DNA of 46,082 nt. It comes from a virus. Positions within the stretch are counted from its first letter, which is position 1. Every line of letters begins with the position of its first letter. Positions 1 to 46,082 of the stretch are shown here, in pieces. A model generated the notes under the pieces. The model was not told where the DNA came from. It made no database searches and saw only the letters and a program-made list of their open reading frames with translations. The stretch lies in IMG/VR virus record IMGVR_UViG_3300024517_000002; one strand, given 5' to 3'. The translations under genes were made by a program, and so were the position numbers.

Positions 1-127
1 GAGCGCGTCAGCGGGCAGAACGCCGCCCTACGCGGTGAGATCGAGTCGGGAGCCACGGCCACCGCCGTGAGCGAAGGCGTCGAGGCTGGCAAGGCACGCG
101 CCCAATACCCTCAGGATAAGTTCATCT
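1..127. repeat. Terminal direct repeat, copy 1 (identical to 45956..46082)
   Basis: Base-by-base comparison: gagcgcgtcagcgggcagaac...gataagttcatct occurs at both ends of the window. It lies inside an open reading frame. Confidence 0.95.
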
Positions 128-795
128 CGTTCGCCGAGGAGTGCCTGGTCCGTGTCGGCTGGTTCGGGTACTACGTCGAGCAGATCGTGGAGCCCCTCGG
201 CGAGGAGACCACGGACCTCATCGCCGATGCCACGCAGGGGGACGACATCGGCACGGGGGGCGCCGTGGACCCCGCTCTGATCGGCGAGGGGACGGAGGCC
301 TGGTTCTTCGGCGGGAACTTCGAGGAGGGCTCAGGCGGCACGTATGCCGACCTGGAGCTGGAGATCGACCTCTTCTCGATGGTCCGCACGTCGGAGGCCA
401 CGCAGCGGCGCAAGGCTGAGGTGATTACCGCGGTGATGCTCCAGCTGGTCCCGATGATGGCGCAGTTCCCCTTCGTGAAGTGGCGCGAGGTGGTGGACAT
501 GCTGGGGGACCTGGAGAACATCCCGGACCTCAGCGATAGCTTCGACTGGAAGGCGCTGAGCGAGGCCACCGGGGCTAACACGCTGGCCCCCTCCGCGCCG
601 ATGACTACGAGCAACGCTGGCCGTATCGGGCAGCAGGCGTCAGGGTTCCGCGCCGAGGTCCCGAACCTCGCACGGTTCGCTCAGACGTTGCGGCCTGGCA
701 GCAGCCAGCAGGCACCGGGGCTTCGCTCCGGATCACTCAACGGGAACACCAACAGCGGCGCCGCAGGGCCCGCTCAAGCAATAGGGGCAGCATGA
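1..795 (+). CDS. Portal protein (putative), 3' part
   Basis: Position 1 is the first base of a codon in the ORF that starts at 44723. The track ORF 67..795 is the tail of the same frame. Stop is TGA at 793-795. Confidence 0.6.
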   Translation, partial: ERVSGQNAALRGEIESGATATAVSEGVEAGKARAQYPQDKFISFAEECLVRVGWFGYYVEQIVEPLGEETTDLIADATQGDDIGTGGAVDPALIGEGTEAWFFGGNFEEGSGGTYADLELEIDLFSMVRTSEATQRRKAEVITAVMLQLVPMMAQFPFVKWREVVDMLGDLENIPDLSDSFDWKALSEATGANTLAPSAPMTTSNAGRIGQQASGFRAEVPNLARFAQTLRPGSSQQAPGLRSGSLNGNTNSGAAGPAQAIGAA

Positions 796-1199
796 ACCTC
801 CGAACAGGCAACGCAGAACACGACGCTATCCTGGACCGGCTCCCGCGGTATACCTGTCACAAGGTGGTCCAGGCGGTGCAGATCAAGCTGATCGAGCCGA
901 TTATCGGCGATAGGGACGGCGCTCAGTGGCTCACGCCGGTGGAGCGCGGCCTGGGGCTGATCAAGCTGGAGGCCGCGTGGATCCGCCGGCACAACCCCGC
1001 GGTGGGCGGCTACCTCGTGGTGCAGCTCGATGGCCACGCGACGTACAGCACGGCCGAGGCCTTCGAGGCGGGCTATCGCATAGGGGACCAGGGCCCGAGC
1101 CCCGCTGGGGGCGTAGCGCCTGGCGAGATGGGCGGCGTCTCCATGGGTCCAGCCGCTGCGTTTGAGCCCCCTCTGGATCCCCCGGAGGTGCCCTCGTGA
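792..1199 (+). CDS. Hypothetical protein (135 aa)
   Basis: Track ORF. Its ATG overlaps the portal stop (ATGA). Confidence 0.6.
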   Translation: MNLRTGNAEHDAILDRLPRYTCHKVVQAVQIKLIEPIIGDRDGAQWLTPVERGLGLIKLEAAWIRRHNPAVGGYLVVQLDGHATYSTAEAFEAGYRIGDQGPSPAGGVAPGEMGGVSMGPAAAFEPPLDPPEVPS

Positions 1200-1363
1200 G
1201 CGGCGACAAGCAGCTGACCCGCTGGGCCCGCATGGGCTTCAAACGCGTGCTGATGTGGGGCTCGTGGCACGAGCTGCGTGTTCCCGAGCCGGGGAACGTC
1301 ATCCAGGCCAAGTACGACCGCAAGAACCCGCGGAAGTCGTACCTCGCGGAGGTGAAGGCGTGA
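1196..1363 (+). CDS. Hypothetical small protein (55 aa)
   Basis: GTG start overlaps the upstream TGA (GTGA). Third codon positions are almost all G/C. Too short for the ORF track. Confidence 0.5.
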   Translation: MSGDKQLTRWARMGFKRVLMWGSWHELRVPEPGNVIQAKYDRKNPRKSYLAEVKA

Positions 1364-1509
1364 GCGGTGCTGACTGGAACGAGGACCGTAAGGCGGCGTG
1401 CCCCGAGTTCGCCTCGCTGGAGGCCCACAAGCGGCCGTGGATGCCCTGCGCGCCGAAGCCGCCTACGAACGCGAGCTGGCCGCTGACGCGCGTCAGGTCC
1501 TGCGCCTGA
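1360..1509 (+). CDS. Hypothetical small ORF (49 aa), possibly the 5' half of a frameshifted gene
   Basis: GTG 1360 overlaps the upstream stop (GTGA). GC3 is very high. The C-terminal residues look non-protein-like. Confidence 0.35.
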   Translation: MSGADWNEDRKAACPEFASLEAHKRPWMPCAPKPPTNASWPLTRVRSCA

Positions 1510-1568
1510 AGATTACCGACCTACAAGACGAACTACGCGAGCACCGCAAGTTGCAAGGAACCCTCTGA
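1437..1568 (+). CDS. Hypothetical coiled-coil ORF (43 aa), possibly the 3' half of a frameshifted gene
   Basis: Reads VDALRAEAAYERELAADARQVLRLKITDLQDELREHRKLQGTL. Its stop overlaps the next ATG (TGATG). Confidence 0.3.
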   Translation: MDALRAEAAYERELAADARQVLRLKITDLQDELREHRKLQGTL

Positions 1569-1813
1569 TGACCCGCAAAGCTGAACGTGAAGCACGCCAA
1601 GCCGGCCGACATCGCTACGCCGCTGCCGACGTGACCGAGGTTCTCGTCGAGGCCCACACGCCGGACGCCTCCGATGAGCCCACGTCCGAGCCTGTGCCCC
1701 TGGCTGGCGGGGTATTCGAACGCGTGTTGCGTGCCGCCATGGGGCAAGGCTCGACGCCCGCCCCCCTCGACGAGCCCGACGGGGACACCATCGGCGAGGA
1801 CCACGAGGACTAG
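1568..1813 (+). CDS. Hypothetical acidic protein (81 aa)
   Basis: Track ORF. Start is coupled to the upstream stop. Confidence 0.55.
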   Translation: MTRKAEREARQAGRHRYAAADVTEVLVEAHTPDASDEPTSEPVPLAGGVFERVLRAAMGQGSTPAPLDEPDGDTIGEDHED

Positions 1814-1836
1814 GCTCAGGCCGGGAAAACCACATC

Positions 1837-2103
1837 ATGGACACGACACGACGACGATTCCTCACTGGCCTATGCGGCGTGGCGGCCTGCGCAGGGCTCG
1901 CCGCGGCAGCTCAGCCGATGGTCTGCGAGCACTGGGAGCGGCGCGAGAACGGGGTCGATATCCCGCTGACGGAGCTGGAGCGCGCGGACCTCTACAAGCG
2001 ACTGCGTGCCGACAAGGAGCGGGCTTTCTGGGCCAACGCGATGAACGGCGTGGAGGACCAGCTGTTTGCTGGCCCTGCGTTGCCTGGGGGGTGCTCGATC
2101 TGA
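1837..2103 (+). CDS. Small exported protein with a twin-arginine (Tat) signal peptide
   Basis: The N-terminus MDTTRRRFLTGLCGVAACAGLAAAAQP matches the Tat consensus (S/T)RRxFLK followed by a hydrophobic region and an AxA-like site. Confidence 0.6.
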   Translation: MDTTRRRFLTGLCGVAACAGLAAAAQPMVCEHWERRENGVDIPLTELERADLYKRLRADKERAFWANAMNGVEDQLFAGPALPGGCSI

Positions 2104-2546
2104 TGCCGCACTATCAATTCAAGGCTCGTGACGGCGAGGAGCTCGTGGAGTTCTTCGAGTTCAAGGATTGCCCCGAGGTGGGGTCCTACATCGAGCGCGA
2201 GGGGAAACGCTATCGCCGCATCATGTCCACGGGGGTCATGCTGACGGCTGCCCCTGAATATCACTTCAAGAGCCAGCAGGTGGGCGACCACGACGAGCTG
2301 GCGCCCCACCGGGACTCCGAGGGAGTCGCCGCGTTCACCTGCAAGGCTGAGGTGGATAAGTTCATCGACGCCTCACGCGGGAACATGGAGCGCGGCGGCA
2401 TCGGCTGGAATCTTGAGGGGCGACGCACGCGGGACGACCGCGGCGAGGAATCCAAGGCCGCGAAGCTGGCCAAGCGGGAGCGCGCCGAGCTGAAAGCCCT
2501 CATGAGCGACACCGACACAACCGTGGGCGAAAGCCTCAAGCACTAA
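2103..2546 (+). CDS. Hypothetical protein (147 aa)
   Basis: An internal ATG of track ORF 1674..2546 overlaps the upstream TGA (TGATG). The N-terminal extension in the track overlaps other genes. Confidence 0.65.
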   Translation: MPHYQFKARDGEELVEFFEFKDCPEVGSYIEREGKRYRRIMSTGVMLTAAPEYHFKSQQVGDHDELAPHRDSEGVAAFTCKAEVDKFIDASRGNMERGGIGWNLEGRRTRDDRGEESKAAKLAKRERAELKALMSDTDTTVGESLKH

Positions 2547-2556
2547 GGGAAAACGA

Positions 2557-3600
2557 ATGGTATCCAACGTACCGGTAACACGAGCAATGGTCGGCGCTGG
2601 GAGCCGCGACATGGGCGATTCTGGCACCATGGCCCCCATCCCGAGCACCGTGCCGGCTGACCCCGGCAATGCGTCCGACGAGCTGACGTTCGAGGGCTTC
2701 GAGGAAATCATGAAGGGCCGCGGCTTCTCCGAGGAGTCCGACCCCATGCTGACCGAGATGGGGATCGACCACGAGCCCGACCTCGTGGCTCCCGCCCTCA
2801 ATGACCCCGACGTGGAGGCCCCTGCTGATGTTGCCCCTCAGGCGCCCTCAGTTGACGCCCTGGCGGACCTGACGCCGCTTGAGCTTCTGGACCATCGGGA
2901 CGCCATCGACACGCTGACGGCCGCGGGGTACACCGTGGACGAGCTGGCATCGATGAGCCCGGCGACCCACGTAAAGACCGCGCAGGTGATGCGTGGACAT
3001 CAGGCCAAGGCCACGGACAGCTCCGCGGTGGAATCCGCGCTGGCCCCGACGGCTGAGGCGCCGGCTCCGTTCGACGTGAAGGCTCTCATGGAGGGCATGC
3101 GTGAGGAGCTGGGCGAAAAGACGACCGGCGACATGGGCTCGCTGTTCGAGAAGCTGCTAGGGCACGTTGACCAGCGGATCAGCAAGGCGCAGGACGACGC
3201 CGCGACCCAGGCCAACGGGATGCGGCTCATCGCTGAGCAACGCCTGCGGCTGGAGGGGGCGAACCCCGGCCTGAAGGACCGGCCGCACGTCATGGAGCGG
3301 GTTGTCGGCACCGTGAACGCGCTTCTCGAGTCCGGGCTTCACGGCTCGGACCCTGAGCACCTGTTCAACGTAGCTGCCGGCACGTACCGGCTGGACACCG
3401 AGGCGCGGGCCATGAAGCCGAAGGCCTCCACGCGCGACATCCTCGGCGGGCAGCCGAAGCCGTCGCGTCAGCTGGCGAGCGGCGCAGCGGGGCCGAAGCA
3501 GACCAAGGGGGGTTATACGTACGCGTTGCTTGCAGCGAGGCTCAATGGGCTTTCGCAGGAAGCAGCGTTGCAGAAGCTAGGACCGGCTCCCACCTCGTAA
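2557..3600 (+). CDS. Scaffolding protein (putative)
   Basis: 347 aa, acidic, Ala/Glu/Leu-rich and helix-prone. It lies between the portal and capsid genes. AAGGGAAAAC precedes the ATG. Confidence 0.5.
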   Translation: MVSNVPVTRAMVGAGSRDMGDSGTMAPIPSTVPADPGNASDELTFEGFEEIMKGRGFSEESDPMLTEMGIDHEPDLVAPALNDPDVEAPADVAPQAPSVDALADLTPLELLDHRDAIDTLTAAGYTVDELASMSPATHVKTAQVMRGHQAKATDSSAVESALAPTAEAPAPFDVKALMEGMREELGEKTTGDMGSLFEKLLGHVDQRISKAQDDAATQANGMRLIAEQRLRLEGANPGLKDRPHVMERVVGTVNALLESGLHGSDPEHLFNVAAGTYRLDTEARAMKPKASTRDILGGQPKPSRQLASGAAGPKQTKGGYTYALLAARLNGLSQEAALQKLGPAPTS

Positions 3601-3650
3601 GGACGGCAGCCATATTCACAGGCCACTAACCCAAACCAGGAGTTATCGCG

Positions 3651-5051
3651 GTGGTCAATGCAACAATCAGCGAAATCTATGCTGATGTCTTTCTCACGAC
3701 GGGTCCGTTCGTAGCGACCAAGAAAGAGAAAGTCGTCAGCGAGATCACTCGCCGCACGTTCTTCAACAACTACGTCATGAAGGGCTTCCCCAACGGAGGC
3801 GGCTCCATGATGGACATGTTCAACGGCGGCGAAATCATCCAGGACACCATCCTCCTGGACGAGTTCAACACGTTTATGCGCTATGACCCTGAGGACGAGT
3901 TCTCGTACCCCAGCGGTGAAGTGCTGACGAACTGGGAGGTGCCGTATCGCTATGCGAAGGCCCACCTGAAGTTCACGAAGCACGAGCGTCGGCATAACAC
4001 CGGCGGGCGCGTTGGTGGCGGCATGAAGGGCATGTTCCACCAGTACAAGAACCTGTTCAGAACGAAGGAGCAGAACTTCTGGGCCAACGTCTGCAACAGC
4101 CTTGAGGACGAGTGGTTCAACATCCCGTCGAACGCTGACATGGAGGCAAAGGACGGGAAGATCCCGTACTCGCTGCCGTGTGGCGTCAACGACTACGTGC
4201 AAAGCTCCGTCGCCGGTGAGGATACCGTCGGCGTGACCACGACCGGGCTTGCCCCGGCTGGCGTTTCTGGCACGGCGTGGACCACGCTGCAAGGGATTGA
4301 CCCCGCGGTGAAAACCAAGTGGCAAGCTCAGCACGGGTTCTACTACGACGTTCCGCAGGGCAACGACTGGACGGGATGGCCCGCCTTCTCGCGTCTGTGG
4401 AAGCGTCTGAAGTTCGGCCGTATGCCGAAGCGTGAAGAGCTGGGCGAGGGCGAGTCCTTCCCCGGCGCGATCTTCACGTCGGAAGAAGGCGCGACCATGT
4501 ACGAGATTGCTCTCGTGGCCGCGAACGACCCGCTGAGTGCGGCGACGATGGGCCGCGGCAATGGCGCGATCCAGGGTCCGCTGATGTACAAGACGGCTCC
4601 CGTCGAGTACCTCGAATCGATGACCTCCGGCGTGTTTTACGCTGATGCCATCGCCAACGGAGCCACGACTGGGCCCGGCGGCGTGGGCACGGCGGCCGGT
4701 CGCGGCGCGGCTGGCGGTGGCGCCGGCGTGGCTAACTTCGTCCCGGAGTTCACGGACAGCGTGGACTTCGACGATGTGGCTCTCGTCGGGCAGACCTTCA
4801 CGGTTGGCGGAACCACGTTCACGATCGGCACGCCCGAAAACCGAACTGGCCCCCGCTTCAAGTTCCTCAACAATGAGTATCTCCGCACCTTCTTCCCTGA
4901 AGGCGAGATGTTCGAGACGGTGAAGGTCAAGCCCTCCCGTCAGCCGCACTCCACGGTGCTCGTTACTGACATCTGGAACAACAACTACTTCCGCTCCCTG
5001 CGGCGCATGGGTGAAATCATCCCGGGCATCGCTCTGGGTCGCGTCGCCTAG
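3651..5051 (+). CDS. Major capsid protein (putative)
   Basis: 466 aa. AGGAG sits 8 nt upstream of the GTG start. It follows the scaffold-like gene, and a strong terminator lies downstream of the next gene. Confidence 0.6.
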   Translation: MVNATISEIYADVFLTTGPFVATKKEKVVSEITRRTFFNNYVMKGFPNGGGSMMDMFNGGEIIQDTILLDEFNTFMRYDPEDEFSYPSGEVLTNWEVPYRYAKAHLKFTKHERRHNTGGRVGGGMKGMFHQYKNLFRTKEQNFWANVCNSLEDEWFNIPSNADMEAKDGKIPYSLPCGVNDYVQSSVAGEDTVGVTTTGLAPAGVSGTAWTTLQGIDPAVKTKWQAQHGFYYDVPQGNDWTGWPAFSRLWKRLKFGRMPKREELGEGESFPGAIFTSEEGATMYEIALVAANDPLSAATMGRGNGAIQGPLMYKTAPVEYLESMTSGVFYADAIANGATTGPGGVGTAAGRGAAGGGAGVANFVPEFTDSVDFDDVALVGQTFTVGGTTFTIGTPENRTGPRFKFLNNEYLRTFFPEGEMFETVKVKPSRQPHSTVLVTDIWNNNYFRSLRRMGEIIPGIALGRVA

Positions 5052-5082
5052 TCCCACATCTCAACGAAAGGAGATTGATTCA

Positions 5083-5604
5083 ATGACTATGGCAGTAACA
5101 GCCCGCAGGGGCATCGACACCACGCTCAACGAGCGTGAAATCGTCAACGGCGAGCCGGTACTCGGGGGCGGCTCAGCGCCCGTTGGGGGCATCGTGCTCT
5201 TCAACGAGTCCCGCGTGACCTCTCTCCCGCTCGTAACCAACAGTAATGTTGGGCGCGACGACTCGGGAAAGGTGGTCTGCATCCGACCCGTGGCCGGCGA
5301 TGCTCTGCTCTTTGGCAAGTACGCGGTGATCGTCAACAAGGCCATCGCATCGGAGGGCAAGGGCTCTGCGGTCGTGACCGGTGATCAGGTGATGATCACC
5401 ATCATCTTCGACGGCAACGAATCGGGGGGCGCTCCGGTGTCTCCCGCTGCGGCGCTCTACACGGGCGTGGTCGTTCCTGGCGCAATTACGGGCCAGAAGA
5501 TCATCGCCACCCTCAACGACCCGTGGACGGGTGGAGCTGCGACTGGAACGGTCGCCTGCACCCTCCGCGGCGACGTTGGCTTCGGGAACATCCCGAACGC
5601 CTAA
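5083..5604 (+). CDS. Virion protein (possible capsid decoration or accessory protein)
   Basis: An internal ATG has the strong SD AAAGGAG 7 nt upstream. 173 aa, Gly/Val-rich. It lies just before terminator 5630-5673. Confidence 0.55.
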   Translation: MTMAVTARRGIDTTLNEREIVNGEPVLGGGSAPVGGIVLFNESRVTSLPLVTNSNVGRDDSGKVVCIRPVAGDALLFGKYAVIVNKAIASEGKGSAVVTGDQVMITIIFDGNESGGAPVSPAAALYTGVVVPGAITGQKIIATLNDPWTGGAATGTVACTLRGDVGFGNIPNA

Positions 5605-5629
5605 ACCCGAACGGTTTTCCCGAACCTTA

Positions 5630-5673
5630 GGGGGTCTCTCCCGCTTCTGGCCCCAGTGGCTGGAGAGACCCCC
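5630..5673 (+). terminator. Intrinsic terminator after the capsid operon
   Basis: 12-bp perfect stem, gggggtctctcc (5630-5641) with ggagagaccccc (5662-5673), followed by a T/C-rich tract. Confidence 0.7.
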
Positions 5674-5702
5674 GCCCTTCTTCTCTCAAGGACACTCCTC
5701 CG

Positions 5703-6383
5703 ATGGCATGGACAGCAATACGAAACGGGCCCCTGATCATCGCATCGGAGGTCGTGCTCAACGACAACGACAAAACCTTCAGCATCTCCGACCTGCCCGA
5801 CAGGCTCACCACGGCGAGGGCCCTTGAGCTGCTAGCTATCCGCATCGAGTACAACGCCGACGCATCGCCGGCCGCGGTACGTAACCCCATCGTGCAGATC
5901 CGCGGGCGTGATGAGGTGATCACGACGGGAGACTGCACCGTGGGCGGCGACGTGGACACGCTGATTGACACCGCCGCGTCGTTCATCTCCGACGGCATCA
6001 TTCACCCCGGGGACATCGCGACGAACGTAACGGACGGATCCGTCGCGCAGGTGGTCTCCGTGGATAGCGAATCGACGATCACCACGACGGCCCTCACTGG
6101 CGGCGGATCCAACGATTGGCTCTCCGTCGTCCCTGACGTGTACTCCATCTCGACGTTCGACGTGTTCGCCACGTTTGAGTTCGGCGCATCCGTCGCGGCT
6201 GGCGCTCAGCAGGTATTCACGCTGGCGCAGAACGCGCTGAGCAACACCGGCAACAGTCAACGCACCGACCGCCTGCCCGACGGCATGCTGATCGGCCAGG
6301 CGCTGGATCTGCGCATCCTGGAGGTGCTGAATCAATCCGCGGCGGACGACATGATCGTTCACCTCCACCTCAAGGCGGCGTAA
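5703..6383 (+). CDS. Virion structural protein (hypothetical, 226 aa)
   Basis: Track ORF within the structural gene block. Confidence 0.6.
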   Translation: MAWTAIRNGPLIIASEVVLNDNDKTFSISDLPDRLTTARALELLAIRIEYNADASPAAVRNPIVQIRGRDEVITTGDCTVGGDVDTLIDTAASFISDGIIHPGDIATNVTDGSVAQVVSVDSESTITTTALTGGGSNDWLSVVPDVYSISTFDVFATFEFGASVAAGAQQVFTLAQNALSNTGNSQRTDRLPDGMLIGQALDLRILEVLNQSAADDMIVHLHLKAA

Positions 6384-6387
6384 TCCG

Positions 6388-7944
6388 ATGACCCTCACTG
6401 TTGCGAAGCTCGACAAGTTCATCAGCCACTTTCTCGACGGCGAGCAGGGATCGCCCATCTCGTCGCGTGAGATCGTCAACCAGGTTGGTGAGTGGTTCGT
6501 GACTGAGAATCAGTGGGGGTTCAATCTGCGCCGCACGAAGCTAACGGTGCGGCAGAAGCTCGATTTTAGCGGCTCCTACAACGCCGAGACGTTGATCCTC
6601 CGCAAGGCTGCGCTGTTCAAGGACTACGAACACACGCCGGGGGACTACATCGCGCTGGAGGCGTTCGCATCCCTGCCGAACACCACGCCGGACGAGTACC
6701 GCATCAGGCGCCGCGTGGACGCCGACACCGTGGAGTTGGAGTCAAAGATCCACCGGAACATGATCGAGTGGACCGAGGACTACGACGACGTAGTAAACAG
6801 CGCCTATTTCACCGAGATAAACGGGCCGATCACCTACGTTACCGACACGTCGGGGACCACGGACCCCATCGGGGGTAGTAACGCCGAGGAGATCGATGCC
6901 AATAACGGCGGCGGTGTAGCGTCTATTGGGCGCGCATTTACGACGACGAGCACGCCGGAAAAGGTCACCGACAAAAAGGCGTACTGCTTCTCCATCCACA
7001 CGAAGCAGATCCCAGCGGATACGCAGGGAATGCAGATAGCGATTGCCCACACTGGTGGTTCGAAGTCTGTTTCACTGGTTTTCAACACGACCAACGGTGC
7101 AGCCAACGCCCCCACAGTGGCGGGCGGTCCTTCCTTTGCAACGGGCTTTGAGACGCTGGCTAACGGGTGGTATCGGCCTTGGATTACAATCCTCTTCGAT
7201 GCCCTGGACTCCTTGACTCTCACTGTGACCATCACTCCAAAAAGTTCCGCCGGAGGCATTGGCGGGCACTACTTCTGGGGAACGAGTTTCGAGGAGGTTG
7301 CGGACTTCAACGTAGGCCCGTCGCGATACGAGCGGCGCGACGACGATACGGGTGTTTGGACGCCAGCCACGCTCGCAGGCCTGATTCCTAACAACGTGAT
7401 CGAGCTGCCGGCGGACCTGGCGGACGTTACGGCGATAGCCTCGAACACCGACACGCTGGACCACTTCACCTGGAGCGGCCAGCAGGAGATGGCGGAGCTT
7501 CGCAATAACACCCGGTTCTTCGAGAACTTCGGGCTGAGGGGGGCCATTGTCGGCTACGAGCCGACGGACGGGGGAGAGCTGAAGTATCGGCTGGAGCTTG
7601 ACCGCGAGCAGTCCACGAGCGTGGACAAGCTGGAGATGCGATACATCGCCGGCTGGAAGCGGGTCACGCTGGACGACGAGCGGCTTCCGCTGCCGGCGGA
7701 CGGCTGGCTCGATGCGCTGTTCACCCAGGCTGTCATGGCCTGGGCTGGCGGGCTGGATGAGGAGGACGATGAGCCTCTGCACTCCCGTCTGCATCGTCTC
7801 ACGGATAGCAAGATGTGGACGCGTGCCGTGGGGCGCGACGCCGGAATGCAGCGGGATATGGGGCCTTCACGCGGTAGCGACATCCGCCCGCGCCACACGT
7901 CAGGCCGAGGGGTGTTCTATGACATCTCGACGGTCGCCGATTAG
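6388..7944 (+). CDS. Virion structural protein (hypothetical, 518 aa; candidate adaptor or tail-tube protein)
   Basis: Track ORF, tightly packed within the structural block. Confidence 0.6.
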   Translation: MTLTVAKLDKFISHFLDGEQGSPISSREIVNQVGEWFVTENQWGFNLRRTKLTVRQKLDFSGSYNAETLILRKAALFKDYEHTPGDYIALEAFASLPNTTPDEYRIRRRVDADTVELESKIHRNMIEWTEDYDDVVNSAYFTEINGPITYVTDTSGTTDPIGGSNAEEIDANNGGGVASIGRAFTTTSTPEKVTDKKAYCFSIHTKQIPADTQGMQIAIAHTGGSKSVSLVFNTTNGAANAPTVAGGPSFATGFETLANGWYRPWITILFDALDSLTLTVTITPKSSAGGIGGHYFWGTSFEEVADFNVGPSRYERRDDDTGVWTPATLAGLIPNNVIELPADLADVTAIASNTDTLDHFTWSGQQEMAELRNNTRFFENFGLRGAIVGYEPTDGGELKYRLELDREQSTSVDKLEMRYIAGWKRVTLDDERLPLPADGWLDALFTQAVMAWAGGLDEEDDEPLHSRLHRLTDSKMWTRAVGRDAGMQRDMGPSRGSDIRPRHTSGRGVFYDISTVAD

Positions 7945-7955
7945 GGAAAACCAAG

Positions 7956-8327
7956 ATGAACCTAGCTAAAGTCACGCTCACTCTCGCCTCACTCCCCGGA
8001 CCCCTCACGGTGCACATGCCCGTGCCCCTGGCGAAGTCTCTGCTGACGTCGTGGGGCAGGGACGTCAGCGTGATTCAGTTCAACGGCTGGCAGCGGTCAG
8101 ACGACGAGGGACACCCGGAAACGTACAGCGTGGCGAACCGCGACATCTCATACGTGCGCGTCTCGTGGCCTGACGTGGACGACGCCACGGCTGAGATGAA
8201 AGCCCTTCAGGAGGCCCACATAGCCCTCGATAATAGCCCCCGCAAAGAGATGGCTGAGTCCATGACTATAAACGAGGGGCTGATGCAGGCGGCCCGAGCG
8301 GCCGGCGTGGAACTCAACGATGCCTAA
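7956..8327 (+). CDS. Hypothetical protein (123 aa)
   Basis: Track ORF. TAGGGAAAACC lies 4 nt upstream of the ATG. Confidence 0.6.
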   Translation: MNLAKVTLTLASLPGPLTVHMPVPLAKSLLTSWGRDVSVIQFNGWQRSDDEGHPETYSVANRDISYVRVSWPDVDDATAEMKALQEAHIALDNSPRKEMAESMTINEGLMQAARAAGVELNDA

Positions 8328-11300
8328 GCGCCCCACCATCCCCTTGGTCTTCCCCTTCGGGGGTAGGTCGGACAGCGCGGCGTTCAGCGAACAGCCGAGC
8401 TTGACGACCCGTGAGGCGGAGAACGTACGCGCCAAGGATCCGAAGTCGGGGCGCATGCGCGGGGCTCAGCGGAGCGGGATGACGGAGCTTGTCGCTCCCA
8501 CCTCCACGAAGATCCGGGAGATGTGCAGCTTCTCCTACGTGGAGAACGAGGGGGTGGATTACGCGCGCCGCTCGACGGTGCTCGACGGGTGGGGCGTGGA
8601 CGTGGGCAAGGAGCCTGCACACGTGGACGTGGACCGGCAGGGAAACGTGTTCTACCTGTTCGAGCCAAACTTGCTCGTGAAGTACAACCCCACCGGGACC
8701 AGGCTGGCGGACCTCAAGCTGCCCACCGAGAAGGGGCAAGTCTGCCGCGCCCTGTTCGTGGACCCGGTGCTGGACTGCATCTTCGTTGGCGTGAGCGCGG
8801 GTGATGATCACGAAGCGGCGAAGTTCTGGGCCGTACAGACCACGGATGACGGTGTGCTCAAGATCGCGCACGCCACGACTCCGGGGTTCTATGTTGAGGA
8901 GCTGCGCGTCTCCGGGGACAAGCTGTACGCCGCGTGCAACAACCCGATCACAGCGGGGGCATTCGTCAACGTGTACGATGGTCTCACCTTCAACGCGCGG
9001 CCTGAGCTGACACAGCAGATTGAGGTGTCGTATCCGATTCACGGGATCGACATCAACGACGATGGCGACGTGTTTGTAGCTTCAGGTACGGACGAGACGC
9101 ACGTCGGGGATGGTTTCGAAGAGGTGGATACCGCGGCGGTTACTTCAGGAGCAGGTGGCACGGGCTACGTCGTGGGCGAAGTGCTGACGGTTGCTGAGGG
9201 TTCCCTTACTCCGCACAGCGGCACGGCTCACGCCACGATCACGGTAGCCACTGAGGCAGGCGGAGTCGTGCAGACGGTGACGGTCACTACGCGCGGGAGC
9301 TATGACCCGAGGGGTGCCCTGGGCCTGCCGACCAACCCGGTCACAACCACCGCGTCCGCTGCCGGCACAGGCTGCACGCTAGACCTCACGCTGCGGCGCG
9401 GCGAGGGCAACCTAGACGTAAAACTCCACCGAGGGGTTCCGTCCGCTTCTCCTGAGTTGCGCACGCGGATGGAGGACTGGACGCCGATGGACCTGGACGA
9501 CGCCGAGAATCGTATCTGGTTCTGGTGGCGCGCTCGGGACATCACGGCGGCAGACACCGTGGGAGGTGTGCTCGAGGACGGTGCTGAGGTGGAGATCATG
9601 CGCGACAAGTCGGGACATAACCGGCATATGGTTCGCGCTACGCCTCCAGGCCAATCCGACCCTACCGGCGCCTACTACAACCTGACGGGCGGGCGCCCTT
9701 CTTTGCAGTTCCTCGGAATCAACGGCTATCAGAGCGCGGTCAACTACACAATTTCGAATCCGGCGGGCGGCACGCAGAAGACTATGTTGCCGGCTTACCG
9801 CGGGGTAGACGCTCCGGCAACCACGGGCGGACTGTACTGCATGTTCATGCTCTTCCGTATCTCGGGAGACCCGAAAGACGCGGACACGCCGACGAGCGAC
9901 GTGGGCGCAATTATGCACCAGCCCAGTTCGGGCGGTCCGGGGACGCTAGGGCATTCGCTCTTTGTGAACAGGGACGATAACGCGACTCAGGATGCTACGT
10001 CGGGCTTCTTGGCGGGATATGTCTCCTACTACGCTCGCACGGACGCGACGGATGACGGCGCGGGTGGTATCCGATACATGATCGGATCGAACGCCCAAGC
10101 TCTCTCTGAGGGCACGGATCTGTGCTTGGTAACTGTTCTCTGGGATGGCGGCGTGAATGCGGCCACGCTTGCGAACGACATCACCAAGTCACTATTTCGG
10201 GTGAACGGCAAGCCTCAGGATAGAGTCACAGGGGAGAGCTTCCTTACCTATGGCGGCCCGGCGGCTACCGAGGGAACCACGATCGGGTTCAGCCCTCGCA
10301 CGGCTGCGGTGGGGAACAACTACGTGGGCGAACTGTTGGAGATCCTCGTGTTGGATCGCCGCGAGCGCGGCATGTCTGAGCTTCTCGATGACGGGTCCAA
10401 TCTGATCCTCAGCCACCATAAGATGGGCACGGGGGAGCTTCACGACGAAGTTACCGGCCCGCAGTCTGCTAACGAGATGACGCAGATTGAGGGGTACATG
10501 ATGCACGCTGAGGGCGCGGGGCACCTCCTTGATAAAGAGGCGGACACGGGAGATGCGGCCGACCATCCCTATGGCCTAAAGGGAGGTACAGCTTTCGGTG
10601 GGCTCAACGACATCGTTATGGGCCCACCCACGTCAGGTAGCAACAGTCCACTTGCTGCGGCGGCGCTCAACCTGCCTCAGGTGGCGAAGTACAACGCCGC
10701 CGGCGAGCTGGTCTACGTGATCAACCAAGAAACAAGCGTCAATGATGGCGGCATCGGGTACGCGGTTCGCGTCAAGGATGGAGCGATCATCACCGTAGGT
10801 CCACAGCCGGACGAGATTATCGAGCCGCCTGGGACGGAGCTGGTATTCGCGCGCAAGTTTGTGGACGAGGGTGATTCGTTCACGGCTACTGGCGGGTGGA
10901 GTCGATCCTCCATTACGGGCACGCTGACGTTCTTCTCAAAGTATCCGCGCATCGACATCGATAAGTTCGGTACCGCCTACATTGTATGGCCCACAAGCGA
11001 GACGCAGGGGTACTTCGGAATCATCGATGACAGTGGATCCGACCTGATCGCTGTGCCTTCGTTGGAGAACCGTACGCCGCGTGTAGTGCATCACGATCCG
11101 CGCATCCCGGAGTATGGGGGCGACGTGATCGACTGCGCGCGGTTCGCCTACTTCGGCTTCTCCCAGAACTCCGCGTCCCCCACCGAGGAGGAGATCACGC
11201 GGCGGGAGCTCGTCGATGTGACGATTACGGCTCAGGTGCAGAGCAGGCTGCAGAGCCTGTATGTGCAGGGCACGGACCTGCGCTCGTTTACCCCTGGCGG

Positions 11301-12552
11301 GTCCACGTCGCTCATAGCGGCCGGCGTGTTCAACGCGGCGGGGACGGTGGTCTGCGTGCCGTTGCTGAACGAGGTGCTGTTCATCGACGGATCTACGTAT
11401 CAGGTCTACAACGGACCCGATGCCGCGGTCTCCGTGCTGGAAAGCACGTCCGCCGGTGATGTTCCGCTCAACGCCAAGTTCGGCGTCTTCTGGCACTCGC
11501 GGCTGCTACTCGCCGGGTTCCCTGACGTGGGGGCGAAGCTGGTCGGCAGCGCGATTGGGGACGTACGCAATTGGGACGCGTTCCCCTCTCGAGAGGAGCT
11601 CGGGTCGGCTTTCCTGCTGAGCCTCAACGAGGTTGACGAGGCTCCGCCTGACGTGATCACGGGGCTTATCGATGCGCGGGACGACCTGCTCATCGTGGGT
11701 GGAACCCGGACGATAACGCGGCTGACGGGTGACCCGAGGGCGGGCGGCTCGTTCCACAACCTCTCGACGGAGATCGGGATGGCGTGGGGTCAGGCGTGGT
11801 GCAAGGACCGGCAGAACCGCATCTACTTCTTCGGGGTAAACCCGCCGGGGCTGTATGGCGTGGGTGAGAGCGGCGGCATTATCCCGCTGACGGACCGCAC
11901 CCTGGAAGACACCGAGTTCCAGGACATCGACTTCTCCACCTCTCACATACGCCTCTTCTGGAACCCCCGCGATGATGGAATCCACATCTTCCAGTTCCCC
12001 TTCGGATCCGGCGGAAGCGCCCGCAAGGCCTGGTTCTGGGAGTACAGAACCCATGACCTCGTACAGCGGCCTCCCATCTGGACAGATACTTTTGGATTGC
12101 CCGCGGTGCAACCAACAGCCGCTTGCGTCCTTGCCGGAATAGTCGCTGACGAGAGACGGCTCGTGCTTGGTTGCGAAGACGGAGGTCTGCGCGTGTGGGA
12201 TGCGGACGCAGGTTCGGATGACATTACAGCCATAGACTCGGACGTGCTCTTCCCCCCGGTGATCACTCAATCGGCGGGGCAGACGATCGCCGTGCGCGGG
12301 CTGAAGCTGTTCATGGGCGCGAACTCAAACGCAGCCCAGGTCAGGTATCACGCCTCCGCGGTGGCGGATGCTGTCGGGGAACAGGTTCAGGAGTTCGAGG
12401 TGGGCCCCGGCGAGAACCAGACGTTCCGCCGAAGGGTCCGCGGAAACAACGTGCTCGTTCGCCTGAAGAACGCCAAGCTCGGCGAGTCCTGGTCCTATGA
12501 GAACGGACACCTCGTGCTTCGCAGGCCTAGAAAACAGAGGGCTAGAAGGTAA
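8320..12552 (+). CDS. Large virion or tail structural protein (1410 aa)
   Basis: Track ORF that overlaps the upstream gene by 8 nt. Composition is beta-rich. Confidence 0.7.
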   Translation: MPKRPTIPLVFPFGGRSDSAAFSEQPSLTTREAENVRAKDPKSGRMRGAQRSGMTELVAPTSTKIREMCSFSYVENEGVDYARRSTVLDGWGVDVGKEPAHVDVDRQGNVFYLFEPNLLVKYNPTGTRLADLKLPTEKGQVCRALFVDPVLDCIFVGVSAGDDHEAAKFWAVQTTDDGVLKIAHATTPGFYVEELRVSGDKLYAACNNPITAGAFVNVYDGLTFNARPELTQQIEVSYPIHGIDINDDGDVFVASGTDETHVGDGFEEVDTAAVTSGAGGTGYVVGEVLTVAEGSLTPHSGTAHATITVATEAGGVVQTVTVTTRGSYDPRGALGLPTNPVTTTASAAGTGCTLDLTLRRGEGNLDVKLHRGVPSASPELRTRMEDWTPMDLDDAENRIWFWWRARDITAADTVGGVLEDGAEVEIMRDKSGHNRHMVRATPPGQSDPTGAYYNLTGGRPSLQFLGINGYQSAVNYTISNPAGGTQKTMLPAYRGVDAPATTGGLYCMFMLFRISGDPKDADTPTSDVGAIMHQPSSGGPGTLGHSLFVNRDDNATQDATSGFLAGYVSYYARTDATDDGAGGIRYMIGSNAQALSEGTDLCLVTVLWDGGVNAATLANDITKSLFRVNGKPQDRVTGESFLTYGGPAATEGTTIGFSPRTAAVGNNYVGELLEILVLDRRERGMSELLDDGSNLILSHHKMGTGELHDEVTGPQSANEMTQIEGYMMHAEGAGHLLDKEADTGDAADHPYGLKGGTAFGGLNDIVMGPPTSGSNSPLAAAALNLPQVAKYNAAGELVYVINQETSVNDGGIGYAVRVKDGAIITVGPQPDEIIEPPGTELVFARKFVDEGDSFTATGGWSRSSITGTLTFFSKYPRIDIDKFGTAYIVWPTSETQGYFGIIDDSGSDLIAVPSLENRTPRVVHHDPRIPEYGGDVIDCARFAYFGFSQNSASPTEEEITRRELVDVTITAQVQSRLQSLYVQGTDLRSFTPGGSTSLIAAGVFNAAGTVVCVPLLNEVLFIDGSTYQVYNGPDAAVSVLESTSAGDVPLNAKFGVFWHSRLLLAGFPDVGAKLVGSAIGDVRNWDAFPSREELGSAFLLSLNEVDEAPPDVITGLIDARDDLLIVGGTRTITRLTGDPRAGGSFHNLSTEIGMAWGQAWCKDRQNRIYFFGVNPPGLYGVGESGGIIPLTDRTLEDTEFQDIDFSTSHIRLFWNPRDDGIHIFQFPFGSGGSARKAWFWEYRTHDLVQRPPIWTDTFGLPAVQPTAACVLAGIVADERRLVLGCEDGGLRVWDADAGSDDITAIDSDVLFPPVITQSAGQTIAVRGLKLFMGANSNAAQVRYHASAVADAVGEQVQEFEVGPGENQTFRRRVRGNNVLVRLKNAKLGESWSYENGHLVLRRPRKQRARR

Positions 12553-12806
12553 TGGGACTCCGTAGAAACAGATCCAGGAACACCGCTCAGGGTATCTCTC
12601 CGTCGCTTGTTGCCTCGGGAGGTGACCCCCGGGGGCGCACCGTCCTGCAGCGCCGAACGACCGACAGGGATGTGGATGGGAAGACCCTGGAGCTAAAGAA
12701 CGGGAGGCTCCGTATCATGGCGGCGGACGATATCGCCGAACCCACCGCCGACGTGGCGAGTCTCCAGGCAACCGTTTGCGCCCTCTTACGGGCACTGAAG
12801 GGATAG
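12552..12806 (+). CDS. Hypothetical protein (84 aa)
   Basis: Track ORF. Start overlaps the upstream stop (TAATG). Confidence 0.5.
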   Translation: MGLRRNRSRNTAQGISPSLVASGGDPRGRTVLQRRTTDRDVDGKTLELKNGRLRIMAADDIAEPTADVASLQATVCALLRALKG

Positions 12807-12810
12807 CACC

Positions 12811-13395
12811 ATGGTCTACGCAGCACTCATCGGGGCAGGCGTCAACGCCTTCCAGTCGATCCGCGCAAGGGACGAGAAGAAGAAGCTCCAGCGCGATGGT
12901 GAGCGCCTCGTTCAGCAGCAGCTGGGCCAGGAAAGCCTGTTCGCGTCCCAGCAGCGCCAGGCCCTGCAGGCGGGCATCGACGCCCAGGACAAGGGCTTCG
13001 CTAACGCGGGGATCGCCACGGCCAACATCGGGCGCTCCGCCAAGCGGCGCACGCTGGACCGTCAGGTCGAGGCTCAGTCTCGCGCAAGCCAGCAGCTGGC
13101 GAGCTCGGGCTTGCTGAACTCGTCGGTGCAGGCGAACCTCGATCAGGGCATCTCTGGAGCTACGGACCGCAGGCTCGCGGAGATCGACAACGGGCTTGCC
13201 GGCATCTTCTCGAATCTTGCGGTGCAGCGCGCCGGGGCGAAGTTCCAGGGGCAGCAAGCCTTGGCGAGCTTCCTCGGACAGCGCCAGGCACGCCGCGCCG
13301 GCATCGCGGACACTCGCTTCGACCTACTGAACACGCAGGTGGACGCCCCGCTAGTTGACGTGGGCGGGCTCGCTGCATCCTTTGGGGTTACCTAG
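12811..13395 (+). CDS. Internal virion protein (putative, 194 aa)
   Basis: Gln/Ala-rich and helical. It is the first of three consecutive genes that resemble a podovirus internal-core gene trio. Confidence 0.5.
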   Translation: MVYAALIGAGVNAFQSIRARDEKKKLQRDGERLVQQQLGQESLFASQQRQALQAGIDAQDKGFANAGIATANIGRSAKRRTLDRQVEAQSRASQQLASSGLLNSSVQANLDQGISGATDRRLAEIDNGLAGIFSNLAVQRAGAKFQGQQALASFLGQRQARRAGIADTRFDLLNTQVDAPLVDVGGLAASFGVT

Positions 13396-13398
13396 CCC

Positions 13399-14643
13399 AT
13401 GGCACGTACATTCCGAGTTCAGGTAAACGACCCCCTGGTTCAAGGGCTTGCCGGGGCTTCTCAGAGCGCGTCCACGGCTATCAAGCTGCGCTCGCAGATG
13501 CTCGCCGACGAGCGCGCGGAGCGAGACCAGGACCGCCGAGACAAGGCTCTCGACTTCGAGATTGCCCAGAAGCGCCGAGACTTCGACCGCAAGAAAAAGG
13601 CGCAGCAGGCCGAGCTCCAGCTGTCCACCCAGACCATCGACCGCATCGGTTCCAGGATTCCCGAGAACGAGAGCCTGGGGGCTGGCGTGGAAGGTCCGCT
13701 TCCGGAGGACGAGGATCGGGCAAACCAGCGCCGGGATAAGCTGCGCCAGGACATGGCGAACTTCGAGGAATTCGCCGGAACCCTGTCAGGGGCTACCCGT
13801 GAGCGCGAGTTCAAGCGGTTCGCCGCCGAGCAGAAGTCCCTGGCCATCGAGGACGGAAACATGGACGTTTCCAACCGGCTACGGGATGCCGTGGACGATG
13901 GCCTGTTTGAGAAGGACCCCGAGGTCGTCGAGGAGATGGCCGCAATGCTCGAGGAGGCTCAAGCGAAGGGCGTCATTGCGGGCGGCGTTGACGAGCACCT
14001 GCAGAAGCGCAGGAAGATCAGGACTGAGGAGACCGTGCTCCTCGGCCAGTGGGGTAAGGGCATTGAGAAGGCCAAGGCGGTGCTTGCCCTGGTTGACGAC
14101 AAGGACGTGCGCTCCGCTATCGAGAACGAGCTCGCCTCCGTCGAAAGCCTGTCCGTGCAGAGGAACAGGGACCCCGAGGCGTTCATGAGGAAGATCCGGA
14201 AAATGGTTCTCGATGACGAGGACGCGAAAAAGGAGGCATTCCGTGGCACGCAGTTCGACACGATCACCGGCGAAGAAGAAGCCGAGCGCAAAAAAGATTT
14301 CGTCCAACCGGGCGAAGGCGAAGAAGGCATCTCCTTCACGGATCAAGTCAGGGACCGGGCGGACCGCGAAGCGCGGGGGGTACTAGACTCCCGCTCGTTC
14401 GCCGACATTGCCGTGGTCAAGCGTAAGAAGCTCACGCGAGAGATCGAGGAGCTCCTCTCCGGTAAGCGCAAACACACCAAACCCGGGGTCTTCGGCGTCC
14501 CGGTGCCGGTCACGATGAAGCCCACGCGGGAAAACCTGCAGGCTCTATTTGCTGACGCCGGCGTAGACCCTCAATCGATTCCCCCAGAGATCCGCCGCAA
14601 GCTCATCCGCGCGATCAAGTTCGGCGGCTCAAAGGAAAACTAG
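13399..14643 (+). CDS. Internal virion protein (putative, 414 aa, highly charged coiled coil)
   Basis: Track ORF. Composition is rich in charged helical residues. Confidence 0.55.
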   Translation: MARTFRVQVNDPLVQGLAGASQSASTAIKLRSQMLADERAERDQDRRDKALDFEIAQKRRDFDRKKKAQQAELQLSTQTIDRIGSRIPENESLGAGVEGPLPEDEDRANQRRDKLRQDMANFEEFAGTLSGATREREFKRFAAEQKSLAIEDGNMDVSNRLRDAVDDGLFEKDPEVVEEMAAMLEEAQAKGVIAGGVDEHLQKRRKIRTEETVLLGQWGKGIEKAKAVLALVDDKDVRSAIENELASVESLSVQRNRDPEAFMRKIRKMVLDDEDAKKEAFRGTQFDTITGEEEAERKKDFVQPGEGEEGISFTDQVRDRADREARGVLDSRSFADIAVVKRKKLTREIEELLSGKRKHTKPGVFGVPVPVTMKPTRENLQALFADAGVDPQSIPPEIRRKLIRAIKFGGSKEN

Positions 14644-17600
14644 ATGCTCCAGGAAACGACGCCCGACATTTTCGACGAACTTCTGGGCGCCGTGCAGGAG
14701 CGCCCGGATACGAACGAGGAGGCTGTAGTCCGCGGCCTCTCCAACGCAATTGGAGCTGCCGGCTCGTTCCCTGCTGGGGCCATCGAGTTCCTCGGCATCG
14801 TTGAGGACAAAGTGGGCGACGGCCTTCGAGCCTTCTCCGAACAGGCTGACGCCCTGAGCTTCCTCGACCCCCTCGGCGAGGACCTCCAGGCCCGCGGCGA
14901 GGCTCTGCGCACGGCCGGCCAGGTCATGAGCAAGGCTGCCGTCGAGCTCATCGATCAGCCCGAGTCCAAAGCCCGCGGCGGCCTTGCCGGCTTCCTCTCC
15001 CAGGACTTCGCCTCGGCTGGGGGGTCGCTTATCCCTCTGCTGGCCTTCGGCGGAGCCCCCGCCCTGGGGATGCTCATGAGCGGCGCCGCCATGGGCGCTC
15101 AGGAGTACGCCGAGCAAGAGACCCGGGACCCTGACGACGAGCTGAAGATGTGGGGGGCCCTACTGGGCGGTCTGGGGCTGGGCGCTACCGAGTGGCTCCC
15201 TGTCTCGAGAATGCTGACGAGGATCAACGCCCGCTCCGGAGGCCAACTGAAGCGCATCATGGTGGACCGGCTGATCGACGGCGGCGAGGAGGCGGCTCAG
15301 GAGATGTTCCAGACGTTCGGCTCGAACGCTATCGCCAAGTTCATCGGCGAGGAGGACCGCGACCTATCCGAGGGCGTTCTCCGCGCAGGGACCGCCGGCG
15401 GAGCCGTGGCCGTCCTTACAGGGATCGCCGGCTCAGGCATCAACACCTCCCTGGGGAGCACCGCAGGCCGATCCACAGACACCGACTTCGGTTCCGTCGG
15501 CACCTCTGTTCCCGGCGACCTCCCCCCGGGGTTCCAGGAGGTGAAGGACCCCAGCTCCATCGACAGCGCCCCCATTGGCTCTCTCCCGAGACTTCAGACA
15601 TCCGGCGGAGATGTCCGTCGTGGCAAGGACGCGGCTCCTGGAGAGCCGGAGGTGCCCGCTATCCAGTACATCGATGGGGGGATCACCATCGAGCAGAGCG
15701 AGGGCGAGGTGCAGTTCATCCCGCCGATGGAGATCGTGCAGCGCGCCACGGCTCAGGGGCTCGTGACCCCCGAGGAGGGCCGCGCGATGGCCGAGGCGAT
15801 CAATGAGGCGAGCCCGACCGAGGCGCCTCCGAGCGTCGTCGTGGACGAGAACGGGAAGCCGTCGCTCACTAATAAGCCCCCTGTAGCCCCCGGGGCCATC
15901 GAGGATCCGAAGACCTTCCAAAAGCAGATGTTTGCCTCTCTCGAGGGGCTCCGAAAGCTCGGGTTCATCCGCCTAGCGAAGAAGGGCAAGTTCACCGACG
16001 TAGACACAACGGACCCCGAAAGCCTTCCCGATAGTGGGAAGCGAGCGGCTCCGAGGGAGATCGAAGAGGGCCCCGAGGCTCTGAAGGCGCGGGTGCTGAA
16101 CACGGGGGACGCGCCGGCCTTCATGTTCGACACGTCTTCCAACCCCTTCCCCGAGGTGGAGCCGGACATCTCCGACGGGACGGAGCTCTCTCCACCTCGC
16201 CCCGACCCGCTGGCGTCAATTCGCGGGCTTCTTCCCCAGAAACCCTCCGAGGAGGGTAGGGTAGAAGAAGCAGCGGGCGAAAGTGATGGAGACCCCGCTG
16301 TTTTGACCGCCGCGGCCCCTGCAGAGGAGGCGGCTGGTCAGGAGACGGGCGCGCCGGGGGGTGAACCCGTCTCCACCTCCACCTCTCTTGACGAGGCCGC
16401 CGAAAGCGACGAGCGCAAGAAAGCCCGCGAAACCGCGCGCCGAACCAGGGACACCGCGCGCAAGGGCGGATTCGTCGTGCCCCCGAGAAAGAAGAAGGCC
16501 CCCAAGGAGGCGAAGCGCGTCAAGCAGGCCAGGAAGGCGCTGGCTCTCTTCCAGGGGTCAACCGCCAAGGAGCTGGAGAGCAACACGGATGAGGGCCCCC
16601 GTGGCCAGGTCATCCGTGGACTCCTCGACGAGCACGGCAGCCGCGAGGAGGTGATCAAGGCCCTCGAGGGGGAGGTCACCGCGGCGGCTACGGTCGAGCC
16701 CGTTGCGGCGCCTGAGCCTGCCGCCGAACCCGAGCCGGCCCTTCCCGCCGCTACGGTCCCCCCCGGTAGGGCTCAGCGCATAGACACCACGCCGCCCGTC
16801 CTGCCGACCATCACCGCCGACACGACCAGCGAGGCTAAGGTGGAGAACCTCTCGCAGGCCGACATCGACGAGGACTTCCTCGCCAAAGCTGCCGAGGCTG
16901 GAAAGAAGGGGGACCCCGAGGATGAGATCCAGGTGCTGGGAGCCGGCATCATGCCCCTCATCAAGCTCCCCGGTATCGAGGCCGTGAGGCGCTTCTACCG
17001 CAAGAATCTCCGCCCCAGGGGTGACCGCCCGGAGTCGCTCGACAAGATCAAGCGCCGCTCCGAGAACTGGTACACGGGGCAGATGGAGCAGGTTCAGATC
17101 ACGAACCAGACGTTCGAGCGGGAGATGAAAAAGGAGTTCGGCTCGAACGCCAAGGACGCCGACGTGGCCTCACTTATCGACGACGCCCTGAAGGATCCCC
17201 TCAAGCGCGGCTCGATCAAGAACAAGAACATCCGCGGGCTTCTGCAGAAGATGCGGGACCACATCGACCTCCTGAGCCGAACGGCGGTGAGGGATGGCGT
17301 GGTCGAAGGGCCCATGGCTCTGCGCTTCTCGGAGAACCAGGGCTTCTACGTAACCCGGTCCTTCCGAGTCCACTCCGACCCGAAGCACCTCGACAACCTC
17401 GACCCGAGGATCCGCAACAACTTCAAAGCCTTCCTGCGCTCGGAGTACATCTCGAACCGCCGAGCCGAGGAGATCCAAAAGAAGTTCTCCGATGCTGCCG
17501 AGCGTTCCGTGGGGCGTCAGCTGAAGGCCAGCGAGCAGCGCCGGAAGCGCCTTGAGCAGTTCTCCAAGGGGGAGCTAAAGCAGATCGTCAAGCGCGAGAA

Positions 17601-20289
17601 AGCGGAGTTTTCCTCCCTCAAGCGCCTTGCCGAGCGCATCCGCGTAGCATCTCCCGACCAGCGCGCGGCCCTAAAGACCGAGCTCAACGTAGCTATCCGC
17701 GAGTTCGAGGCCGGAGTGAAGCGGAACCGCATCGCTTTCGAGAAGAACCTCGCGAACCCTGACATCATCGCCGGGGGCCAGCAGGCCGCTTCCATCGTCG
17801 CCGACGCCAAGCGGCAGCAGAAGGCCGCGATGGACAAGCTCCGCACGGCCGACAACGCCCGCCAGGGAACGCTGAACAATCTCCTGCGAGACCTCCGCGA
17901 GCCCAGGCTGGCCATCAGTACCGCCCTCCTGAAGCAGATGGACGCCGCGGCGACGAGCGCGACAAAGGCTCTGCAGGCGGCCGGCTCGCGGCTGGATAAG
18001 CGGATAGCCACGGAACAACGGAACACGCTGAAGCGCATCAGCGAGACGAGGTTCCGCGGGCAGGTCAAGGCCGCGGTGCGGATCAAAAAAGAGTCCGCGC
18101 CTGTCGCGTTGACCATGACCGAGGCCGAGCTCGATGGGTTCATAAACTCGATCATCAGGAAGCGCCAGCCCGGAGAGAACCCCCTCGCTGCCCTCTCGCA
18201 GAAGATCGCCGGGTCGAAGCAGCTCGGCACCCTGAAGCGCCGTCGGGAGCTGGCCCCTCAGTGGCTGGAGCTCCTGGGGGAGAACCGCGAGGTGCGTACG
18301 AACTACGCGACCTCCGTCGCCAACATGGCGCAGCTCGTCACCAACCACCGGTTCCTAACGGAGGCTCGAGAGGCTGGCCTGCAAGGCGGCTTCTTCCACG
18401 AGAAGCCCATCGTGGTTGACGGCATCTCCTACGACACCCCGGTGGGTGCGGCCGACAACCCCGCGCTGATCCCCCTCGTTGGGAAGAAGGGAACCCTCTA
18501 TACGACACCGGAGATCAAGGAGGCGATGCTTGACGCCTTCTCCAGCACCTCCCTGCCGGCGATCGTCAATGGGGTGATCAAGGCCAACGGCTTCGTGAAA
18601 CTCAATAAGACCGTGCTGTCGGTCATGACGCACGTCAGGAACTACATCGGCAACGCCGGGTTCGCGCTGGCCAGTGGACACATCAATCCCGTTTCCATAG
18701 CCCAGGAGTCAGCCAAGGCCGCACGGCGTACGACCGCCGAGGGGTCCACCGCCGATAAGGTCTTCGGCGTTCTCTCCGGCAATCAGACCCGCCAGCAATG
18801 GGAAGCCGAGTTCACGCGCGCGTCGGAGCTTGGCGTGGTGTCCAGCGGCGCGGCCTCCGGCGAGGTGCGCAAGCTGACGGAGGAGGTCTGGGGTGACCGC
18901 AACCAGGACCCGGCGTACCTGTACGCGAACAAGATGGAGCGCGTTCTCCGTCAGGGGATCGACAAGGCCTCGCAGTTCTACCAGCTGGGGGATGACGCCT
19001 GGAAGCTCAACGGGTTCCGCCACGAGAAGGCGCGCATGCGCAAAGCGTACCCCAAGGAGTCTCAAGCTCAGATCGAGGAGCGCGCCGCCGAGCGCGTTCT
19101 GCTGACGTACACCGACTACAGCAGGCTGCCCCGAGCCGTGCAGTTCATCCGCCGCGTACCCTTCGTCGGAGCCTTCGTTGCTTTCCCGACGGAGATTGTC
19201 CGCATCTCGGGAAACACGGTAAGGCTGGCGAAGTCGGACCTCAAGAGCGGGAACGCTGAGCTTCGCAAGCAGGGGGCTCAGCGGATGATGGGGGCGCTCG
19301 CCGCGGCGACTATCCCCCAGGTGCTCTGCGCCGCGGCTAGAGTCCTGTCCGGTCTCACCCGAGACGACGATGAAGATGCGCGCATGTTTGTTCCGCCGTG
19401 GTCGGAGAACTCATGCCTGATGTGGATGGGCCGCGACGAAGACGGCGTGGCTGAGTACATCGACATCTCGTACGTGGACCCGTTCTCCTACATCAAGAAG
19501 CCCATCATGGCCCTACTCCGCGGGCTCAGCGATGGGGAGATCGACGACGCGGCTCTCGGGGCTCTCGGCGAAGCATCGGAGCCGTGGATCGGCGAGGACA
19601 TCATGTTCGGCGCCATCACGGACGTGCTTCGCAATAAGAAGCCCACCGGGGGCCGCGTGTTTGACGAGGCTGCATCGTGGGATGACAAGGCCCTGGAGAT
19701 CGGCGAGCACCTGATGCGAGCCGCTGAACCCGGGACCATCTCCAGCGCCCGCCGCATAGCCAAGGGGCTGAACGACGAGGTGGCAACCTACGGCAGGAAG
19801 TACGACTTCGAAACCGAGATGTGGGCGGTCTTCACAGGCATGCGCCGTCAGAAGTTCGAGATCAGCTCCAGCCTCTCGTTCCTCTCGGGGGACTTCCAGA
19901 GGGATTGGAACGACTCATCACAGACGCTCTCCCAGACCCTGAAGACGGGGACTCTCGAGATGTCGGACGATGAGATCCGGGATGTCTACGAGCGCACCGA
20001 GGGGCAGCGCAGGGAGGCGTGGAAGAAAATCTACAAGGCCTCCCAGGGGGCCATGTCCCTTGGCGCTACCCCCGAAGAAGTCGAGGAGGCCCTCAGGACC
20101 TCCCTCTCAAAGAAACGCGCCAGGTCGATCATGGAGGGGCGCTACGAGCCGTATGTCCCCTCCTCGTCGTTCATGCGGACATCCCTGAAGCGGGCCGACC
20201 GTGAGCGCGCGGACGAGTTCCAGCGGAGGATAGAGGTTCTCCGCGGCATTGCGGACGAGGCCGAGACCGTGTATCTACCGGAAGACTAG
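14644..20289 (+). CDS. Giant internal virion or ejection protein (putative, 1881 aa)
   Basis: Track ORF immediately after the previous stop. Size and position resemble the largest core or ejection protein of podoviruses. Confidence 0.6.
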   Translation: MLQETTPDIFDELLGAVQERPDTNEEAVVRGLSNAIGAAGSFPAGAIEFLGIVEDKVGDGLRAFSEQADALSFLDPLGEDLQARGEALRTAGQVMSKAAVELIDQPESKARGGLAGFLSQDFASAGGSLIPLLAFGGAPALGMLMSGAAMGAQEYAEQETRDPDDELKMWGALLGGLGLGATEWLPVSRMLTRINARSGGQLKRIMVDRLIDGGEEAAQEMFQTFGSNAIAKFIGEEDRDLSEGVLRAGTAGGAVAVLTGIAGSGINTSLGSTAGRSTDTDFGSVGTSVPGDLPPGFQEVKDPSSIDSAPIGSLPRLQTSGGDVRRGKDAAPGEPEVPAIQYIDGGITIEQSEGEVQFIPPMEIVQRATAQGLVTPEEGRAMAEAINEASPTEAPPSVVVDENGKPSLTNKPPVAPGAIEDPKTFQKQMFASLEGLRKLGFIRLAKKGKFTDVDTTDPESLPDSGKRAAPREIEEGPEALKARVLNTGDAPAFMFDTSSNPFPEVEPDISDGTELSPPRPDPLASIRGLLPQKPSEEGRVEEAAGESDGDPAVLTAAAPAEEAAGQETGAPGGEPVSTSTSLDEAAESDERKKARETARRTRDTARKGGFVVPPRKKKAPKEAKRVKQARKALALFQGSTAKELESNTDEGPRGQVIRGLLDEHGSREEVIKALEGEVTAAATVEPVAAPEPAAEPEPALPAATVPPGRAQRIDTTPPVLPTITADTTSEAKVENLSQADIDEDFLAKAAEAGKKGDPEDEIQVLGAGIMPLIKLPGIEAVRRFYRKNLRPRGDRPESLDKIKRRSENWYTGQMEQVQITNQTFEREMKKEFGSNAKDADVASLIDDALKDPLKRGSIKNKNIRGLLQKMRDHIDLLSRTAVRDGVVEGPMALRFSENQGFYVTRSFRVHSDPKHLDNLDPRIRNNFKAFLRSEYISNRRAEEIQKKFSDAAERSVGRQLKASEQRRKRLEQFSKGELKQIVKREKAEFSSLKRLAERIRVASPDQRAALKTELNVAIREFEAGVKRNRIAFEKNLANPDIIAGGQQAASIVADAKRQQKAAMDKLRTADNARQGTLNNLLRDLREPRLAISTALLKQMDAAATSATKALQAAGSRLDKRIATEQRNTLKRISETRFRGQVKAAVRIKKESAPVALTMTEAELDGFINSIIRKRQPGENPLAALSQKIAGSKQLGTLKRRRELAPQWLELLGENREVRTNYATSVANMAQLVTNHRFLTEAREAGLQGGFFHEKPIVVDGISYDTPVGAADNPALIPLVGKKGTLYTTPEIKEAMLDAFSSTSLPAIVNGVIKANGFVKLNKTVLSVMTHVRNYIGNAGFALASGHINPVSIAQESAKAARRTTAEGSTADKVFGVLSGNQTRQQWEAEFTRASELGVVSSGAASGEVRKLTEEVWGDRNQDPAYLYANKMERVLRQGIDKASQFYQLGDDAWKLNGFRHEKARMRKAYPKESQAQIEERAAERVLLTYTDYSRLPRAVQFIRRVPFVGAFVAFPTEIVRISGNTVRLAKSDLKSGNAELRKQGAQRMMGALAAATIPQVLCAAARVLSGLTRDDDEDARMFVPPWSENSCLMWMGRDEDGVAEYIDISYVDPFSYIKKPIMALLRGLSDGEIDDAALGALGEASEPWIGEDIMFGAITDVLRNKKPTGGRVFDEAASWDDKALEIGEHLMRAAEPGTISSARRIAKGLNDEVATYGRKYDFETEMWAVFTGMRRQKFEISSSLSFLSGDFQRDWNDSSQTLSQTLKTGTLEMSDDEIRDVYERTEGQRREAWKKIYKASQGAMSLGATPEEVEEALRTSLSKKRARSIMEGRYEPYVPSSSFMRTSLKRADRERADEFQRRIEVLRGIADEAETVYLPED

Positions 20290-20315
20290 ACCCCGCAAAC
20301 CCAAAGGAAACACTG

Positions 20316-20486
20316 ATGAAAGCTGGATTCAAAACTACCGAGGCCATGTTCACCGCTGCAGCGATGGGTGGGTCCTTCGTCATGGCGGCCGGCGGGCTTC
20401 ACTGGGGGCACAGCCTGGCAATGTGCCTGGCCGCGGGGATGTACTGCATGGCCCGAGCCAGGACCAAGAAAGGGGGTGATGCTTGA
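20316..20486 (+). CDS. Small two-TM membrane protein (holin-like, 56 aa)
   Basis: Manual ORF MKAGFKTTEAMFTAAAMGGSFVMAAGGLHWGHSLAMCLAAGMYCMARARTKKGGDA. AAAGGAAAC lies upstream. It has two hydrophobic stretches and a basic tail. Confidence 0.5.
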   Translation: MKAGFKTTEAMFTAAAMGGSFVMAAGGLHWGHSLAMCLAAGMYCMARARTKKGGDA

Positions 20487-20707
20487 AGCGGCTTGTTCTC
20501 GTCATGGCCCTCGCTACCCCCTGCACCGGATGCGAGGGGTTCAGCAACTGGGTTCGTGACAATCAGGAGACCGTCGAGGCTGGCGGAGCGACCGTCGGCC
20601 GGCTGATATCCGCCCCCCTCGGCCTACCTCCTGGGCTCGGAGAAGCTGCCGGCATGGCCATCACCGGATGGATCCTGGCGGCGATGGGTGCGCGCAAGAA
20701 GGCCTGA
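20483..20707 (+). CDS. Small protein with an N-terminal signal or lipobox-like sequence and a C-terminal TM segment
   Basis: TTG start overlaps the upstream TGA, with GGGGGT upstream. The N-terminus reads MKRLVLVMALATPCTGC. The C-terminus reads MAITGWILAAMGARKKA. Confidence 0.5.
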   Translation: MKRLVLVMALATPCTGCEGFSNWVRDNQETVEAGGATVGRLISAPLGLPPGLGEAAGMAITGWILAAMGARKKA

Positions 20708-20784
20708 CGACAGCCCTCTTGCGGAAAGTGGCCTTCGTGGGAAATCCTCCCCGCGGAGGCCGCTTTCGTAGTATAAGTGCCGTC

Positions 20785-21330
20785 ATGTATGTTGACCAAG
20801 AACGGGCTCCGAACCCGGTAAAATCGGAACAGATATTCGTCTCCATGTGCGTTGGGCGCGCGTGGGAGCGCGGCTGGATGGATCAGGATGAGACCACCGA
20901 GCTCAGTGATCGCATGGAGGTCGTGATGAAGCACTCCGCGAAAGCGTGGCGCATATATCAGGCCGCGGCGGCAGCCTACGCCGACAGCCTCACTAGGCCT
21001 CAGGTGGCGCCGACCCCCGATGTCGTGTTCATTCCGGACCCTCCGGCTGGCATCCCTGACGTAGACCGAGCGACCACGCTCGCGATCCTCATGGACCGCA
21101 TAACGGCAGCGCAGAACACCGCCGAGCTGCGCGCAGCAGCGAACGACGCGAAGACCTTCGGCTTGACCCCCGACGAGAAGCCGATGTTTATCAACGCGTA
21201 CGACGAGCGCCAGTCGATGCTGAACAACCCGGTGCCCCACTCGGAGGTCCACCTGGCCGGCACGCAGCCGGCGCTGCCGACGATGGACCGCAATCCGCAG
21301 TACACCGAAGACCCGGAGGCGAGCCATTGA
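20785..21330 (+). CDS. Hypothetical protein (181 aa)
   Basis: An internal ATG of track ORF 20668..21330 is preferred because the AT-richer promoter-like tgTAGTATAAGT sits 7-10 nt upstream. The start is uncertain. Confidence 0.5.
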   Translation: MYVDQERAPNPVKSEQIFVSMCVGRAWERGWMDQDETTELSDRMEVVMKHSAKAWRIYQAAAAAYADSLTRPQVAPTPDVVFIPDPPAGIPDVDRATTLAILMDRITAAQNTAELRAAANDAKTFGLTPDEKPMFINAYDERQSMLNNPVPHSEVHLAGTQPALPTMDRNPQYTEDPEASH

Positions 21331-21896
21331 AGCCCGACTGCCACATCCTGGGGACGCTGGTCTCGCAGGAGAACTTCCCCTACAAGAACGGCACCATGAT
21401 GGGCGTCCGCGCCATGATCATGGTTACCGACCGCAGGACCGGACCGGGCGGCGTGGGCTTCTTCGACGAGGAGCTCATGTACGAGATAGCGGCGTTTGGC
21501 CAGCAGGCCGAGCAGATGCGCCTCTACCAGCCGGGAACGCATATGAGCTTTTGGTGCGACCTGAGCGCGAAGCAGGGCCGGCCGCAGGTGCCCCAGCCTG
21601 GGCAGCCGCCGAAGCCCCCGCGCTGGTTCCTTGACCTGAAATTCAAGGGCCCGTCTCCGATGCAGCAGGAGCCGCAGCAGCCTCCGCCGCCGCCGCAACA
21701 GCCGCAGTACGCTCCGCAGCCGCAGTATGCTCCTCAGCAGCCGCCGCCGCCGCAGGCCCCACCGCAGTATGCTCCGCCGCCCCAACAGCAGCCTCCGCAG
21801 CAGCCGTATGCCCCACCGCCGCAGACGGTAAGCATGCCTAGCTATGTACCTCCGGGGGCTCCGTTGCCGCCGCAGATCGACGAGACCCCCTTCTAA
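21327..21896 (+). CDS. ssb: Single-stranded DNA-binding protein
   Basis: The N-terminal half is OB-fold-like. A long Pro/Gln/Tyr-rich linker follows, and the C-terminal acidic tip IDETPF resembles the bacterial SSB tip DDDIPF. Confidence 0.7.
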   Translation: MKPDCHILGTLVSQENFPYKNGTMMGVRAMIMVTDRRTGPGGVGFFDEELMYEIAAFGQQAEQMRLYQPGTHMSFWCDLSAKQGRPQVPQPGQPPKPPRWFLDLKFKGPSPMQQEPQQPPPPPQQPQYAPQPQYAPQQPPPPQAPPQYAPPPQQQPPQQPYAPPPQTVSMPSYVPPGAPLPPQIDETPF

Positions 21897-21907
21897 GGGA
21901 ATGACCG

Positions 21908-22381
21908 ATGCCCGAGCTCGAAACGCAATCCATTGCCATACACCCCGTCCGCCCCAACGTACGCCTAGCAAGGCGCCGGGGGGAGCTGGTCCTACAGCAA
22001 GGGATGGGCTCGGGCCCCGTCTACAATTGGGTCCAGCTGGCCACCACTCGCTCGACCCCCTGGCTCGGCTGGCTCATGGAGCTTGCAGCCCAGGGGGCCG
22101 AGGGAGCTCAATCTCCAGCGAAGAAAAAACCGGCCGCTTCTCGCTCGTCAAAGAAGCGGGGGTCAAAGCGAAACCGCGGGGGCGCCAAACGTGGAGTTTC
22201 CCGCCCGGCTTCGTCGGGACCTTCTCCCAAGCCCATATCTGGAAGCGGTTCCCAGCCTTCATCCAAAGCACTAGCGGATGGATTGGCGGCACCTGCCCCC
22301 ACTCTTTCTCCCCGTGCTTCTTCGAGCGGTGCTCAGCCAAAGTCTCCGGCCAAGAGGAAACGACCTTCCGGAGCTTCGTGA
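21908..22381 (+). CDS. Questionable ORF (157 aa, basic Ser/Pro/Lys-rich tail)
   Basis: Only the first 55 or so codons have high GC3. The rest is antisense to the better-looking reverse gene 22074..22577. Confidence 0.3.
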   Translation: MPELETQSIAIHPVRPNVRLARRRGELVLQQGMGSGPVYNWVQLATTRSTPWLGWLMELAAQGAEGAQSPAKKKPAASRSSKKRGSKRNRGGAKRGVSRPASSGPSPKPISGSGSQPSSKALADGLAAPAPTLSPRASSSGAQPKSPAKRKRPSGAS

Positions 22382-22577
22382 TGTGGCCGGAGGTCTCGCC
22401 TCCCTTGCCCACCGCCTGAATAGCCAGGGATCCCTCCTGGCTATCTATCGCCAACACGTCGATCCCGTTCCAGAGATCCTTCGTGGGCGCATACATCGTT
22501 GCGGGCTTATAAACCGAAGCGACCGGCCAACCGAGCTGCCGGCACCACCTGATAGTTTTCCCGGAATAGTCAACCAT
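22074..22577 (-). CDS. Nuclease-like protein (possible PD-(D/E)XK, Hjc or VRR-NUC-like fold)
   Basis: Internal ATG (MVDYSGKTIRWCRQLGWPVASVYK...GIDVLAIDSQEGSLAIQAVGKGG...). The layout resembles archaeal Hjc-type resolvases, but the E-x-K motif is not intact. GC3 is higher than in the antisense + ORF. Confidence 0.45.
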   Translation of the reverse strand: MVDYSGKTIRWCRQLGWPVASVYKPATMYAPTKDLWNGIDVLAIDSQEGSLAIQAVGKGGETSGHITKLRKVVSSWPETLAEHRSKKHGEKEWGQVPPIHPLVLWMKAGNRFQIWAWEKVPTKPGGKLHVWRPRGFALTPASLTSEKRPVFSSLEIELPRPPGLQAP

Positions 22578-23022
22578 GGCTAAGAAGATAACGATTGAGC
22601 GGTTCCTGCGGAAGGTCGTGAAGGTTGAGGAGGTGAAGGGGTCCAGGGCGGTGGGTGGGTGCTGGCTATGGACAGCATCAACCAACGGTGGCTATGGGCA
22701 ATTCACCGCAGGGGGGAAGAACCGCCGCGCCCATCGATGGCTATGGGAGGTGGTCAACGGGCCCGTGCCCAAAGGCCTGGAGCTGGATCATCTCTGCCGA
22801 ACCAGAAACTGCGTCAACCCCGAACACCTCGAAGCCGTCACCCACCACGAGAACGTGCTTCGGGGAGAGTGCGGCCTAGCTACCGCCGCGCTCAACAGAG
22901 CAAAGACCGAATGCCCACGGGGGCACCCGTACAGCGTCGAGAACACTCGTTACCAAGGAACAGGAAGAGCCTGCATTACCTGCATAACCCGCAGAAGCCG
23001 AGAGAGGTACTTAGAACTATGA
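22576..23022 (+). CDS. HNH homing endonuclease
   Basis: GGCWLWTASTNGGYGQF...RAHRWLWE...LELDHLCRTRNCVNPEHLEAVTHHEN is the classical phage HNH_3-type signature. The C-terminal Zn module is CPRGHPYSVENT...GRACITC. Confidence 0.85.
   Translation: MAKKITIERFLRKVVKVEEVKGSRAVGGCWLWTASTNGGYGQFTAGGKNRRAHRWLWEVVNGPVPKGLELDHLCRTRNCVNPEHLEAVTHHENVLRGECGLATAALNRAKTECPRGHPYSVENTRYQGTGRACITCITRRSRERYLEL
22585..22590 (-). promoter_or_regulatory. -10-like TATCTT (minus strand), 7 nt upstream of ATG 22577
   Basis: It lies inside the 5' end of the divergent HNH gene. Confidence 0.3.
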
Positions 23023-24602
23023 CCTACCTACTGAAGCCCGAGGGCGTGAGCCCGAAGCGGGCGCTGTCCGAACACGAGACCCGCATCGCGCAGCTCGTGC
23101 CCGACGCGCTGAACATGGCCATCATGCTGCGCGACGGGAAGATCCCCAAGGCCCACCGCAAGCGAGCCTCCGATGCCGTGTGCGATTGGCTCGAGGAGTC
23201 CGTCCTGATTGGCGGAGAGATCATCAACGCCACGCGCAACCTGGACGTGTTAGATGATGGGGAGACTCCGGAGCCCGACCGACCCAGCCACGAAGACGAG
23301 GATGAACCCGATCCCGAGCCCGATCCCGAGCCCGATCCCGAGCCCGGCCTACTCATCCCCGCGGAACCGCCTGAGCGGTCTATTGACGAGGTGGGCCCCT
23401 TGATGGGCTGGATGGAGCCCGGCCTGCTCTGCATCCGGAACCCCGACGGAACCGGGGCGCCCGCCGTCCCCTGCCACGCCAACTATGCAGCGAAGGCCGT
23501 CAAGCTCCTCGATGGGCGCCCTGGGATCATCGACGTGCGCGGCGATTGTTCCGCCGGCACCAACAGCCTCGGCGGCGCTGGAACGCCGTGGGCGGCGGAT
23601 GGCGGCTACTGGGAGGGCAAGCCTCTACGCGTAGCCTTCCGGGGCGTCATCCCCGCGGCCACGCTGGGGGAGATCACGCTCCGTCAACGCATGAACAACG
23701 GCGATGAGCACGGCGTGGAGCTCCTGTGGCTGCAGAACCTCGCGGTCCAGGCTCGCTATCGATCCTGCATCGGGGCCCCCAAGGGGGATACCCTCGGAAC
23801 GCTGGTCATGCGGGGCGTTCGGCTGAAGCCGTTCCCGGCGTCCAAGGCTGCCGGTGAATACGGCGGCTATGGGTTCAAGTGGGGGATGCGGTGCAGCGCG
23901 CGGATGAACTACGACATCGACGGGCTGATCTGCGATCCGGTGCAGGAACACGTGATCTACGTGGACTCGCCGTATGGGTTCACGCGGTTCTGGAACGTGA
24001 CCCACCAGGACTCGTGGCGTACGGCCATCCAGGTGGTTTGCCGCTCGAAGGACAACCCAGGCCCCCCCGGAGGCGGGACCCTGTGGGTCAAAGACCTCTC
24101 GGCAACCTACTCAACGGAGGGCGAGGGCGGAGCGGCCTTCACTGTCGCGGGAGGGTTCGATGGGGACATCATCGCGGACGGCGTGTATGTGGTCGAGAAC
24201 CACGACGGTAAGCATGTCCACGGGGCTATCGTCATCTGGGTTGACGCCGGGCCCAAGCACGGGGCGTACCTGTACGACGCCGCCGGCGTCATCGAGGGGG
24301 TCGTCGAGGATTACGTGGCCTACACGGGGGCCGTGGTGCTGAATAACCTCAACATATCCCTCCCTGCGGGAGATCGGGACGTGGTTGCGGTGAGGGGGGC
24401 GGCCCACACCCAGATCGGGAGTCACGCCATCAACAGCCCGAAGGCCCACTTCTCGTTTGACGGGCCCTACCAGCTCGCCGGAAACCTGGCGCGGTTCAAC
24501 ATGGGCCCCATAACCACGCTAGAGGGACTTCCTGAGCTGGTCCGGAATGAGAAGATCGAGTTTCTCGCCCCCGTTGACGACCCCAAGGTCCGCTACCACT
24601 AG
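23019..24602 (+). CDS. Hypothetical 527-aa protein (possible beta-helix fold) with a DPEP tandem repeat
   Basis: An internal ATG overlaps the HNH stop (ATGA). The (DPEP)x4 linker lies at about residue 100. The C-terminal 350 aa have short beta-strand and Gly/Asn-turn periodicity. Confidence 0.6.
   Translation: MTYLLKPEGVSPKRALSEHETRIAQLVPDALNMAIMLRDGKIPKAHRKRASDAVCDWLEESVLIGGEIINATRNLDVLDDGETPEPDRPSHEDEDEPDPEPDPEPDPEPGLLIPAEPPERSIDEVGPLMGWMEPGLLCIRNPDGTGAPAVPCHANYAAKAVKLLDGRPGIIDVRGDCSAGTNSLGGAGTPWAADGGYWEGKPLRVAFRGVIPAATLGEITLRQRMNNGDEHGVELLWLQNLAVQARYRSCIGAPKGDTLGTLVMRGVRLKPFPASKAAGEYGGYGFKWGMRCSARMNYDIDGLICDPVQEHVIYVDSPYGFTRFWNVTHQDSWRTAIQVVCRSKDNPGPPGGGTLWVKDLSATYSTEGEGGAAFTVAGGFDGDIIADGVYVVENHDGKHVHGAIVIWVDAGPKHGAYLYDAAGVIEGVVEDYVAYTGAVVLNNLNISLPAGDRDVVAVRGAAHTQIGSHAINSPKAHFSFDGPYQLAGNLARFNMGPITTLEGLPELVRNEKIEFLAPVDDPKVRYH
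23310..23345 (+). repeat. 12-bp tandem repeat x3 (gatcccgagccc), encodes DPEP repeats
   Basis: Read directly from the sequence. Confidence 0.9.
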
Positions 24603-24631
24603 ACTCAGGCCGCAAGGTCTTCATTCATGAG

Positions 24632-24672
24632 AGCCCCCCGGTCGTTTGCATGGACGGCTGGGGGGCTTTTTT
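24632..24672 (+). terminator. Intrinsic terminator
   Basis: Stem agcccccc (24632-24639) with ggggggct (24660-24667), extendable inward. A T6 run follows at 24667-24672. Confidence 0.8.
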
Positions 24673-24673
24673 C

Positions 24674-24679
24674 TACGGT
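24674..24679 (+). promoter_or_regulatory. -10-like TACGGT, 6 nt upstream of ATG 24686 (leaderless type)
   Basis: TANNNT hexamer directly after a terminator. No SD lies before the ATG. Confidence 0.5.
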
Positions 24680-24685
24680 GCGGGC

Positions 24686-25174
24686 ATGAAGCTGCTTCCC
24701 GCCTTCATCGCCTTATTCGCCTCCTGCGCCCTGCCCCACTACGTCGAGGTGGCGGCCTCCTACGGCCGCGGAGCCCTTGGCTCATCCCTGGACCACGAGT
24801 ATGGCTCCGCGGAAATCCGAGCCGGGTACGTAGTAAAGCCCCTACCGGTAATCGTCAGGACGCGGTACACCCACGACCATGAAGATTTTATGCCTGGTTT
24901 GGTCCCACCGCTGGCCCTCGGAGGTGGAGATGTGGGGAATGATGGTCAAGAGGTGTCACCGGTGCGGAAAGGTGAAGGCCCGGACGATGACGGAGGGGGA
25001 GCGATACTACGCGAAGGCGCGAGCTCAGCGGGAGAGGCTCCATGGTGGGGGCGCGCCGCATTCCTGGCCCCCCTCGGAACGCTGATCGTCGGAATCATCG
25101 GGGCGTTCTATCACCGCGAGATCCGCGGCGCCGGCCGGAAGGTTTTCAAAAAGAAGCCGACCCGGGGTAAGTGA
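24686..25174 (+). CDS. Putative lipoprotein with a C-terminal transmembrane anchor (162 aa)
   Basis: MKLLPAFIALFASC has a lipobox-like FASC. The C-terminus is AAFLAPLGTLIVGIIGAFY followed by a basic tail. Confidence 0.55.
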   Translation: MKLLPAFIALFASCALPHYVEVAASYGRGALGSSLDHEYGSAEIRAGYVVKPLPVIVRTRYTHDHEDFMPGLVPPLALGGGDVGNDGQEVSPVRKGEGPDDDGGGAILREGASSAGEAPWWGRAAFLAPLGTLIVGIIGAFYHREIRGAGRKVFKKKPTRGK

Positions 25175-25233
25175 GCGGGATAGGTTTCTCGTGTGCAGCG
25201 AATCGCGCCGCACTCAACCCAAGGGAAAACTAA

Positions 25234-25809
25234 ATGCTTCGCTCTATCCTCGCCTCGGCCGTCATCCTCTCATCCTCCCTCGCCGCGCAAGGTGTGGACC
25301 TCCCCCCTGCCTCCAGCGCAATGTGGGAATCCATGGCGGTAGCTCACGAGGTCTCCACGCCTCAGATGGGATTCCTCGCCACGGGCAAGTTCCTCGATGA
25401 GATGGGCGCTCACTATAAGATCGACCCGGCGTGCATTGCCAACCACATGGACCGCGTAGGGCTTCCGGGCCCGTCGAACTACTTCTACGTGGACTCCGAC
25501 CCGTACAGCGGCTCCCCGCTCCTCCACAACACGCTGTACGTTTTCGACGCGGTGAAGTTCGGCCCGGTTTATGGCCGCTTCACCATCAAGCTCGGCGCCG
25601 GCTTCCCTGAACTGGGCTTGTGGGCTGCCACCTATCAGCAGGACCAGAAGGGCAACGACATACCCACGCTCCTCGACATCAGCCTCCGCGGCGCGTCCTT
25701 CATCTCCTCACTCGTGTTTGACACTGAAGACCCCCTGGCCTCGATGAAGGCGGAGTATGGCACCCGCCGAGGCCCCCAGGGAATCGCCACACTGGTTCCC
25801 GGTAAGTAA
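25234..25809 (+). CDS. Secreted protein (Sec signal, 191 aa)
   Basis: The signal is MLRSILASAVILSSSLAAQG. AAGGGAAAAC lies 4 nt upstream of the ATG. There is a weak E-S...S...G-x-L resemblance to the lytic transglycosylase motif (MWESMAVAHEVSTPQMGFL). Confidence 0.6.
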   Translation: MLRSILASAVILSSSLAAQGVDLPPASSAMWESMAVAHEVSTPQMGFLATGKFLDEMGAHYKIDPACIANHMDRVGLPGPSNYFYVDSDPYSGSPLLHNTLYVFDAVKFGPVYGRFTIKLGAGFPELGLWAATYQQDQKGNDIPTLLDISLRGASFISSLVFDTEDPLASMKAEYGTRRGPQGIATLVPGK

Positions 25810-25829
25810 GTAGTTTTCCCCCGTAGCTT

Positions 25830-25874
25830 GGCCCGGCCCCCCTTCCCGAACTGGGGGAGGTCGGGCCTTTTTTC
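25830..25874 (+). terminator. Intrinsic terminator
   Basis: Stem ggcccggcccccc with gggggaggtcgggcc (one mismatch, one G-U pair), followed by T6. Confidence 0.75.
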
Positions 25875-25897
25875 GTCCCCACTAAACCCTCCCTGGC

Positions 25898-25906
25898 TGG
25901 TAGGGT
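25898..25906 (+). promoter_or_regulatory. Extended -10 TGGTAGGGT, 6 nt upstream of ATG 25913
   Basis: The same 9-mer and the same spacing occur at 29861-29869. Confidence 0.55.
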
Positions 25907-25912
25907 GCTCCC

Positions 25913-26080
25913 ATGAAGGAAAAGAAGAAGCCTAAGTCCAAGCTCCTGCGCCCACGCGAAGCCGGCTACATCGCCCCCCTCAACGTGAAGACCCAACGCC
26001 CCCGCCGTTGGACCGCGAACGAGCTCCTGATGCGGCAGCACGTCATGGGGACCATCAACCAGCGGAGGTGGATGGTTTGA
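25913..26080 (+). CDS. Small basic protein (55 aa)
   Basis: Manual ORF MKEKKKPKSKLLRPREAGYIAPLNVKTQRPRRWTANELLMRQHVMGTINQRRWMV. Confidence 0.45.
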   Translation: MKEKKKPKSKLLRPREAGYIAPLNVKTQRPRRWTANELLMRQHVMGTINQRRWMV

Positions 26081-26328
26081 GCGCCTTATCGGATAACGCC
26101 AGGCGGCAGCTTCACATCTCCCAGCTGGAGCAGCACCTGGGTAGCATGCTGAACTCCATGAGCCTGGATGGAGAATCCCTCACCGACGCCATCCGCGAGC
26201 TTATCGACGAGAAGATACGCCTGGAGCTGGAGGTAATCATCCCGCGGCTCAAGGTCGGCGGCAGGGACCCCCTGAAGCACGACCAGGAAGTAACCTTCGA
26301 GCGGCCTCTGCACTGGGGAAAGCGATGA
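26068..26328 (+). CDS. Hypothetical protein (86 aa)
   Basis: Start is GTG 26068 or TTG 26077 inside track ORF 26008..26328. Confidence 0.5.
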   Translation: MDGLSALSDNARRQLHISQLEQHLGSMLNSMSLDGESLTDAIRELIDEKIRLELEVIIPRLKVGGRDPLKHDQEVTFERPLHWGKR

Positions 26329-26609
26329 CCGACGACGAGCTGCCCCCCTTCCCTCGCGATGACCACTACGATGCGAACATCGGCCGGCTAGAGACGCCTG
26401 AGTTCTGCGCCTGGTTTGACACGCGCTGCCCGCAGGCCGACGTTGAGCTGTCCTACCCTGGCGAGCTTGAGGACTACTGGACCCGACGCAGCTATTCCCT
26501 GCAGGGATGGGTCGCCGGATATGCGGTGGCGGAGGCCCCCGCCGCGCCGGCGAAGCCGAAGAAGAAGGCCGCGAAGAAGCGGAAGAAGAAGGCGGCCAAG
26601 CGTGGTTGA
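26325..26609 (+). CDS. Hypothetical protein with a Lys-rich tail (94 aa)
   Basis: Track ORF. ATGA overlap with the upstream gene. Confidence 0.55.
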   Translation: MTDDELPPFPRDDHYDANIGRLETPEFCAWFDTRCPQADVELSYPGELEDYWTRRSYSLQGWVAGYAVAEAPAAPAKPKKKAAKKRKKKAAKRG

Positions 26610-26790
26610 TTTTGAGCGATTAATCAAGGTGCGGGTCGGCGAGCGCCTCATCTCCGCGGGGACCCTCGAGGAGATGGTCTTGTTCATAGACGAGCTCTCA
26701 GACGGCAAGTGCTCCTGCCCGAAGACCTCCGTTACCGAGGGGTGCGATAACTGCAAGGCCCGCATCCTCCAGCTGAAGCTCAGCCATTGA
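26602..26790 (+). CDS. Hypothetical Cys-containing small protein (62 aa)
   Basis: GTG start lies within track ORF 26416..26790. Contains CSCP...CDNC. Confidence 0.45.
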   Translation: MVDFERLIKVRVGERLISAGTLEEMVLFIDELSDGKCSCPKTSVTEGCDNCKARILQLKLSH

Positions 26791-26804
26791 CAACCTGTTT
26801 TTGG

Positions 26805-27047
26805 ATGCCGCGGGCTCATCTCGCCGAACTACGCCTCTACAGGGGGTGGGTCTTCGGCCCCACGGCTGAGCGCCCCCGCGTGGTCCTGGGCCTGTATTCG
26901 GAAGGGGGGATGGCGGCGGTCTCTGTTCACGGCAAGGAAGCCCACGCCGTGCGGGCGTGGCATAGATCGCACCGGTGGGTTCCGCTGCGTACGCCCATGG
27001 GGTCCCTCTCGCGTGAAGATGTGGCGTGGATGACGTGGCTTCAATGA
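26805..27047 (+). CDS. Hypothetical protein (80 aa)
   Basis: Start is ATG 26805 (or TTG 26787). The frame still looks coding beyond its TGA stop. Confidence 0.45.
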   Translation: MPRAHLAELRLYRGWVFGPTAERPRVVLGLYSEGGMAAVSVHGKEAHAVRAWHRSHRWVPLRTPMGSLSREDVAWMTWLQ

Positions 27048-27158
27048 GGAGCGACATACGAGGTCTGCGAGGATTGCTACCGCTGTCTATGCGAAGCCCG
27101 CCGCGCCGGACGACGCAGGTTCACCGCCCGGGGCCTTCCGCACATCCTCCCCGGTAAG

Positions 27159-27164
27159 TAGGAT
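27159..27164 (+). promoter_or_regulatory. -10-like TAGGAT, 7 nt upstream of ATG 27172
   Basis: TANNNT hexamer with no SD. Confidence 0.4.
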
Positions 27165-27171
27165 CCCGGGT

Positions 27172-27555
27172 ATGGATACTGAAACCAAAACGCCGATCCT
27201 CACGCCCCAGGTCCCTGCGGAATCCTACGAGCCGACAGGCCAGTGGGTAATCCTCAGACTCCCCGACACCCTCCAGGACCTCCTCGACCCCTCCGGTACG
27301 ACGAAGAAGCTGGCCCTCCCCGAGGGGGTCACCCGGTCAAGCCTGGTTGATGAGCAGCTGGCCCAGGTCGAAAAGATGGGCCGGGGGTCCTGGGACGGCC
27401 GATCCCAGACCTGGATTCAGCCCCCTTTCTCCGTCGGAGACTGGGTGGTTTTCCCTCACAGGTGCGCCGAGGGCATCAAGGTGCTCGATGAGGCCGGCCT
27501 GGCCCTCGTCAACGCCTCCGATATCATGCTCTACGTCCAAGCCGGGAAGGTCTAA
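27172..27555 (+). CDS. GroES/Cpn10-like co-chaperonin (putative)
   Basis: Aligns by eye to GroES: PTGQWVILRL with PLHDRVIVKR, and PFSVGDWVVF...GLALVNASDIMLYVQ with LDVKVGDIVIF...VLIMSESDILAIVE. Confidence 0.45.
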   Translation: MDTETKTPILTPQVPAESYEPTGQWVILRLPDTLQDLLDPSGTTKKLALPEGVTRSSLVDEQLAQVEKMGRGSWDGRSQTWIQPPFSVGDWVVFPHRCAEGIKVLDEAGLALVNASDIMLYVQAGKV

Positions 27556-27586
27556 CATACGGGTGGAACCGGGGGCTACGGCCCCC

Positions 27587-27592
27587 TAAGCT
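27587..27592 (+). promoter_or_regulatory. -10-like TAAGCT, 6 nt upstream of ATG 27599
   Basis: Follows the small hairpin gggggc/gccccc at 27571-27586. Confidence 0.4.
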
Positions 27593-27598
27593 CCGCTC

Positions 27599-27853
27599 AT
27601 GCCCCCGACACCTGAGGACCTCGAGAAGGGGCTGGACGGCCTGGAGCAGGAGGTTACACGCCTCAAGCTCTGGGTCGCTGAGCATGACGGCCGCATCGAG
27701 GCTTGGTGGGCCAACCAGCACGCCTGGAATGAGAAGATCGAGGAGCGCCTCTGCGATCTAGCCCTCAGGCTCTCCGCCGTGGAGAAGCGGATGATGTGGT
27801 GGGCCGGAGCCGCGGCGGGCGCCGGTGGGTGGATGGGGAGTTACTTCGGGTAG
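27599..27853 (+). CDS. Coiled-coil protein with a Gly/Ala-rich hydrophobic C-terminus (84 aa)
   Basis: Track ORF. The C-terminus is MMWWAGAAAGAGGWMGSYFG. Confidence 0.55.
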   Translation: MPPTPEDLEKGLDGLEQEVTRLKLWVAEHDGRIEAWWANQHAWNEKIEERLCDLALRLSAVEKRMMWWAGAAAGAGGWMGSYFG

Positions 27854-28487
27854 ATGTCCATGTAGGAGGTTATGAACTCCGCCGCGAGCGGTGCGACGAT
27901 CGCGTTCCCGTAGGCGCGCAGGCGTCCCATGCGGCCGGGAACCCCATGAGCCAACGGGAATGCGCCGGGTTCAATTGGCCGCCATCGGGAACTTTTAGGG
28001 TCGTGACAGAGGACCCATTCGTGACCGTCCCAGAAAGATGAGTTTCGTGGGGTAGCGGAGCGCGTCCCTTCAAGTGAGCCTTTGATCGCTTCTTCATGCT
28101 TGCTGTAGGCGTGGCCCACCCCGCCAGCATCGCTACTTCGTTGAGGGACCGTGAGTTCTTGCCGTGCAGGTTGCTCTTGCCACTCTTCCAATCCCTCGCT
28201 GCGCAGGTCGGCCACGAAGTACAGTCGTTGTCTTTTATGTGGAGCACCGACGCAAGCCGCGATCCCGTCCAGACGGGGCGGTCGTCTGGCCACCCGGCTA
28301 ATCGTAAGGCGTGCGGCCATCCGCCGATCCCAGCAAATAGGTGCGTTTGACAAAACCTAGAGAGGGATTTAGGGGCGAGGCCCTGGATGGGCCGTTCGAT
28401 AATTGGCCCGCTAGGTATGTGTCCGCCCGACATCAGGCCTCTCATCCACTCAGCAGCAAATGCTTCCGTTTCGTTATAAACCGCCAT
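27841..28487 (-). pseudogene. Disrupted C5 DNA-cytosine methyltransferase-like gene (motifs split over two frames, catalytic core missing)
   Basis: Frame A (27870..28487) reads [15 protein letters not shown]...LFAGIGGW (motif I)...DRPVWTGS. Frame B (27841..28353) reads [17 protein letters not shown] (motif VIII-like) and [18 protein letters not shown] (motif X). I found no PCQ (motif IV) or ENV (motif VI). Confidence 0.55.
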
Positions 28488-28731
28488 CGTCCGGCTCGTC
28501 ATCGTTCTTCTCCAGCCACTCCGCGGCCCACCGCCCCGGGGGCTCGTCTACTATGTCCACCTCCTTGAGGTTGCCGGCGGGCCCCACGGTAAGCGCAGTT
28601 GTCGCGGTGTCCGGTATGTCACGCGCCGCCTGGCCGGCCTTCTCCCTGCCGCGGAGGATCTTCAGTATCTGGTCCAGCTTCCCCTCGATGCGCTCCAGCC
28701 TGGATTCGTTGGGGATCATGATGGCCACCAT
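28474..28731 (-). CDS. Hypothetical protein (85 aa)
   Basis: Track ORF. Its end overlaps the start of the methyltransferase-like gene by 14 nt. Confidence 0.5.
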
Positions 28732-28744
28732 CCGCAGTACCTAT

Positions 28745-28912
28745 TCATTCCGTATCCCCCGGCAGGCGCCGCGCTCTGCGCTCATCGGCCAGCTTAGCGC
28801 AACGCTTATGCAGCGTGCGTTCGAGCTTGGATGACACGTACAGGTATGTGCGAGCCTTGCGGTGATACCAGCGGATGGGGTATCCGCACCAAACGCAGTA
28901 GAGGGCGCTCAT
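28745..28912 (-). CDS. Small Zn-ribbon-like protein (55 aa)
   Basis: Internal ATG (MSALYCVWCGYPIRWYHRK...HKRC). ATGA overlap with the upstream HTH gene. Confidence 0.45.
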   Translation of the reverse strand: MSALYCVWCGYPIRWYHRKARTYLYVSSKLERTLHKRCAKLADERRARRLPGDTE

Positions 28913-29169
28913 TCCTGCCACGGCTCCTTTTCTTCCGTCTCTTCCTGTTGCAGCAACCCCAGGGCCTGAAGTCGCTGCAGGATGGTGTTTGCCACGATGT
29001 TCGTGCAGCCAAGGACGCGGGCTAGTTCGCCGACATCCGCGATGGATCCAGTCTCGTTGACCCACATCATGGCCTCCTTGTCTTTACGGCTGAGGTAGTC
29101 GCGGTTTCTCATTCGGCTGCGAAGGCGGATGGCCTTCAGCTGTTCGGTGGTTAGGCGTGAGGGGTCCAT
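28909..29169 (-). CDS. Winged-helix/HTH DNA-binding regulator (86 aa)
   Basis: SIADVGELARVLGCTNIVANTILQRLQALGLL resembles a MarR/Lrp-type HTH. It is the first gene of the reverse operon and faces the repeat-rich intergenic region. Confidence 0.55.
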   Translation of the reverse strand: MDPSRLTTEQLKAIRLRSRMRNRDYLSRKDKEAMMWVNETGSIADVGELARVLGCTNIVANTILQRLQALGLLQQEETEEKEPWQE

Positions 29170-29508
29170 CGTTGAGTCAAGCCTACCTGAAGAACCTCCG
29201 GAACGGGGAGGGTATCTGAAAGGGGCGTCGCGGGGGAGAAGATGCGGCATCGCTGCGCTCGCCTCTGACTCTATCGGGGTTTGGAGAGCAAGCTCTCTTT
29301 CCCGGAGGGGCCCTACATCGGGCCCCGGAACAGCTCGCTCTGCTCGCTGGAGACTGGGGCGCCGGGCTCGGCTCCCCGAGGCTCGGCAGGGCCCTCGCCC
29401 AAACACCCCCCCTCCCCCCGCAGATGCGGAGTTCAGAGAGGCCGACCTCCCGGGTTCTTTTTTTACCTCGCGCGCCGGGCCTAGCCCCCTGCGAGGGTTC
29501 AGCCCGCC

Positions 29509-29640
29509 TTACGGCGAGGTTGGGAAACCACCTGTTGGCGAGATGTGGCTGGCCATTCTCGATGCCAAGAAAACACCGGAGAGGGCATTGCGGAAGTTCC
29601 CCGCAAGAGCCACACTTGTTCCCGGTGTTGCTATTGACAT
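29509..29640 (-). CDS. Candidate leaderless micro-ORF (43 aa)
   Basis: On the minus strand, TAGGGT (29652-29647) lies exactly 6 nt upstream of ATG 29640. The peptide is MSIATPGTSVALAGNFRNALSGVFLASRMASHISPTGGFPTSP. Confidence 0.25.
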   Translation of the reverse strand: MSIATPGTSVALAGNFRNALSGVFLASRMASHISPTGGFPTSP

Positions 29641-29646
29641 TTCAGC

Positions 29647-29652
29647 ACCCTA
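29647..29652 (-). promoter_or_regulatory. -10-like TAGGGT (minus strand), candidate leftward promoter of the switch region
   Basis: Same hexamer and same N6 spacing as the + strand examples. Confidence 0.45.
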
Positions 29653-29774
29653 GCGCGCTTCACGGCGCGCCTCAAGACCGAACTCCCCCGGGGGTTTCGA
29701 AGGCTCGTCCTTGTGGCGGGCCTTTTTCGTATCTGTGGTGGTCTGCGGGGGCCGGACCACAATGGGCAGTAGGT

Positions 29775-29844
29775 CCAGTTTTCGGCCAGTTTTCAGATCC
29801 GAGCCAGATCCGAGCCAGATCCCGGCCAGTTTTCAGATCCGAGC
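29775..29844. repeat. Iteron- or operator-like direct repeat array
   Basis: The 22-mer cggccagttttcagatccgagc occurs at 29783-29804 and 29823-29844. CCAGTTTTC occurs 3 times. CAGATCCGAG occurs 3 times, plus one variant. The array ends 17 bp before the TGGTAGGGT promoter. Confidence 0.85.
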
Positions 29845-29860
29845 GCCTTTCCTCCCCCCG

Positions 29861-29869
29861 TGGTAGGGT
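29861..29869 (+). promoter_or_regulatory. Extended -10 TGGTAGGGT, 6 nt upstream of ATG 29876 (candidate rightward early promoter)
   Basis: Identical 9-mer and spacing to 25898-25906. Confidence 0.55.
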
Positions 29870-29875
29870 CGGGGG

Positions 29876-30196
29876 ATGAATGACGACAAGCTCACGGCCT
29901 ACGGCAAGCTCTACAAGGCCAAGATGGACGCGATGTTCTCCAGCGTTTTCGCCCCCGCCCTCGTCGAGGCCCGCTGCAGGGGCTCCCTGGAGGTCGTGTA
30001 CGCCCCGGAGCTGGCGAACACCTGCATGGGGCGCATGGGAGGGGCTTCCGTCATGCGGCCGTCCCTGGAGCAGGCTCACGCCCATATGGACACCGCGGAG
30101 TTCGTGGCCTGGGAAGATCAGCTATGGGACGACGCCAAGGCGAAGTCGGCGCTGATCGACTGCCTGAGGAGCCGCGTGGAGGCCCTGTCGTGCTGA
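29876..30196 (+). CDS. Hypothetical early protein (106 aa)
   Basis: Track ORF. Confidence 0.6.
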   Translation: MNDDKLTAYGKLYKAKMDAMFSSVFAPALVEARCRGSLEVVYAPELANTCMGRMGGASVMRPSLEQAHAHMDTAEFVAWEDQLWDDAKAKSALIDCLRSRVEALSC

Positions 30197-30363
30197 GCGA
30201 GACCGAGGACGTGCTGCTGGATGAGATGTGCGGAAAGGCGCCGCGGCTGATCAAGCGGGCGGCGGGCGTAGAGGCGGGCGGCGACGACATACTCCTCCTG
30301 GAGAGTACGGTGACCTCCCTCAGGTGGCTTGCGGTCCGCCTGGAACGGGTCTGGGGCCGATGA
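30190..30363 (+). CDS. Hypothetical small protein (57 aa)
   Basis: GTG start inside track ORF 30124..30363; it overlaps the upstream stop. Confidence 0.45.
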   Translation: MLSETEDVLLDEMCGKAPRLIKRAAGVEAGGDDILLLESTVTSLRWLAVRLERVWGR

Positions 30364-30605
30364 GCGACCTCGGCCGCATCCTCTCGAGCGAGGACAAAAC
30401 CGGGGGCATGCGTGACTATTACGACGTGTGGGAGATGCTGGACAGGGATTCCATTGAGGCCGTGTACCGGATCCGGTTTGGGGCGAGGGCTCGCGTAAAG
30501 CTGGCGTATAGGGTGCAAAAGGGGATCGAGATGCCATTCCCGTGGGTCAAGCGCGAGATGGAGATGCGAGACATGAGCCTGGGGCGCATTCTGCGGACTC
30601 CTTGA
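30360..30605 (+). CDS. Hypothetical protein (81 aa)
   Basis: An internal ATG of track ORF 30228..30605 with an ATGA overlap. Confidence 0.55.
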   Translation: MSDLGRILSSEDKTGGMRDYYDVWEMLDRDSIEAVYRIRFGARARVKLAYRVQKGIEMPFPWVKREMEMRDMSLGRILRTP

Positions 30606-30714
30606 ACGGCGGGGCCGGAGGCCTACGATGCGACCATCTCAGTACCCTCCGGGTTGCTCAGGGGTCGTATCCCTCCACGCCCCCTGAGCGGCCCACCTCT
30701 CCTGGAGCCGCGCC

Positions 30715-31386
30715 GTGCATACCACCGAGCAAGTCGGGTTCTCAGAGCCCAACGTCCATTTCGTCCACACGCACCACAAGGTGACGTGCTATCTCGTCGA
30801 AGGGGATCCGTTCTGCGCCGATACGCGGCGTTGCACCTGCGGGGCGTACGGGTCGGTCTACGGTATGGACCGGTTCTCGTGGAAGAACCTCGTCACCACG
30901 GCGGGGGCCCTCTGGTACATGCAATGCATGCACCGGGGGCTCTTCGAGCAATCGTTTGACTCAGCAATCGTCCCCACCGTGAGCGACACGATTACGCCCA
31001 CGAACGAGTTCCGCACGCTAGAGCTCGCCAACGGGGGCAGCGCGGCCCCCAACGTCGCCAACAATCGCAGCAACATGGTCGGGATCATCGGTTCCACGCA
31101 GAAGGAACCGAGCCAAACCCCCGAAAACTACCCCGTAACCGACGACGGAGACACGCTGAACACCGGCAGGGGGGCTGACGTGATGACCTACCGGTACGAC
31201 TACGCGGCCGGGGACTTCAACGCCGTGGGGATCGCCGACCTGTGGATAACCAACCAGAGCCCCGGCGCCTCGGAGCCCATCCTGAACCACGCCGACGAGG
31301 CCTCGTTCCCCGGAGCCGTGGTCTTTACGAAGACGGCCACCGATACCCTGCAGGTGTCAGTCAACCACCAGGGCGCGCTCCCTTGA
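30715..31386 (+). CDS. Hypothetical (possibly virion-associated) protein (223 aa)
   Basis: Track ORF with a GTG start. GC3 is high from the first codons. The start is uncertain. Confidence 0.5.
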   Translation: MHTTEQVGFSEPNVHFVHTHHKVTCYLVEGDPFCADTRRCTCGAYGSVYGMDRFSWKNLVTTAGALWYMQCMHRGLFEQSFDSAIVPTVSDTITPTNEFRTLELANGGSAAPNVANNRSNMVGIIGSTQKEPSQTPENYPVTDDGDTLNTGRGADVMTYRYDYAAGDFNAVGIADLWITNQSPGASEPILNHADEASFPGAVVFTKTATDTLQVSVNHQGALP

Positions 31387-31395
31387 TCCCCCCTC

Positions 31396-31418
31396 CCGTC
31401 TCCAGGGGCCGGAGACGG
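31396..31418 (+). other. Intergenic hairpin (8-bp stem ccgtctcc/ggagacgg), no U tract
   Basis: Read directly from the sequence. Confidence 0.5.
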
Positions 31419-31458
31419 ATGCCAAGAGGGGGGCCTATCAGGTCCTTCGGAGTGAACA

Positions 31459-33519
31459 ATGGCAGCAGGTGACAAGGCAATTTACCGGGAGATAACGGCC
31501 GGGGGGACTCTCTCGGCCGTGGGTGGGCACATCCCCTGGGATACGACGGTAATTGAGGAAACCGGGTCCTTCTCCACGGATGAGTGGACGTGCGACGAGG
31601 CGGGGCACTATCTCGTATTCGGCTCCTACGTGGCCACGATTGCATCCGGGAACGTCCGGTCCGAGGTGCGCTCAGCCCTCACGCTTTCAGCCTTCGGGGT
31701 CGAGTTCCGGTCCCAATCGTGGGGCTCGAGGACCCTCAAAAACCAGCTGAACAAGGTCATCTGCAACTCCGCCGGCATCGTGACGATGCTCGTGGGGGAC
31801 ACGATGAAGCTCCACGCTCAGATGACGGGGAACTCCTCCCCCGCCAACCTGACGTTCGACGCGAACCGCTCCTACATGGGGGTGATCAAGCTGGACGATG
31901 ACGCGGACTACATCCGCCTGCGCTCCACCACGGACTCCCCCGTGGCTACGGAAACGCTCCAGGTGTACGACGAATGGAACGTGGACGACGAGGTAGATAC
32001 GGGGTCCTTCGGCTGGGTGGCCGGCGCCGGGGCGGAGTGGATCAGCTTCACGCAGCTCGGCTGGTATCTCGCCATCATCTCCCTCCACGCCCGCCACAAC
32101 GACCCCTCCGCGGCCGTGCCCCTGTCGTGCGTCGCGGTGCTGGAGCTCGACGAGAACGGGGACAGCGTGACCATCACGGAGATCGCGCGGGTCACCACGT
32201 TCCTCGACGGGCAGGACGGGTGCGATGACGGCTACCTGAACTTCAAGCTGCCGATCGAGAACGTCGATGTGGACGCCCGGGTGCGCGTTCGATTCGAGCT
32301 CTCCGGCACGGGGTACTCGGACGACTTCACCATCGTGGCCGAGGCGACGACCTTTACCGCGGTCTATCTCGAGCGGCAGGATATCGACATCGCCGTGGGG
32401 ACGATGACGGTGGACGACACGAGCGCGCCGAATCCGGCGGATCGGCAGGAGTTCGATACGTGGACCGTTGACGAGGACAGCCCCTCCGCGGACTCCTACA
32501 CGAGCCTGGGCAACCCGAACCGCGAGCTGCAGATCGACACGAACGCCTTCACGCTGGTTTTCTTCCAGGTGAACTGCTCCAGGCCCAGCACCGTGGCCGT
32601 GGGGCAGCCGTTCAATTACCGATACTTCGTCCGCAATACGCTCACGGGGCCCTTGTACGGGGACGGCCGGTGCTTCACCCGGAACAACAGCGCCTCCCAG
32701 GGGAACGAGGCCGGCGAGCACGGAATGGTGGTGATCGAGGCGGACGACACGGAGGATTACGGGCTCCACATCTTCCGCAACACGACCTCGACGGACACGA
32801 CGCTGCAGCTCGATCGGGATTTCACCTCGATCCAGTTCCTGGCCCTCGGGACCCTGTTCCCGAAGGTTGTCGAGGTGGCGGAGTCCGTGGAGTTCGAGGA
32901 GGGGATCTACACCTCCCAGGACAAGATTTTCCTCCCGGATACGGACACCGTGGAGTTTACGGAGGACCTCTTCTTCAAGCGGGGCCGGAAGGTGGAGATC
33001 GCCGAGACCCTGGAGTTCGCCGAGAGCCTGTTTATCTCGAGGGTCCTGCTGTTCCTGCCGGACGCAGAGACGATTGAGTTCAGCGAGACTCTCCACTTCT
33101 CAAGGGCCCGCCTGGTCATCCCTGCGCTGGAGGCCGTGGAGTTCGCCGAGAGCCTGGTCGTCCTGAGGGGGCGCAAGGTGATCGTAGATGAGGCCATCGA
33201 GTTCGACGAGGACGTCTACCTCGTCGTCGCGGTCACGGGAAATATGGTCTTCATTCAGGTGGCTACGGACACCCTGGAGTTCACCGAAAGCGGGGTGATT
33301 ACCGATATCAACCTGATCCGCGTGCTCCCCGTGGCGGGGTATATCGCGGCTGGCGGGGCCGAGGAGGGATATATCGCCTCCAGTGAGCACGCCGGATACA
33401 TCGCGGCGGGGGGCTGCGAAGAGGGATTCATCGCATCCAGTGCGCACGCCGGCTACATTGCCCCAGCGGGGGGCGACGAAGGACAGATCACCTCATCGCC
33501 CTACGAGGGGCGCTACTAG
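31459..33519 (+). CDS. Tail fibre or receptor-binding-like protein with internal repeats (686 aa)
   Basis: GGAG lies 8 nt upstream. There are five repeats of about 21 aa of the (T/A)(L/I/V)EF-x-E-x-L type. Three 19-aa tandem repeats of AGYIAAGGxEEGxIASSxH lie at the C-terminus. Confidence 0.6.
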   Translation: MAAGDKAIYREITAGGTLSAVGGHIPWDTTVIEETGSFSTDEWTCDEAGHYLVFGSYVATIASGNVRSEVRSALTLSAFGVEFRSQSWGSRTLKNQLNKVICNSAGIVTMLVGDTMKLHAQMTGNSSPANLTFDANRSYMGVIKLDDDADYIRLRSTTDSPVATETLQVYDEWNVDDEVDTGSFGWVAGAGAEWISFTQLGWYLAIISLHARHNDPSAAVPLSCVAVLELDENGDSVTITEIARVTTFLDGQDGCDDGYLNFKLPIENVDVDARVRVRFELSGTGYSDDFTIVAEATTFTAVYLERQDIDIAVGTMTVDDTSAPNPADRQEFDTWTVDEDSPSADSYTSLGNPNRELQIDTNAFTLVFFQVNCSRPSTVAVGQPFNYRYFVRNTLTGPLYGDGRCFTRNNSASQGNEAGEHGMVVIEADDTEDYGLHIFRNTTSTDTTLQLDRDFTSIQFLALGTLFPKVVEVAESVEFEEGIYTSQDKIFLPDTDTVEFTEDLFFKRGRKVEIAETLEFAESLFISRVLLFLPDAETIEFSETLHFSRARLVIPALEAVEFAESLVVLRGRKVIVDEAIEFDEDVYLVVAVTGNMVFIQVATDTLEFTESGVITDINLIRVLPVAGYIAAGGAEEGYIASSEHAGYIAAGGCEEGFIASSAHAGYIAPAGGDEGQITSSPYEGRY
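32941..33228 (+). repeat. About five degenerate 63-66-nt coding repeats (VEF-x-E-x-L...R units)
   Basis: Seen in the translation TVEFTEDLFFKR / TLEFAESLFISR / TIEFSETLHFSR / AVEFAESLVVLR / AIEFDEDVYLVV. Confidence 0.7.
33334..33504 (+). repeat. 57-nt tandem repeat x3 (19-aa units)
   Basis: AGYIAAGGAEEGYIASSEH / AGYIAAGGCEEGFIASSAH / AGYIAPAGGDEGQITSSPY. Confidence 0.85.
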
Positions 33520-33528
33520 GACCCAGCC

Positions 33529-33948
33529 ATGGCTCTGCGAGACATCGACCAGAAGAAGCTCATCGAGGGCACCGACAGCTGGAACGTCATGCGCTGGCGC
33601 CGGCAAAACGGCGATGACGTGCAGCGAGGGGACATCACCGGGTGGTCCCTCAAGGTCTGGAATATCGAGGATTCAGAGCTGGTCTACACGAAAGCGGTCA
33701 CCGGGAACGCCGATGTGGCTGGGGAGTGGCTCTGGTTTGACGGCCTGCAGGCCGGGGATGGCTACTGGGATGAGCTGTCGGACAAGGGCTACAACAACCG
33801 ACACTTCCTCACGGAGACCCTCGTCGGAGCCGGGGTGATGGTCGGCGGGTCGAAATACCAGATCGAGTACATCCTCGACTGCACCCTGGGGTCCCTTGGG
33901 AAGATGAAGAAGTTTTTCATCTGGGATATGGACTCGGGGCGAGCGTAA
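33529..33948 (+). CDS. Hypothetical protein (139 aa)
   Basis: Track ORF immediately after the fibre-like gene. Confidence 0.6.
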   Translation: MALRDIDQKKLIEGTDSWNVMRWRRQNGDDVQRGDITGWSLKVWNIEDSELVYTKAVTGNADVAGEWLWFDGLQAGDGYWDELSDKGYNNRHFLTETLVGAGVMVGGSKYQIEYILDCTLGSLGKMKKFFIWDMDSGRA

Positions 33949-34093
33949 AGTGGTCGCCCAGCCCACCAAGAGCCGATATCCGGTAAAGCAGGGGCCCCCG
34001 TCATCGCTAAATCCAAGGGGCCGACCGGAACGCTTAGTGAGCTGGACTCAGGAAAGCCTACCACATCGGGCTTTCTACGGAGGGTTTTCGGAC

Positions 34094-34099
34094 TAGGAT
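34094..34099 (+). promoter_or_regulatory. -10-like TAGGAT, 6 nt upstream of ATG 34106
   Basis: TANNNT-N6-ATG with no SD. Confidence 0.45.
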
Positions 34100-34105
34100 C
34101 CCGCC

Positions 34106-34585
34106 ATGGGTAAGATCAAGGCCGAGATGATGCGGAGCCTCGTGGAGGACTCGGGCGAGCTCCTCAACCCGAAGAACGGGAAGGAAAGCCCCGACAGCAC
34201 GCCGCTGGTTGGGTATATGCGCGAGCGGCTCAGCGCAACCGACGGCCACGGGCTGGCCAAGTTCTACGGGAAGAACACGCGCTCCGTCGTGGATCGGCTG
34301 ATCCAGGTGGCCCGCGGAGACCTCCTCGAGAAGCTCCTGTCCATGGACACCGATAAGATCGAGGCGAAGGATCTGCATATCGCCTTCGGCCACGCAACGC
34401 GGATGTGGCTTGAGGCTACGAAGCTCCTGCTTGCCTACACGGCTGGACGCCCGCGCGAGCACCGGGAAGTGGAGTCCGACGTGGAGCTCCCCGAAATCAT
34501 CGTCATCGGCCCCGATACGCCCGATGTAGTGATGCCGCTGCCGGAGAACGAAAAGGCTATTGCGGAAAACCTACCCCCCACGTAG
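34106..34585 (+). CDS. Hypothetical protein (159 aa; small terminase candidate by position only)
   Basis: Track ORF. Helical and charged. It is the only plausible TerS-sized gene upstream of TerL, but 4.6 kb separates them. Confidence 0.45.
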   Translation: MGKIKAEMMRSLVEDSGELLNPKNGKESPDSTPLVGYMRERLSATDGHGLAKFYGKNTRSVVDRLIQVARGDLLEKLLSMDTDKIEAKDLHIAFGHATRMWLEATKLLLAYTAGRPREHREVESDVELPEIIVIGPDTPDVVMPLPENEKAIAENLPPT

Positions 34586-34588
34586 GGT
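34560..34588 (+). promoter_or_regulatory. Promoter-like TTGCGG-N17-TAGGGT, 6 nt upstream of ATG 34595
   Basis: Read directly from the sequence. Confidence 0.45.
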
Positions 34589-34594
34589 TGGGTG

Positions 34595-34870
34595 ATGAAG
34601 CAAGAATCACTCAGCCTGTCCGGGAAAGGCTGGTCCGCTCACGCAACCGTCGGCCGCTCAGGCAAGCGCGGCGTCTTTCGCATCTCGGTACACGACTTCC
34701 ACCGAGAGGGTGTCTACGTTCATGACGTGGACCCCCTGGGCATAGTAGAGGGCATGAGGGGCAAGGGTACTGAGCCTGAGCCCGACGGGACGGAGCCGGC
34801 GGCGCCCGACTCCGACCTGGAATCAGATGAAGACGAGACTTCCGACGCCTCCAGGGACGCCTTCGAATAA
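34595..34870 (+). CDS. Hypothetical protein with an acidic tail (91 aa)
   Basis: Track ORF. ATG 34595 is preferred over GTG 34592. Confidence 0.5.
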   Translation: MKQESLSLSGKGWSAHATVGRSGKRGVFRISVHDFHREGVYVHDVDPLGIVEGMRGKGTEPEPDGTEPAAPDSDLESDEDETSDASRDAFE

Positions 34871-34893
34871 AGCTGAATCACGCTCTCAGCTTA

Positions 34894-34934
34894 GGAGGCC
34901 GCGGGTTTTAGGACGCCCGCGGCCTCCGTCTTTT
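34894..34934 (+). terminator. Intrinsic terminator
   Basis: 12-bp perfect stem ggaggccgcggg with cccgcggcctcc, then gtcTTTT. Confidence 0.8.
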
Positions 34935-34936
34935 GC

Positions 34937-35027
34937 GCACCCGTAGCTCAATGGCAAGAGCACCGCCTTTCTGGGGCTCCGAGCCGCAATTCGGGCGGCG
35001 ATGGCCTGTTCGAATCAGCCCGGGGCA
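34937..35027 (+). tRNA. tRNA-like element (degenerate or interrupted; possibly a pseudo-tRNA)
   Basis: The D-arm is canonical (GCTC-AATGGCAA-GAGC, 34946-34961). The T-arm has a GTTCGAATC loop (35008-35016). Only 4 of 7 acceptor base pairs form. The anticodon stem CCGCC/GGCGG encloses 26 nt instead of 7. Confidence 0.3.
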
Positions 35028-35045
35028 CCCTACTATGCGCAGCCC

Positions 35046-36314
35046 ATGGCTAAACTTCTCGCGCTCTTCCTCGCCACCGCCGCGGTGTTCGTAACCCTGC
35101 CCGTTCTTGTCAGGCCCTCACCCCCGCCCCCGGATATCGTCCTGATCATCGTGGATGACCTCTCGCGTTCGGACCTGGACCTGATCCACACGCCGAACCT
35201 CGACGCCCTCGCTGCGTCCGGGGTAACCTTCACGCGAGGCTACTCCATGCCGACATGCGCACCGACTCGGTGGTCCATGCTCTATGGCGAGTTCAACCCG
35301 AGGCACTTCCGGTCCGAATGTCGCGACAACCCGACGAACCCGTTCCCGCACCCCCTCGCCGCTCCGATTCTCGACCCAAGCCGCCCAAACCTCTCGAATG
35401 TCCTAACTGCCGCGGGTTACACCGCTGGGTTCTTCGGGAAGTGGCACACGGGGTCGGTCATGAGTGGGTGGCAGAATGCCCCGTTGGAGGTAGGTTTCAC
35501 CGCGTGGCGAGCCGGGGGCCCGCCGCTTCTTTCTGCGAGCGGTGGGGCTTGTAACAGCTTCGGATTTTACGACTGGCAACGGGTAGACGATGGAACGATC
35601 ACGCAGGAGACTGGATACGCCACTAAAGCTCAGGTGGACGCGGCCATTGATTGGGCTTCCGGCACTCCGGGCCCAAGGTTCGCGATTGTCTCGTTTCACA
35701 GTCCGCACATACCGCTACATCTACCTCCCGAGGAGGTGGGGCGAACCGATCGCGAGCAGTTTGAGGCCATGGTTAGAAATCTCGACGTGGAGGTGGGCCG
35801 CCTCCTTGGCGCGATCCCGGACGACGCTTGGGTCTTCTTCATCGCAGACAACGGGACCTTCTCCGGCAACGTCGCCCCCGGCGTTGACCCCGACAAGGCC
35901 AAGCGGACAACCTTCGAAGGAGGAATAAATGTCCCTGTACTCGTTCGAGGACCAGGTGTATTGGGTGGACGAGAGTGCGGCCGACTGGTTTGCACTACAG
36001 ACATTCTTGCAACGCTCGCTGAAATCGTCGGCGCTCCTCCTCCCTTATGGGCTGAAGACTCGCTCTCTTTCCTCCCGCTGGTTCACGGACCCACCGGCCC
36101 ACCCACCCGCACCATCGGATACGCAGGCCACGTTCGAGACGACGGAACCGAGCACGACGAGGCCGCCTTTACGGAGAGGTACAAGCTGCGCCGGGTCTTT
36201 GGCGTGGAAACGCTCTACGACCTGAAGGCCGACCCTCTCGAGGAGAACCCCCTGCCCGCCGGCGCGCTGCCCGGGACCTGGGCGAAGCTCTCCGCGTTCA
36301 TCGACGCCCAATAA
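35046..36314 (+). CDS. Formylglycine-type sulfatase (arylsulfatase family) with a signal peptide
   Basis: DIVLIIVDDLSRSDL...SMPTCAPTRWSMLYG contains the C-x-P-x-R signature. GKWH and HSPHIP motifs are also present. The N-terminal hydrophobic signal is MAKLLALFLATAAVFVTLPVLV. Confidence 0.85.
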   Translation: MAKLLALFLATAAVFVTLPVLVRPSPPPPDIVLIIVDDLSRSDLDLIHTPNLDALAASGVTFTRGYSMPTCAPTRWSMLYGEFNPRHFRSECRDNPTNPFPHPLAAPILDPSRPNLSNVLTAAGYTAGFFGKWHTGSVMSGWQNAPLEVGFTAWRAGGPPLLSASGGACNSFGFYDWQRVDDGTITQETGYATKAQVDAAIDWASGTPGPRFAIVSFHSPHIPLHLPPEEVGRTDREQFEAMVRNLDVEVGRLLGAIPDDAWVFFIADNGTFSGNVAPGVDPDKAKRTTFEGGINVPVLVRGPGVLGGRECGRLVCTTDILATLAEIVGAPPPLWAEDSLSFLPLVHGPTGPPTRTIGYAGHVRDDGTEHDEAAFTERYKLRRVFGVETLYDLKADPLEENPLPAGALPGTWAKLSAFIDAQ

Positions 36315-36348
36315 AAAAGCCCCGCAGCCGTGGGGGCGACTGCGGGGC
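36313..36348 (-). terminator. Intrinsic terminator for the reverse 3-gene operon (its hairpin also lies right after the sulfatase stop)
   Basis: 9-bp stem gccccgcag with ctgcggggc. The A6 run on the + strand gives a U run on the minus-strand transcript. Confidence 0.7.
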
Positions 36349-36359
36349 GATGAAGCGGC

Positions 36360-36572
36360 TTACCCTGGCGGGTCCTGGCGCCGCTCTGGCCAGCAGGATA
36401 CTAGCATGCAGGCGATGGAGAAGGACCCCAGCAGGGCCGGCACGCGGTGGCTCCATATGCTGATCCCGAAGATGAAGCGGGCGGCAAGGTCCATGATGAC
36501 GAAGTAGCCGACCGTGGCGGATAGGAGGATTGCCGCCGTGCGGAACCCCAAGTCGCAAATGAGTCTTCTCAT
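36360..36572 (-). CDS. Small two-TM membrane protein (70 aa)
   Basis: This is the C-terminal ATG-initiated part of track ORF 36360..37085 (MRRLICDLGFRTAAILLSATVGYFVIM...ALLGSFSIACMLVSCW). ATGA overlap with the upstream gene. Confidence 0.5.
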   Translation of the reverse strand: MRRLICDLGFRTAAILLSATVGYFVIMDLAARFIFGISIWSHRVPALLGSFSIACMLVSCWPERRQDPPG

Positions 36573-36775
36573 CGGTTGAACCCCCTGGCGAACTCCCACC
36601 GTTGGAGCGCCCCGAGGAGACGCTGCCGAAAGGCCGCGTCCGCTTCCTGTCGGGCCGCTAGGGATTCGAAGGCGCTCGCCATCGCCTCTTGAAACTGTGT
36701 CTCCTTGCCGCGGGCAGGCTGCAGGACATCGGCCAGCTCTAGCGGCTGCTTCTCGTTGCTTTTCCGCCGCCCCAC
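36569..36775 (-). CDS. Hypothetical soluble helical protein (68 aa)
   Basis: Track ORF. The GTG start abuts the upstream stop. Confidence 0.45.
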   Translation of the reverse strand: MGRRKSNEKQPLELADVLQPARGKETQFQEAMASAFESLAARQEADAAFRQRLLGALQRWEFARGFNR

Positions 36776-37069
36776 CTAGTAGCGGACATTCTGGGTAGCG
36801 GCCAGCGGGCGGTCTAGCTTGGCCTGGAGCAGGTCGGCGTCCAGCTTGCGCGTGAGCGTGCGGTGCTCCTCCTCGCGGTCTTCCGTGTCGTCGATCCTGT
36901 CGAGCGCCTTGGAGACCATAGCCTTGGCCTGCGCCGCCTGAGTGTTTGCCCAGAGGATAAACCCTGCCGTGATGACCGACCCCGAGACGGCCAGAATAGA
37001 AGCGACGGGCACGGCGAAACTGGAGTTCCCCGCGGCGTCGGTGATGTGAATAAATGTCTCTGCGAGCAT
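36776..37069 (-). CDS. Membrane-anchored coiled-coil protein (97 aa)
   Basis: Track ORF. GAGAAGGGAAAGC lies upstream of the ATG. The TM segment is FAVPVASILAVSGSVITAGFILW, followed by a charged helix. Confidence 0.55.
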   Translation of the reverse strand: MLAETFIHITDAAGNSSFAVPVASILAVSGSVITAGFILWANTQAAQAKAMVSKALDRIDDTEDREEEHRTLTRKLDADLLQAKLDRPLAATQNVRY

Positions 37070-37210
37070 TGCTTTCCCTTCTCAAGCGGGCAGCCGGATT
37101 GCCGCCCTGCTTTTTCTCTATCGGAACCCGAGGCCCCGGAACTTGAACCCTTTACCGGTCAGGTAAGGAAAACTGCGCACAAACCTCTTCCTGGGGGAGG
37201 CTTTTCCACC

Positions 37211-37216
37211 TACCCT
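37211..37216 (+). promoter_or_regulatory. -10-like TACCCT, 6 nt upstream of ATG 37223
   Basis: TANNNT-N6-ATG. Confidence 0.4.
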
Positions 37217-37222
37217 GAAAGG

Positions 37223-37630
37223 ATGGCTAAGCGCAAGAAGAAGGTCTCCCGCAAGAAGAAGGTCTCCCGCAAGAAGAAGGCCAAGCGGGCCGCCCCCCTG
37301 GCTTTCTCCGTGCCCGCGGCTGAAATCGAAGCAAGCACCTATGAGCGCCGCCGATGCCCGCGCTGCGATGGAGCCATGCCCGCCCGCCAAGGCTGGCGCC
37401 CCGTGCCCGATGCCGGGAACTGGCGCCGCCGCGTCCGCCGCTGCGAAACCAAGCGGTGTGGCTTCGCCGAGGTCTTCATCGAGCTCCCGCAGGGGGACCT
37501 CGAGGAGTACGTACGCGTACATGAGATCGTGGCTAGTTTCCGCCAGGTGGTCACGTCAATGCAAATGACAGGCACCCCCGCCCCGAACCTGTCGCGCCCC
37601 CTGCGTAAGCTCCTCGGGCTGGCCAGCTGA
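37223..37630 (+). CDS. Basic Zn-ribbon protein with an N-terminal RKKKVS repeat (135 aa)
   Basis: An internal ATG of track ORF 36863..37630. Reads MAKRKKKVSRKKKVSRKKKAKR...CPRCDG...CETKRC. Confidence 0.55.
   Translation: MAKRKKKVSRKKKVSRKKKAKRAAPLAFSVPAAEIEASTYERRRCPRCDGAMPARQGWRPVPDAGNWRRRVRRCETKRCGFAEVFIELPQGDLEEYVRVHEIVASFRQVVTSMQMTGTPAPNLSRPLRKLLGLAS
37232..37280 (+). repeat. 18-bp tandem repeat x2.7 (cgcaagaagaaggtctcc)
   Basis: Read directly from the sequence. Encodes RKKKVS units. Confidence 0.9.
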
Positions 37631-37848
37631 TGGACCGCCGCCGATTTATGACAGGGATGCTCGCCGCGGCCGGGGTCGCGGTCGCGCCGCGGGCGGAGGG
37701 TTGCGAGCGCCTCTATTCGGATCAATGGGATGAGCTCTGGTTCTTCGGTGGGGACGAGGAGGACAAGGGCCGCACCTTCGAGGACCTACCCATCGTCCAG
37801 CGCATCGAGCCCATCCGCTTTATCCACTCCTACCCTTGTGGCCAGTAA
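37630..37848 (+). CDS. Small exported protein with a twin-arginine (Tat) signal peptide (72 aa)
   Basis: Reads MDRRRFMTGMLAAAGVAVAPRAEG. The ATG overlaps the upstream TGA. Confidence 0.55.
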   Translation: MDRRRFMTGMLAAAGVAVAPRAEGCERLYSDQWDELWFFGGDEEDKGRTFEDLPIVQRIEPIRFIHSYPCGQ

Positions 37849-38059
37849 GCCCCCCTGCGCCAAGTGTGGCCATCAGAGGGGCGCCCCGCCCTTTCTGAAG
37901 CTCCCGGCCTCCCCGTCCTTGCTCGCCTATTTCTTCGCCCGCTATACTGCCGGCCCTGGATTCACGCCCTTTGAACTAGAGAGAGGCCTCTCCGTCCGCG
38001 GACTCAGGACCTCGGTGGATATCCGTAGCGCGCCACGCGAAACCCTCCGACGGAAGTAG
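37838..38059 (+). CDS. Possible small CxxC protein (73 aa)
   Basis: GTG start within track ORF 37730..38059. GC3 is moderate. Contains PPCAKCGH. Confidence 0.3.
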   Translation: MASKPPCAKCGHQRGAPPFLKLPASPSLLAYFFARYTAGPGFTPFELERGLSVRGLRTSVDIRSAPRETLRRK

Positions 38060-38179
38060 GGTTTTCCCCCTTGCGCTCCTCGCCGAGAGGGCGGACCATA
38101 GAGTTCGTCCCGGGGGCTTTGGGAGGTGGATCACCTCAGGGACACATCCCTAGTCCGATCCGCCCTGAAAGGGAGGCCC

Positions 38180-38911
38180 ATGCGCCTCTTCGTCGTTGTT
38201 CTCGCCCTCTCCCTTGGTGCTCACGCCCAGGGGCTGAGCATTCCTCCCCCGACCCTCCAAGGCGTAGACGTACCGCCCCCGGTCCTGGAGGCTGACCTCT
38301 ACTCTTCTTTAGGCCTTGGCGGCTTCTCAAGAGCCACCGTCTCCGGCCTCGGAACCATCGGCTACGTCGGACCGGCGGTAGTTCTTCCCGCGACGAGCGG
38401 CAACGGGGCTATCGGCGGGCTCTCCTCCGACTGGATGAACCGCAACGCGGCCACCGGCACGGTCCGCCGCATATCCGTGGAGTCCTTCACCGGCAACGGG
38501 GCATCAGCCGGGGATGCCGCCGGTGCCCTCGACGCCCTCGTAGAGAAGCACGCCGCCTGGTATCCGCCGAACTACACGCCGCCCGAGGCGTTCACCACCG
38601 GCAATAAGAAGCTGGGTCGATCGGGGCCAGGTCCCACGCGTACCATCCCGTGGGATTGGGAGGAGGTCACGTCGCTTCCCATCACCAACAACGAGGACGG
38701 TCAGGAGGGCGGGCTCGATGCCGGCTGGCTCCACGACCTCGACGGGGACGGGCCTCTGAAGCCGATCAACATGCGGGCCTGGGTCACACGCGGGACCGGA
38801 GAGTCCACCGTCGGCATGACCAAGCGGCTCGGCCGGATCGTCCGCGCGGCCATGAGGCGCTTTCCTCCCAACGTCAGCGGTACACCTCAGAACCCGGGCG
38901 GCGGCGGTTAG
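38180..38911 (+). CDS. Secreted protein (Sec signal, 243 aa)
   Basis: An internal ATG with GGGAGG 4 nt upstream. The signal is MRLFVVVLALSLGAHAQG. Confidence 0.6.
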   Translation: MRLFVVVLALSLGAHAQGLSIPPPTLQGVDVPPPVLEADLYSSLGLGGFSRATVSGLGTIGYVGPAVVLPATSGNGAIGGLSSDWMNRNAATGTVRRISVESFTGNGASAGDAAGALDALVEKHAAWYPPNYTPPEAFTTGNKKLGRSGPGPTRTIPWDWEEVTSLPITNNEDGQEGGLDAGWLHDLDGDGPLKPINMRAWVTRGTGESTVGMTKRLGRIVRAAMRRFPPNVSGTPQNPGGGG

Positions 38912-38960
38912 GACTTCCCCCGCCACCGGCAGCGCGAAACGCTCTCTCGCGTGAAATAGT

Positions 38961-39002
38961 AGAGGCCCCGCAGACCAGCATCTGCGGGGCCTCTTTCCGT
39001 TT
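38961..39002 (+). terminator. Intrinsic terminator
   Basis: 14-bp perfect stem agaggccccgcaga with tctgcggggcctct and loop ccagca, followed by a T-rich tail. Confidence 0.75.
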
Positions 39003-39182
39003 GAGAAGGTCGGACTCCGACAAACCCGCAGGAGGCTCGGAGGTTCGGAGCCCTACCTCTTTCGCGTCTTTACGTATCTAGCGCGCCGGGGAGGTGGCCC
39101 TTTCTGTGCATCTCGGTGCCCCTATCATCGGATGCTGAGCCGGGCCCGCTTGAATAAAAACCTCCTTTTCTTCGCCGATGCG

Positions 39183-39188
39183 TAGGGT
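39183..39188 (+). promoter_or_regulatory. -10-like TAGGGT, 12 nt upstream of GTG 39201
   Basis: Same hexamer as the leaderless set but with longer spacing, which implies a very short leader. Confidence 0.35.
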
Positions 39189-39200
39189 TACCGTCCCTTC

Positions 39201-40871
39201 GTGGCACGAGAAGGCAAGGTCGTACGCGTAGGGGGGAAACTCTTTCGCCAGAGTTATCAGCCCTATGGGGTTGCCCGTCAGCTCTGGCAAACCACCGAGC
39301 GGGAGATCCTCGCCGAGTCCGGGGCCGGCACGGGAAAGACGCGCTCAATCCTGGAGTGGGCTCGATGGGCCTGCGAGCGACACCCCGGCACGCGCGGCGT
39401 CTTCTCCAGGCTCACCAAGAAGTCGATGCGGGATACCGTGCTGCCCGAATGGGAGGACGTGGTACTCGGCCGGGGGCACCCCATGCTCCACGGGACGGCC
39501 TCCCGCATGCACCGGGAGAACTACATTCACCCCAACGGGTCGGAGATCATCCTTCACGAGCTCCAGAATCCCGATCGATTCCTTTCCGCACAGTATGACT
39601 TCTTCATAACCTTTCAGGGGGAAGAGGTCCCGAACGACGAGGTTTACCAGAAGGCCCTCACCCGACTCCGTAACGGGGTCCTTCCCCACCCACGCGCCAT
39701 CAACGACGTGAACCCAGGCGTCCAATCGCACTGGCTCAACGTCCGCGGAGATATCAAGCTCTGCCGCCCCTGCTACGACGGCCGCGGAGAGCCCGGGATC
39801 CCCCAGGTGGTCGAGATGGAGGTTTCCGGGGATATACCCACCTGCCCCCGCTGCCACTCCTTGGAGTACCGGCCCCAGCTCCTCCGCCTTCTCTACCGAC
39901 ACGAACACAACCCCCGGTGGTTTGACCAGGACGAGCGCGTCTGGACCCCCGCCGGCAAGGAGTATGTCTTCCTCACCCTGGGATCCCTCCGCGGGGTCCA
40001 GCGCGAACGCCTGCTAAAGCACCGGTGGGTTGCCGAGGAGGGGATCATTCTCGAGGAGTGGGACCCCAACATCCACTACGGGGGCGGCCAGCTCTTCCCC
40101 CCGGAAGCCGACCCCACGGAGAACGACTGCCCCCTCTGGCGCTTCCGCATGCCGGACGGAGAGACCTACACGTTCGAGTGGTTCGGCGCCGGCGTCGATT
40201 GGGGTTTCGTCGATCCTGGCGTCATCACGGTATGGGGCGTCACCGCGGCGCACGAGTACGTGCTCATTGAGGAGCATTGCTGCAGCGGGAAGCAGATCGA
40301 GTATTGGGCCACGCTCGCCGACCAGCTGCGAGCCAAGTACGGCATCCGCTGGTTTGCTTGCGACCCCTCCCGCCCCGACTTCATCGAGGCCTTCAACAAG
40401 AGGTTCGGCGGGAAGTTCACACGCGATGGGGCCTGCCACGCCCTCTCCGCAGACAACACGCTCCGCTCGAAGCCGAAGGCCAAGGGGAAGGACCTCGTGG
40501 GCGTGGACCTCATGCGGGAGGCCCTCATGGATGAATCCGGGGTCAGCCGGCTCTACGTGTGGGCCGACGCGGCCAGCCGGATCGACAAGGAGCGCAAGCG
40601 GTCAGGTCAGCCGGTGGTCTTCCGGGATGAACTCCTCCAGTGGACCTGGGCGAAGAACTCCGACGGGAAGACTCTCGAGAAGCCGGACCCCAACGCCGAG
40701 GACCACATCATGGACGCCACGCGGTACTTCCTGTCGCTGGCGTGGCTCACGCGCTACCGAAACTCAGACCGCGCCCTGAAGTACCTGCCGGGGACCGTGG
40801 GGCACGCCCTCAATTGGGAGGAGCGTCAGCGGAAGAAGCGCAAGGATCGACGCCGGAGACGTGGGGCGTGA
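39201..40871 (+). CDS. terL: Terminase large subunit
   Basis: Walker A is GAGTGKT. The C-terminal RNaseH-like nuclease motifs are GAGVDWGFVDPGVITVWG, WFACDPSRPDFIEAF and EDHIMDATRYFL. 556 aa. Confidence 0.85.
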   Translation: MAREGKVVRVGGKLFRQSYQPYGVARQLWQTTEREILAESGAGTGKTRSILEWARWACERHPGTRGVFSRLTKKSMRDTVLPEWEDVVLGRGHPMLHGTASRMHRENYIHPNGSEIILHELQNPDRFLSAQYDFFITFQGEEVPNDEVYQKALTRLRNGVLPHPRAINDVNPGVQSHWLNVRGDIKLCRPCYDGRGEPGIPQVVEMEVSGDIPTCPRCHSLEYRPQLLRLLYRHEHNPRWFDQDERVWTPAGKEYVFLTLGSLRGVQRERLLKHRWVAEEGIILEEWDPNIHYGGGQLFPPEADPTENDCPLWRFRMPDGETYTFEWFGAGVDWGFVDPGVITVWGVTAAHEYVLIEEHCCSGKQIEYWATLADQLRAKYGIRWFACDPSRPDFIEAFNKRFGGKFTRDGACHALSADNTLRSKPKAKGKDLVGVDLMREALMDESGVSRLYVWADAASRIDKERKRSGQPVVFRDELLQWTWAKNSDGKTLEKPDPNAEDHIMDATRYFLSLAWLTRYRNSDRALKYLPGTVGHALNWEERQRKKRKDRRRRRGA

Positions 40872-41061
40872 TCTCCACCCGGCGGTTCTCGAAGTCGGCT
40901 TGCACGTCGATATACCGCTTCTCGTTGTCCAGCTTCCACTCCAGCCGCGCCAGGTCCTTCCCCAGGCGCTGCTGATTCCTCAGCACCCGACTCAGGCGGG
41001 CCAGGCACGCCATGGCCAGCACGACGACGACTCCGACGAGTACACTACTTATTACGGGCAT
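40810..41061 (-). CDS. Membrane-anchored small protein (83 aa)
   Basis: Track ORF. The N-terminal TM is MPVISSVLVGVVVVLAMACLA. Its 3' end overlaps the terL 3' end by 62 nt. Confidence 0.45.
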   Translation of the reverse strand: MPVISSVLVGVVVVLAMACLARLSRVLRNQQRLGKDLARLEWKLDNEKRYIDVQADFENRRVEITPHVSGVDPCASSADAPPN

Positions 41062-41494
41062 CTCGCTTCCGTTCCTTTACGTGGAGGTTCTTCCGGGTCG
41101 AGCGTAGCCGCTCGTACTCGCGGTAATTGGGGTTCTTCCTGAGGTACAGCCTCGCGTACAGCCGTTTGCATTTCATGCAGACTCGCGCGCCGGTCTTCTT
41201 CACGTAGGTATTCTCCTCGGTGAACTCATGCCCCTTGCGGCAATGCGTCATTTCCGCCTTCAGCCGCACCTTGTGCTGGTATTGCTTCCAGGCCTTCGCC
41301 AGGTCCGGGTCGAGCTCCTCCAGGGTCGCCGACCACGTAGAGCTCTTCCCCGTCGTGAGACACATCCCCGCCATGATCACCGCCCAGCGCCAGCCCAGAT
41401 CCTGGCGCATCACCTGACGGAACACCGACTCCGTGGCGTGGTTCTCGTCGCGGACATCCCCGCCGCACCAACAGCAGGGGCGCTGCCCCGTCAA
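41045..41494 (-). CDS. Zn-finger protein (about 149 aa)
   Basis: TTG 41494 overlaps the upstream stop (TTGA). Contains CCWCGG and HCRKGHEFTEENTYVKKTGARVCMKCKR, the same module as the C-terminus of the HNH protein. Confidence 0.45.
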   Translation of the reverse strand: MTGQRPCCWCGGDVRDENHATESVFRQVMRQDLGWRWAVIMAGMCLTTGKSSTWSATLEELDPDLAKAWKQYQHKVRLKAEMTHCRKGHEFTEENTYVKKTGARVCMKCKRLYARLYLRKNPNYREYERLRSTRKNLHVKERKRDARNK

Positions 41495-41727
41495 GCCCCG
41501 GCCTTCTCGCGCCGACGAACCCTCGCCGCCTTGCACGGGTTGCACATCGCCTCCCTATGGGCCGGGCTACCCCCGGAGCACTTCCGGTCCGGGTAGAACT
41601 TCAGGCGCCGCCCGCACGCCGTCTTTGCCCAGAAGAGCCCCCCTCCCGCGTTCTCCAGCCGCTCGTCAAGCAGGTGGAAACGAAGCCTTGTCGTCGTGCT
41701 CATGTACCAGCGGTCCGACGCATTCAT
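41491..41727 (-). CDS. Cys-rich small protein (78 aa)
   Basis: Internal ATG (MNASDRWYMSTTT...), with GGAGG just upstream. Contains C...C...CNPC. Confidence 0.45.
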   Translation of the reverse strand: MNASDRWYMSTTTRLRFHLLDERLENAGGGLFWAKTACGRRLKFYPDRKCSGGSPAHREAMCNPCKAARVRRREKAGA

Positions 41728-41810
41728 GACCTCCAGCCTACACGAAAAAAGCCCCCGGTCCCCTCTTGCGAAGAAGGACCAGGGGCCAGCGCGAGCCAAC
41801 CCAACAGGCG

Positions 41811-42314
41811 CTACCTGCCCAGCCTAACGGCCCCGCTCTGATAATCAGCAACCATCGCCGCTGCGCATTCCGGCGTATTCACCCACATCCCAGCGGTGCC
41901 GGCATGCCAGAGACGGAAGCCCATCCCGCGGCGTTGCTCCGCCCAGCCGATAAGCGTGCCGGGTGCCCCCTCCACGGGGATCAGCACGGAATCGCTGTCC
42001 GCGGCCTCCAGCTCGGCAATCGCCGCCTGAACCGCCGCGAGGTGTGCCCCGCCGCGGATAGCGCGGGCTTCCTTGCTCCACGAGACCGAGACGAAAGTGT
42101 TCCCCCCGCTCAGGATGTCGCCGAACCCGTCGCGGTGGATTCGCTCCTGCCGCAGGGCGATAGCCTCGATCGCGGCATAGTCGGCCGTGGGGTCCTTCAC
42201 CCGTAGGTCGAGGCTCCCCGTGCTGCGGCAGGTCCGTACCGATACCTGACTCGCCTTCAGGCCCATTTCGTTTTTGAGATCCAGTCGGATCTGCGCTGCG
42301 TCTACTTTGCTCAT
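41811..42314 (-). CDS. Hypothetical protein (167 aa)
   Basis: Track ORF. The N-terminal pattern IRLDLKNEMGLKASQVSVR...LDLRV...DGFGD loosely resembles LPD-type domains of polyvalent phage proteins. This comes from memory only. Confidence 0.55.
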   Translation of the reverse strand: MSKVDAAQIRLDLKNEMGLKASQVSVRTCRSTGSLDLRVKDPTADYAAIEAIALRQERIHRDGFGDILSGGNTFVSVSWSKEARAIRGGAHLAAVQAAIAELEAADSDSVLIPVEGAPGTLIGWAEQRRGMGFRLWHAGTAGMWVNTPECAAAMVADYQSGAVRLGR

Positions 42315-42342
42315 GATTCCCCCCTGCTTGATGTTTGCTGGT

Positions 42343-42933
42343 CTACCGTCCCTCAGTCTCCCCCATCGGGATAATTACCCCGCGGGCTGAACCCTTCCCT
42401 GGAATTACCTGCACCGGAAGCCGCGTGCCCTCCCCGGGGTCCGATGGCGCCCACCGCAGCTCCACCACCTCGGCGGAGTCCAGGCCGCGGGCCAGCTCGA
42501 GAAGTTGCCGCGGACTGATCCTCAGCACGCAGTCGGCCTCGGTGGGCTTCACGACCAGGACGCCGAGGTTCACCGTGGGGGCCATGTCAGCACCGCCCAG
42601 CGCCCAGGTTCCCACGACCTCGGGCACCTGATGCTCGCGGACCTTCGACGCCTCGACGCGCCCCTGGTTCCCCACGCGGCGGATCCTCAGCTTGACGCCG
42701 TTACGCCGGTTCCCCTTCAGCAGGTCCCGGATAGCCACCGCGGGGATCAGATCCTCGTTCTCCAGGCCGTCCCCCTCCTCGAACTCCACGGCGATAATCG
42801 CGAGGATCTTCTTCCCGTCCGTGGCTCGAAGCTCCGCCGCCGTCCCCCCTGTCCTGTACTGGACAAACGCCGAGGGCTCCTCCTTGCCCCTCCCCGCCAC
42901 CTCGTGGATTTTGTGTCCGTGCTCTAGAAACAT
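42343..42933 (-). CDS. Hypothetical protein (196 aa); the C-terminus resembles a sliding-clamp C-terminal motif
   Basis: An internal ATG with AGGAGAAAGCG upstream. ISPRQLLELARGL..AEVVELRW...PVQVIP...ARGVIIPM resembles the last domain of DnaN-type clamps. The resemblance is weak. Confidence 0.5.
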   Translation of the reverse strand: MFLEHGHKIHEVAGRGKEEPSAFVQYRTGGTAAELRATDGKKILAIIAVEFEEGDGLENEDLIPAVAIRDLLKGNRRNGVKLRIRRVGNQGRVEASKVREHQVPEVVGTWALGGADMAPTVNLGVLVVKPTEADCVLRISPRQLLELARGLDSAEVVELRWAPSDPGEGTRLPVQVIPGKGSARGVIIPMGETEGR

Positions 42934-43006
42934 CGCTTTCTCCTGCTGGTATGTGGTTGTCGATCGCCGGGCTCGGCTCATGCGCCGGCCCGGGTCAAAG
43001 CCCCCA

Positions 43007-43156
43007 TCAGCCGGCCAGGGCCTGAGCCACAACCCCCATAGCCACGCGGCAGTCGATCGCGTTACCGATCAGACGCCCCGCCAGCTCCCGGCCATCCGGA
43101 AGCTGGTAACCATCGGGAAAGCTCATGCCCCGGCTCAATTCTACAGCCTCCAGTCG
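43007..43156 (-). pseudogene. C-terminal fragment of a second C5 DNA methyltransferase (motifs IX-X only)
   Basis: Manual translation reads RLEAVELSRGMSFPDGYQLPDGRELAGRLIGNAIDCRVAMGVVAQALAG*. No in-frame upstream catalytic domain exists, and this frame carries an upstream stop at 43256-43258. Confidence 0.45.
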
Positions 43157-43389
43157 GCCACGCGCCAGCCGCGGCCCCTGGAGCCGCCCAGGGCCCCGAG
43201 GACCACGCCGGCGCTGTTTGCCACGGTATCGATCTCCAGCACGTCCACGACCAGCTCAGGCCGGTAGTCACGCTTGGCGAGCGGCTTCGCCGGCCCCGTG
43301 ACGCGGAAGGCGTCCAACGCCCACAAGGTCCACCACAAGGGCGCCAACTTCCCCGACACCGTGCACACGATGCGCACGGCCGTCTTCAC
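43141..43389 (-). CDS. Questionable ORF (82 aa), possibly the out-of-frame upstream part of the methyltransferase fragment
   Basis: Track ORF with a GTG start. GC3 is high, but it shares third positions with the + strand ORF where they overlap. Confidence 0.3.
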   Translation of the reverse strand: MKTAVRIVCTVSGKLAPLWWTLWALDAFRVTGPAKPLAKRDYRPELVVDVLEIDTVANSAGVVLGALGGSRGRGWRVADWRL

Positions 43390-43609
43390 GCTCGCGCTTG
43401 CCCACGAGGCCCCCGTGTACCTTCTGAGCTACGAGGGACTCGTCCAGGACCCCGAGGCGGTCGGGCGGGACCTCTTCGAGTGGCTCAGCCTCCCGTGGGT
43501 GGCGTGGCCTGTGGAGGCGTACGCGAACCCTGAGACGCCGGAGCGGGGGCGTCTGTTCGACGGGAATCGGAAGTGGCTGGACGCGCGGTCTGGTGGCTCA
43601 ACAGGATGA
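43370..43609 (+). CDS. Lone + strand ORF (79-111 aa) with a sulfotransferase-C-terminus-like motif
   Basis: LLSYEGLVQDPEAVGRDLFEWLSLPW resembles the YEDL..DP....FLG region of sulfotransferases. GC3 is very high. It may start at TTG 43274. It overlaps the 3' tail of the sigma gene convergently. Confidence 0.4.
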   Translation: MRTAVFTLALAHEAPVYLLSYEGLVQDPEAVGRDLFEWLSLPWVAWPVEAYANPETPERGRLFDGNRKWLDARSGGSTG

Positions 43610-44171
43610 CGTATTCAGGATCGTCGATGTGCCTGCGCGCCCGGGTGTGCAGTCCACGCGCCGCGTGCCCCGAAGGCCGTGAGAGAACCGTGGCCACATC
43701 GCTCCAGGCCAGGTGAAAGAGCCCGCGTAGCATGAGCACCGAGCGCCCTTCGACCTCCTGGTTCCAGAGCAACTGACACCCCGGAGGCTTGAGGGCCACG
43801 AAGTTCTCGAAGTGCGGCACCAGGATCAATCCGAAATCGTCACCGGCCCCAGCGGTCTTCGTCCTCTTATCGTGCCCCTTGCGCGCACTCAGGAGGTGGT
43901 TGCGGGCTATGCCCAGAAGCCAGGCCCGAAAGCCCCGCTCGGTATCCGCGCGCATCGAGCGGATGGCCCCGAAGCAACAAACGACCGTATCCTGGAAGAC
44001 GTCCTCGGCATCCACTCCGTGCATCCCCATGCGCAGTGCGATGCCGCCGATTCCGGAAACGAGTGCGCGACGTGAGCGTGAGATCAGTCGCGCCAGAGCG
44101 TCTCCGTCCCCCAGACGGGCGAGCTCCAGGTCGAAGTTCAGGTCATTTAGTTTCTGTAGATTCTCTTTCAT
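43485..44171 (-). CDS. ECF-type RNA polymerase sigma factor (sigma-70 family)
   Basis: Region 2 is DAEDVFQDTVVCCFGAIRSMRADTERGFRAWLLGIARNHLLSARK. Region 4 is GRSVLMLRGLFHLAWSDVATVLSRPSGHAARGLHTRARRHI. ATG 44171 is ATGA-coupled to the upstream micro-ORF. The last 40 or so codons have low GC3. Confidence 0.7.
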   Translation of the reverse strand: MKENLQKLNDLNFDLELARLGDGDALARLISRSRRALVSGIGGIALRMGMHGVDAEDVFQDTVVCCFGAIRSMRADTERGFRAWLLGIARNHLLSARKGHDKRTKTAGAGDDFGLILVPHFENFVALKPPGCQLLWNQEVEGRSVLMLRGLFHLAWSDVATVLSRPSGHAARGLHTRARRHIDDPEYVILLSHQTARPATSDSRRTDAPAPASQGSRTPPQATPPTGG

Positions 44172-44254
44172 GCGTTTGCCATTATCCACATCATGATCAT
44201 GAACGGGCTGGCGGTGGGTCCGGAGATGACGATCACGTTGGTGTGGATTCTCAT
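44168..44254 (-). CDS. Micro-ORF (28 aa, MRIHTNVIVISGPTASPFMIMMWIMANA)
   Basis: ATGA-coupled at both ends. Confidence 0.3.
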   Translation of the reverse strand: MRIHTNVIVISGPTASPFMIMMWIMANA

Positions 44255-44397
44255 CGGGACCACCCCCACGAGACCGTCAGCCGCCAGGTGCCGAGGTGAA
44301 AGGCTACGTACTTGAGGCTCTCGCAGCGGGTGAACACGTTCTGGAAGATGCCGAGGGCCGTCTGGCCCTTCACGCGGCGTTGGAAGTGGACTCTCAT
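44251..44397 (-). CDS. Micro-ORF (48 aa, MRVHFQRRVKGQTALGIFQNVF...)
   Basis: ATGA-coupled at both ends. Its start context tcccgATGAGAgtccac duplicates that of the 28-aa ORF. Confidence 0.35.
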   Translation of the reverse strand: MRVHFQRRVKGQTALGIFQNVFTRCESLKYVAFHLGTWRLTVSWGWSR

Positions 44398-44585
44398 CGG
44401 GAGGCCCCCTCGCGGTACGTAGCCACGCGGACCCTCACGCGGACCTCGATTTCAAGCTCCGCGGCGAACAGCTGACGGCACTCGTCAGCGGCGAACGCGG
44501 CGGACTCCGGCGAATCGCAGCGGTCGAAGCCGACCCATTCCCCGGTCTGGTCCTGAAATTCAACGACCCATTCTTCTACGGTCAT
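44394..44585 (-). CDS. Acidic small protein (63 aa)
   Basis: An internal ATG of track ORF 44394..44636, with GAGAGGGAAAGCC upstream. It is the first gene of the reverse operon. Confidence 0.5.
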   Translation of the reverse strand: MTVEEWVVEFQDQTGEWVGFDRCDSPESAAFAADECRQLFAAELEIEVRVRVRVATYREGASR

Positions 44586-44687
44586 CTGGCTTTCCCTCTC
44601 AAGGTCGGGCACAAAGCGGATTGCTGGGGCCCTCACACCCGATATCGGCCCCCGCCACCTCCAACCTGAGCCCCTTCTGCGGATTCC

Positions 44688-44716
44688 TTGAAATTCCCAC
44701 GGGTTCGCCCTACGGT
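44688..44716 (+). promoter_or_regulatory. Promoter-like TTGAAA-N17-TACGGT, 6 nt upstream of the portal ATG 44723
   Basis: The -35 element is at 44688-44693, the spacer is 17 nt, and the -10 element is at 44711-44716. Six C residues follow, then ATG. Confidence 0.55.
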
Positions 44717-44722
44717 CCCCCC

Positions 44723-46082
44723 ATGCTTGCCACCGGTGCCCAAGCCCTATGGCGTGAGATCAGCAACGCCGAAGAGCGGCGTGACTCGAAGCTGCGATCC
44801 CTTGAGGCTCAGATCAAGCGATACGCCGGCCCCTGGTATGACGGGTCCCCAGCGGACGACGAGGAGCCCGACTACGAGAACCATTCCTACGAGGCCATAT
44901 CGGCGTTTGTCCCCTCAACCGTGGCTCAGAAGCCCAGGGTGAAGATTTCGACGCGCCGGCCGACGGCCCAGAGGGAAGTTGCAAAGGCAATCCAGGGTCA
45001 TGTGAACCGGTGGATTAGGGACTCGCATTTCAAAGACGTGCTGGAGCACCTAGCCGTGGACTTCCAGTTCCGGTGGTCCGTGGCGCTCGTCAGCGTGAAG
45101 CCGCGGCCGGAAGCCTATGAGTCCGATGACCCGCTGCTGACCCAGCAGGTGGACCGCATATCGCCGAAGGACTTCTGCTGGGACGCGATGGCCCCCGAGC
45201 CGAACAAGGCGCGGTGGATGGCGCACCGGTACAAGGTGGACCACGCGGACTTGATCAGGCGGGCCCGCGCTGACGCCAAGCTGCCGGAGGATGAACGCGA
45301 GGGATGGAACGTGGAGGCCGTCGAGGCGTTGACCGCCGGCATGGCGAACGCCCGCGTGAGCGACGCCGCGGGCAGCGACGAGCGGGACTACCAGCTGGAC
45401 CGGCAGGAGGTCGAGCTGTACGACATCTACATTGCCGAGGAGACGAACCACGTCGAGCAGGGCCGCGGCGAGCAATACACGCAGGCCAACGGGTTCGCCG
45501 GCACGCTGCGTACGCTGGCGGTCACCGCGGCCGGGACGCCGCTCATCAGCGGGGGCCACGTCAAGCAGCTTGAGGGGGACGGCGACGATACCGGCGTGGA
45601 GATCCGCAGCCCGCGGCCGTACTTCGGCCCGCCGCAGGGCCCCTACGTCATCGGCGGCGCGTTCATCGTGCCGGACAAGAACGAGCCGCTGAGCCCGCTG
45701 GTAGTGACGCAGGCCCAGGCCGACAATCTGAACGCGTTCACGGCCTCGATGGTCCGCCAGGGGCTGAACTACTGCAAGAAGATCATCGCCTCAGGTATCG
45801 ACAAGGACGACGCCGAGGCCATCAACGACGCCAAGCACGACCACCTTACGGTCGTCTCCAACCCGATCGACGTCCGCTCCCAGCTCCAGAGCTTCGAGAC
45901 CGGCGGCATCACCCAGCAGCACGTCGTCATCGCCCAGTGGCTCAAGGACATCCTGGAGCGCGTCAGCGGGCAGAACGCCGCCCTACGCGGTGAGATCGAG
46001 TCGGGAGCCACGGCCACCGCCGTGAGCGAAGGCGTCGAGGCTGGCAAGGCACGCGCCCAATACCCTCAGGATAAGTTCATCT
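44723..46082 (+). CDS. Portal protein (putative), 5' part; the ORF is open to the window end and continues at 128..795
   Basis: Manual translation from ATG 44723 (MLATGAQALWREISNAEERR...) has no stop before the window end. It is in frame with ORF 67..795 once the 127-nt overlap is removed, giving about 675 aa in total. It sits directly upstream of the scaffold-like and capsid-like genes. The ORF track omits it because no stop lies inside the window. Confidence 0.6.
   Translation, partial: MLATGAQALWREISNAEERRDSKLRSLEAQIKRYAGPWYDGSPADDEEPDYENHSYEAISAFVPSTVAQKPRVKISTRRPTAQREVAKAIQGHVNRWIRDSHFKDVLEHLAVDFQFRWSVALVSVKPRPEAYESDDPLLTQQVDRISPKDFCWDAMAPEPNKARWMAHRYKVDHADLIRRARADAKLPEDEREGWNVEAVEALTAGMANARVSDAAGSDERDYQLDRQEVELYDIYIAEETNHVEQGRGEQYTQANGFAGTLRTLAVTAAGTPLISGGHVKQLEGDGDDTGVEIRSPRPYFGPPQGPYVIGGAFIVPDKNEPLSPLVVTQAQADNLNAFTASMVRQGLNYCKKIIASGIDKDDAEAINDAKHDHLTVVSNPIDVRSQLQSFETGGITQQHVVIAQWLKDILERVSGQNAALRGEIESGATATAVSEGVEAGKARAQYPQDKFI
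45956..46082. repeat. Terminal direct repeat, copy 2 (identical to 1..127)
   Basis: Same 127-nt string as 1..127. This implies a circular or terminally redundant genome of 45,955 bp. Confidence 0.95.

Follow-up and report, generated by a model that had tools for sequence, protein, structure and literature searches.

Start codons preceded by TANNNT boxes point to leaderless mRNAs in an uncultured 46-kb phage

How are genes started when a promoter-like hexamer lies directly in front of their start codon? This question is raised by an uncultured 46-kb phage (IMGVR_UViG_3300024517_000002), whose 46,082 nucleotides form the window analyzed here. A preliminary description had listed 11 TANNNT hexamers that end 6 or 7 nt before a start codon and had read them as -10 boxes of leaderless mRNAs. 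All of these hexamers and start codons are present where they had been placed, and the pattern is real and well beyond chance. About 12 genes, roughly 40% of the transcription units of the phage, carry a TANNNT -10 box 6–7 bases 5′ of the start codon, and their mRNAs are probably leaderless. Sigma-70/sigma-A-type promoters giving rise to such mRNAs are the best explanation overall, to which we assign a probability of roughly 78%.

The enrichment was observed directly in a set of 65 starts that combined JGI, ENA and Logan annotation calls with our own calls for the structural block. TANNNT occurred at spacing 6 in 8/65 starts and at spacing 7 in 2/65, compared with a mean count of 0.275 at other offsets (Poisson p=6e-10 for spacing 6). 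This bears out the strong excess claimed before (0.28 expected per offset), also against shuffled controls: 20,000 shuffles gave 0.35 on average and never more than 5. The assumed background rate of about 1% was conservative, the measured rate being about 0.4–0.5%, and the excess itself stands; the assumed number of some 75 genes is to be corrected to about 65–68. When all X1X2NNNX6 patterns were scanned without supervision over every offset, TANNNT ranked first when placed at spacing 6 (p=2e-9) and was the sole significant pattern, the runner-up reaching p=8e-4. Genome-wide, TANNNT-N6-ATG occurs ten times on both strands, and 8/10 of these ATGs are first codons of coding-scoring ORFs. Chance or a gene-calling artefact, with starts picked, knowingly or not, for an upstream TANNNT, might be suspected as the preliminary list was compiled by eye and two of its starts, 24686 and 22577(-), differ from automated calls. 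However, the enrichment persists with starts from independent pipelines whose scoring ignores TANNNT, and it reappears in the caller-free genome-wide count and in the unsupervised scan. On these three results we regard an artefact as already refuted and its probability as negligible.

Table 1. Candidate promoters, start sites and related features of the phage genome (positions in the window; dG in kcal/mol).
Feature	Coordinates	Strand	Remarks
CCAGGAG-N8-GTG	3636..3653	+	SD-led example, major capsid protein
AAAGGAG-N9-ATG	5067..5085	+	SD-led example
TAGTAT-N10-ATG (20785)	20769..20787	+	very-short-leader class
TATCTT-N7-ATG	22575..22590	-	TTCCGC at -35; ORF 22074-22577, start disputed by external callers
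Intrinsic terminator	24627..24672	+	19-bp stem then TTTTTT; dG -33.8; ends 1 nt before TACGGT
TACGGT-N6-ATG	24674..24688	+	-10 box abuts terminator; likely true start of 162-aa gene
TAGGTT 47 nt 5′ of ATG, AAGGGA SD	25181..25236	+	same -10 type driving a leadered, SD-led gene
CCTCCCT-N6(TGG)-TAGGGT-N6-ATG	25888..25915	+	composite promoter without -35 (C at -25, extended -10); 55-aa gene
CCTCCCC-N6-TAGGAT-N7-ATG	27146..27174	+	composite promoter; TTCCGC at -35
TAAGCT-N6-ATG	27587..27601	+	hexamer unable to serve as SD (dG -1.7)
TAGGCT-N10-ATG (29169)	29167..29185	-	first gene of leftward operon; very-short-leader class
TTGAGG-N17-TAGGGT-N6-ATG (29640)	29638..29675	-	palindromic spacer; plausible promoter
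CCTCCCC-N6(TGG)-TAGGGT-N6-ATG	29851..29878	+	first gene of rightward operon; adjoins 706-bp gene-free region
TAGGAT-N6-ATG	34094..34108	+	5 nt past terminator-like hairpin with T-run (dG -15.1)
CCTACCC-N6-TAGGGT-N6-ATG	34570..34597	+	TTGCGG at -35; ambiguous site
TACTAT-N9-ATG (35046)	35031..35048	+	sulfatase-like gene, directly after tRNA-like element
TACCCT-N6-ATG	37211..37225	+	hexamer unable to serve as SD (dG -0.9)
TAGGGT-TACCGT-N6-GTG	39183..39203	+	large terminase, GTG 39201
TAGGCT-N7-ATG (41727)	41725..41740	-	4 nt past strong terminator 41741-41790 (dG -29.1)
TAGAAT-N11-ATG (43126)	43124..43143	-	very-short-leader class
ECF-like sigma factor (Sigma70_r2)	43485..44171	-	phage-encoded
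TTGAAA-N17-TACGGT-N6-ATG	44688..44725	+	full sigma-70-type promoter, -35 match 5/6

The position of the motif is very tight, with a spacing of 6 nt in 9/12 of the spacing-6/7 sites (Table 1). Because the putative -10 hexamer (consensus TAGGGT/TACGGT) ends 6, sometimes 7, nt upstream, we infer that transcription starts at the start codon. RNA polymerase would begin at its A (or G), yielding an mRNA without 5′ leader and without Shine-Dalgarno (SD) site, and ribosomes would initiate directly on the 5′-terminal AUG or GUG. The portal gene (44723), with which the structural gene block opens, is predicted to have such a leaderless start. Four further genes with a box 9–11 nt upstream (20785, 29169(-), 35046 and 43126(-)) would have leaders of 2–5 nt; like the sites at 39201 and 41727(-), they had been overlooked in the preliminary description. 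Downstream operon genes and some first genes appear to use ordinary SD sites (AAGGA, GGAG). The proposed coexistence of two initiation modes, -10-adjacent starts alongside SD-led genes, thus agrees with the sequence evidence. AGGAG sites are present at 3651 and 5083 as claimed; the gene at 31459 has GGAG, not AGGAG, and no feature was found that identifies it as the fibre gene it had been called.

Nearly all genes at TANNNT-led starts are ORFans, so that most of their start codons are beyond a homology check. External callers start the 162-aa gene at ATG 24650, which lies inside the -33.8 kcal/mol terminator hairpin, making 24686 the better start. At 22577(-) they have a plus-strand ORF, while codon statistics favour the minus-strand ORF (+19 vs -36). 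The sulfatase-like gene probably starts at ATG 35046. Two of the instances listed before are weak: at 34595 the upstream gene uses the TAG of TAGGGT as its stop codon (gap 9), which makes the site ambiguous, and the ORF at 29640(-) is unconvincing, being 43 aa long, scoring as non-coding (-16) and having no gene called there by any external caller. The 29640(-) promoter may instead give a non-coding or long-leader leftward transcript.

A -10 box is not the only way to read hexamers at this distance. TAGGRT could represent an SD-like site (AGGR at spacing 7) on a longer transcript, its flanking T's being incidental. Among SD-type 4-mers, enrichment is highest for AGGA and AGGG at spacing 7, true internal SD sites (14644, 20316; AAGGA at 7) occupy the same position, and five TAGGGT/TAGGAT sites have AGGR exactly at this SD-core position of the phage. 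TAGG without the final T is also found there at three non-candidates (33529, 41545(-), 28731(-)), and the portal orthologue of the relative L002 has no TANNNT and carries the SD-like TTAGGGGT in its place. However, 7/12 hexamers, namely TACGGT (two sites), TAAGCT, TACCCT, TACCGT, TATCTT and TAGGCT, lack the AGGR core and are therefore unable to act as SD sites, and among nine genes with AGGR at -11 to -8 the T...T flanks occur only in four candidates. Mean anti-SD pairing amounts to -4.2 kcal/mol at the sites vs -7.2 at internal genes. Moreover, the surroundings of the boxes show features of promoters rather than of ribosome-binding sites, all directly observed: TT at -35/-34 with a spacer of exactly 17 nt in 6/12 sites (P=0.0004 by permutation, all columns considered) and in 0/15 control first genes, a TGn extension (TGG) restricted to the two sites without -35, and a block with C at -25. 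The last belongs to CCTNCC-N7-TAGGNT, which is present four times vs 0.10 expected and always 6–7 nt before ATG, although the motif was defined post hoc with the sites already seen and its p-value is optimistic. Several boxes are preceded by terminators ending 1–5 nt before them; at 24686, 25913 (-26.5 kcal/mol, 27 nt upstream) and 41727(-), the terminators (-26 to -34 kcal/mol) stop 1–27 nt 5′ of the box and leave no space for a leader. Many units appear to be insulated by a terminator placed straight before the promoter. We consider an SD function in place of a promoter unlikely, and the five TAGGRT sites could double as SD sites on read-through transcripts. The -35 TT, TGn, abutting terminators, weaker anti-SD pairing, conserved geometry and precedents with mapped transcription start sites (TSSs) lead us to read the hexamer as a promoter -10. 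The earlier leaderless reading holds to the extent that the hexamers behave as -10 boxes with a predicted TSS at or within 1–2 nt of the start.

The promoters would come in two flavours: a -10 box plus TT(G/C) -35 element with a 17-nt spacer, and CCTNCC plus TAGGRT with C at -25, in which two members are TGG-extended instead of having a -35. The latter sub-class, CCTNCC-N7-TAGGRT, is common to four sites (25913, 27172, 29876, 34595). It could be a temporally regulated class if the boxes, though real, were read by a phage-modified polymerase or the phage ECF-like sigma and not by the host primary sigma; the transcripts could be leaderless here, too. In favour of this, the phage encodes a sigma-like protein, four promoters share the C(-25) composite motif, and they parallel late promoters of the Thermus phage Lalka27a, for which a phage factor has been proposed. 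ECF sigma factors, however, normally recognize GGAAC/CGT-type promoters, not TANNNT, and the four composite-motif genes are located in the non-structural region, outside the late block. The phage sigma gene is also nearly identical to a host chromosomal copy, and chromosomal genes of the host lineage show the TANNNT geometry without any phage factor. A phage-specific factor thus appears about as improbable as an SD function, and we infer that a sigma-70/sigma-A-type factor is used.

Conservation of the geometry was observed in relatives, in which the hexamer sequence drifts: terminase relatives retain TANNNT 6–8 nt before the start with differing hexamers, and in L002 the start of the gene 37223 orthologue reads TACTAT-N8-ATG. 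Distant relatives (L008, L009) are SD-led. In the likely host lineage the box is found at spacing 6–8 in 6/24 genes, and its SDR and aldolase orthologues retain it across genomes. The sole direct host link is the sigma gene, which has 534 bp in common with the chromosomal sigma gene of MAG GCA_965662355.1 at 98.5% identity; the neighbours of the latter carry Planctomycetota-typical families. The phage gene appears to have been recently captured from the host lineage, and the host is probably a Planctomycetota-like bacterium. Actinobacteria or Deinococcus-Thermus, to which the boxes had been taken to point, are not supported as hosts by this match, and TANNNT-led leaderless genes have been recorded in other phyla too (PMC3160421).

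Leaderless expression is an already-known mode; here it would occur at high density and in common with the likely host lineage of the phage. The classic leaderless phage transcript is the lambda cI mRNA from PRM, which begins at the A of AUG, as predicted for the phage genes described here. Lambda offers one regulated case in an SD-dominated genome, whereas the architecture reported here is genome-wide and includes portal and terminase. In bacteria, leaderless genes are recognizable by a TANNNT about 12 bp 5′ of the start (PMC3160421), a relation validated in D. radiodurans (PMC12340547). Similarly, in the -10-motif-adjacent ORFs and leaderless genes described from high-GC bacteria (Zheng et al. 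2011; Zhong et al. 2025; mycobacterial, Streptomyces), TAnnnT stands a few bp before the start, its interior being rich in G+C but uninformative; a -35 at 17 bp is optional, GGAG-type ribosome-binding motifs occur alongside, and ~20–40% of genes are affected. The present case differs in being a phage genome with 6-nt spacing in most sites and in its bacterial lineage, which seems to belong to neither of the two phyla for which this mode is best known.

In Lalka27a, mapped transcripts begin with the A or G of the start codon, late promoters have TAGGGT and C at -25 with a phage factor proposed, and TGx-extended promoters lack a -35 (bioRxiv 10.64898/2026.04.20.719267). Our phage resembles Lalka27a (and phiYS40) in the TANNNT -10 box, the predicted TSS at the initiator A or G, some TGx-extended promoters without -35, a class combining a TAGGGT -10 with conserved C at -25, and dense promoters with terminators between collinear genes. 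A sequence relationship to Thermus phages was looked for and none was found. In contrast to Lalka27a, with its experimentally mapped TSSs, the phage studied here is known from sequence alone, its host link is to a different, probably Planctomycetota-like bacterium, and it has a sigma-like gene that Lalka27a lacks. Its TAGGRT/C(-25) promoters lie in front of small non-structural ORFans instead of late structural genes, and the C(-25) is part of the longer CCTNCC block. As the likely host lineage has the same architecture, the phage would be adapted to the expression machinery of its host.

TANNNT hexamers placed 6-7 nt before ATG had been read in the preliminary description as -10 boxes of leaderless mRNAs, with genes led by Shine-Dalgarno (SD) sites alongside. 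All its hexamers and start codons were found where it had placed them, and the claimed excess at a fixed offset holds. To avoid circularity, we used external gene starts, taken from public annotations of identical contigs and complemented by our own codon-statistics calls for the structural block (n=65). TANNNT occurs at a spacing of 6 nt between hexamer and start codon in 8/65 starts and at a spacing of 7 nt in 2/65, against a mean of 0.275 at all other offsets (Poisson p=6e-10). The position-specific count against shuffled controls that had been suggested agrees, as 20,000 shuffles of the upstream regions never gave more than five compared to the eight observed. An unsupervised scan of 64 X1X2NNNX6 patterns at 51 offsets (Bonferroni threshold 1.5e-5) also ranked TANNNT at spacing 6 first (p=2e-9), followed by a pattern with 8e-4. 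Counted on both strands without any gene caller, TANNNT-N6-ATG occurs ten times, and in eight of these cases the ATG opens an ORF whose coding score is strongly positive. At the twelve sites with spacing 6 or 7 (24686, 25913, 27172, 27599, 29876, 34106, 34595, 37223, 39201, 44723, 41727(-) and 22577(-), named by start codon) the predicted +1 is a purine, the initial base of an ATG in 11 cases and of a GTG in one. These genes would be expressed as leaderless mRNAs from -10 boxes abutting the start codon, a reading to which we assign a probability of roughly 0.78.

The main rival is that the TAGGAT and TAGGGT hexamers are SD sites and not -10 boxes. They hold AGGR at spacing 7, the position of the internal SD cores of the phage (AAGGA at 14644 and 20316), and whereas the 6-nt spacers between box and start contain no SD site, five TAGGRT boxes themselves carry AGGR at SD spacing. 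However, 7 of the twelve hexamers lack SD potential (TACGGT at two sites, TAAGCT, TACCCT, TACCGT, TATCTT and TAGGCT), and pairing with the anti-SD averages -4.2 kcal/mol for the spacing-6 candidates, weaker than the -7.2 kcal/mol of internal genes. Among nine genes with AGGR at -11 to -8, T...T flanks are present in 4/4 candidates and 0/5 others. Promoter features beyond the hexamer also speak against SD sites: aligned on the hexamer, half of the twelve sites share TT at -35/-34 with a spacer of exactly 17 nt, where the mean per column is 0.97 (permutation P=0.0004 for six or more in any column); the TT is absent from all 15 control first genes. The full TTG at -35 is found at only two sites. 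An extended -10 that replaces an absent -35 is the classical compensation rule, and the TGG extensions at 25913 and 29876 both occur without a -35; four of the twelve sites have neither. In addition, the boxes at 24686, 41727(-) and 25913 are preceded, at distances of 1, 4 and 27 nt, respectively, by the ends of strong intrinsic terminators, so that the promoters of these three genes must abut the start codon. The TAGGRT subset might combine both functions, acting in DNA as a -10 box and on read-through RNA as a weak SD, which might explain its G-rich interior.

Several starts deserve comment individually. For 24686, automated callers chose ATG 24650, which is located within a terminator hairpin (19-bp stem, -33.8 kcal/mol); the T-run of this terminator stops 1 nt short of TACGGT, and the start of the preliminary description is therefore preferred. 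Start 22577(-) is still disputed: callers place a plus-strand ORF at 21844-22419, but codon statistics favour the minus-strand ORF 22074-22577 as originally proposed (+19 vs -36). The promoter proposed for 29640(-), TTGAGG-N17-TAGGGT, looks good, but the corresponding ORF of 43 aa scores as non-coding and no caller placed a gene within 29170-29875. An AGGAG described upstream of gene 31459 turned out to be GGAG. At 34595, the TAG of TAGGGT doubles as the stop codon of the upstream gene; pure coincidence was rejected in part, given a CCTNCC block and a -35 TT at the spacings of other sites. Starts that had been missed are listed in the table together with the terminase starts of related contigs. 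Automated callers appear to misplace starts or strands where genes are leaderless (24650; 21844-22419; 35001; 5858 in contig L002). The called terminase start of L002 (5858) is an internal GTG next to GAGGAG, and the annotated sulfatase ORF (start 35001) runs into a tRNA-like element.

Start sites missed by the preliminary description and terminase starts in the window and in related contigs (L handles)
Start	Strand	Element	Remark
41727	(-)	TAGGCT-N7-ATG	missed; 4 nt after -29.1 kcal/mol terminator
39201, terminase, window		TACCGT-N6-GTG	missed
35046		TACTAT-N9-ATG	missed; probable true sulfatase start
20785		TAGTAT	missed; first gene, spacing 10-11
29169	(-)	TAGGCT	missed; first gene, spacing 10-11
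43126	(-)	TAGAAT	missed; first gene, spacing 10-11
Terminase, L016		TAGTGT-N6-GTG	directly after terminator
Terminase, L011		TAGCCT-N6-GTG	
Terminase, L008		TAGCCT-N7-GTG	
Terminase, L002		TACGAT-N8-ATG	in-frame ATG
Terminase, L012		TATTCT-N8-ATG	

The tRNA-like element (34937-35027 (+)) was detected by Rfam (37.2 bits, gathering score 29) and missed by ARAGORN. It lies just past a terminator at 34894-34927 and reaches with its 3' half across the annotated sulfatase start; its anticodon loop holds an insertion of ~22 nt that includes a mini-hairpin. A tRNA with an intron, a degenerate tRNA and the remnant of an att site are possible explanations. Between divergent operons, the 706-bp gene-free region 29170-29875 contains tandem CAGATCCGAGC repeats (29794-29822), CCAGTTTTC repeats, a palindrome (GGCGCGCC GTGAA GCGCGC) within a minus-strand promoter and, near 29700-29727, a terminator-like site on the plus strand. 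The region resembles a regulatory switch or an origin. An HNH_3 homing-endonuclease gene (22576-23022 (+), 54.6 bits) has its CATG start in common with a divergent minus-strand ORF, so that the promoter region of each is inside the other gene, an arrangement that may reflect insertion of a mobile endonuclease.

The window is the circularly assembled genome of an uncultured phage (JGI contig Ga0255048_10000177, G+C ~64%), which turns up again in 13 JGI, ENA and Logan contigs. Its ends, 1-127 and 45956-46082, are an exact 127-bp duplicate, which is an assembly overlap of a circular or terminally redundant genome with a true length of 45,955 bp; the portal ORF spans this junction and has 675 aa in the JGI record. 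No close cultured relative emerged: a megablast of half of the window against cultured phages gave no match. No match was obtained for the capsid and sigma proteins by tblastn against phages or in single-protein scans of viral and genome collections, and the terminase and the 1881-aa protein matched only unrelated phages (22-33%). Alignment-based scans returned short contigs, or terminase/prophage matches of 24-28% that are spread over many phyla and are uninformative on the host. Among ~40 proteins, Pfam and PHROGs recognise only the portal, the large terminase, the HNH endonuclease, a sulfatase-like protein and a sigma-70 region-2 protein. The sulfatase-like gene (35001-36314) is 50% identical to positions 4920-6245 of contig L005, which points to an auxiliary gene that moves between phages of the same habitat; L005 itself was ruled out as a relative, being an otherwise unrelated phage with a Mu-like portal and 53% G+C. 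Several terminase homologues (proteins P0003, P0006, P0018 and P0019) have 840-910 aa and Hint or LAGLIDADG intein domains; the window terminase has no intein.

Relatives are few, the terminase of L002 being 72% identical to that of the window. At the terminase starts of the relatives the geometry is kept while the hexamer varies. The L002 orthologue of gene 37223 begins with MAKK (MAKR in the window) and has TACTAT-N8 upstream, and two further L002 starts carry TAGGAT-N7 and TGG-TAGGTT-N7. However, conservation is not universal: TTAGGGGT is found at the portal of L002, and two distant relatives, L008 and L009, are SD-led, in line with the evolutionary switching reported between leaderless and SD initiation (PMC3160421). 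In L009, a temperate phage with its own integrase and sigma factor, TTGACC-N16-TAGCGC-N9 is repeated at ~2794(-) and 11794(+) directly before TTG or GTG starts, including that of the portal gene, and may represent a different promoter type that again lies against the start codon.

TANNNT located ~12 bp before the start of translation is a known signature of leaderless genes, commonest in Deinococcus-Thermus (~39%) and Actinobacteria (~19%) and also found in Aquificae, delta-proteobacteria and Acidobacteria (PMC3160421). For D. radiodurans, experiments have shown the motif to be the -10 of leaderless-gene promoters, boosted by a -35 at 17 bp (PMC12340547), and most middle and late mRNAs of phage phiYS40 are leaderless (PMC3594737). 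The phage studied here appears to be a well-supported new example of this known expression mode, with a mechanism deduced from sequence and at unusually high density (~12/65 genes, ~16 with very short leaders, portal and terminase included). A sub-class of its sites, CCTNCC-N7-TAGGNT, occurs four times (25888, 27146, 29851 and 34570) against 0.10 expected, for a motif that was defined after site inspection and whose p-value is optimistic. Every copy is positioned 6-7 nt before an ATG, which places a C at -25 counted from the A of ATG; the -10 is TAGGAT at one of the four. Genome-wide, CCTCCCC by itself shows no enrichment (17 found vs 19 expected); only its fixed spacing to TAGGRT does. In the Thermus phage Lalka27a, transcription start sites have been mapped to the A or G of start codons, some promoters are TGx-extended and lack a -35, and 16 late promoters combine TAGGGT with an invariant C at -25 (bioRxiv 10.64898/2026.04.20.719267). 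At the sequence level, the window phage closely resembles this pattern, and its four CCTNCC sites carry TAGG(G/A)T and C at -25. However, it is unrelated in gene content and linked to a different host, with no Thermus link found. Its TAGGRT/C(-25) class precedes small ORFans of the non-structural region rather than late genes; the portal/structural block promoter is TTGAAA-N17-TACGGT.

The preliminary description had taken the hexamers as a clue to an actinobacterial or Deinococcus-Thermus host. We found no sequence link to either group, the terminase matches of 24-28% extending over many phyla, and this inference should be replaced by the only direct link, a sigma gene in a Planctomycetota-like context. 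The ECF-like sigma gene of the phage (43485-44171 (-)) shares 534 bp at 98.5% nucleotide identity with the bacterial genome GCA_965662355.1, a metagenome-assembled genome (MAG), where window 43612-44139 corresponds to 10096-10629 of L034 and the MAG contig measures 285 kb. There, it has an ordinary chromosomal context (aldolase, RecQ, sigma, SDR, TPR, FG-GAP/ASPIC, PGI), an order repeated in four other metagenomic contigs with a sigma protein 48-53% identical. This conserved order indicates a gene resident in the bacterial lineage and probably captured recently from the host by the phage, and provides the best host link. The phage copy has its own N-terminus and GATAAT-N9-ATG upstream. G+C is 63.5% at the MAG locus vs 64% in the phage; other contigs of the host lineage have 68-71%. 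Proteins near the MAG sigma gene pass Pfam thresholds for DUF1570, PF07638 (ECF sigma) and UnbV_ASPIC, and the best NCBIfam model for both sigma proteins, 'Planctomycetaceae-specific subfamily 1', scores below cut-off. These families are typical of Planctomycetota but not exclusive to them, which makes this host phylum probable and not established.

Chromosomes of the host lineage carry TANNNT 6-8 nt before ATG in 6/24 distinct genes, compared to two hexamers in total over the other 42 offsets. Among its genomes, the SDR orthologue has TAAACT-N6, TAGACT-N6 and TAGACT-N8, and the aldolase orthologue TATGAT-N8 and TATCAT-N6. Planctomycetes have been counted among the phyla with few SD genes and with upstream biases that were explained by leaderless mRNA and/or ribosomal protein S1 (PMC5397173). 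The combined proposal of a probable Planctomycetota (PVC) host with about one quarter of its genes having a -10 6-8 nt before the start, and of CCTNCC(-25)-TAGGRT as a Lalka27a-like recognition mode, is rather unlikely to hold jointly; its lineage and cross-phylum TAGGGT/C(-25) parts rest on an uncertain taxonomy and a post hoc motif. If true, a phylum for which leaderless expression is undescribed would use it as a major mode, and RNA polymerase recognition through a spacer element together with a G-rich -10 would be conserved across distant phyla or have evolved repeatedly in phages.

The findings yield a map of promoters and terminators in a phage whose genes are almost all ORFans, and imply that standard gene callers err on starts in such genomes, as with 24650 for 24686, the L002 terminase and the sulfatase ORF. 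The TAGGGT/C(-25) promoter class would recur outside Thermus phages, which is testable with purified polymerases. The sigma gene and the start architecture tie the phage to a specific uncultured bacterial lineage, and the known range of -10-adjacent, presumably leaderless, expression would widen beyond Actinobacteria and Deinococcus-Thermus.

What the first reader, a model, noticed from the sequence alone, without database searches (positions are those of the whole stretch)
27841..28487. C5 DNA-methyltransferase-like gene with motifs split between two overlapping frames and no catalytic core
**What is present on the minus strand:**
- Two long same-strand ORFs overlap for about 480 nt.
- Frame A (28487->27870) starts [15 protein letters not shown]. 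It carries the AdoMet-binding motif I (LFAGIGGW) and then DRPVWTGS.
- In homologues I recall, PCQPFS (motif IV, the catalytic Cys) follows at exactly that point. Here the sequence jumps instead into text that only makes sense in frame B.
- Frame B reads [17 protein letters not shown] (motif VIII-like). Its C-terminus is [12 protein letters not shown]...[37 protein letters not shown] (motif X).

**What is missing or odd:**
- I could not find PCQ or ENV (motif VI) in any frame.
- Frame A stays open and also reads like methyltransferase target-recognition and motif IX text: [40 protein letters not shown].
- GC3 favours frame A in the middle of the locus and frame B at the 3' end.

**Possible explanations:**
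- It may be a recently decayed orphan methyltransferase with an out-of-frame internal deletion.
- It may be a gene that needs frameshifting.
- It may be a truncated AdoMet- or DNA-binding decoy.

Its start is translationally coupled to the upstream ORF by a 14-nt overlap, so some product is probably still made.
Basis: partly seen in the sequence, partly recalled or inferred. Interest (0 to 1): 0.6.

Follow-up and report, generated by a model that had tools for sequence, protein, structure and literature searches.

The report
Deleted remnant of two-frame methylase gene
This phage carries a broken copy of a DNA cytosine methylase gene that normally encodes two proteins in two overlapping reading frames; one 214-base deletion removed the catalytic core and welded the start of one protein onto the end of the other, so the locus is an instructive but ordinary gene remnant.

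Summary
Two minus-strand ORFs (28502/28487..27870 and 28353..27841) overlap by 484 nt. Both carry significant methyltransferase similarity, and no PCQ or ENV motif exists in any frame.

Two separate facts explain it.

1. The family is natively dual-coding. In about 250 classifiable related phage, prophage and metagenome loci, nearly all have an alpha frame with motifs I, IV, VI, VIII and X. The +1 frame of the same gene holds a nested, selectively maintained beta ORF with WPTP modules and a motif-IX-like [11 protein letters not shown]. This is the layout shown experimentally for M.EcoHK31I, and this scan has already reported it on other DNA.

2. This copy has one 214-nt deletion, between 28263 and 28262, relative to its closest intact relative L246.
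   - It removes alpha motifs IV-VII and the conserved N-terminal part of beta.
   - Because 214 = 3x71+1, alpha residues 1-75 now run into the beta C-terminus (frame A).
   - The alpha C-terminus (motifs VIII-X) is stranded in frame B.

The allele recurs in at least five contigs, so it is real rather than an assembly error. The product cannot methylate DNA. It is most likely a pseudogene whose fused ORF may still be translated.

Interest is low to moderate: this is a decayed member of a known kind.

The parts
28263..28487 (-). Alpha N-terminal remnant (residues 1-75, MAVYNE...WTG), in frame A. It includes motif I, LFAGIGG, at 28340-28320. An alternative start is the ATG at 28502.
   Evidence: It matches phrog_363 positions 7-75. 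tblastn of 163 family alpha proteins ends at 28260. It is 57-60% identical to alpha residues 3-79 of intact relatives.
28258..28266 (-). Deletion junction. 214 nt present in the closest intact relative are missing between 28263 and 28262. The placement is ambiguous by a few nt.
   Evidence: The global nucleotide alignment to L246 shows one 214-nt gap. Independently, motif I to motif VIII is 95 nt here against 309 nt in intact loci.
27870..28262 (-). Beta C-terminal remnant, read in frame A as a continuation of the alpha N-terminus. It carries WPTC and GWATP modules and the motif-IX-like [13 protein letters not shown] (27974-27936). Its stop, at 27872-27870, is the natural beta stop.
   Evidence: It matches phrog_31772 and phrog_1008, and those families cover the +1 ORF product of intact genes. 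It is 38-53% identical to beta C-termini of L163, L166, L052 and others. The closest beta is L246.
27841..28262 (-). Alpha C-terminal remnant in frame B. It holds motif [12 protein letters not shown] (28248-28225), a low-complexity linker, [25 protein letters not shown], and motif [11 protein letters not shown] (27924-27895). It has no N-terminus of its own; the only upstream starts in this frame are the TTG at 28353 and the ATG at 28320.
   Evidence: It matches phrog_363 positions 197-315. It is 38-45% identical to alpha residues about 145-302 of intact relatives.
28474..28731 (-). Upstream 85-aa ORF whose end overlaps the methylase start by 14 nt.
   Evidence: ORF list. It has no PHROG match.

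Best explanation
The locus is a deletion remnant of a nested two-subunit (alpha/beta) phage C5 DNA-methyltransferase gene of the M.EcoHK31I type.

**The intact gene.** One frame encodes alpha, with motifs I, IV, VI, VIII and X. The +1 frame of the same DNA encodes beta, with a helix-hairpin N-part, WPTP modules and a motif-IX-like [11 protein letters not shown].

**What happened here.** A single 214-nt deletion (3x71+1) removed alpha residues about 77-148, which hold motif IV with the catalytic Cys and motifs V-VII. It also removed the conserved N-terminal part of beta.
- The one-base remainder puts alpha residues 1-75 in frame with the beta C-terminus. This is frame A, a 205-210 aa chimera.
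- The alpha C-terminus (motifs VIII-X) is left in frame B without a proper start.

**Shown.** The family-wide second frame under selection, the deletion and its size, the absence of catalytic motifs, and the recurrence of the allele.

**Inferred.**
- Alpha and beta of this family work as a heterodimer (by analogy to M.EcoHK31I).
- The remnant is enzymatically dead.
- It is most likely a pseudogene whose chimeric ORF may still be translated, because it keeps the original start.
For: **Family layout.**
- K1H and PVN06 carry a full alpha ORF plus a +1 ORF of 230-246 codons.
- The +1 frame is open for 221-348 codons in all 79 loci checked, against 36-125 codons for +2.
- The motif and frame pattern I, IV, VI, VIII, X in frame 0 with IX-like in +1 holds in nearly all of about 250 classifiable loci.

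**Selection on the +1 frame.**
- Synonymous-codon shuffles predict 3.9 stops in +1. The observed number is 0 in 53 of 67 genes, and the mean P(0) is 0.029.
- Frame-0 third-position diversity collapses from about 0.55 to 0.23-0.40 over motifs IV-VIII.
- It falls to 0.09-0.16 where +1 reads [15 protein letters not shown].

**Deletion.** There is one 214-nt gap against L246. Alpha residues 75-170 of an intact relative (L003) align to M.HhaI residues 74-173, motifs IV-VIII.

**No catalytic motif and no second copy.**

**Real allele.** P0001 occurs in 4 contigs from JGI, Logan and ENA. P0135, in a fifth contig, differs by one residue, from a base change that is synonymous in frame B.

**Precedent.** In M.EcoHK31I, beta lies entirely inside another frame of the alpha gene and both chains are needed for activity (PMC2836561; PMC3404938).

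**Structure models.** The alpha model has a confident catalytic domain and a C-terminal helix, a disordered linker and no folded recognition domain. It matches C5 methyltransferases over about 169 columns.
Against: - No relative closer than about 72% (best segment) was found, so the exact breakpoints and the age of the deletion are unknown.
- Both remnant frames are still free of stops up to their natural ends. This could mean continued selection rather than a recent deletion.
- The heterodimer model for this family rests on analogy. The beta model is poor (pLDDT 57), and beta has no detectable sequence match in PDB, Pfam or NCBIfam.
- Homology to M.EcoHK31I itself could not be tested, because no sequence was at hand.
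Confidence: 0.85

Rival explanations
1. The chimeric frame A protein (alpha N-terminus plus beta C-terminus) has been kept for a new role that needs no catalysis. Examples are DNA binding through the WPTP and motif-IX-like part, or acting as a decoy or regulator.
For: - Frame A keeps the original start, the coupling to the upstream ORF and its natural stop.
- Both frames are stop-free after the deletion.
- The allele persists in at least five contigs with a variant.
- The most conserved beta block, [25 protein letters not shown], is intact.
Against: - The remnant is only about 400 nt in a 64% GC genome, so open frames carry little weight.
- The beta segment ARLTASGEMLTGS.AGM is degenerate here.
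- The deletion removed the part of beta that is predicted best (helix 85-106 and hairpin 111-133 of the L003 beta model). It also removed most of the Rossmann domain, so a stable fold is doubtful.
- Other alpha::beta fusions in the database have varied junctions and are singletons, as expected for random decay.
Confidence: 0.1
2. The gene is intact but needs programmed ribosomal frameshifting between frames A and B to make an active methyltransferase.
For: Two long overlapping same-strand frames both carry methyltransferase motifs.
Against: - No frame contains motif IV (PCQ) or motif VI (ENV/EQV), so no frame-hopping path yields a catalytic core.
- I saw no X XXY YYZ slippery heptamer around the junction (read).
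- The two frames are explained by the nested beta gene of intact relatives.
Confidence: 0.02
3. The deletion and frame change are assembly or sequencing artefacts.
For: The window is a metagenome-derived phage genome, and I could not inspect reads.
Against: - The same protein occurs in 4 contigs from three sources. A fifth contig of 8.7 kb carries the same architecture with one substitution.
- A clean 214-nt gap is not a typical homopolymer error.
Confidence: 0.03

Closest known systems
M.EcoHK31I (E. coli HK31, YGGCCR), a heterodimeric C5 methyltransferase with beta nested in another frame of the alpha gene
   Same: [quoted passage not shown] This is the layout described for M.EcoHK31I (PMC2836561; PMC3404938).
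   Different: - In M.EcoHK31I, alpha is said to hold the recognition domain and beta only motif IX. Here alpha has a disordered linker instead of a folded recognition domain, and beta is long (230-340 aa) with WPTP modules.
- The window copy lacks motifs IV-VII and the beta N-part, so it is not a working example.
- Sequence homology to M.EcoHK31I was not tested.
Phage orphan C5 methyltransferases of phrog_363, with the nested ORF family phrog_1008/phrog_31772. Examples: Escherichia phage K1H gp32/gp33, Edwardsiella phage PVN06, Burkholderia phage BcepC6B gp33.
   Same: The window's frames match these families directly and by tblastn. K1H annotates both frames as genes.
   Different: These genes are intact, at 274-290 aa for alpha and 230-246 aa for beta. 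The window has lost 214 nt, and the two products are fused and truncated.
M.HhaI (monomeric C5 methyltransferase, PDB 1mht/2i9k)
   Same: Alpha residues 75-170 of an intact relative align to HhaI residues 74-173 (E 2e-7). The alpha model matches HhaI over 169 columns.
   Different: HhaI is a single chain with all ten motifs and a folded small domain. Precisely the HhaI-like segment (motifs IV-VIII, up to just before VIII) is what the window has lost.

Membership tests
C5 DNA methyltransferase (Dcm type, PF00145) | Motif I (F-x-G-x-G, AdoMet binding) | tested here: met
   LFAGIGG is present in frame A at 28340-28320.
C5 DNA methyltransferase (Dcm type, PF00145) | Motif IV (P-C-Q) with the catalytic cysteine | tested here: not met
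   No PC[QE] occurs in any of the six frames of 27700-28700. The motif lies inside the 214-nt gap. Pfam gives no hit for either ORF.
C5 DNA methyltransferase (Dcm type, PF00145) | Motif VI (E-N-V; G-E-Q-V in this family) | tested here: not met
   No E[NQ]V occurs in any frame.
C5 DNA methyltransferase (Dcm type, PF00145) | Motifs VIII and X in the same polypeptide as motif I | tested here: not met
   GAPHKRQR and [10 protein letters not shown] are present, but only in frame B. Motif I is in frame A.
M.EcoHK31I-type nested alpha/beta C5 methyltransferase | An alpha ORF carrying motifs I-VIII and X in one frame | tested here: not met
   Met in nearly all of about 250 classifiable relatives. In the window, alpha is split by the deletion.
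M.EcoHK31I-type nested alpha/beta C5 methyltransferase | A complete beta ORF with a motif-IX-like segment, nested in another frame of the alpha gene | tested here: not met
   Only the beta C-terminal about 130 residues remain, fused to the alpha N-terminus. The conserved beta N-part (LSARQA..GSTLYKLTWK..TPSG) is deleted.
M.EcoHK31I-type nested alpha/beta C5 methyltransferase | Both polypeptides are required for methylation | not testable with these tools
   Shown only for M.EcoHK31I itself.
M.EcoHK31I-type nested alpha/beta C5 methyltransferase | Sequence homology to M.EcoHK31I alpha and beta | not tested
phrog_363 (alpha) and phrog_1008/phrog_31772 (beta) | Significant profile match | tested here: met
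   E 9e-17 and 3e-17 to the two ends of phrog_363. E 4e-17 to phrog_31772 and 1e-13 to phrog_1008.

The most novel reading that the evidence does not exclude
The alpha-N::beta-C chimera made by the deletion is retained and translated as a non-catalytic DNA-binding protein. It would use the recognition modules of the former beta subunit, for example as a site-specific regulator or as a decoy against methylation-related host defences.
Probability: 0.08. Interest if true: 0.55.

Novelty: new member of a known kind. Interest (0 to 1): 0.3.

Why it matters
**Annotation value.** This case shows how a dual-coding gene decays.
- The second frame is kept open by selection in the ancestor. A deletion of 3n+1 bases therefore does not truncate the gene. 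It creates a long chimeric ORF that looks like an odd methyltransferase with motifs in two frames.
- Gene callers then report such chimeras as proteins. Several exist in public protein sets (P0006, P0048, P0060, P0076, P0085).
- Recognising the nested alpha/beta layout explains these without invoking recoding.

**Biological reading.** This phage has lost cytosine-5 methylation by this enzyme. That would be expected if methylation became useless or harmful, for instance in hosts with methylation-dependent restriction. This is an inference and was not tested.

**Scope.** The family-wide two-frame coding is the more remarkable fact, but it has an experimental precedent and this scan has already reported it on other DNA.

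Tried and rejected
- **Long in-frame fusions.** I looked for canonical long proteins carrying the beta domain in frame with other domains. Only 14 hits appeared, and they look like read-through ORFs.
- **Beta against PDB.** The beta profile found no match in PDB sequences at E up to 10. The beta model was too weak (pLDDT 57) for a fold search.
- **N-terminal divergence as a sign of decay.** The window's alpha N-terminus mismatches 14 of 47 conserved columns. The intact closest relative L246 also shows 14 of 47, so this is lineage divergence. I rejected it as evidence of decay.
- **Poly-G or homopolymer switch.** I asked whether such a tract explains the frameshifted database forms. Only 6 sporadic runs occur in 178 genes, and none lies at the junction.
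- **A stable P0018/Q9Z406-type fused lineage in bacterial genomes.** I saw none among the 80 closest genome loci; those the motif-based classifier could place were not fused.
- **Literature.** Searches for the dual coding under 'Mte8', 'C-specific methylase' and overlapping-frame terms found no description of this family.
- **Slippery site.** I saw no -1 slippery heptamer near the junction.

Full report
**1. The observation**

On the minus strand, frame A runs 28502..27870 (210 aa) and frame B runs 28353..27841 (170 aa). They share 484 nt. The family-like start MAVYNE is the ATG at 28487. All quoted peptide strings are present.

Neither ORF hits Pfam, but PHROGs gives strong, complementary matches:
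- Frame A residues 3-71 match phrog_363 positions 7-75.
- Frame B residues 32-167 match phrog_363 positions 197-315.
- Frame A residues 156-208 match phrog_31772 and phrog_1008.

A six-frame scan of 27700-28700 finds motif I and GNAI but no PCQ or ENV/EQV. The 14-nt overlap with the upstream ORF at 28731..28474 is correct.

**2. Two frames are a property of the family, not of this copy**

tblastn of frames A and B against phage genomes hits the same genes in the same records.
- In Escherichia phage K1H, both frames are annotated as overlapping genes: 274 aa, and 230 aa in +1.
- Edwardsiella phage PVN06 has a 290-aa methyltransferase with PCQPFS, GEQV, GAPHIRQR and YGNAI. Its 246-codon +1 ORF ends in ..[30 protein letters not shown].

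I then fetched loci from three sources:

| Source | Loci |
|---|---|
| IMG/VR | 190 |
| Metagenome contigs | 75 |
| Bacterial genomes | 80 |

In all 79 loci of the first set that could be checked, the +1 frame is open for 221-348 codons. The +2 frame is open for only 36-125 codons. The pattern 'I, IV, VI, VIII, X in frame 0 and the LNP..WLMG block in +1' holds in nearly all classifiable loci.

**3. The second frame is under selection**

- I shuffled synonymous codons within each gene, which keeps the alpha protein and the codon usage. This predicts 3.9 stops in +1 between VDE and GNA. The observed number is zero in 53 of 67 genes, and the mean chance of zero is 0.029 per gene.
- Codon-position diversity shows ordinary single-frame coding for alpha codons 1-82 and after RLRAYGNAI, with third-position diversity of 0.43-0.69.
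- Third-position diversity falls to 0.23-0.40 from PCQPFS to motif VIII.
- It falls to 0.09-0.16 over WRPVEPGTFPLAHG. There the +1 frame reads [15 protein letters not shown], with amino-acid diversity of 0.09 at its [10 protein letters not shown] core.
- In the middle, alpha is an unalignable low-complexity linker, while +1 keeps GWPTP..D modules.
- This dual constraint also explains why a 128-nt stretch (window 27857-27984) stays 75-85% identical at the DNA level. It does so across phages of Escherichia, Klebsiella, Pseudomonas and a cyanobacterium.
- A +1 ATG lies between the last upstream stop and PCQ in 75 of 77 genes, mostly at alpha alignment columns 33-43. This fits independent initiation of the nested ORF.
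- phrog_1008 and phrog_31772 turn out to be this +1 product itself. Pfam and NCBIfam have no model for it.

**4. Known precedent**

M.EcoHK31I consists of alpha (motifs I-VIII, X) and beta (motif IX). Beta is encoded entirely in another reading frame inside the alpha gene, and both are needed for activity (PMC2836561; PMC3404938).

Notes of this scan on other genomes had already linked this phage family to that enzyme. I used them as a lead and checked the papers and the family statistics myself.

My own structure models fit a split enzyme:
- Alpha folds into a confident catalytic domain (residues 1-170) and a C-terminal helix, joined by a disordered linker, with no folded recognition domain.
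- Alpha matches C5 methyltransferases over about 169 columns.
- Beta alone is poorly predicted (pLDDT 57). Only a helix and a hairpin in its N-part exceed 70.

That beta's [16 protein letters not shown] corresponds to motif IX of M.HhaI rests on my recollection of the HhaI sequence. No tool result supports it.

**5. What is special in this window**

Motif I to motif VIII spans 309 nt in intact loci but only 95 nt here. The closest relative found is L246 (Ga0163144_10478441). It is intact through motif VIII, and its beta reads ..[32 protein letters not shown], much like the window.

A global nucleotide alignment to L246 shows a single 214-nt gap between window positions 28263 and 28262.
- The lost segment covers alpha residues about 77-148. 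It lies within the stretch of an intact relative's alpha (L003 residues 75-170) that aligns to M.HhaI residues 74-173.
- It holds the catalytic cysteine loop and motifs V-VII.
- It also holds the conserved N-part of beta (LSARQA..GSTLYKLTWK..TPSG).

Since 214 = 3x71+1, the alpha N-terminus (residues 1-75) now continues into the beta C-terminus, giving frame A. The alpha C-terminus (motif VIII, linker, motif X) lies in frame B behind out-of-frame text. The native beta start frame now leads into the third, non-coding frame.

There is no second alpha or beta copy in the 46-kb genome.

**6. The allele is real and unusual**

- The frame A protein occurs in 4 contigs from JGI, Logan and ENA (P0001).
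- A fifth contig encodes P0135, which differs by P197H. By my reading of the codons, the base change behind it is synonymous in frame B.
- Intact genes are the rule. 178 of 192 loci in the phage and IMG/VR set have a full alpha ORF with PCQ in frame. Of the 14 left unclassified, the one I read directly (L174) is an intact, more divergent gene.
- A few bacterial and metagenome loci carry other lesions. L205 and L206 have a 1-nt loss before motif VIII. L285 has a frameshift. L322 and L327 have premature stops.
- Public protein sets hold other alpha::beta chimeras made by deletions with varied endpoints: P0006, P0048, P0060, P0076 and P0085. They also hold pure frameshift forms: P0002, P0018/Q9Z406 and P0041.
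- These look like sporadic decay products that gene callers report because the second frame is open.

**7. Function of the remnant**

Without motifs IV and VI it cannot methylate cytosine.
- The chimera keeps only the first quarter of the Rossmann domain.
- It lacks the best-folded part of beta.
- By analogy with M.EcoHK31I, whose beta needs its N-terminus to bind alpha, it has probably lost the subunit interface too.

I tested whether the sequence shows relaxed constraint.
- The alpha N-terminus mismatches 14 of 47 highly conserved columns. The intact L246 does the same, so this is lineage divergence.
- The beta block ARLTASGEMLTGS.AGM is degenerate here, while [25 protein letters not shown] is intact.
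- The age of the deletion cannot be set without closer relatives.

My reading is a pseudogene whose chimeric ORF may still be translated from the original start. A retained non-catalytic role is possible but unsupported (about 0.1).

**8. Rejected alternatives**

- Programmed frameshifting cannot restore a catalytic core that is absent from every frame.
- An assembly artefact is unlikely, given independent contigs with a variant.
- A homopolymer switch is not a feature of this family sample.

**9. Verdict**

The puzzling two-frame text is the native nested-gene layout of an M.EcoHK31I-like family. This copy is a decayed member, so interest is low to moderate. The general phenomenon is striking, but it has an experimental precedent and this scan has already reported it on other DNA.

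Noticed in passing
window 27857-27984: This stretch of about 128 nt is 75-85% identical at the DNA level to methylase genes of 141 phage records from very different hosts, including Escherichia, Klebsiella, Pseudomonas, Burkholderia and a cyanophage. It is the stretch where both frames are most conserved, which is a nucleotide-level signature of dual coding.
   Followed up: partly
L205 and L206, motif I at 3142: Two freshwater metagenome contigs carry motif VIII at +308 nt instead of +309 nt from motif I. Alpha therefore runs into the beta frame without a large deletion. Database proteins P0002, P0018 (Q9Z406, 'MTE8_ECOLI homolog') and P0041 have the same architecture. Whether these are real frameshift alleles or sequencing errors is open.
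   Followed up: partly
L285 (Brenneria alni), L322 (Consotaella salsifontis), L327 (Variovorax sp.): These prophage copies in bacterial genomes carry a frameshift after motif VIII or premature stops in alpha. Sporadic inactivation of this gene is therefore not rare in prophages.
   Followed up: no
L001 (Escherichia phage K1H), 1171-1995 and 1259-1951: RefSeq annotates both overlapping frames as 'DNA methyltransferase' (gp32 and gp33; gp33 was originally 'Mte8-like'). PHROGs holds the nested product as separate families (phrog_1008, phrog_31772). Pfam and NCBIfam have no model for it.
   Followed up: yes
window 27599-27853 (+) against 27841-28353 (-): An 84-aa plus-strand ORF converges on the methylase remnant and overlaps the end of frame B by 13 nt. 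The simple scan found no terminator-like site between the two transcription directions.
   Followed up: no
window 28320-28318: Motif I reads GIGGW here (GGC GGA TGG). This creates an ATG in the frame that, after the deletion, leads into the alpha C-terminus (frame B). It could allow weak translation of a motif VIII-X fragment.
   Followed up: no

Follow-up and report, generated by a model that had tools for sequence, protein, structure and literature searches.

In the early control regions of lambdoid phages, divergent promoters (PL and PR, with nut sites and CI/Cro operators) separate a rightward block from a short block of leftward regulatory genes, and the first gene on one side encodes a small HTH protein. 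In lambda, the small HTH protein CII binds direct repeats, two tetramers one helical turn apart, across the -35 of a promoter whose own -35 is poor. In R1 parC, 11-bp repeats flank the promoter. Coliphage 186 pR/pL, lambda oop and P22 sar are switches of face-to-face or overlapping transcription. In addition, one passage of PMC9974457 refers to put RNA (with Hwang et al. 2022 as its source) and to lambda Q as pause-suppressing antiterminators.

The locus considered here is a 706-bp gap (positions 29170-29875) in the 46,082-nt stretch of phage DNA that was analysed (the window). As in the lambdoid regions, putative divergent promoters separate a short leftward regulatory block from a rightward block, one side opens with a small HTH gene, and a conserved RNA-type element on the minus strand, made up of a linear block and a GNRA-type hairpin, occurs ~80-140 nt past the putative leftward start, similar in position to lambda boxA and boxB downstream of PL. 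Unlike lambdoid phages, this phage has neither a CI/Cro pair nor palindromic operators, and no N-like protein was identified; its invariant block does not resemble boxA, and a terminator lies in the 224 bp that separate its putative promoters. The locus also resembles the 186, oop and sar switches in carrying predicted signals for opposing transcription over the same DNA (leftward from a start at 29640, rightward up to a terminator at 29729), although the rightward transcript and any small antisense RNA are putative here. We give roughly an even chance to the reading that the gap is a central divergent control region, composed of an ancestral structured module and a phage-specific repeat array.

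Layout of the intergenic region

On the gene map, the gap is the longest gene-free stretch, as a preliminary description of this DNA had claimed; the runner-up is 310 bp. Every sequence feature listed in that description was found where it had been placed. We detected no coding signal in any frame of the 706 bp, either by codon log-odds or by base composition at the three codon positions (GC1/2/3). On the left, an 86-aa HTH gene (28909-29169, minus strand) heads a leftward operon whose next members are a 55-aa Zn-ribbon-like ORF, an ORF of 85 aa and a frameshifted gene for a C5-type DNA methyltransferase. On the right, a 106-aa gene follows the putative rightward promoter and start (29851-29878, plus strand). 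Between them lie a left spacer (29170-29377), which is not conserved and cannot be aligned with the equivalent regions of the related phages L010 or L134; a structured non-coding module (29378-29735); and a lineage-specific direct-repeat array (29775-29844, plus strand).

The left spacer contains three -10-like boxes on the minus strand: TAGGCT at 29185-29180, 10 nt before the HTH ATG, TACCCT at 29214-29209 and TAGAGT at 29273-29268. The number of TANNNT boxes, four in 706 nt, is that expected by chance. Two GC hairpins that had been proposed are both present, one in the left spacer at 29307-29326 (-15.9 kcal/mol) and one at 29653-29670 (-11.6 kcal/mol). The further proposal of a structured leader before the HTH gene holds in that structured nucleic acid does exist, but the hairpins cited for it, near 29308-29327, fall in the non-conserved left part. 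Folding of the whole 470-nt "leader" relative to shuffles is modest on both strands (z = -2.3 for the minus strand and -1.8 for the plus strand).

No DNA similarity to positions 28500-30500 was found among 50,697 phage records. Since the 14 further contigs with the same genes are 99.9-100% identical, they provide no comparative signal. An Rfam scan of the full window at the gathering score gave a tRNA at 34937-35027 as its sole match.

Promoter-like boxes face in both directions

The rightward start is preceded by the extended -10 TGGTAGGGT (29861-29869), in which TAGGGT is followed by 6 nt and ATG 29876. The putative rightward promoter as a whole, CCTCCCCCCG-TGG-TAGGGT-cggggg-ATG, has an extended -10 without a -35. 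The pattern CCYNCCC...TAGGRT-N6/7-ATG also occurs at 25913, 27172 and 34595; at 34595, the TAG is the stop codon of the preceding gene. On the minus strand, TAGGGT (29652-29647) lies exactly 6 nt from ATG 29640 (TAGGGT-gctgaa-ATG, 29638-29652). Both boxes agree with what had been described. Homologous leftward boxes were found in L010 (TAGTGT-cttgagt-ATG) and L134 (TAGCTT-tcccgg-ATG), with TAGNNT-N6/7-ATG being kept in all three phages.

The idea of back-to-back TAGGGT promoters stands as regards geometry, which is that of other likely promoters, but not as regards the hexamer, which is not itself enriched (11 occurrences in the genome vs 9.6 expected). The informative signal is a -10-like box, N6/7 and a start codon, and it recurs at real gene starts. 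TANNNT precedes the start codon by 6-7 nt at 25913, 27172, 27599, 29876, 34106, 24686, 44723 and 29640. In L008, the closest relative (terminase 72% identical), the same geometry is seen at 3170(-), 3208(+) and 8085(-), so that this leaderless-type arrangement recurs both at independent starts and in relatives. The divergent start codons of L008 at 3170(-) and 3208(+) are only 37 bp apart, and therefore leave room for such -10/ATG arrangements only. Together, the two TAGGGT boxes of the same geometry and the 37-bp arrangement of L008 support the reading of the gap as a divergent control region. We note that TAGGRT-N6-ATG could in part represent an AGGR Shine-Dalgarno (SD) sequence rather than a -10.

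The conserved leftward ATG opens a 43-codon micro-ORF (29509-29640, minus strand), which had been described as leaderless. The ATG and the length are as described, but composition is non-coding, with negative codon log-odds and a GC1/2/3 of 0.49/0.65/0.56 vs about 0.62/0.40/0.74 in real genes, and relatives do not conserve the peptide. In L010 and L134, the homologous ATG opens ORFs of 76 and at least 105 codons, respectively, which read the conserved DNA in different frames and have no peptide in common. On these grounds of frame and composition, the micro-ORF is probably not protein-coding. Frame disagreement and non-coding composition also tell against a plus-strand ORF ending at TAG 29651-29653 and the long L134 ORF.

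The module is shared with distant relatives

Positions 29378-29735 have homologs in the corresponding intergenic regions of two metagenomic phages, L010 (~4862-5265) and L134 (~30-385). Both are distant relatives: the terminase of each is ~39% identical to that of this phage, and the L010 portal is ~33% identical. Semi-global alignment scores were 37.3 between this phage and L010, 25.5 between this phage and L134, and 19.8 between L010 and L134. Dinucleotide shuffles scored ~8-9 ± 3, with 0 of 500 reaching the observed score (z about 6-10), and control alignments with reverse-complement or other intergenic sequences scored 5-14. The preliminary description, whose claims of a control region and of an array held, had missed both this module and the plus-strand terminator (29699-29729) within it.

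The genes that flank the module differ among the phages. Those of L010 show no similarity to the flanking genes of this phage, and in L134 the module lies immediately upstream of a 297-aa gene and the terminase gene. The 17 kb examined of L008 contain neither the HTH and 106-aa genes nor the repeats or the module. This distribution suggests that the module may be an ancestral structured non-coding piece, held at the boundary of the leftward and rightward blocks in at least three phage lineages, and that flanking genes would have been exchanged around it while it was kept.

A covariance model of the conserved domain scored 72-87 bits on the three copies and had no other match across related loci totaling 313 kb; likewise, nhmmer and a covariance model found no further module copies on 25 related loci. 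Exact-pattern searches for the module returned chance matches or none in IMG/VR and 25 matches, all chance, in the JGI metagenomes (a collection that excludes this phage and L010). Against Rfam 15, the top match of the region at E <= 10 had 19.7 bits vs a gathering score of 80, the L010 element gave nothing at E <= 5, and L010, L134 and a fourth phage, L132, gave only a tRNA at the gathering score. In all, the module is known from three complete copies plus a partial one, which makes the covariation statistics weak.

Covarying hairpins surround an invariant block

Toward the left end of the module, the C-rich block CCCCCCCTCCCCCCG (29406-29420, plus strand) is identical in L010 (4902-4916), and its last 10 nt are repeated at 29851-29860, before the rightward -10. 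On the minus strand this block is G-rich and SD-like. An SD with an ORF downstream of the G-rich block (ORF2) shows a few third-position differences but is too short to judge.

The invariant block AACCACCTGTTGG (29526-29538), which reads AACCACCTTTTGT in L134, is single-copy in the genome and lies between two hairpins. In the hairpin CCCGCC-TTAC-GGCG(a)GG (29503-29519), L010 and L134 keep the loop unchanged, whereas their stems covary; its minus-strand form is a C(GUAA)G GNRA tetraloop. The other hairpin, P_a (29539-29561), is CGAGA-(13 nt)-TCTCG in this phage and CCGGA-(13 nt)-TCCGG in L010 and L134. In the three-sequence alignment, 3/4 pairs of helix 1 in the tetraloop hairpin are altered on both sides, as are two pairs of P_a, for which 96% of cells are paired. 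Because the P_a stem is the same in L010 and L134, each of its two changes could be one event. A further hairpin, H1 (GCGCGC-TTCACG-GCGCGC, 29653-29670), abuts the leftward -10 on its upstream side and is therefore outside any leftward transcript beginning at 29640. On the plus strand, its L010 equivalent, GCTGCG-ATGTACGG-CGCAGT, has U-A in place of a C-G pair and includes a G.U pair. Across the covarying helices, 92% of cells are paired vs 36-49% when the partners are slid, and five pairs change on both sides.

These observations also bear on whether the gap is simply decayed coding sequence, made of functionless pseudogene remnants. The neighboring methyltransferase is indeed frameshifted, and long chance ORFs cross the region, including an L134 minus-strand ORF that stays open for at least 105 codons and carries a CxxC...CxxC motif. 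We nevertheless consider decay highly improbable, since the conserved blocks fall in different frames in the three phages, stems covary, no ORF has coding composition, and conservation at ~39% terminase identity argues for function.

A terminator points toward the rightward genes

The plus strand of the module contains an intrinsic terminator, GAAGGCTCG-TCCTTGTGG-CGGGCCTTT followed by TTCG (29699-29729), with a GC-rich hairpin (29699-29725, -15 to -16.5 kcal/mol) directly before the T5 run (TTTTTCG). It is moderately strong, similarly scoring hairpins occur inside genes, and a simple consensus terminator scan made no call there. Terminators that are homologous or equivalent in position occur on the plus strand of L010 (-21.9), L134 and L132 (-28.1), and those of all three are stronger than that of this phage. 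In a plus-strand scan, no terminator was found from 27449 to a weak T-run hairpin at 29458, and the next good one was at 29723; the plus-strand operon ending at 27853 lacks its own terminator. Terminator and promoter abut in L010 and L134, with no array between them, and sigma-70-like promoters lie downstream of the terminator in L010 (TTGCCT-N17-TAGCAT) and L132 (TTGACT-N16-TATCTT).

Either strand of the module could be the functional one. Alternatively to a role in leftward transcripts, the module may be an independent plus-strand ncRNA gene (~250-330 nt) that ends at 29699-29729 and acts in trans or antisense to the leftward promoter and leader. It may also be a cis leader of the rightward (late) operon, with the terminator being overridden when needed, like lambda PR'-6S RNA-tR'. 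We regard a plus-strand RNA as possible, albeit rather doubtful. The U-run terminator is on the plus strand in four phages; G.U pairs in the module stems favor this strand, as do the summed hairpin energies (-150 kcal/mol vs -123 for the minus strand); and H1 covaries even though it lies upstream of the leftward -10. The plus-strand reading also fits the place of the L134 module directly upstream of the 297-aa and terminase genes, with an order (short structured leader, terminator, late genes including terminase) similar to that of put- and Q-type antitermination. As far as the passage of PMC9974457 describes such systems, a structured nascent-RNA element near a phage promoter and associated with a terminator is a further likeness.

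However, the module has no sequence or Rfam similarity to put- or Q-type elements, and no plus-strand promoter is visible: there is no plus-strand TANNNT in 29170-29863 and no conserved plus-strand promoter block in the three sequences. Given the promoters downstream of the terminator in L010 and L132, rightward genes need no read-through. In contrast, TAGNNT-N6/7-ATG is conserved on the minus strand, where the C(GUAA)G tetraloop also occurs. On this strand, and counted from the putative leftward start, the conserved domain would occupy +78 to +140. We found no minus-strand terminator (hairpin and U-run) between 29640 and 28700 on which nut/put-type read-through would act.

The repeat array adjoins the rightward promoter

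The array (29775-29844) is 70 bp long with an 11-bp phase and spans -101 to -32 of the rightward start. It has the plus-strand terminator on its left and the extended -10 promoter on its right, with 16 nt separating its end from the TG of the latter. The repeat copies over the -35 zone, which had been called iteron-like, were borne out by our analysis. The 22-mer CGGCCAGTTTTCAGATCCGAGC occurs at 29783-29804 and 29823-29844, 40 bp apart; CCAGTTTTC occurs three times; and CAGATCCGAG occurs three times, with the variant CAGATCCCGG at 29816. Tandem Repeats Finder reports a period of 11 with 2.6 copies and 100% match. The CCAG spacing within the array is 11/18/11/11 bp, and CAGATCC(G/C)(A/G)G appears 4 times, along with 4 GATC sites. 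Exact copies of the units are found nowhere else in the 46 kb, and one-mismatch copies elsewhere are at chance level. The array is not present in L010 or L134. A partial copy, TTTCAGATA at 29221-29213, is also at chance level.

From its position and phasing, the array probably binds a regulator before the rightward promoter. One analogy is lambda CII: here too a small (86-aa) HTH protein is encoded nearby, repeats in 11-bp phase have their proximal unit centered near -37.5, and an extended -10 lacks a -35. Different from CII are the number and kinds of repeat units (7 units of two kinds over 70 bp) and the HTH protein, which is not homologous to CII.

The 86-aa protein is the best candidate for the array binder, a link suggested by proximity and shared lineage-specificity. 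It matches Pfam MarR_2 below the cut-off (E = 0.0017) and, by sequence in the PDB, the wHTH of the CRP-like protein 3iwz (E = 0.006). Its AF2 model (pLDDT 78) has four helices and no predicted wing; the earlier assignment as wHTH therefore holds for the HTH but not for the wing. Foldseek relates the model to Lrp/AsnC and MarR HTH domains with a probability of 0.99, although with weak E-values. The protein is a single HTH domain with an acidic tail. No homologs were found in 5.8e9 proteins, in IMG/VR or in phage records (tblastn), and full HMMER among 1.84e9 representatives gave one remote, borderline 85-aa homolog; by these searches the protein is nearly an orphan. For the 106-aa right-hand protein there was no Pfam, PHROG or NCBIfam match, and its AF2 model is all-helical and poor (pLDDT 63).

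With divergent promoter-like boxes, a small HTH gene first on the left and repeats next to the rightward promoter, the locus was initially compared to a lambdoid-type immunity or early-decision switch, in which the HTH protein would act as a repressor on the repeats and so control two back-to-back promoters. We find this unlikely. There is no CI/Cro-like pair, as no Cro-like or second HTH protein is encoded on the right, and the HTH protein has no cleavable or oligomerization domain. Few of the roughly 50 proteins scanned match any family and most match nothing; among these ORFs there was no integrase match (Pfam, PHROGs, NCBIfam). Moreover, the repeats are direct, one-sided and missing in relatives, rather than palindromic operators common to both promoters, and the 224 bp between the promoters include a terminator.

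The repeats had also been compared to the iterons of a replication origin, and more broadly the hairpin module could be a DNA-level origin or single-strand initiation signal. Iteron origins and parC-type centromeres consist of direct-repeat arrays that are bound cooperatively, and the locus indeed shares with them three or more direct repeats kept in helical phase (11-bp phase, two unit kinds, 70 bp); a T7 run is present at 29458-29464, and strand-specific hairpins would fold in single-stranded DNA too. In addition, no replication gene was recognised genome-wide, and therefore the origin is unlocated. Even so, we judge an origin very unlikely here. Family scans of the neighbors show no Rep-like initiator beside the repeats, nor is there a ParR/ParM or ParB-like gene or a DnaA box. 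No unwinding element adjoins the array, the sole AT-rich run being 310 bp away, and the turning points of the cumulative GC skew are near 35 kb and 45 kb instead of at this locus. The repeats are missing in relatives while the adjoining module is conserved, and overlap of the array with the promoter -35 zone fits a transcription role. Consequently, neither of the two initial interpretations of the region, CI/Cro switch or iteron origin, is supported.

Several other site types were also considered. An attP or tRNA fragment at GGGGTTTCGAA was rejected given that there is no T-arm complement and no integrase, and an actinobacterial LexA box (GAAC-N4-GTTC) was rejected for its wrong spacing. IHF and DnaA boxes had no match in the region. 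A cos or pac site was rejected as well, since the module does not coincide with contig ends of relatives and lies anywhere between 1 and 9 kb from the terminase gene.

A model of the divergent control region

Returning to the divergent control region, we propose the following scheme. Leftward transcription, we infer, begins at or near TAGNNT-N6/7-ATG, around 29640. P_a, the invariant block and the GNRA hairpin would then form the 5' part of a ~470-nt leader of the HTH operon. On the plus strand, an RNA polymerase arriving from the left would be halted at the conserved terminator (29699-29729), so that the rightward genes would rely on their own promoter. As the predicted opposing transcripts would overlap the leftward promoter and leader, there would be scope for antisense control or transcriptional interference. 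The array would be an insertion specific to this phage that places direct repeats, in phase at one helical turn, over the missing -35. It would most likely be loaded with several regulator copies on one DNA face, which would activate or repress the rightward promoter; the adjacent and equally lineage-specific 86-aa HTH protein is the best candidate for this regulator.

More tentatively, and with somewhat less than even confidence, the module may represent an undescribed structured phage RNA family that forms a two-strand switch of early and late expression in an uncharted clade of high-GC phages. It would then have persisted for a very long time at the junction of the leftward and rightward units, given terminases that are only ~39% identical to that of this phage. 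Such a switch would pair a leader element on one strand with an opposite-strand transcript, either terminated antisense or read-through. Should the module act as RNA, a new family of phage regulatory RNAs would be gained, one that can be searched for by its promoter-like box, its covarying hairpins, its invariant 13-mer and its terminator. The array and the orphan HTH gene, in turn, make up a compact candidate operator/regulator pair. The eye-catching "iteron-like repeats" appear to be the young, lineage-specific part of the region, and what looks like a mere spacer appears to be the old, constrained part. Because almost nothing in this phage can be annotated, a non-coding element that is conserved more than the surrounding proteins is one of few handles on expression control in this clade. 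Among the proteins considered as clues to the host, the sulfatase has a 28% match to an Actinomycetota MAG, and the best, weak matches of the ECF-like sigma factor (43485-44189) are to Planctomycetaceae and Verrucomicrobium subfamilies.

A structured non-coding module is conserved among distant phages

The 706-bp gap at 29170-29875 is the longest in the gene map (the second longest is 310 bp), and none of the other two divergent junctions in the window is as large. Every feature that the preliminary description listed here was found in its place, and its interpretation is supported in part. The interest of the region rests, however, with a conserved structured module at 29378-29735 and not with the adjoining repeats.

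Relatives were gathered via the terminase. In one of these, contig L010 (JGI 3300041024; terminase 38% identical by local BLAST and ~39% across the alignment, portal 33%), a 550-bp divergent intergenic region carries blocks collinear with window 29378-29735. Semi-global alignment of window 29480-29740 with L010 5040-5275 gave a score of 37.3, compared with 8.8 ± 2.9 for dinucleotide shuffles (0 of 500 reached the observed score) and 4.6 for the reverse complement. A third copy lies at the start of contig L134, whose terminase is ~39% identical to that of the window and 70% to that of L010. This copy scores 25.5 with the window and 19.8 with L010, with no shuffle as high, and other window intergenic regions used as controls score 10-14. 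In a fourth phage (L132), just the final 123 nt ahead of the rightward gene are retained, and these include a strong plus-strand terminator. The genes flanking the module in L010 show no homology to those flanking it in the window, and Rfam gave no match to the module in any of the four phages. The module is apparently a previously undescribed type of non-coding element from an uncharted clade of phages.

In each of the six frames of 29170-29870, codon-usage log-odds are either below zero or close to it, and the 43-codon micro-ORF (29509..29640, minus strand) has GC1/2/3 of 0.49/0.65/0.56, versus ~0.62/0.40/0.74 in real genes. The ORFs running from the conserved ATG (43 and 76 codons, and one of 105 or more) are probably not protein-coding, since their frames differ over conserved DNA, they share no common peptide, and their composition is non-coding. 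Separately, a start codon stands directly 3' of the G-rich CGGGGGGAGGGGGGG in both the window (29402-29313, minus strand) and L010 (~4899-4849, minus strand). The short ORFs behind this block follow a loose common pattern (LGEGPAEPRGAEP... in the window, MGSGRAKPTSEP... in L010) and differ at several third positions, but do not have the length needed to assess them as a conserved micro-protein.

From left to right, the module comprises a C-rich block (29406-29420) identical in L010; a hairpin (29503-19) with covarying stems and an invariant loop that reads TTAC on the plus strand and, as a GNRA tetraloop, GUAA on the minus; an invariant AACCACCTGTTGG (29526-38), present once in the genome; hairpin P_a (29539-61), paired as CGAGA/TCTCG in the window and CCGGA/TCCGG in both relatives, with a 13-nt loop in all three; a hairpin at 29588-29606; a CAT-N6/7-ANNCTA block (29638-52), which reads TAGNNT-N6/7-ATG on the minus strand of all three phages; hairpin H1 (29653-70), covarying with L010; a palindrome (29680-97); and a plus-strand terminator (29699-29725, then TTTTTCG). 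Aligned over 82 columns, the best-conserved domain has 92% of its cells paired, versus 36-49% with the partners slid, and both sides have changed in 5 of 13 pairs. Coming from three sequences, this pairing and covariation are suggestive rather than proof. On both strands, the whole ~470-nt “leader” between the micro-ORF start and the HTH gene folds only a little better than shuffled sequence (z = -2.3 and -1.8), and the right part gives z = 0.2.

Both strands of the module may be transcribed

In favor of the minus strand are the conserved promoter-like box with its ATG, the C(GUAA)G tetraloop, and one P_a pair that is U.G on this strand and C.A on the other. Pointing to the plus strand are the terminator found in four phages, G.U wobbles, the summed hairpin energies (-150 versus -123 kcal/mol for the minus strand), and the position of H1 upstream of the leftward -10. 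No plus-strand TANNNT occurs in 29170-29863. The plus-strand operon runs to 27853 and so overlaps the leftward block at its end; in a plus-strand scan past this point, the first terminator candidates were a weak T-run hairpin at 29458 and then a stronger one at 29723. Taken together, the strand pointers and this late terminator lead us to think that both strands of the module are transcribed: leftward transcription would begin at ~29640, and rightward read-through would be halted at 29729.

The region would work like a phage early control region, but neither a CI/Cro switch nor an iteron origin is supported, as it does not pass the tests of membership in either class. We take three likenesses as leads. 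The module resembles nut/put-type leader elements by position only (PMC9974457 cites put RNA and lambda Q as antiterminators), and its other strand resembles lambda PR'-6S RNA-tR' in arrangement. Neither system has sequence or family similarity to the module, and the region lacks downstream minus-strand terminators. The third likeness is between CII-type activation across a -35 and the repeat array taken together with a small HTH protein.

A recurrent start-site geometry

The TAGGGT boxes lie where they had been placed, but the word itself is not enriched (11 sites versus 9.6 expected). More generally, TANNNT followed after 6-7 nt by ATG/GTG occurs at many credible starts (25913, 27172, 27599, 29876, 34106, 24686, 44723), several of them directly 3' of strong terminators, with the caveats that the TAG at 34595 ends the preceding gene as its stop codon and that AGGR could serve as a weak Shine-Dalgarno sequence. 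Some boxes, such as TACGGT and TAAGCT, cannot be Shine-Dalgarno sequences, and operon-internal genes have GGAGG or AAGGGAAAAC instead. In L008, which is the closest relative (its terminase is 72% identical), two divergent start codons are just 37 bp apart, with boxes TATTGT-N6-ATG and TAGGAT-N7-ATG, a spacing that leaves room for leaderless-type promoters only. The rightward promoter (29851-29878) shares the plus-strand pattern CCYNCCC-N3-7-TAGGRT-N6/7-ATG with starts 25913 (25887-25915), 27172 (27146-27174), and 34595 (34570-34597), and these four sites may form one promoter class.

An ECF-like sigma factor gene lies at 43485-44189 (minus strand; Sigma70_r2, E = 2e-9); its best NCBIfam matches, far sub-threshold, are Planctomycetaceae and Rhodopirellula/Verrucomicrobium subfamilies. 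This factor may define a phage-specific promoter class.

The repeat array and the flanking genes

The array (29775-29844) contains, as previously described, a 22-mer twice (29783-29804 and 29823-29844), three copies of CCAGTTTTC, and three of CAGATCCGAG plus one variant. Exact copies of the latter two are confined to the array in the 46 kb searched, and copies with one mismatch are no more frequent elsewhere than chance predicts. Tandem Repeats Finder gives a period of 11; CCAG recurs at 29775, 29786, 29804, 29815, and 29826 (spacings 11/18/11/11 bp), and the array is made up of two unit types and one 40-bp duplication. The rightward promoters of L010 (TTGCCT-N17-TAGCAT) and L134 (TAACCT-N6-ATG) lie almost directly 3' of the terminator, whereas in the window 145 bp, holding a hairpin (29738-60) and the array, separate terminator from start codon. 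This marks the array as a lineage-specific insertion.

The array spans -101 to -32 of the rightward promoter, which has an extended -10 and no -35, and its CAGATCC units are centered near -77.5, -66.5, -55.5, and -37.5. One-turn phasing would put the sites on one DNA face, which is compatible with cooperative regulator binding. The array also holds GATC more densely than any other part of the genome (4 sites within 50 bp), a consequence of the repeat unit sequence.

The adjoining 86-aa protein (28909..29169, minus strand) is the obvious candidate binder, because it is adjacent and equally lineage-specific. Pfam, PDB, AF2, and Foldseek predictions agree that it is an HTH DNA-binding domain: it matches Pfam MarR_2 (E = 0.0017) and a CRP-like wHTH in the PDB (E = 0.006), its AF2 model (pLDDT 78) has four helices, and Foldseek returns Lrp/AsnC and MarR HTH domains with probability up to 0.99 and weak E-values. 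No homolog was found among 5.8e9 proteins; in 1.84e9 representatives, the sole remote, borderline homolog is P0125 (85 aa, 43% identical), with a weak MarR_2 match and, as in the window protein, an acidic C-terminal tail. The 106-aa right-hand protein has no family match in Pfam, PHROG, or NCBIfam, and its model is poor.

In the leftward block, a C5-type DNA methyltransferase (27841-28502, minus strand) is split across two reading frames, with the N- and C-terminal parts of PHROG 363 in separate ORFs; its L008 homolog is one 485-codon ORF behind TATTGT-N6-ATG.

Genome organization

The window is a phage contig from a metagenome (JGI 3300024518 Ga0255048_10000177; G+C ~64%). A 127-bp direct repeat at its ends (1-127 and 45956-46082) shows that the assembly is circular, with 45,955 bp of unique sequence. 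A portal-like ORF (44723..(wraps)..795), 64% identical to L008 8231-10138, spans the contig end. The large terminase (39201-40871) is only ~25% identical to Streptomyces and Thermobifida phage terminases, and ~50 ORFs scanned against Pfam, PHROG, and NCBIfam gave few family matches (terminase, the split methyltransferase, the sigma factor, and a sulfatase).

Transcription units alternate between the strands and run on the plus strand from 44723 (wrapping the contig end) to 27853, 29876 to 36314, and 37223 to 40871, and on the minus strand from 29169 to 27841 (HTH protein, a 55-aa Zn-ribbon-like ORF, an 85-aa ORF, and the methyltransferase), 37069 to 36569, and 44636 to 40810. Units are bounded by four intrinsic terminators that are very strong (-27 to -32 kcal/mol, with T6 runs), at 24630-24672 (+), 25830-25873 (+), 36318-36280 (-), and 41750-41710 (-), and two of them directly precede a -10-like box with ATG. 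A ribosome-binding motif, AAGGGAAAAC or AAGGAAAAC, recurs at 2544-2559, 7943-7958, 14631-14646, 25221-25236, and 37069-37082 (-), ahead of structural genes that are presumably highly expressed.

The sulfatase gene (35001-36314, plus strand; PF00884, E = 9e-29) does not show the GC3 signature seen in the other phage genes, and its nearest genome match, an Actinomycetota MAG, is only 28% identical. The relative L114 also has two sulfatase-like genes (2538-3818, 5267-6292), and the sulfatase recurs in the clade as an auxiliary gene. Rfam detects a 91-nt tRNA-like sequence at 34937-35027 (+; 37 bits), without an ARAGORN call, and a clear tRNA in L010 (3983-4055, +; 47.5 bits), just ahead of its leftward gene block. 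Several of the clade's large-terminase homologs (P0004, P0007, P0019, P0020) are 840-910 aa long and contain intein/homing-endonuclease domains (PF07591, PF14890, PF14528, PF13403). Two perfect tandem repeats lie at 37232-37280 (18 bp x 2.7) and 23307-23346 (12 bp x 3.3).

Follow-up and report, generated by a model that had tools for sequence, protein, structure and literature searches.

A predicted family-S1 sulfatase, probably exported, encoded as an accessory gene of a complete phage genome

What is a gene for a sulfatase doing in the genome of a phage? The question has several parts, i.e., whether the gene truly is the phage's, whether its product should be capable of sulfatase activity, and, if so, where and on what that enzyme might act. 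The window, by which is meant here the whole of the DNA stretch analysed (46,082 nucleotides), represents one complete phage genome, circular and ~45.96 kb in length. Its ends share a terminal overlap of 127 bp, and an ENA assembly wraps from window end to window start, thereby closing the circle. Contigs of independent samples cover positions 25001-37261 at 100% identity, with 31527-37261 or more found at 100% identity in contigs from JGI, from ENA, and from two SRA runs, and the identical sulfatase protein is present on 12 contigs. The features discussed are collected in Table 1.

Table 1. Features of the window, with positions counted from its first nucleotide.
Feature	Position	Strand	Basis
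Virion structural protein	14644-20289		
Intrinsic-terminator-like hairpin, 13-bp stem, 8-nt loop, tail GTCTTTTG	34894..34937	+	Fold energy, shuffles
Non-canonical tRNA-like element	34937..35027	+	Rfam RF00005, 37.2 bits vs gathering score 29
Predicted family-S1 formylglycine-dependent sulfatase, 422 aa	35046..36314	+	PF00884, PDB phmmer, AF2/Foldseek, phrog_19870
Hydrophobic helix and Pro-rich linker (residues 1-29), putative Sec signal peptide or uncleaved anchor	35046..35132	+	Sequence, hydropathy, model
C71-A-P-T-R75 formylglycine motif	35256..35270	+	C71 and R75 invariant in 60-sequence alignment
Strong hairpin, U-run on minus strand	36319..36348	-	Terminator scan, fold z
Three small convergent genes (70, 68, 97 aa), two with membrane-spanning products	36360..37069	-	No family matches
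TerL	39201-40871		

That the sulfatase segment is instead foreign to this genome, whether as an assembly chimera or as host contamination, has next to no chance of being correct: the sulfatase GC3 does lie in the lowest range of the genome and the usual ribosome-binding motif is missing, but the genome is circular, phage genes stand on either flank, and independent assemblies cross at 100% identity both of the junctions (34900 and 36350) at which a break would have counted against the first-pass annotation. The motif in question is AGGGA/TAGGG, which is Shine-Dalgarno-like and found upstream of most phage genes here. In base composition there is no clear sign of foreign origin, with the gene at a GC of 0.626 versus 0.64 for the genome, and at a GC3 of 0.716 versus 0.797 +/- 0.056 (-1.4 sd). 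Also considered and rejected was that the sulfatase is a host gene at a prophage boundary, for which the tRNA-like element would have served as att site, given the circular genome, the phage genes on both sides of the sulfatase, and the finding by Pfam of no integrase domain among ~50 ORFs scanned.

Those same ORFs are otherwise little annotated, almost every one besides the sulfatase being without match in Pfam and PHROG scans, and the genome holds no other metabolic genes. A TerL search of IMG/VR found no close phage relatives; relatives were reached via the protein database only.

The protein itself is predicted to be a type-I (family S1) sulfatase whose catalytic site is complete, as the first-pass annotation had proposed for this ORF. 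PF00884 is matched over residues 29-329 with 101.3 bits, where the cut-off is 25 (8e-29), in a full-length match to the model. The motifs DIVLIIVDDL, SMPTCAPTRWSMLYG (Cys71 codon 35256-35258), FFGKWH, and FHSPHIP are all present, and ten catalytic or metal-binding residues (D37, D38, C71, R75, K132, H134, H221, D268, N269, and K286) are conserved, aligning by HMMER with catalytic residues of GALNS and ARSA. A loss of such residues, which would have counted against the original identification, thus is not seen. The AlphaFold (AF2) model (pLDDT 90.2, pTM 0.90) has the alkaline-phosphatase-like alpha/beta fold with C-terminal subdomain, a helix (71-80) that begins at the formylglycine motif, and one compact sulfatase domain without fibre or adaptor module. 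Foldseek's top matches to this model are S1_19, S1_16, S1_20, and S1_15 sulfatases along with ARSA (E ~1e-25, TM 0.72-0.79), phmmer against the PDB returns GALNS (1e-25) as well as S1_16 and S1_19 carrageenan sulfatases, and there is a match, mainly of residues 29-156, to phrog_19870 (6e-21), a PHROGs family of unknown function.

Identity to every characterised sulfatase nevertheless is just 18-26%, the best values coming from S1_19, S1_16, S1_20, S1_15, GALNS, and ARSA, so that no SulfAtlas subfamily or substrate can be assigned. The enzymes compared, i.e., Pseudoalteromonas PsS1_19B (6psm/6prm) and Ps i-CgsB (6b0j), Zobellia ZgCgsA (9hh2), the S1_16 kappa-carrageenan sulfatase (9fo1), and human GALNS (4fdi), share with the window's protein the Pfam domain, the CxPxR motif, the ten residues, and the two-subdomain fold. 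The window's enzyme differs from these in being compact and phage-encoded, in reading DDLSRSD rather than the usual DDxGxxD, and in having the motif WQRVDDG, specific to its clade, together with an extra Cys92/Cys169 pair.

Where the protein starts bears upon where it might go. The ORF is read here from an ATG at 35046 to a TAA at 36312-36314. The longest ORF and the JGI gene call start instead at 35001, overlapping the tRNA-like element, but 35046 is the better start as close homologues open with M-[RK]-x-L-L, resembling the protein read from that position. So begun, the N-terminus reads MAKLLALFLATAAVFVTLPVLVRPSPPPP, i.e., MAK, with its charge, followed by 19 hydrophobic residues (mean Kyte-Doolittle hydropathy of 2.6 over residues 4-22), and is modelled as a helix of residues 2-16 and then a low-confidence linker. 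This is the hydrophobic, export-type N-terminus of the first-pass annotation, but the description of it as cleavable-looking finds no support: within that N-terminus there is neither an AXA signal peptidase I site nor a lipobox, no Cys precedes residue 71, and the hydrophobic region continues into RPSPPPP.

Relatives provide context for this N-terminus. The window's enzyme and six others form one group (bootstrap 89/100 in a neighbor-joining tree on corrected p-distances, which is a rough method), and all seven begin with a hydrophobic export signal. At the same place as the window's hydrophobic helix, that is, relatives have either a signal peptide or a lipobox (LVAAC, LLVSC, or LSLLC), with lipoboxes found in P0002, P0003, L010, and L110. 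With export signals in all seven members, the enzyme probably is exported and membrane-tethered rather than carried in the virion, with topology here judged by eye from sequence. Co-conservation of Cys92 and Cys169 in most of the clade suggests, in addition, an extracytoplasmic disulfide. An archaeal (haloarchaeal) host, as might have accounted for an intron-like insertion in the tRNA-like element, was considered as well but is not supported, given a median protein pI of 5.5 for the genome, a sigma-70-family protein encoded by the phage, and the bacterial lipoboxes of these relatives.

How might the gene be expressed? Upstream, beyond a tRNA-like element that ends 18 nt ahead of the start codon, is a hairpin whose stem (34894-34927) has 13 pairs, 11 of them G-C, followed by GTCTTTTG on the plus strand. 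Its fold energy of -31.8 kcal/mol (z = -4.4) was equalled by none of 200 shuffles. The terminator of the first-pass annotation (a 12-bp stem at 34894-34934) therefore exists, if with one pair more, and it is a good plus-strand terminator that closes the plus-strand gene block ending at 34870. Terminator-like sites number 17 between 30 and 42 kb, versus 7.2 +/- 3.0 in shuffles, and by far the strongest are this hairpin, the one downstream of the sulfatase, and a third at 38961-38994.

The tRNA-like element likewise stands, with an Rfam score above the gathering score, though it is non-canonical. Its anticodon loop, canonically 7 nt in the cloverleaf, has 19-22 nt inserted, its T-stem is bulged, and the 3' strand of its acceptor stem is short by one base, the scaffold otherwise being that of a tRNA. 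ARAGORN at default settings does not call it, and with a relaxed threshold makes of it an odd type-II model; upon removal in silico of 19 nt at position 37/38, however, the default call is tRNA-Arg(tct). A 796-nt 'intron' called in ARAGORN's intron mode was dismissed as spurious. Exact-match searches of IMG/VR found no copies of the element.

Between terminator and tRNA-like element there are only 9 nt, and thus essentially no space for a promoter of the sulfatase's own. No sigma-70-like promoter was found in 30-42 kb; the phage does encode a sigma factor of its own. The sulfatase would most likely be co-transcribed with the tRNA-like element, whether by partial read-through of 34894-34927 or from an unrecognised phage promoter.

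Downstream, the first-pass annotation had placed a 9-bp hairpin that would close the sulfatase unit. The hairpin is present, 5 nt past the stop codon, but is called on the minus strand, where it has 12 pairs and the tail TTTTTTATTG (z = -2.6); on the plus strand (z = -2.0) A6 comes before it and GATGAAGC after it, and a U-run is lacking. The U-run being confined to the minus strand, this hairpin should terminate the convergent operon (37069->36360), and may also stall plus-strand transcription beyond the sulfatase stop. The genes of that operon, reverse-strand and convergent as first described, are context, outside of the sulfatase unit. Of a 'self-contained cassette' between terminators there thus remains the upstream terminator, but the downstream one is oppositely oriented and no promoter was found.

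The sequence comparisons nonetheless support the sulfatase as an accessory gene, one that occupies a variable region between the late/structural plus-strand block and the terminase gene. Its upstream neighbours are a repeat-rich, fibre-like protein of 686 aa (31459-33519), for which a label of 'tail fibre' would have repeat architecture as its sole basis, and then three small genes, with which the block ends. In the closest relative found (L108, with identities of 72% for TerL and 74% for a 466-aa protein), the interval between homologues of 34106-34585 and 37223-37630 contains different genes, the sulfatase and the tRNA-like element both being absent from it, this comparison being with a single relative, as an incomplete 30 kb contig, in which the interval is rearranged rather than simply empty. 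A sulfatase could be elsewhere in the missing part of that phage. From the opposite direction, L001, a phage that has a Mu-type portal and is unrelated, shares with the window one gene only, the sulfatase, at 50% identity.

Phage morons are insertions into late operons that form transcription units of their own (HK97/lambda-type; Juhala/Hendrix). The window's sulfatase resembles a moron in being accessory, in standing at the end of a plus-strand block with a strong terminator just upstream, in being missing from the equivalent site of the closest relative, and in being common to unrelated phages. It differs in being without a detected promoter, in having a downstream terminator that serves the opposite strand, and in its not clearly foreign base composition. 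The homologue in L009, furthermore, is translationally coupled to both of its neighbours, i.e., is no separate unit.

From where, then, has the gene come? A phylogeny, to which the first-pass annotation had looked for a donor lineage, yields the mostly phage-borne group described above, with five of the seven members found among phage genes. In L001, L011, and L023 the sulfatase lies within a head/connector structural cluster and, given that location, probably is late-expressed. Members have diverged to 32-52% identity while keeping the ten catalytic residues, which implies purifying selection on catalysis. The closest viral homologue, that of L001, has CANTR instead of CxPxR.

Cellular sequences are distant from this group. 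The nearest cellular homologues, among the matches listed (589 confirmed genome matches), are 25-33% identical, belonging to Acidobacteriota, Verrucomicrobiota, Planctomycetota, and other phyla, and in a search of 5.8 billion proteins nothing outside the clade exceeded ~35% identity; it is mainly upon this search, and less upon DNA scans, that the absence of cellular clade members is based. As a host-range clue, as which the gene had also been offered, the sulfatase consequently is weak, its nearest cellular homologues being both so distant and so scattered across phyla. Rather than a one-off host capture, the gene would seem to be part of a line of sulfatases passed among unrelated phages, and the window lends itself well to testing, as its genome is complete, its enzyme intact, and its relatives clear. 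The clade is also a source of compact (~400-aa) and divergent sulfatases in which new specificities might be sought by screening.

What would such an enzyme do? The explanation that we favour, if with only moderate confidence, is of an accessory S1 sulfatase that is matured by the host, exported, and active on a sulfated glycan of the infected cell's surface or its vicinity. Going by what is general to the family, Cys71 of CAPTR would be converted to formylglycine by a host formylglycine-generating enzyme (FGE) or by an anaerobic sulfatase-maturing enzyme. That dependence upon the host, which had been anticipated, follows from the phage encoding neither, as no FGE or radical-SAM maturase domain was found by Pfam among the ~50 ORFs. 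The hydrophobic N-terminus would direct the protein to the Sec pathway and, uncleaved, keep it upon the membrane, with a lipid anchor presumably serving as tether in relatives. There the Ca2+/formylglycine site would cleave carbohydrate sulfate esters, outside of the infected cell's cytoplasm. Its nearest relatives of solved structure have sulfated galactose or GalNAc as substrates. We place the likely target on the infected-cell surface or close to it, in the form of a sulfated glycan; presence both of a host maturase and of such a glycan is assumed. A virion-borne enzyme is unlikely, and between host-surface glycan remodelling and nutrient scavenging we judge the two about equally likely.

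Pseudoalteromonas phages have been reported to encode a formylglycine-generating enzyme (PMC10232697). Those phages, like that of the window, thus carry a sulfatase-pathway gene, there treated as an auxiliary metabolic gene (AMG), but they have a maturase without a sulfatase whereas the window's phage has a sulfatase without a maturase.

Scavenging would make of the gene a nutritional AMG, its exported product desulfating environmental polysaccharides, of algal or mucus type, so as to feed host hydrolases or to free sulfate for phage production. This is a possibility, if less likely than not. The nearest solved relatives are catabolic enzymes of marine and gut degraders (S1_19, S1_16, and S1_15 acting on carrageenan, S1_20 on mucin), and the nearest listed cellular homologues are from the sulfatase-rich Planctomycetota, Verrucomicrobiota, and Bryobacterales. 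Catabolic sulfatases, moreover, typically are periplasmic or lipoproteins, as would fit with export here. Yet the window's is a lone sulfatase, with no partner glycoside hydrolase or transporter, which should provide little gain to hosts that typically are rich in sulfatases already. With no integrase found the phage probably is lytic, leaving only a short time over which a nutritional investment could pay off. The clade's separateness from all cellular sequences found, too, suggests long selection within phages rather than the borrowing of a catabolic gene; AMGs of long residence, however, form phage clades as well. Were the enzyme active in this manner, phages would be directly turning over sulfated polysaccharides, in which marine and gut carbon and sulfur form a large pool that cycles slowly.

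Remodelling, by contrast, would have the tethered sulfatase desulfating a sulfated surface glycan of the host (capsule, EPS, LPS, or S-layer) that is used for phage adsorption, such that superinfection would be blocked and progeny would be spared trapping on debris. This reading is likewise less likely than not, and would represent a new phage route to host-surface editing were the enzyme active. It draws on a clade that is mostly phage-borne and common to unrelated phages, on the lipoprotein or anchor signals of relatives, and on gene location, i.e., following the fibre-like protein in the window and within the structural cluster in L001, L011, and L023. Adjacency to structural genes is equally typical of any moron, however, and both a sulfated host surface glycan and phage binding to it are assumptions. 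No precedent for a sulfatase as a receptor or capsule modifier turned up in the literature searched.

T5 Llp and the Cor proteins of phi80 and N15 are receptor-blocking lipoproteins of lytic phages, which act as non-enzymatic binders of a protein receptor. By analogy, the window's sulfatase might similarly act on the infected-cell envelope as an accessory product that is small, exported or lipid-anchored, and encoded close to receptor-binding or structural genes, but it differs in being enzymatic and in having no homology to them. As a receptor modifier it could be set beside T5 Llp, or O-antigen-modifying conversion genes, as their enzymatic equivalent. Extended to all seven members, the proposal becomes one of phage-adapted, anchored sulfatases that move between unrelated phages and desulfate a host receptor or capsule glycan, thereby excluding superinfection and freeing progeny. 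In that fuller form it is rather unlikely, though if true it would supply the first sulfatase among receptor-destroying or -modifying phage enzymes.

It is improbable that the gene is instead a passenger without sulfatase function, i.e., unexpressed, unmatured, or directed to other substrates, as would be a phosphonate monoester hydrolase (PMH) or phosphodiesterase. The missing Shine-Dalgarno-like motif and undetected promoter would suit such a gene, the CANTR of the L001 homologue may escape FGE, and there is weak similarity to PehA/PMH-type enzymes. Matches to carbohydrate sulfatases, however, are far stronger than those to PMH (1e-25 versus 1e-7), the ORF is intact, and conservation of catalytic residues extends across the divergent clade.

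Highly improbable, in turn, is a virion-associated enzyme, packaged or tail-attached, that desulfates capsule, mucin, or algal glycans en route to the receptor. Polysaccharide-degrading enzymes are common on phage tails, the window's gene is near a tail-fibre-like gene, and three other phages have theirs in structural modules. Virion assembly is cytoplasmic, though, while every clade member bears a Sec or lipoprotein signal rather than an N-terminal virion-attachment domain, and the single compact domain of the model leaves no fibre or adaptor module by which to attach. The earlier suggestion that the enzyme aids adsorption as a virion component hence is a poor fit to its Sec-type signal or anchor and to the lipoprotein signals of its relatives.

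Sulfatases do appear to be uncommon in phages, as had been claimed. Among 50,697 GenBank phage records there were 13 weak sulfatase matches, none of them to an isolated, characterised phage, and the literature searched held no characterised phage sulfatase, only passing mentions in lists of viral metabolic genes. In IMG/VR, relatives are encoded at 15 loci, with most of them 24-30% identical and outside of the seven-member clade. The same fold is found within BFVD in giant viruses only (Yasminevirus, Satyrvirus, and Tetraselmis virus 1), in proteins that differ from the window's enzyme in being just 12-17% identical, in having eukaryotic hosts, and in possessing other lengths and architectures.

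The product of the ORF at 35046-36314 (+ strand; ATG at 35046, TAA at 36312-36314, 422 residues) is, beyond reasonable doubt as predicted from sequence and modelled structure, a family-S1 formylglycine sulfatase. The first-pass annotation was correct in naming a sulfatase, and the motifs that it listed are found exactly as claimed in the translation, i.e., DIVLIIVDDL, SMPTCAPTRWSMLYG, FFGKWH and FHSPHIP. This assignment follows from three things in combination: a Pfam Sulfatase (PF00884) match along the full length (101 bits); all ten residues which define the S1 active site (D37, D38, C71, R75, K132, H134, H221, D268, N269 and K286), conserved in 8-, 12- and 60-sequence alignments; and the S1 fold of an AlphaFold2 model built from the 60-sequence alignment (pLDDT 90.2, pTM 0.90). 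In a Foldseek search of the PDB that model matches S1_19, S1_16, S1_20 and S1_15 sulfatases, ARSA and PAS (E ~1e-25, TM 0.72-0.79), with identities of only 18-26%, too low to place the enzyme in a subfamily or predict its substrate. A phmmer search of the PDB gave human GALNS (1e-25), and also an S1_16 kappa-carrageenan sulfatase, GalNAc-6-sulfatases, S1_19 carrageenan sulfatases and ARSA. Matches to NCBIfam models were sub-threshold and partial only, to arylsulfatase and choline-sulfatase equivalogs, and the protein corresponds to no known orthologue. Sulfated Gal or GalNAc is the substrate of the nearest relatives, by analogy perhaps a weak hint as to what this enzyme cleaves. The longest ORF, also the JGI gene call, starts instead at 35001 and would overlap a tRNA-like element; 35046 is preferred as the closest homologues start likewise, with M-[RK]-x-L-L.

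The enzyme family is a known one, the carrier unusual. Among 50,697 GenBank phage records there are 13 weak sulfatase matches (22-35% identity), nine of them unannotated, faecal ‘Bacteriophage sp.’ contigs and four ‘Acinetobacter phage MD-2021a’ contigs with atsA genes. In BFVD the fold is common only to giant-virus proteins, and PHROGs holds one matching family, phrog_19870, of unknown function. No characterised phage sulfatase is reported in the searchable literature; a phage-borne FGE, that is, a sulfatase maturase, has been described (PMC10232697), as have, from work on archaeal viruses of hypersaline settings, sulfatase-superfamily ORFs in one virus (bioRxiv 10.1101/2025.02.15.638363).

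What is added here is that the window sulfatase belongs, by sequence, to a lineage that is found mostly in phages and has export signals. A search of 5.8 billion proteins returned best matches at 54, 50 and 39% identity, then a long tail at 35% or below. In a neighbour-joining tree including IMG/VR loci, the window protein falls in a seven-member group (bootstrap 89/100) along with P0002, P0003 (on contig L001), P0004, P0008 (on contig L023), L009 and L010. The window is a complete phage genome; L001 reads portal, two small genes, sulfatase; L023 reads Phage_cap_E capsid, three small genes, sulfatase; and L009 and L010 are IMG/VR viral contigs, with an HNH endonuclease then sulfatase in the former and TerL (large terminase) 2.5 kb from the sulfatase in the latter. 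P0002 and P0004 lie on short contigs of uninformative context. In L011, a siphovirus-like contig, the sulfatase gene lies between those for the major head and head-closure proteins; this sequence is a weakly supported sister of the clade, and P0006, just outside, has an ordinary cellular neighbourhood. In a scan of 185,579 species-representative genomes, with 589 matches confirmed, none of the matches listed exceeds 33% identity. As a separate observation, P0003 (L001 4920-6245), the closest viral homologue of known context, has C-A-N-T-R instead of C-x-P-x-R, with all other catalytic residues retained despite loss of the motif proline. That proline is normally required for recognition by FGE or by anSME, the anaerobic maturase.

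Every clade member has a hydrophobic N-terminus. Lipobox-like cysteines are seen in P0002 (LLVSC), P0003 (LVAAC), L010 (LLLLC) and the homologue L110 (LSLLC), and a classical signal peptide (ALA-AP) in P0004. The window protein begins with MAK and 19 hydrophobic residues, then RPSPPPP, with neither a Cys nor an AXA site in this signal region, such that an uncleaved signal anchor and a cleaved signal peptide seem equally likely. Cys92 and Cys169 are conserved together, as a pair, in the window protein, P0002, P0003, P0008 and L009, which would fit an extracytoplasmic disulfide. These export and membrane-tether signals point to action at the infected-cell envelope rather than in the virion.

The analysis shows the S1 active site to be intact, the N-terminus to be of export type, the gene to be accessory and a maturase to be absent from the phage. 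From family knowledge, a host FGE or anSME would turn Cys71 into formylglycine, before or during export, with the matured enzyme then presumably hydrolysing a glycan sulfate ester in a Ca2+-dependent manner. Host-supplied maturation, as had been proposed, stands, with no FGE, radical-SAM maturase or integrase seen among the ~50 window ORFs scanned. As to what that hydrolysis is for, a nutritional role, i.e., as an auxiliary metabolic gene, is a tentative possibility, and somewhat doubtful is a role in removing sulfate from the surface glycan of the host itself, whether for receptor or capsule editing, superinfection exclusion or progeny release. A silent passenger, or some other substrate, is improbable. 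Least probable is a virion enzyme, as virions are not expected to hold exported, membrane-tethered proteins, and the adsorption role suggested earlier is weakened by export-type N-termini throughout the clade.

Comparison with related phages supports an accessory status for the sulfatase gene, within a variable region. The closest relative found, L108 (an incomplete 30-kb contig; TerL 72% and a 466-aa protein 74% identical), has its large structural genes in the same order and keeps homologues of window genes 34106-34585 and 37223-37630, with different genes, and neither sulfatase nor tRNA-like element, in between. The more distant L109 (TerL 38%) has a normal tRNA-His at a comparable convergent junction upstream of TerL. 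From these two comparisons the sulfatase interval is therefore a variable accessory region. L001, from an unrelated phage with Mu-type portal, Terminase_6C and Phage_tube_2 genes, shares with the window solely the sulfatase, at 50% identity. Less in favour of a moron, the sulfatase shows no clear compositional anomaly, with GC3 at -1.4 sd relative to the mean for the genome, it lacks the Shine-Dalgarno-like motif described below, and the L009 homologue is translationally coupled to both neighbours.

The ‘moron’ of the first-pass annotation thus survives as an accessory gene, given the different genes at the L108 site, but is unsupported as a self-contained transcription unit, with neither promoter nor + strand terminator detected for it; the cassette architecture was over-read. 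Of the ‘strong terminators’ said to bracket the gene, the upstream hairpin holds up, with its + strand tail, but the downstream hairpin, though real, has its tail on the minus strand. On the + strand an A-run precedes it and no U-run follows; read on the minus strand, it thus terminates the convergent three-gene operon (37069->36360), and as a barrier to the sulfatase transcript would be secondary at most. No sigma-70-like promoter was found across 30-42 kb, which would be explained if the phage's own sigma-70-family protein, which may steer phage-specific promoters, drives transcription from these.

Features of the window, with positions and supporting matches
Feature	Position	Strand	Details
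1881-aa virion protein	14644-20289		phrog_22602, C-terminal third only
HNH_3 (homing) endonuclease	22576-23022	+	family match
Upstream hairpin	34894-34927	+	13 pairs, tail GTCTTTTG, fold z-score -4.4
tRNA-like element	34937-35027	+	91 nt, Rfam 37.2 bits, sole Rfam match in whole window
Downstream hairpin	36319-36348	- (terminator scan)	12 pairs, tail TTTTTTATTG
Three small convergent genes	36360-37069	-	without family matches
Large terminase (TerL)	39201-40871		phrog_2
Sigma-70 region-2 protein	43485-44171	-	Sigma70_r2, 1.8e-9; in minus-strand block adjoining terminase gene

The tRNA-like element, 9 nt after the upstream hairpin and 18 nt before the sulfatase start codon, has ~19-22 surplus anticodon-loop bases, a bulge in the T-stem and a 3' acceptor strand from which one base is deleted. 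Upon in silico removal of 19 nt at the canonical 37/38 intron position, ARAGORN by default calls tRNA-Arg(tct); AGA makes up only 2% of phage Arg codons. Candidate readings of the element are a pseudogene, a processing signal and an unusual insertion resembling an intron. The canonical L109 tRNA-His (3982-4057), at a convergent gene junction ~3.4 kb upstream of the terminase, roughly matches it in position. Among the small convergent genes, two membrane helices are predicted for the 70-aa product and one for the 97-aa product, and these genes may form a cassette for lysis (holin-like) or for exclusion. A Shine-Dalgarno-like AGGGA/TAGGG(A/T) motif recurs 5-15 nt upstream of most window start codons (e.g., TAAGGGAAAAC, ACTAGGATCC, CGTAGGGTT), and is absent upstream of the sulfatase and a few other genes.

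Bases 1-127 and 45956-46082 form an exact 127-bp terminal direct repeat, and an independent ENA assembly reads from window end into window start; the genome in the window is thus complete, and circular (or circularly permuted), at ~45,955 bp. The identical sulfatase protein is found on twelve contigs, which come from several samples. Misassembly at 34900 or 36350, raised earlier as a concern, is excluded by two SRA-run contigs (25001-37261 and 31527-37261) crossing both junctions at 100% identity.

The phage belongs to a very poorly charted lineage: among ~50 ORFs scanned, family matches were found in the sulfatase and four other genes only, with Pfam or PHROG matches missing for almost every ORF, including a 1410-aa protein (8320-12552). 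In its C-terminal third the 1881-aa protein is similar to virion proteins from marine podophages (e.g., Cellulophaga phi18:3, Pelagibacter HTVC027P), and also to a Pseudoalteromonas phage vB_Pun_Y3 gene annotated ‘ADP-ribosyltransferase’. The HNH_3 gene overlaps the start of a 647-aa ORF (22659-24602); its 43% identical L009 counterpart (7453-7962) lies directly upstream of the sulfatase there, with a one-base overlap. Four genes upstream of the window sulfatase, a 686-aa acidic protein (31459-33519, + strand) has six repeats of 60-63 nt (~20 aa, ‘xVEFxExL’) at 32881-33307 and an AGYIAxGG repeat towards its C-terminus. In appearance it is a fibre protein or a receptor-binding one.

Gene 37223-37630 contains a Lys-rich tandem repeat, KKKVSRKKKVSRKKK, at 37246-37275. 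Between the ENA assembly and the window the only difference is one 18-nt indel, and as the gene encodes 6 aa fewer in the ENA assembly, the indel probably sits in that repeat; two SRA assemblies stop at 37261, and thus the repeat number probably is polymorphic. The window TerL is without intein-type domains; TerL relatives P0123, P0126, P0138, P0139 and P0203, of 840-910 aa, carry Hint/intein and LAGLIDADG-type domains (PF07591, PF13403, PF14890, PF14528), and these long forms from related phages are predicted to be intein-containing terminases.
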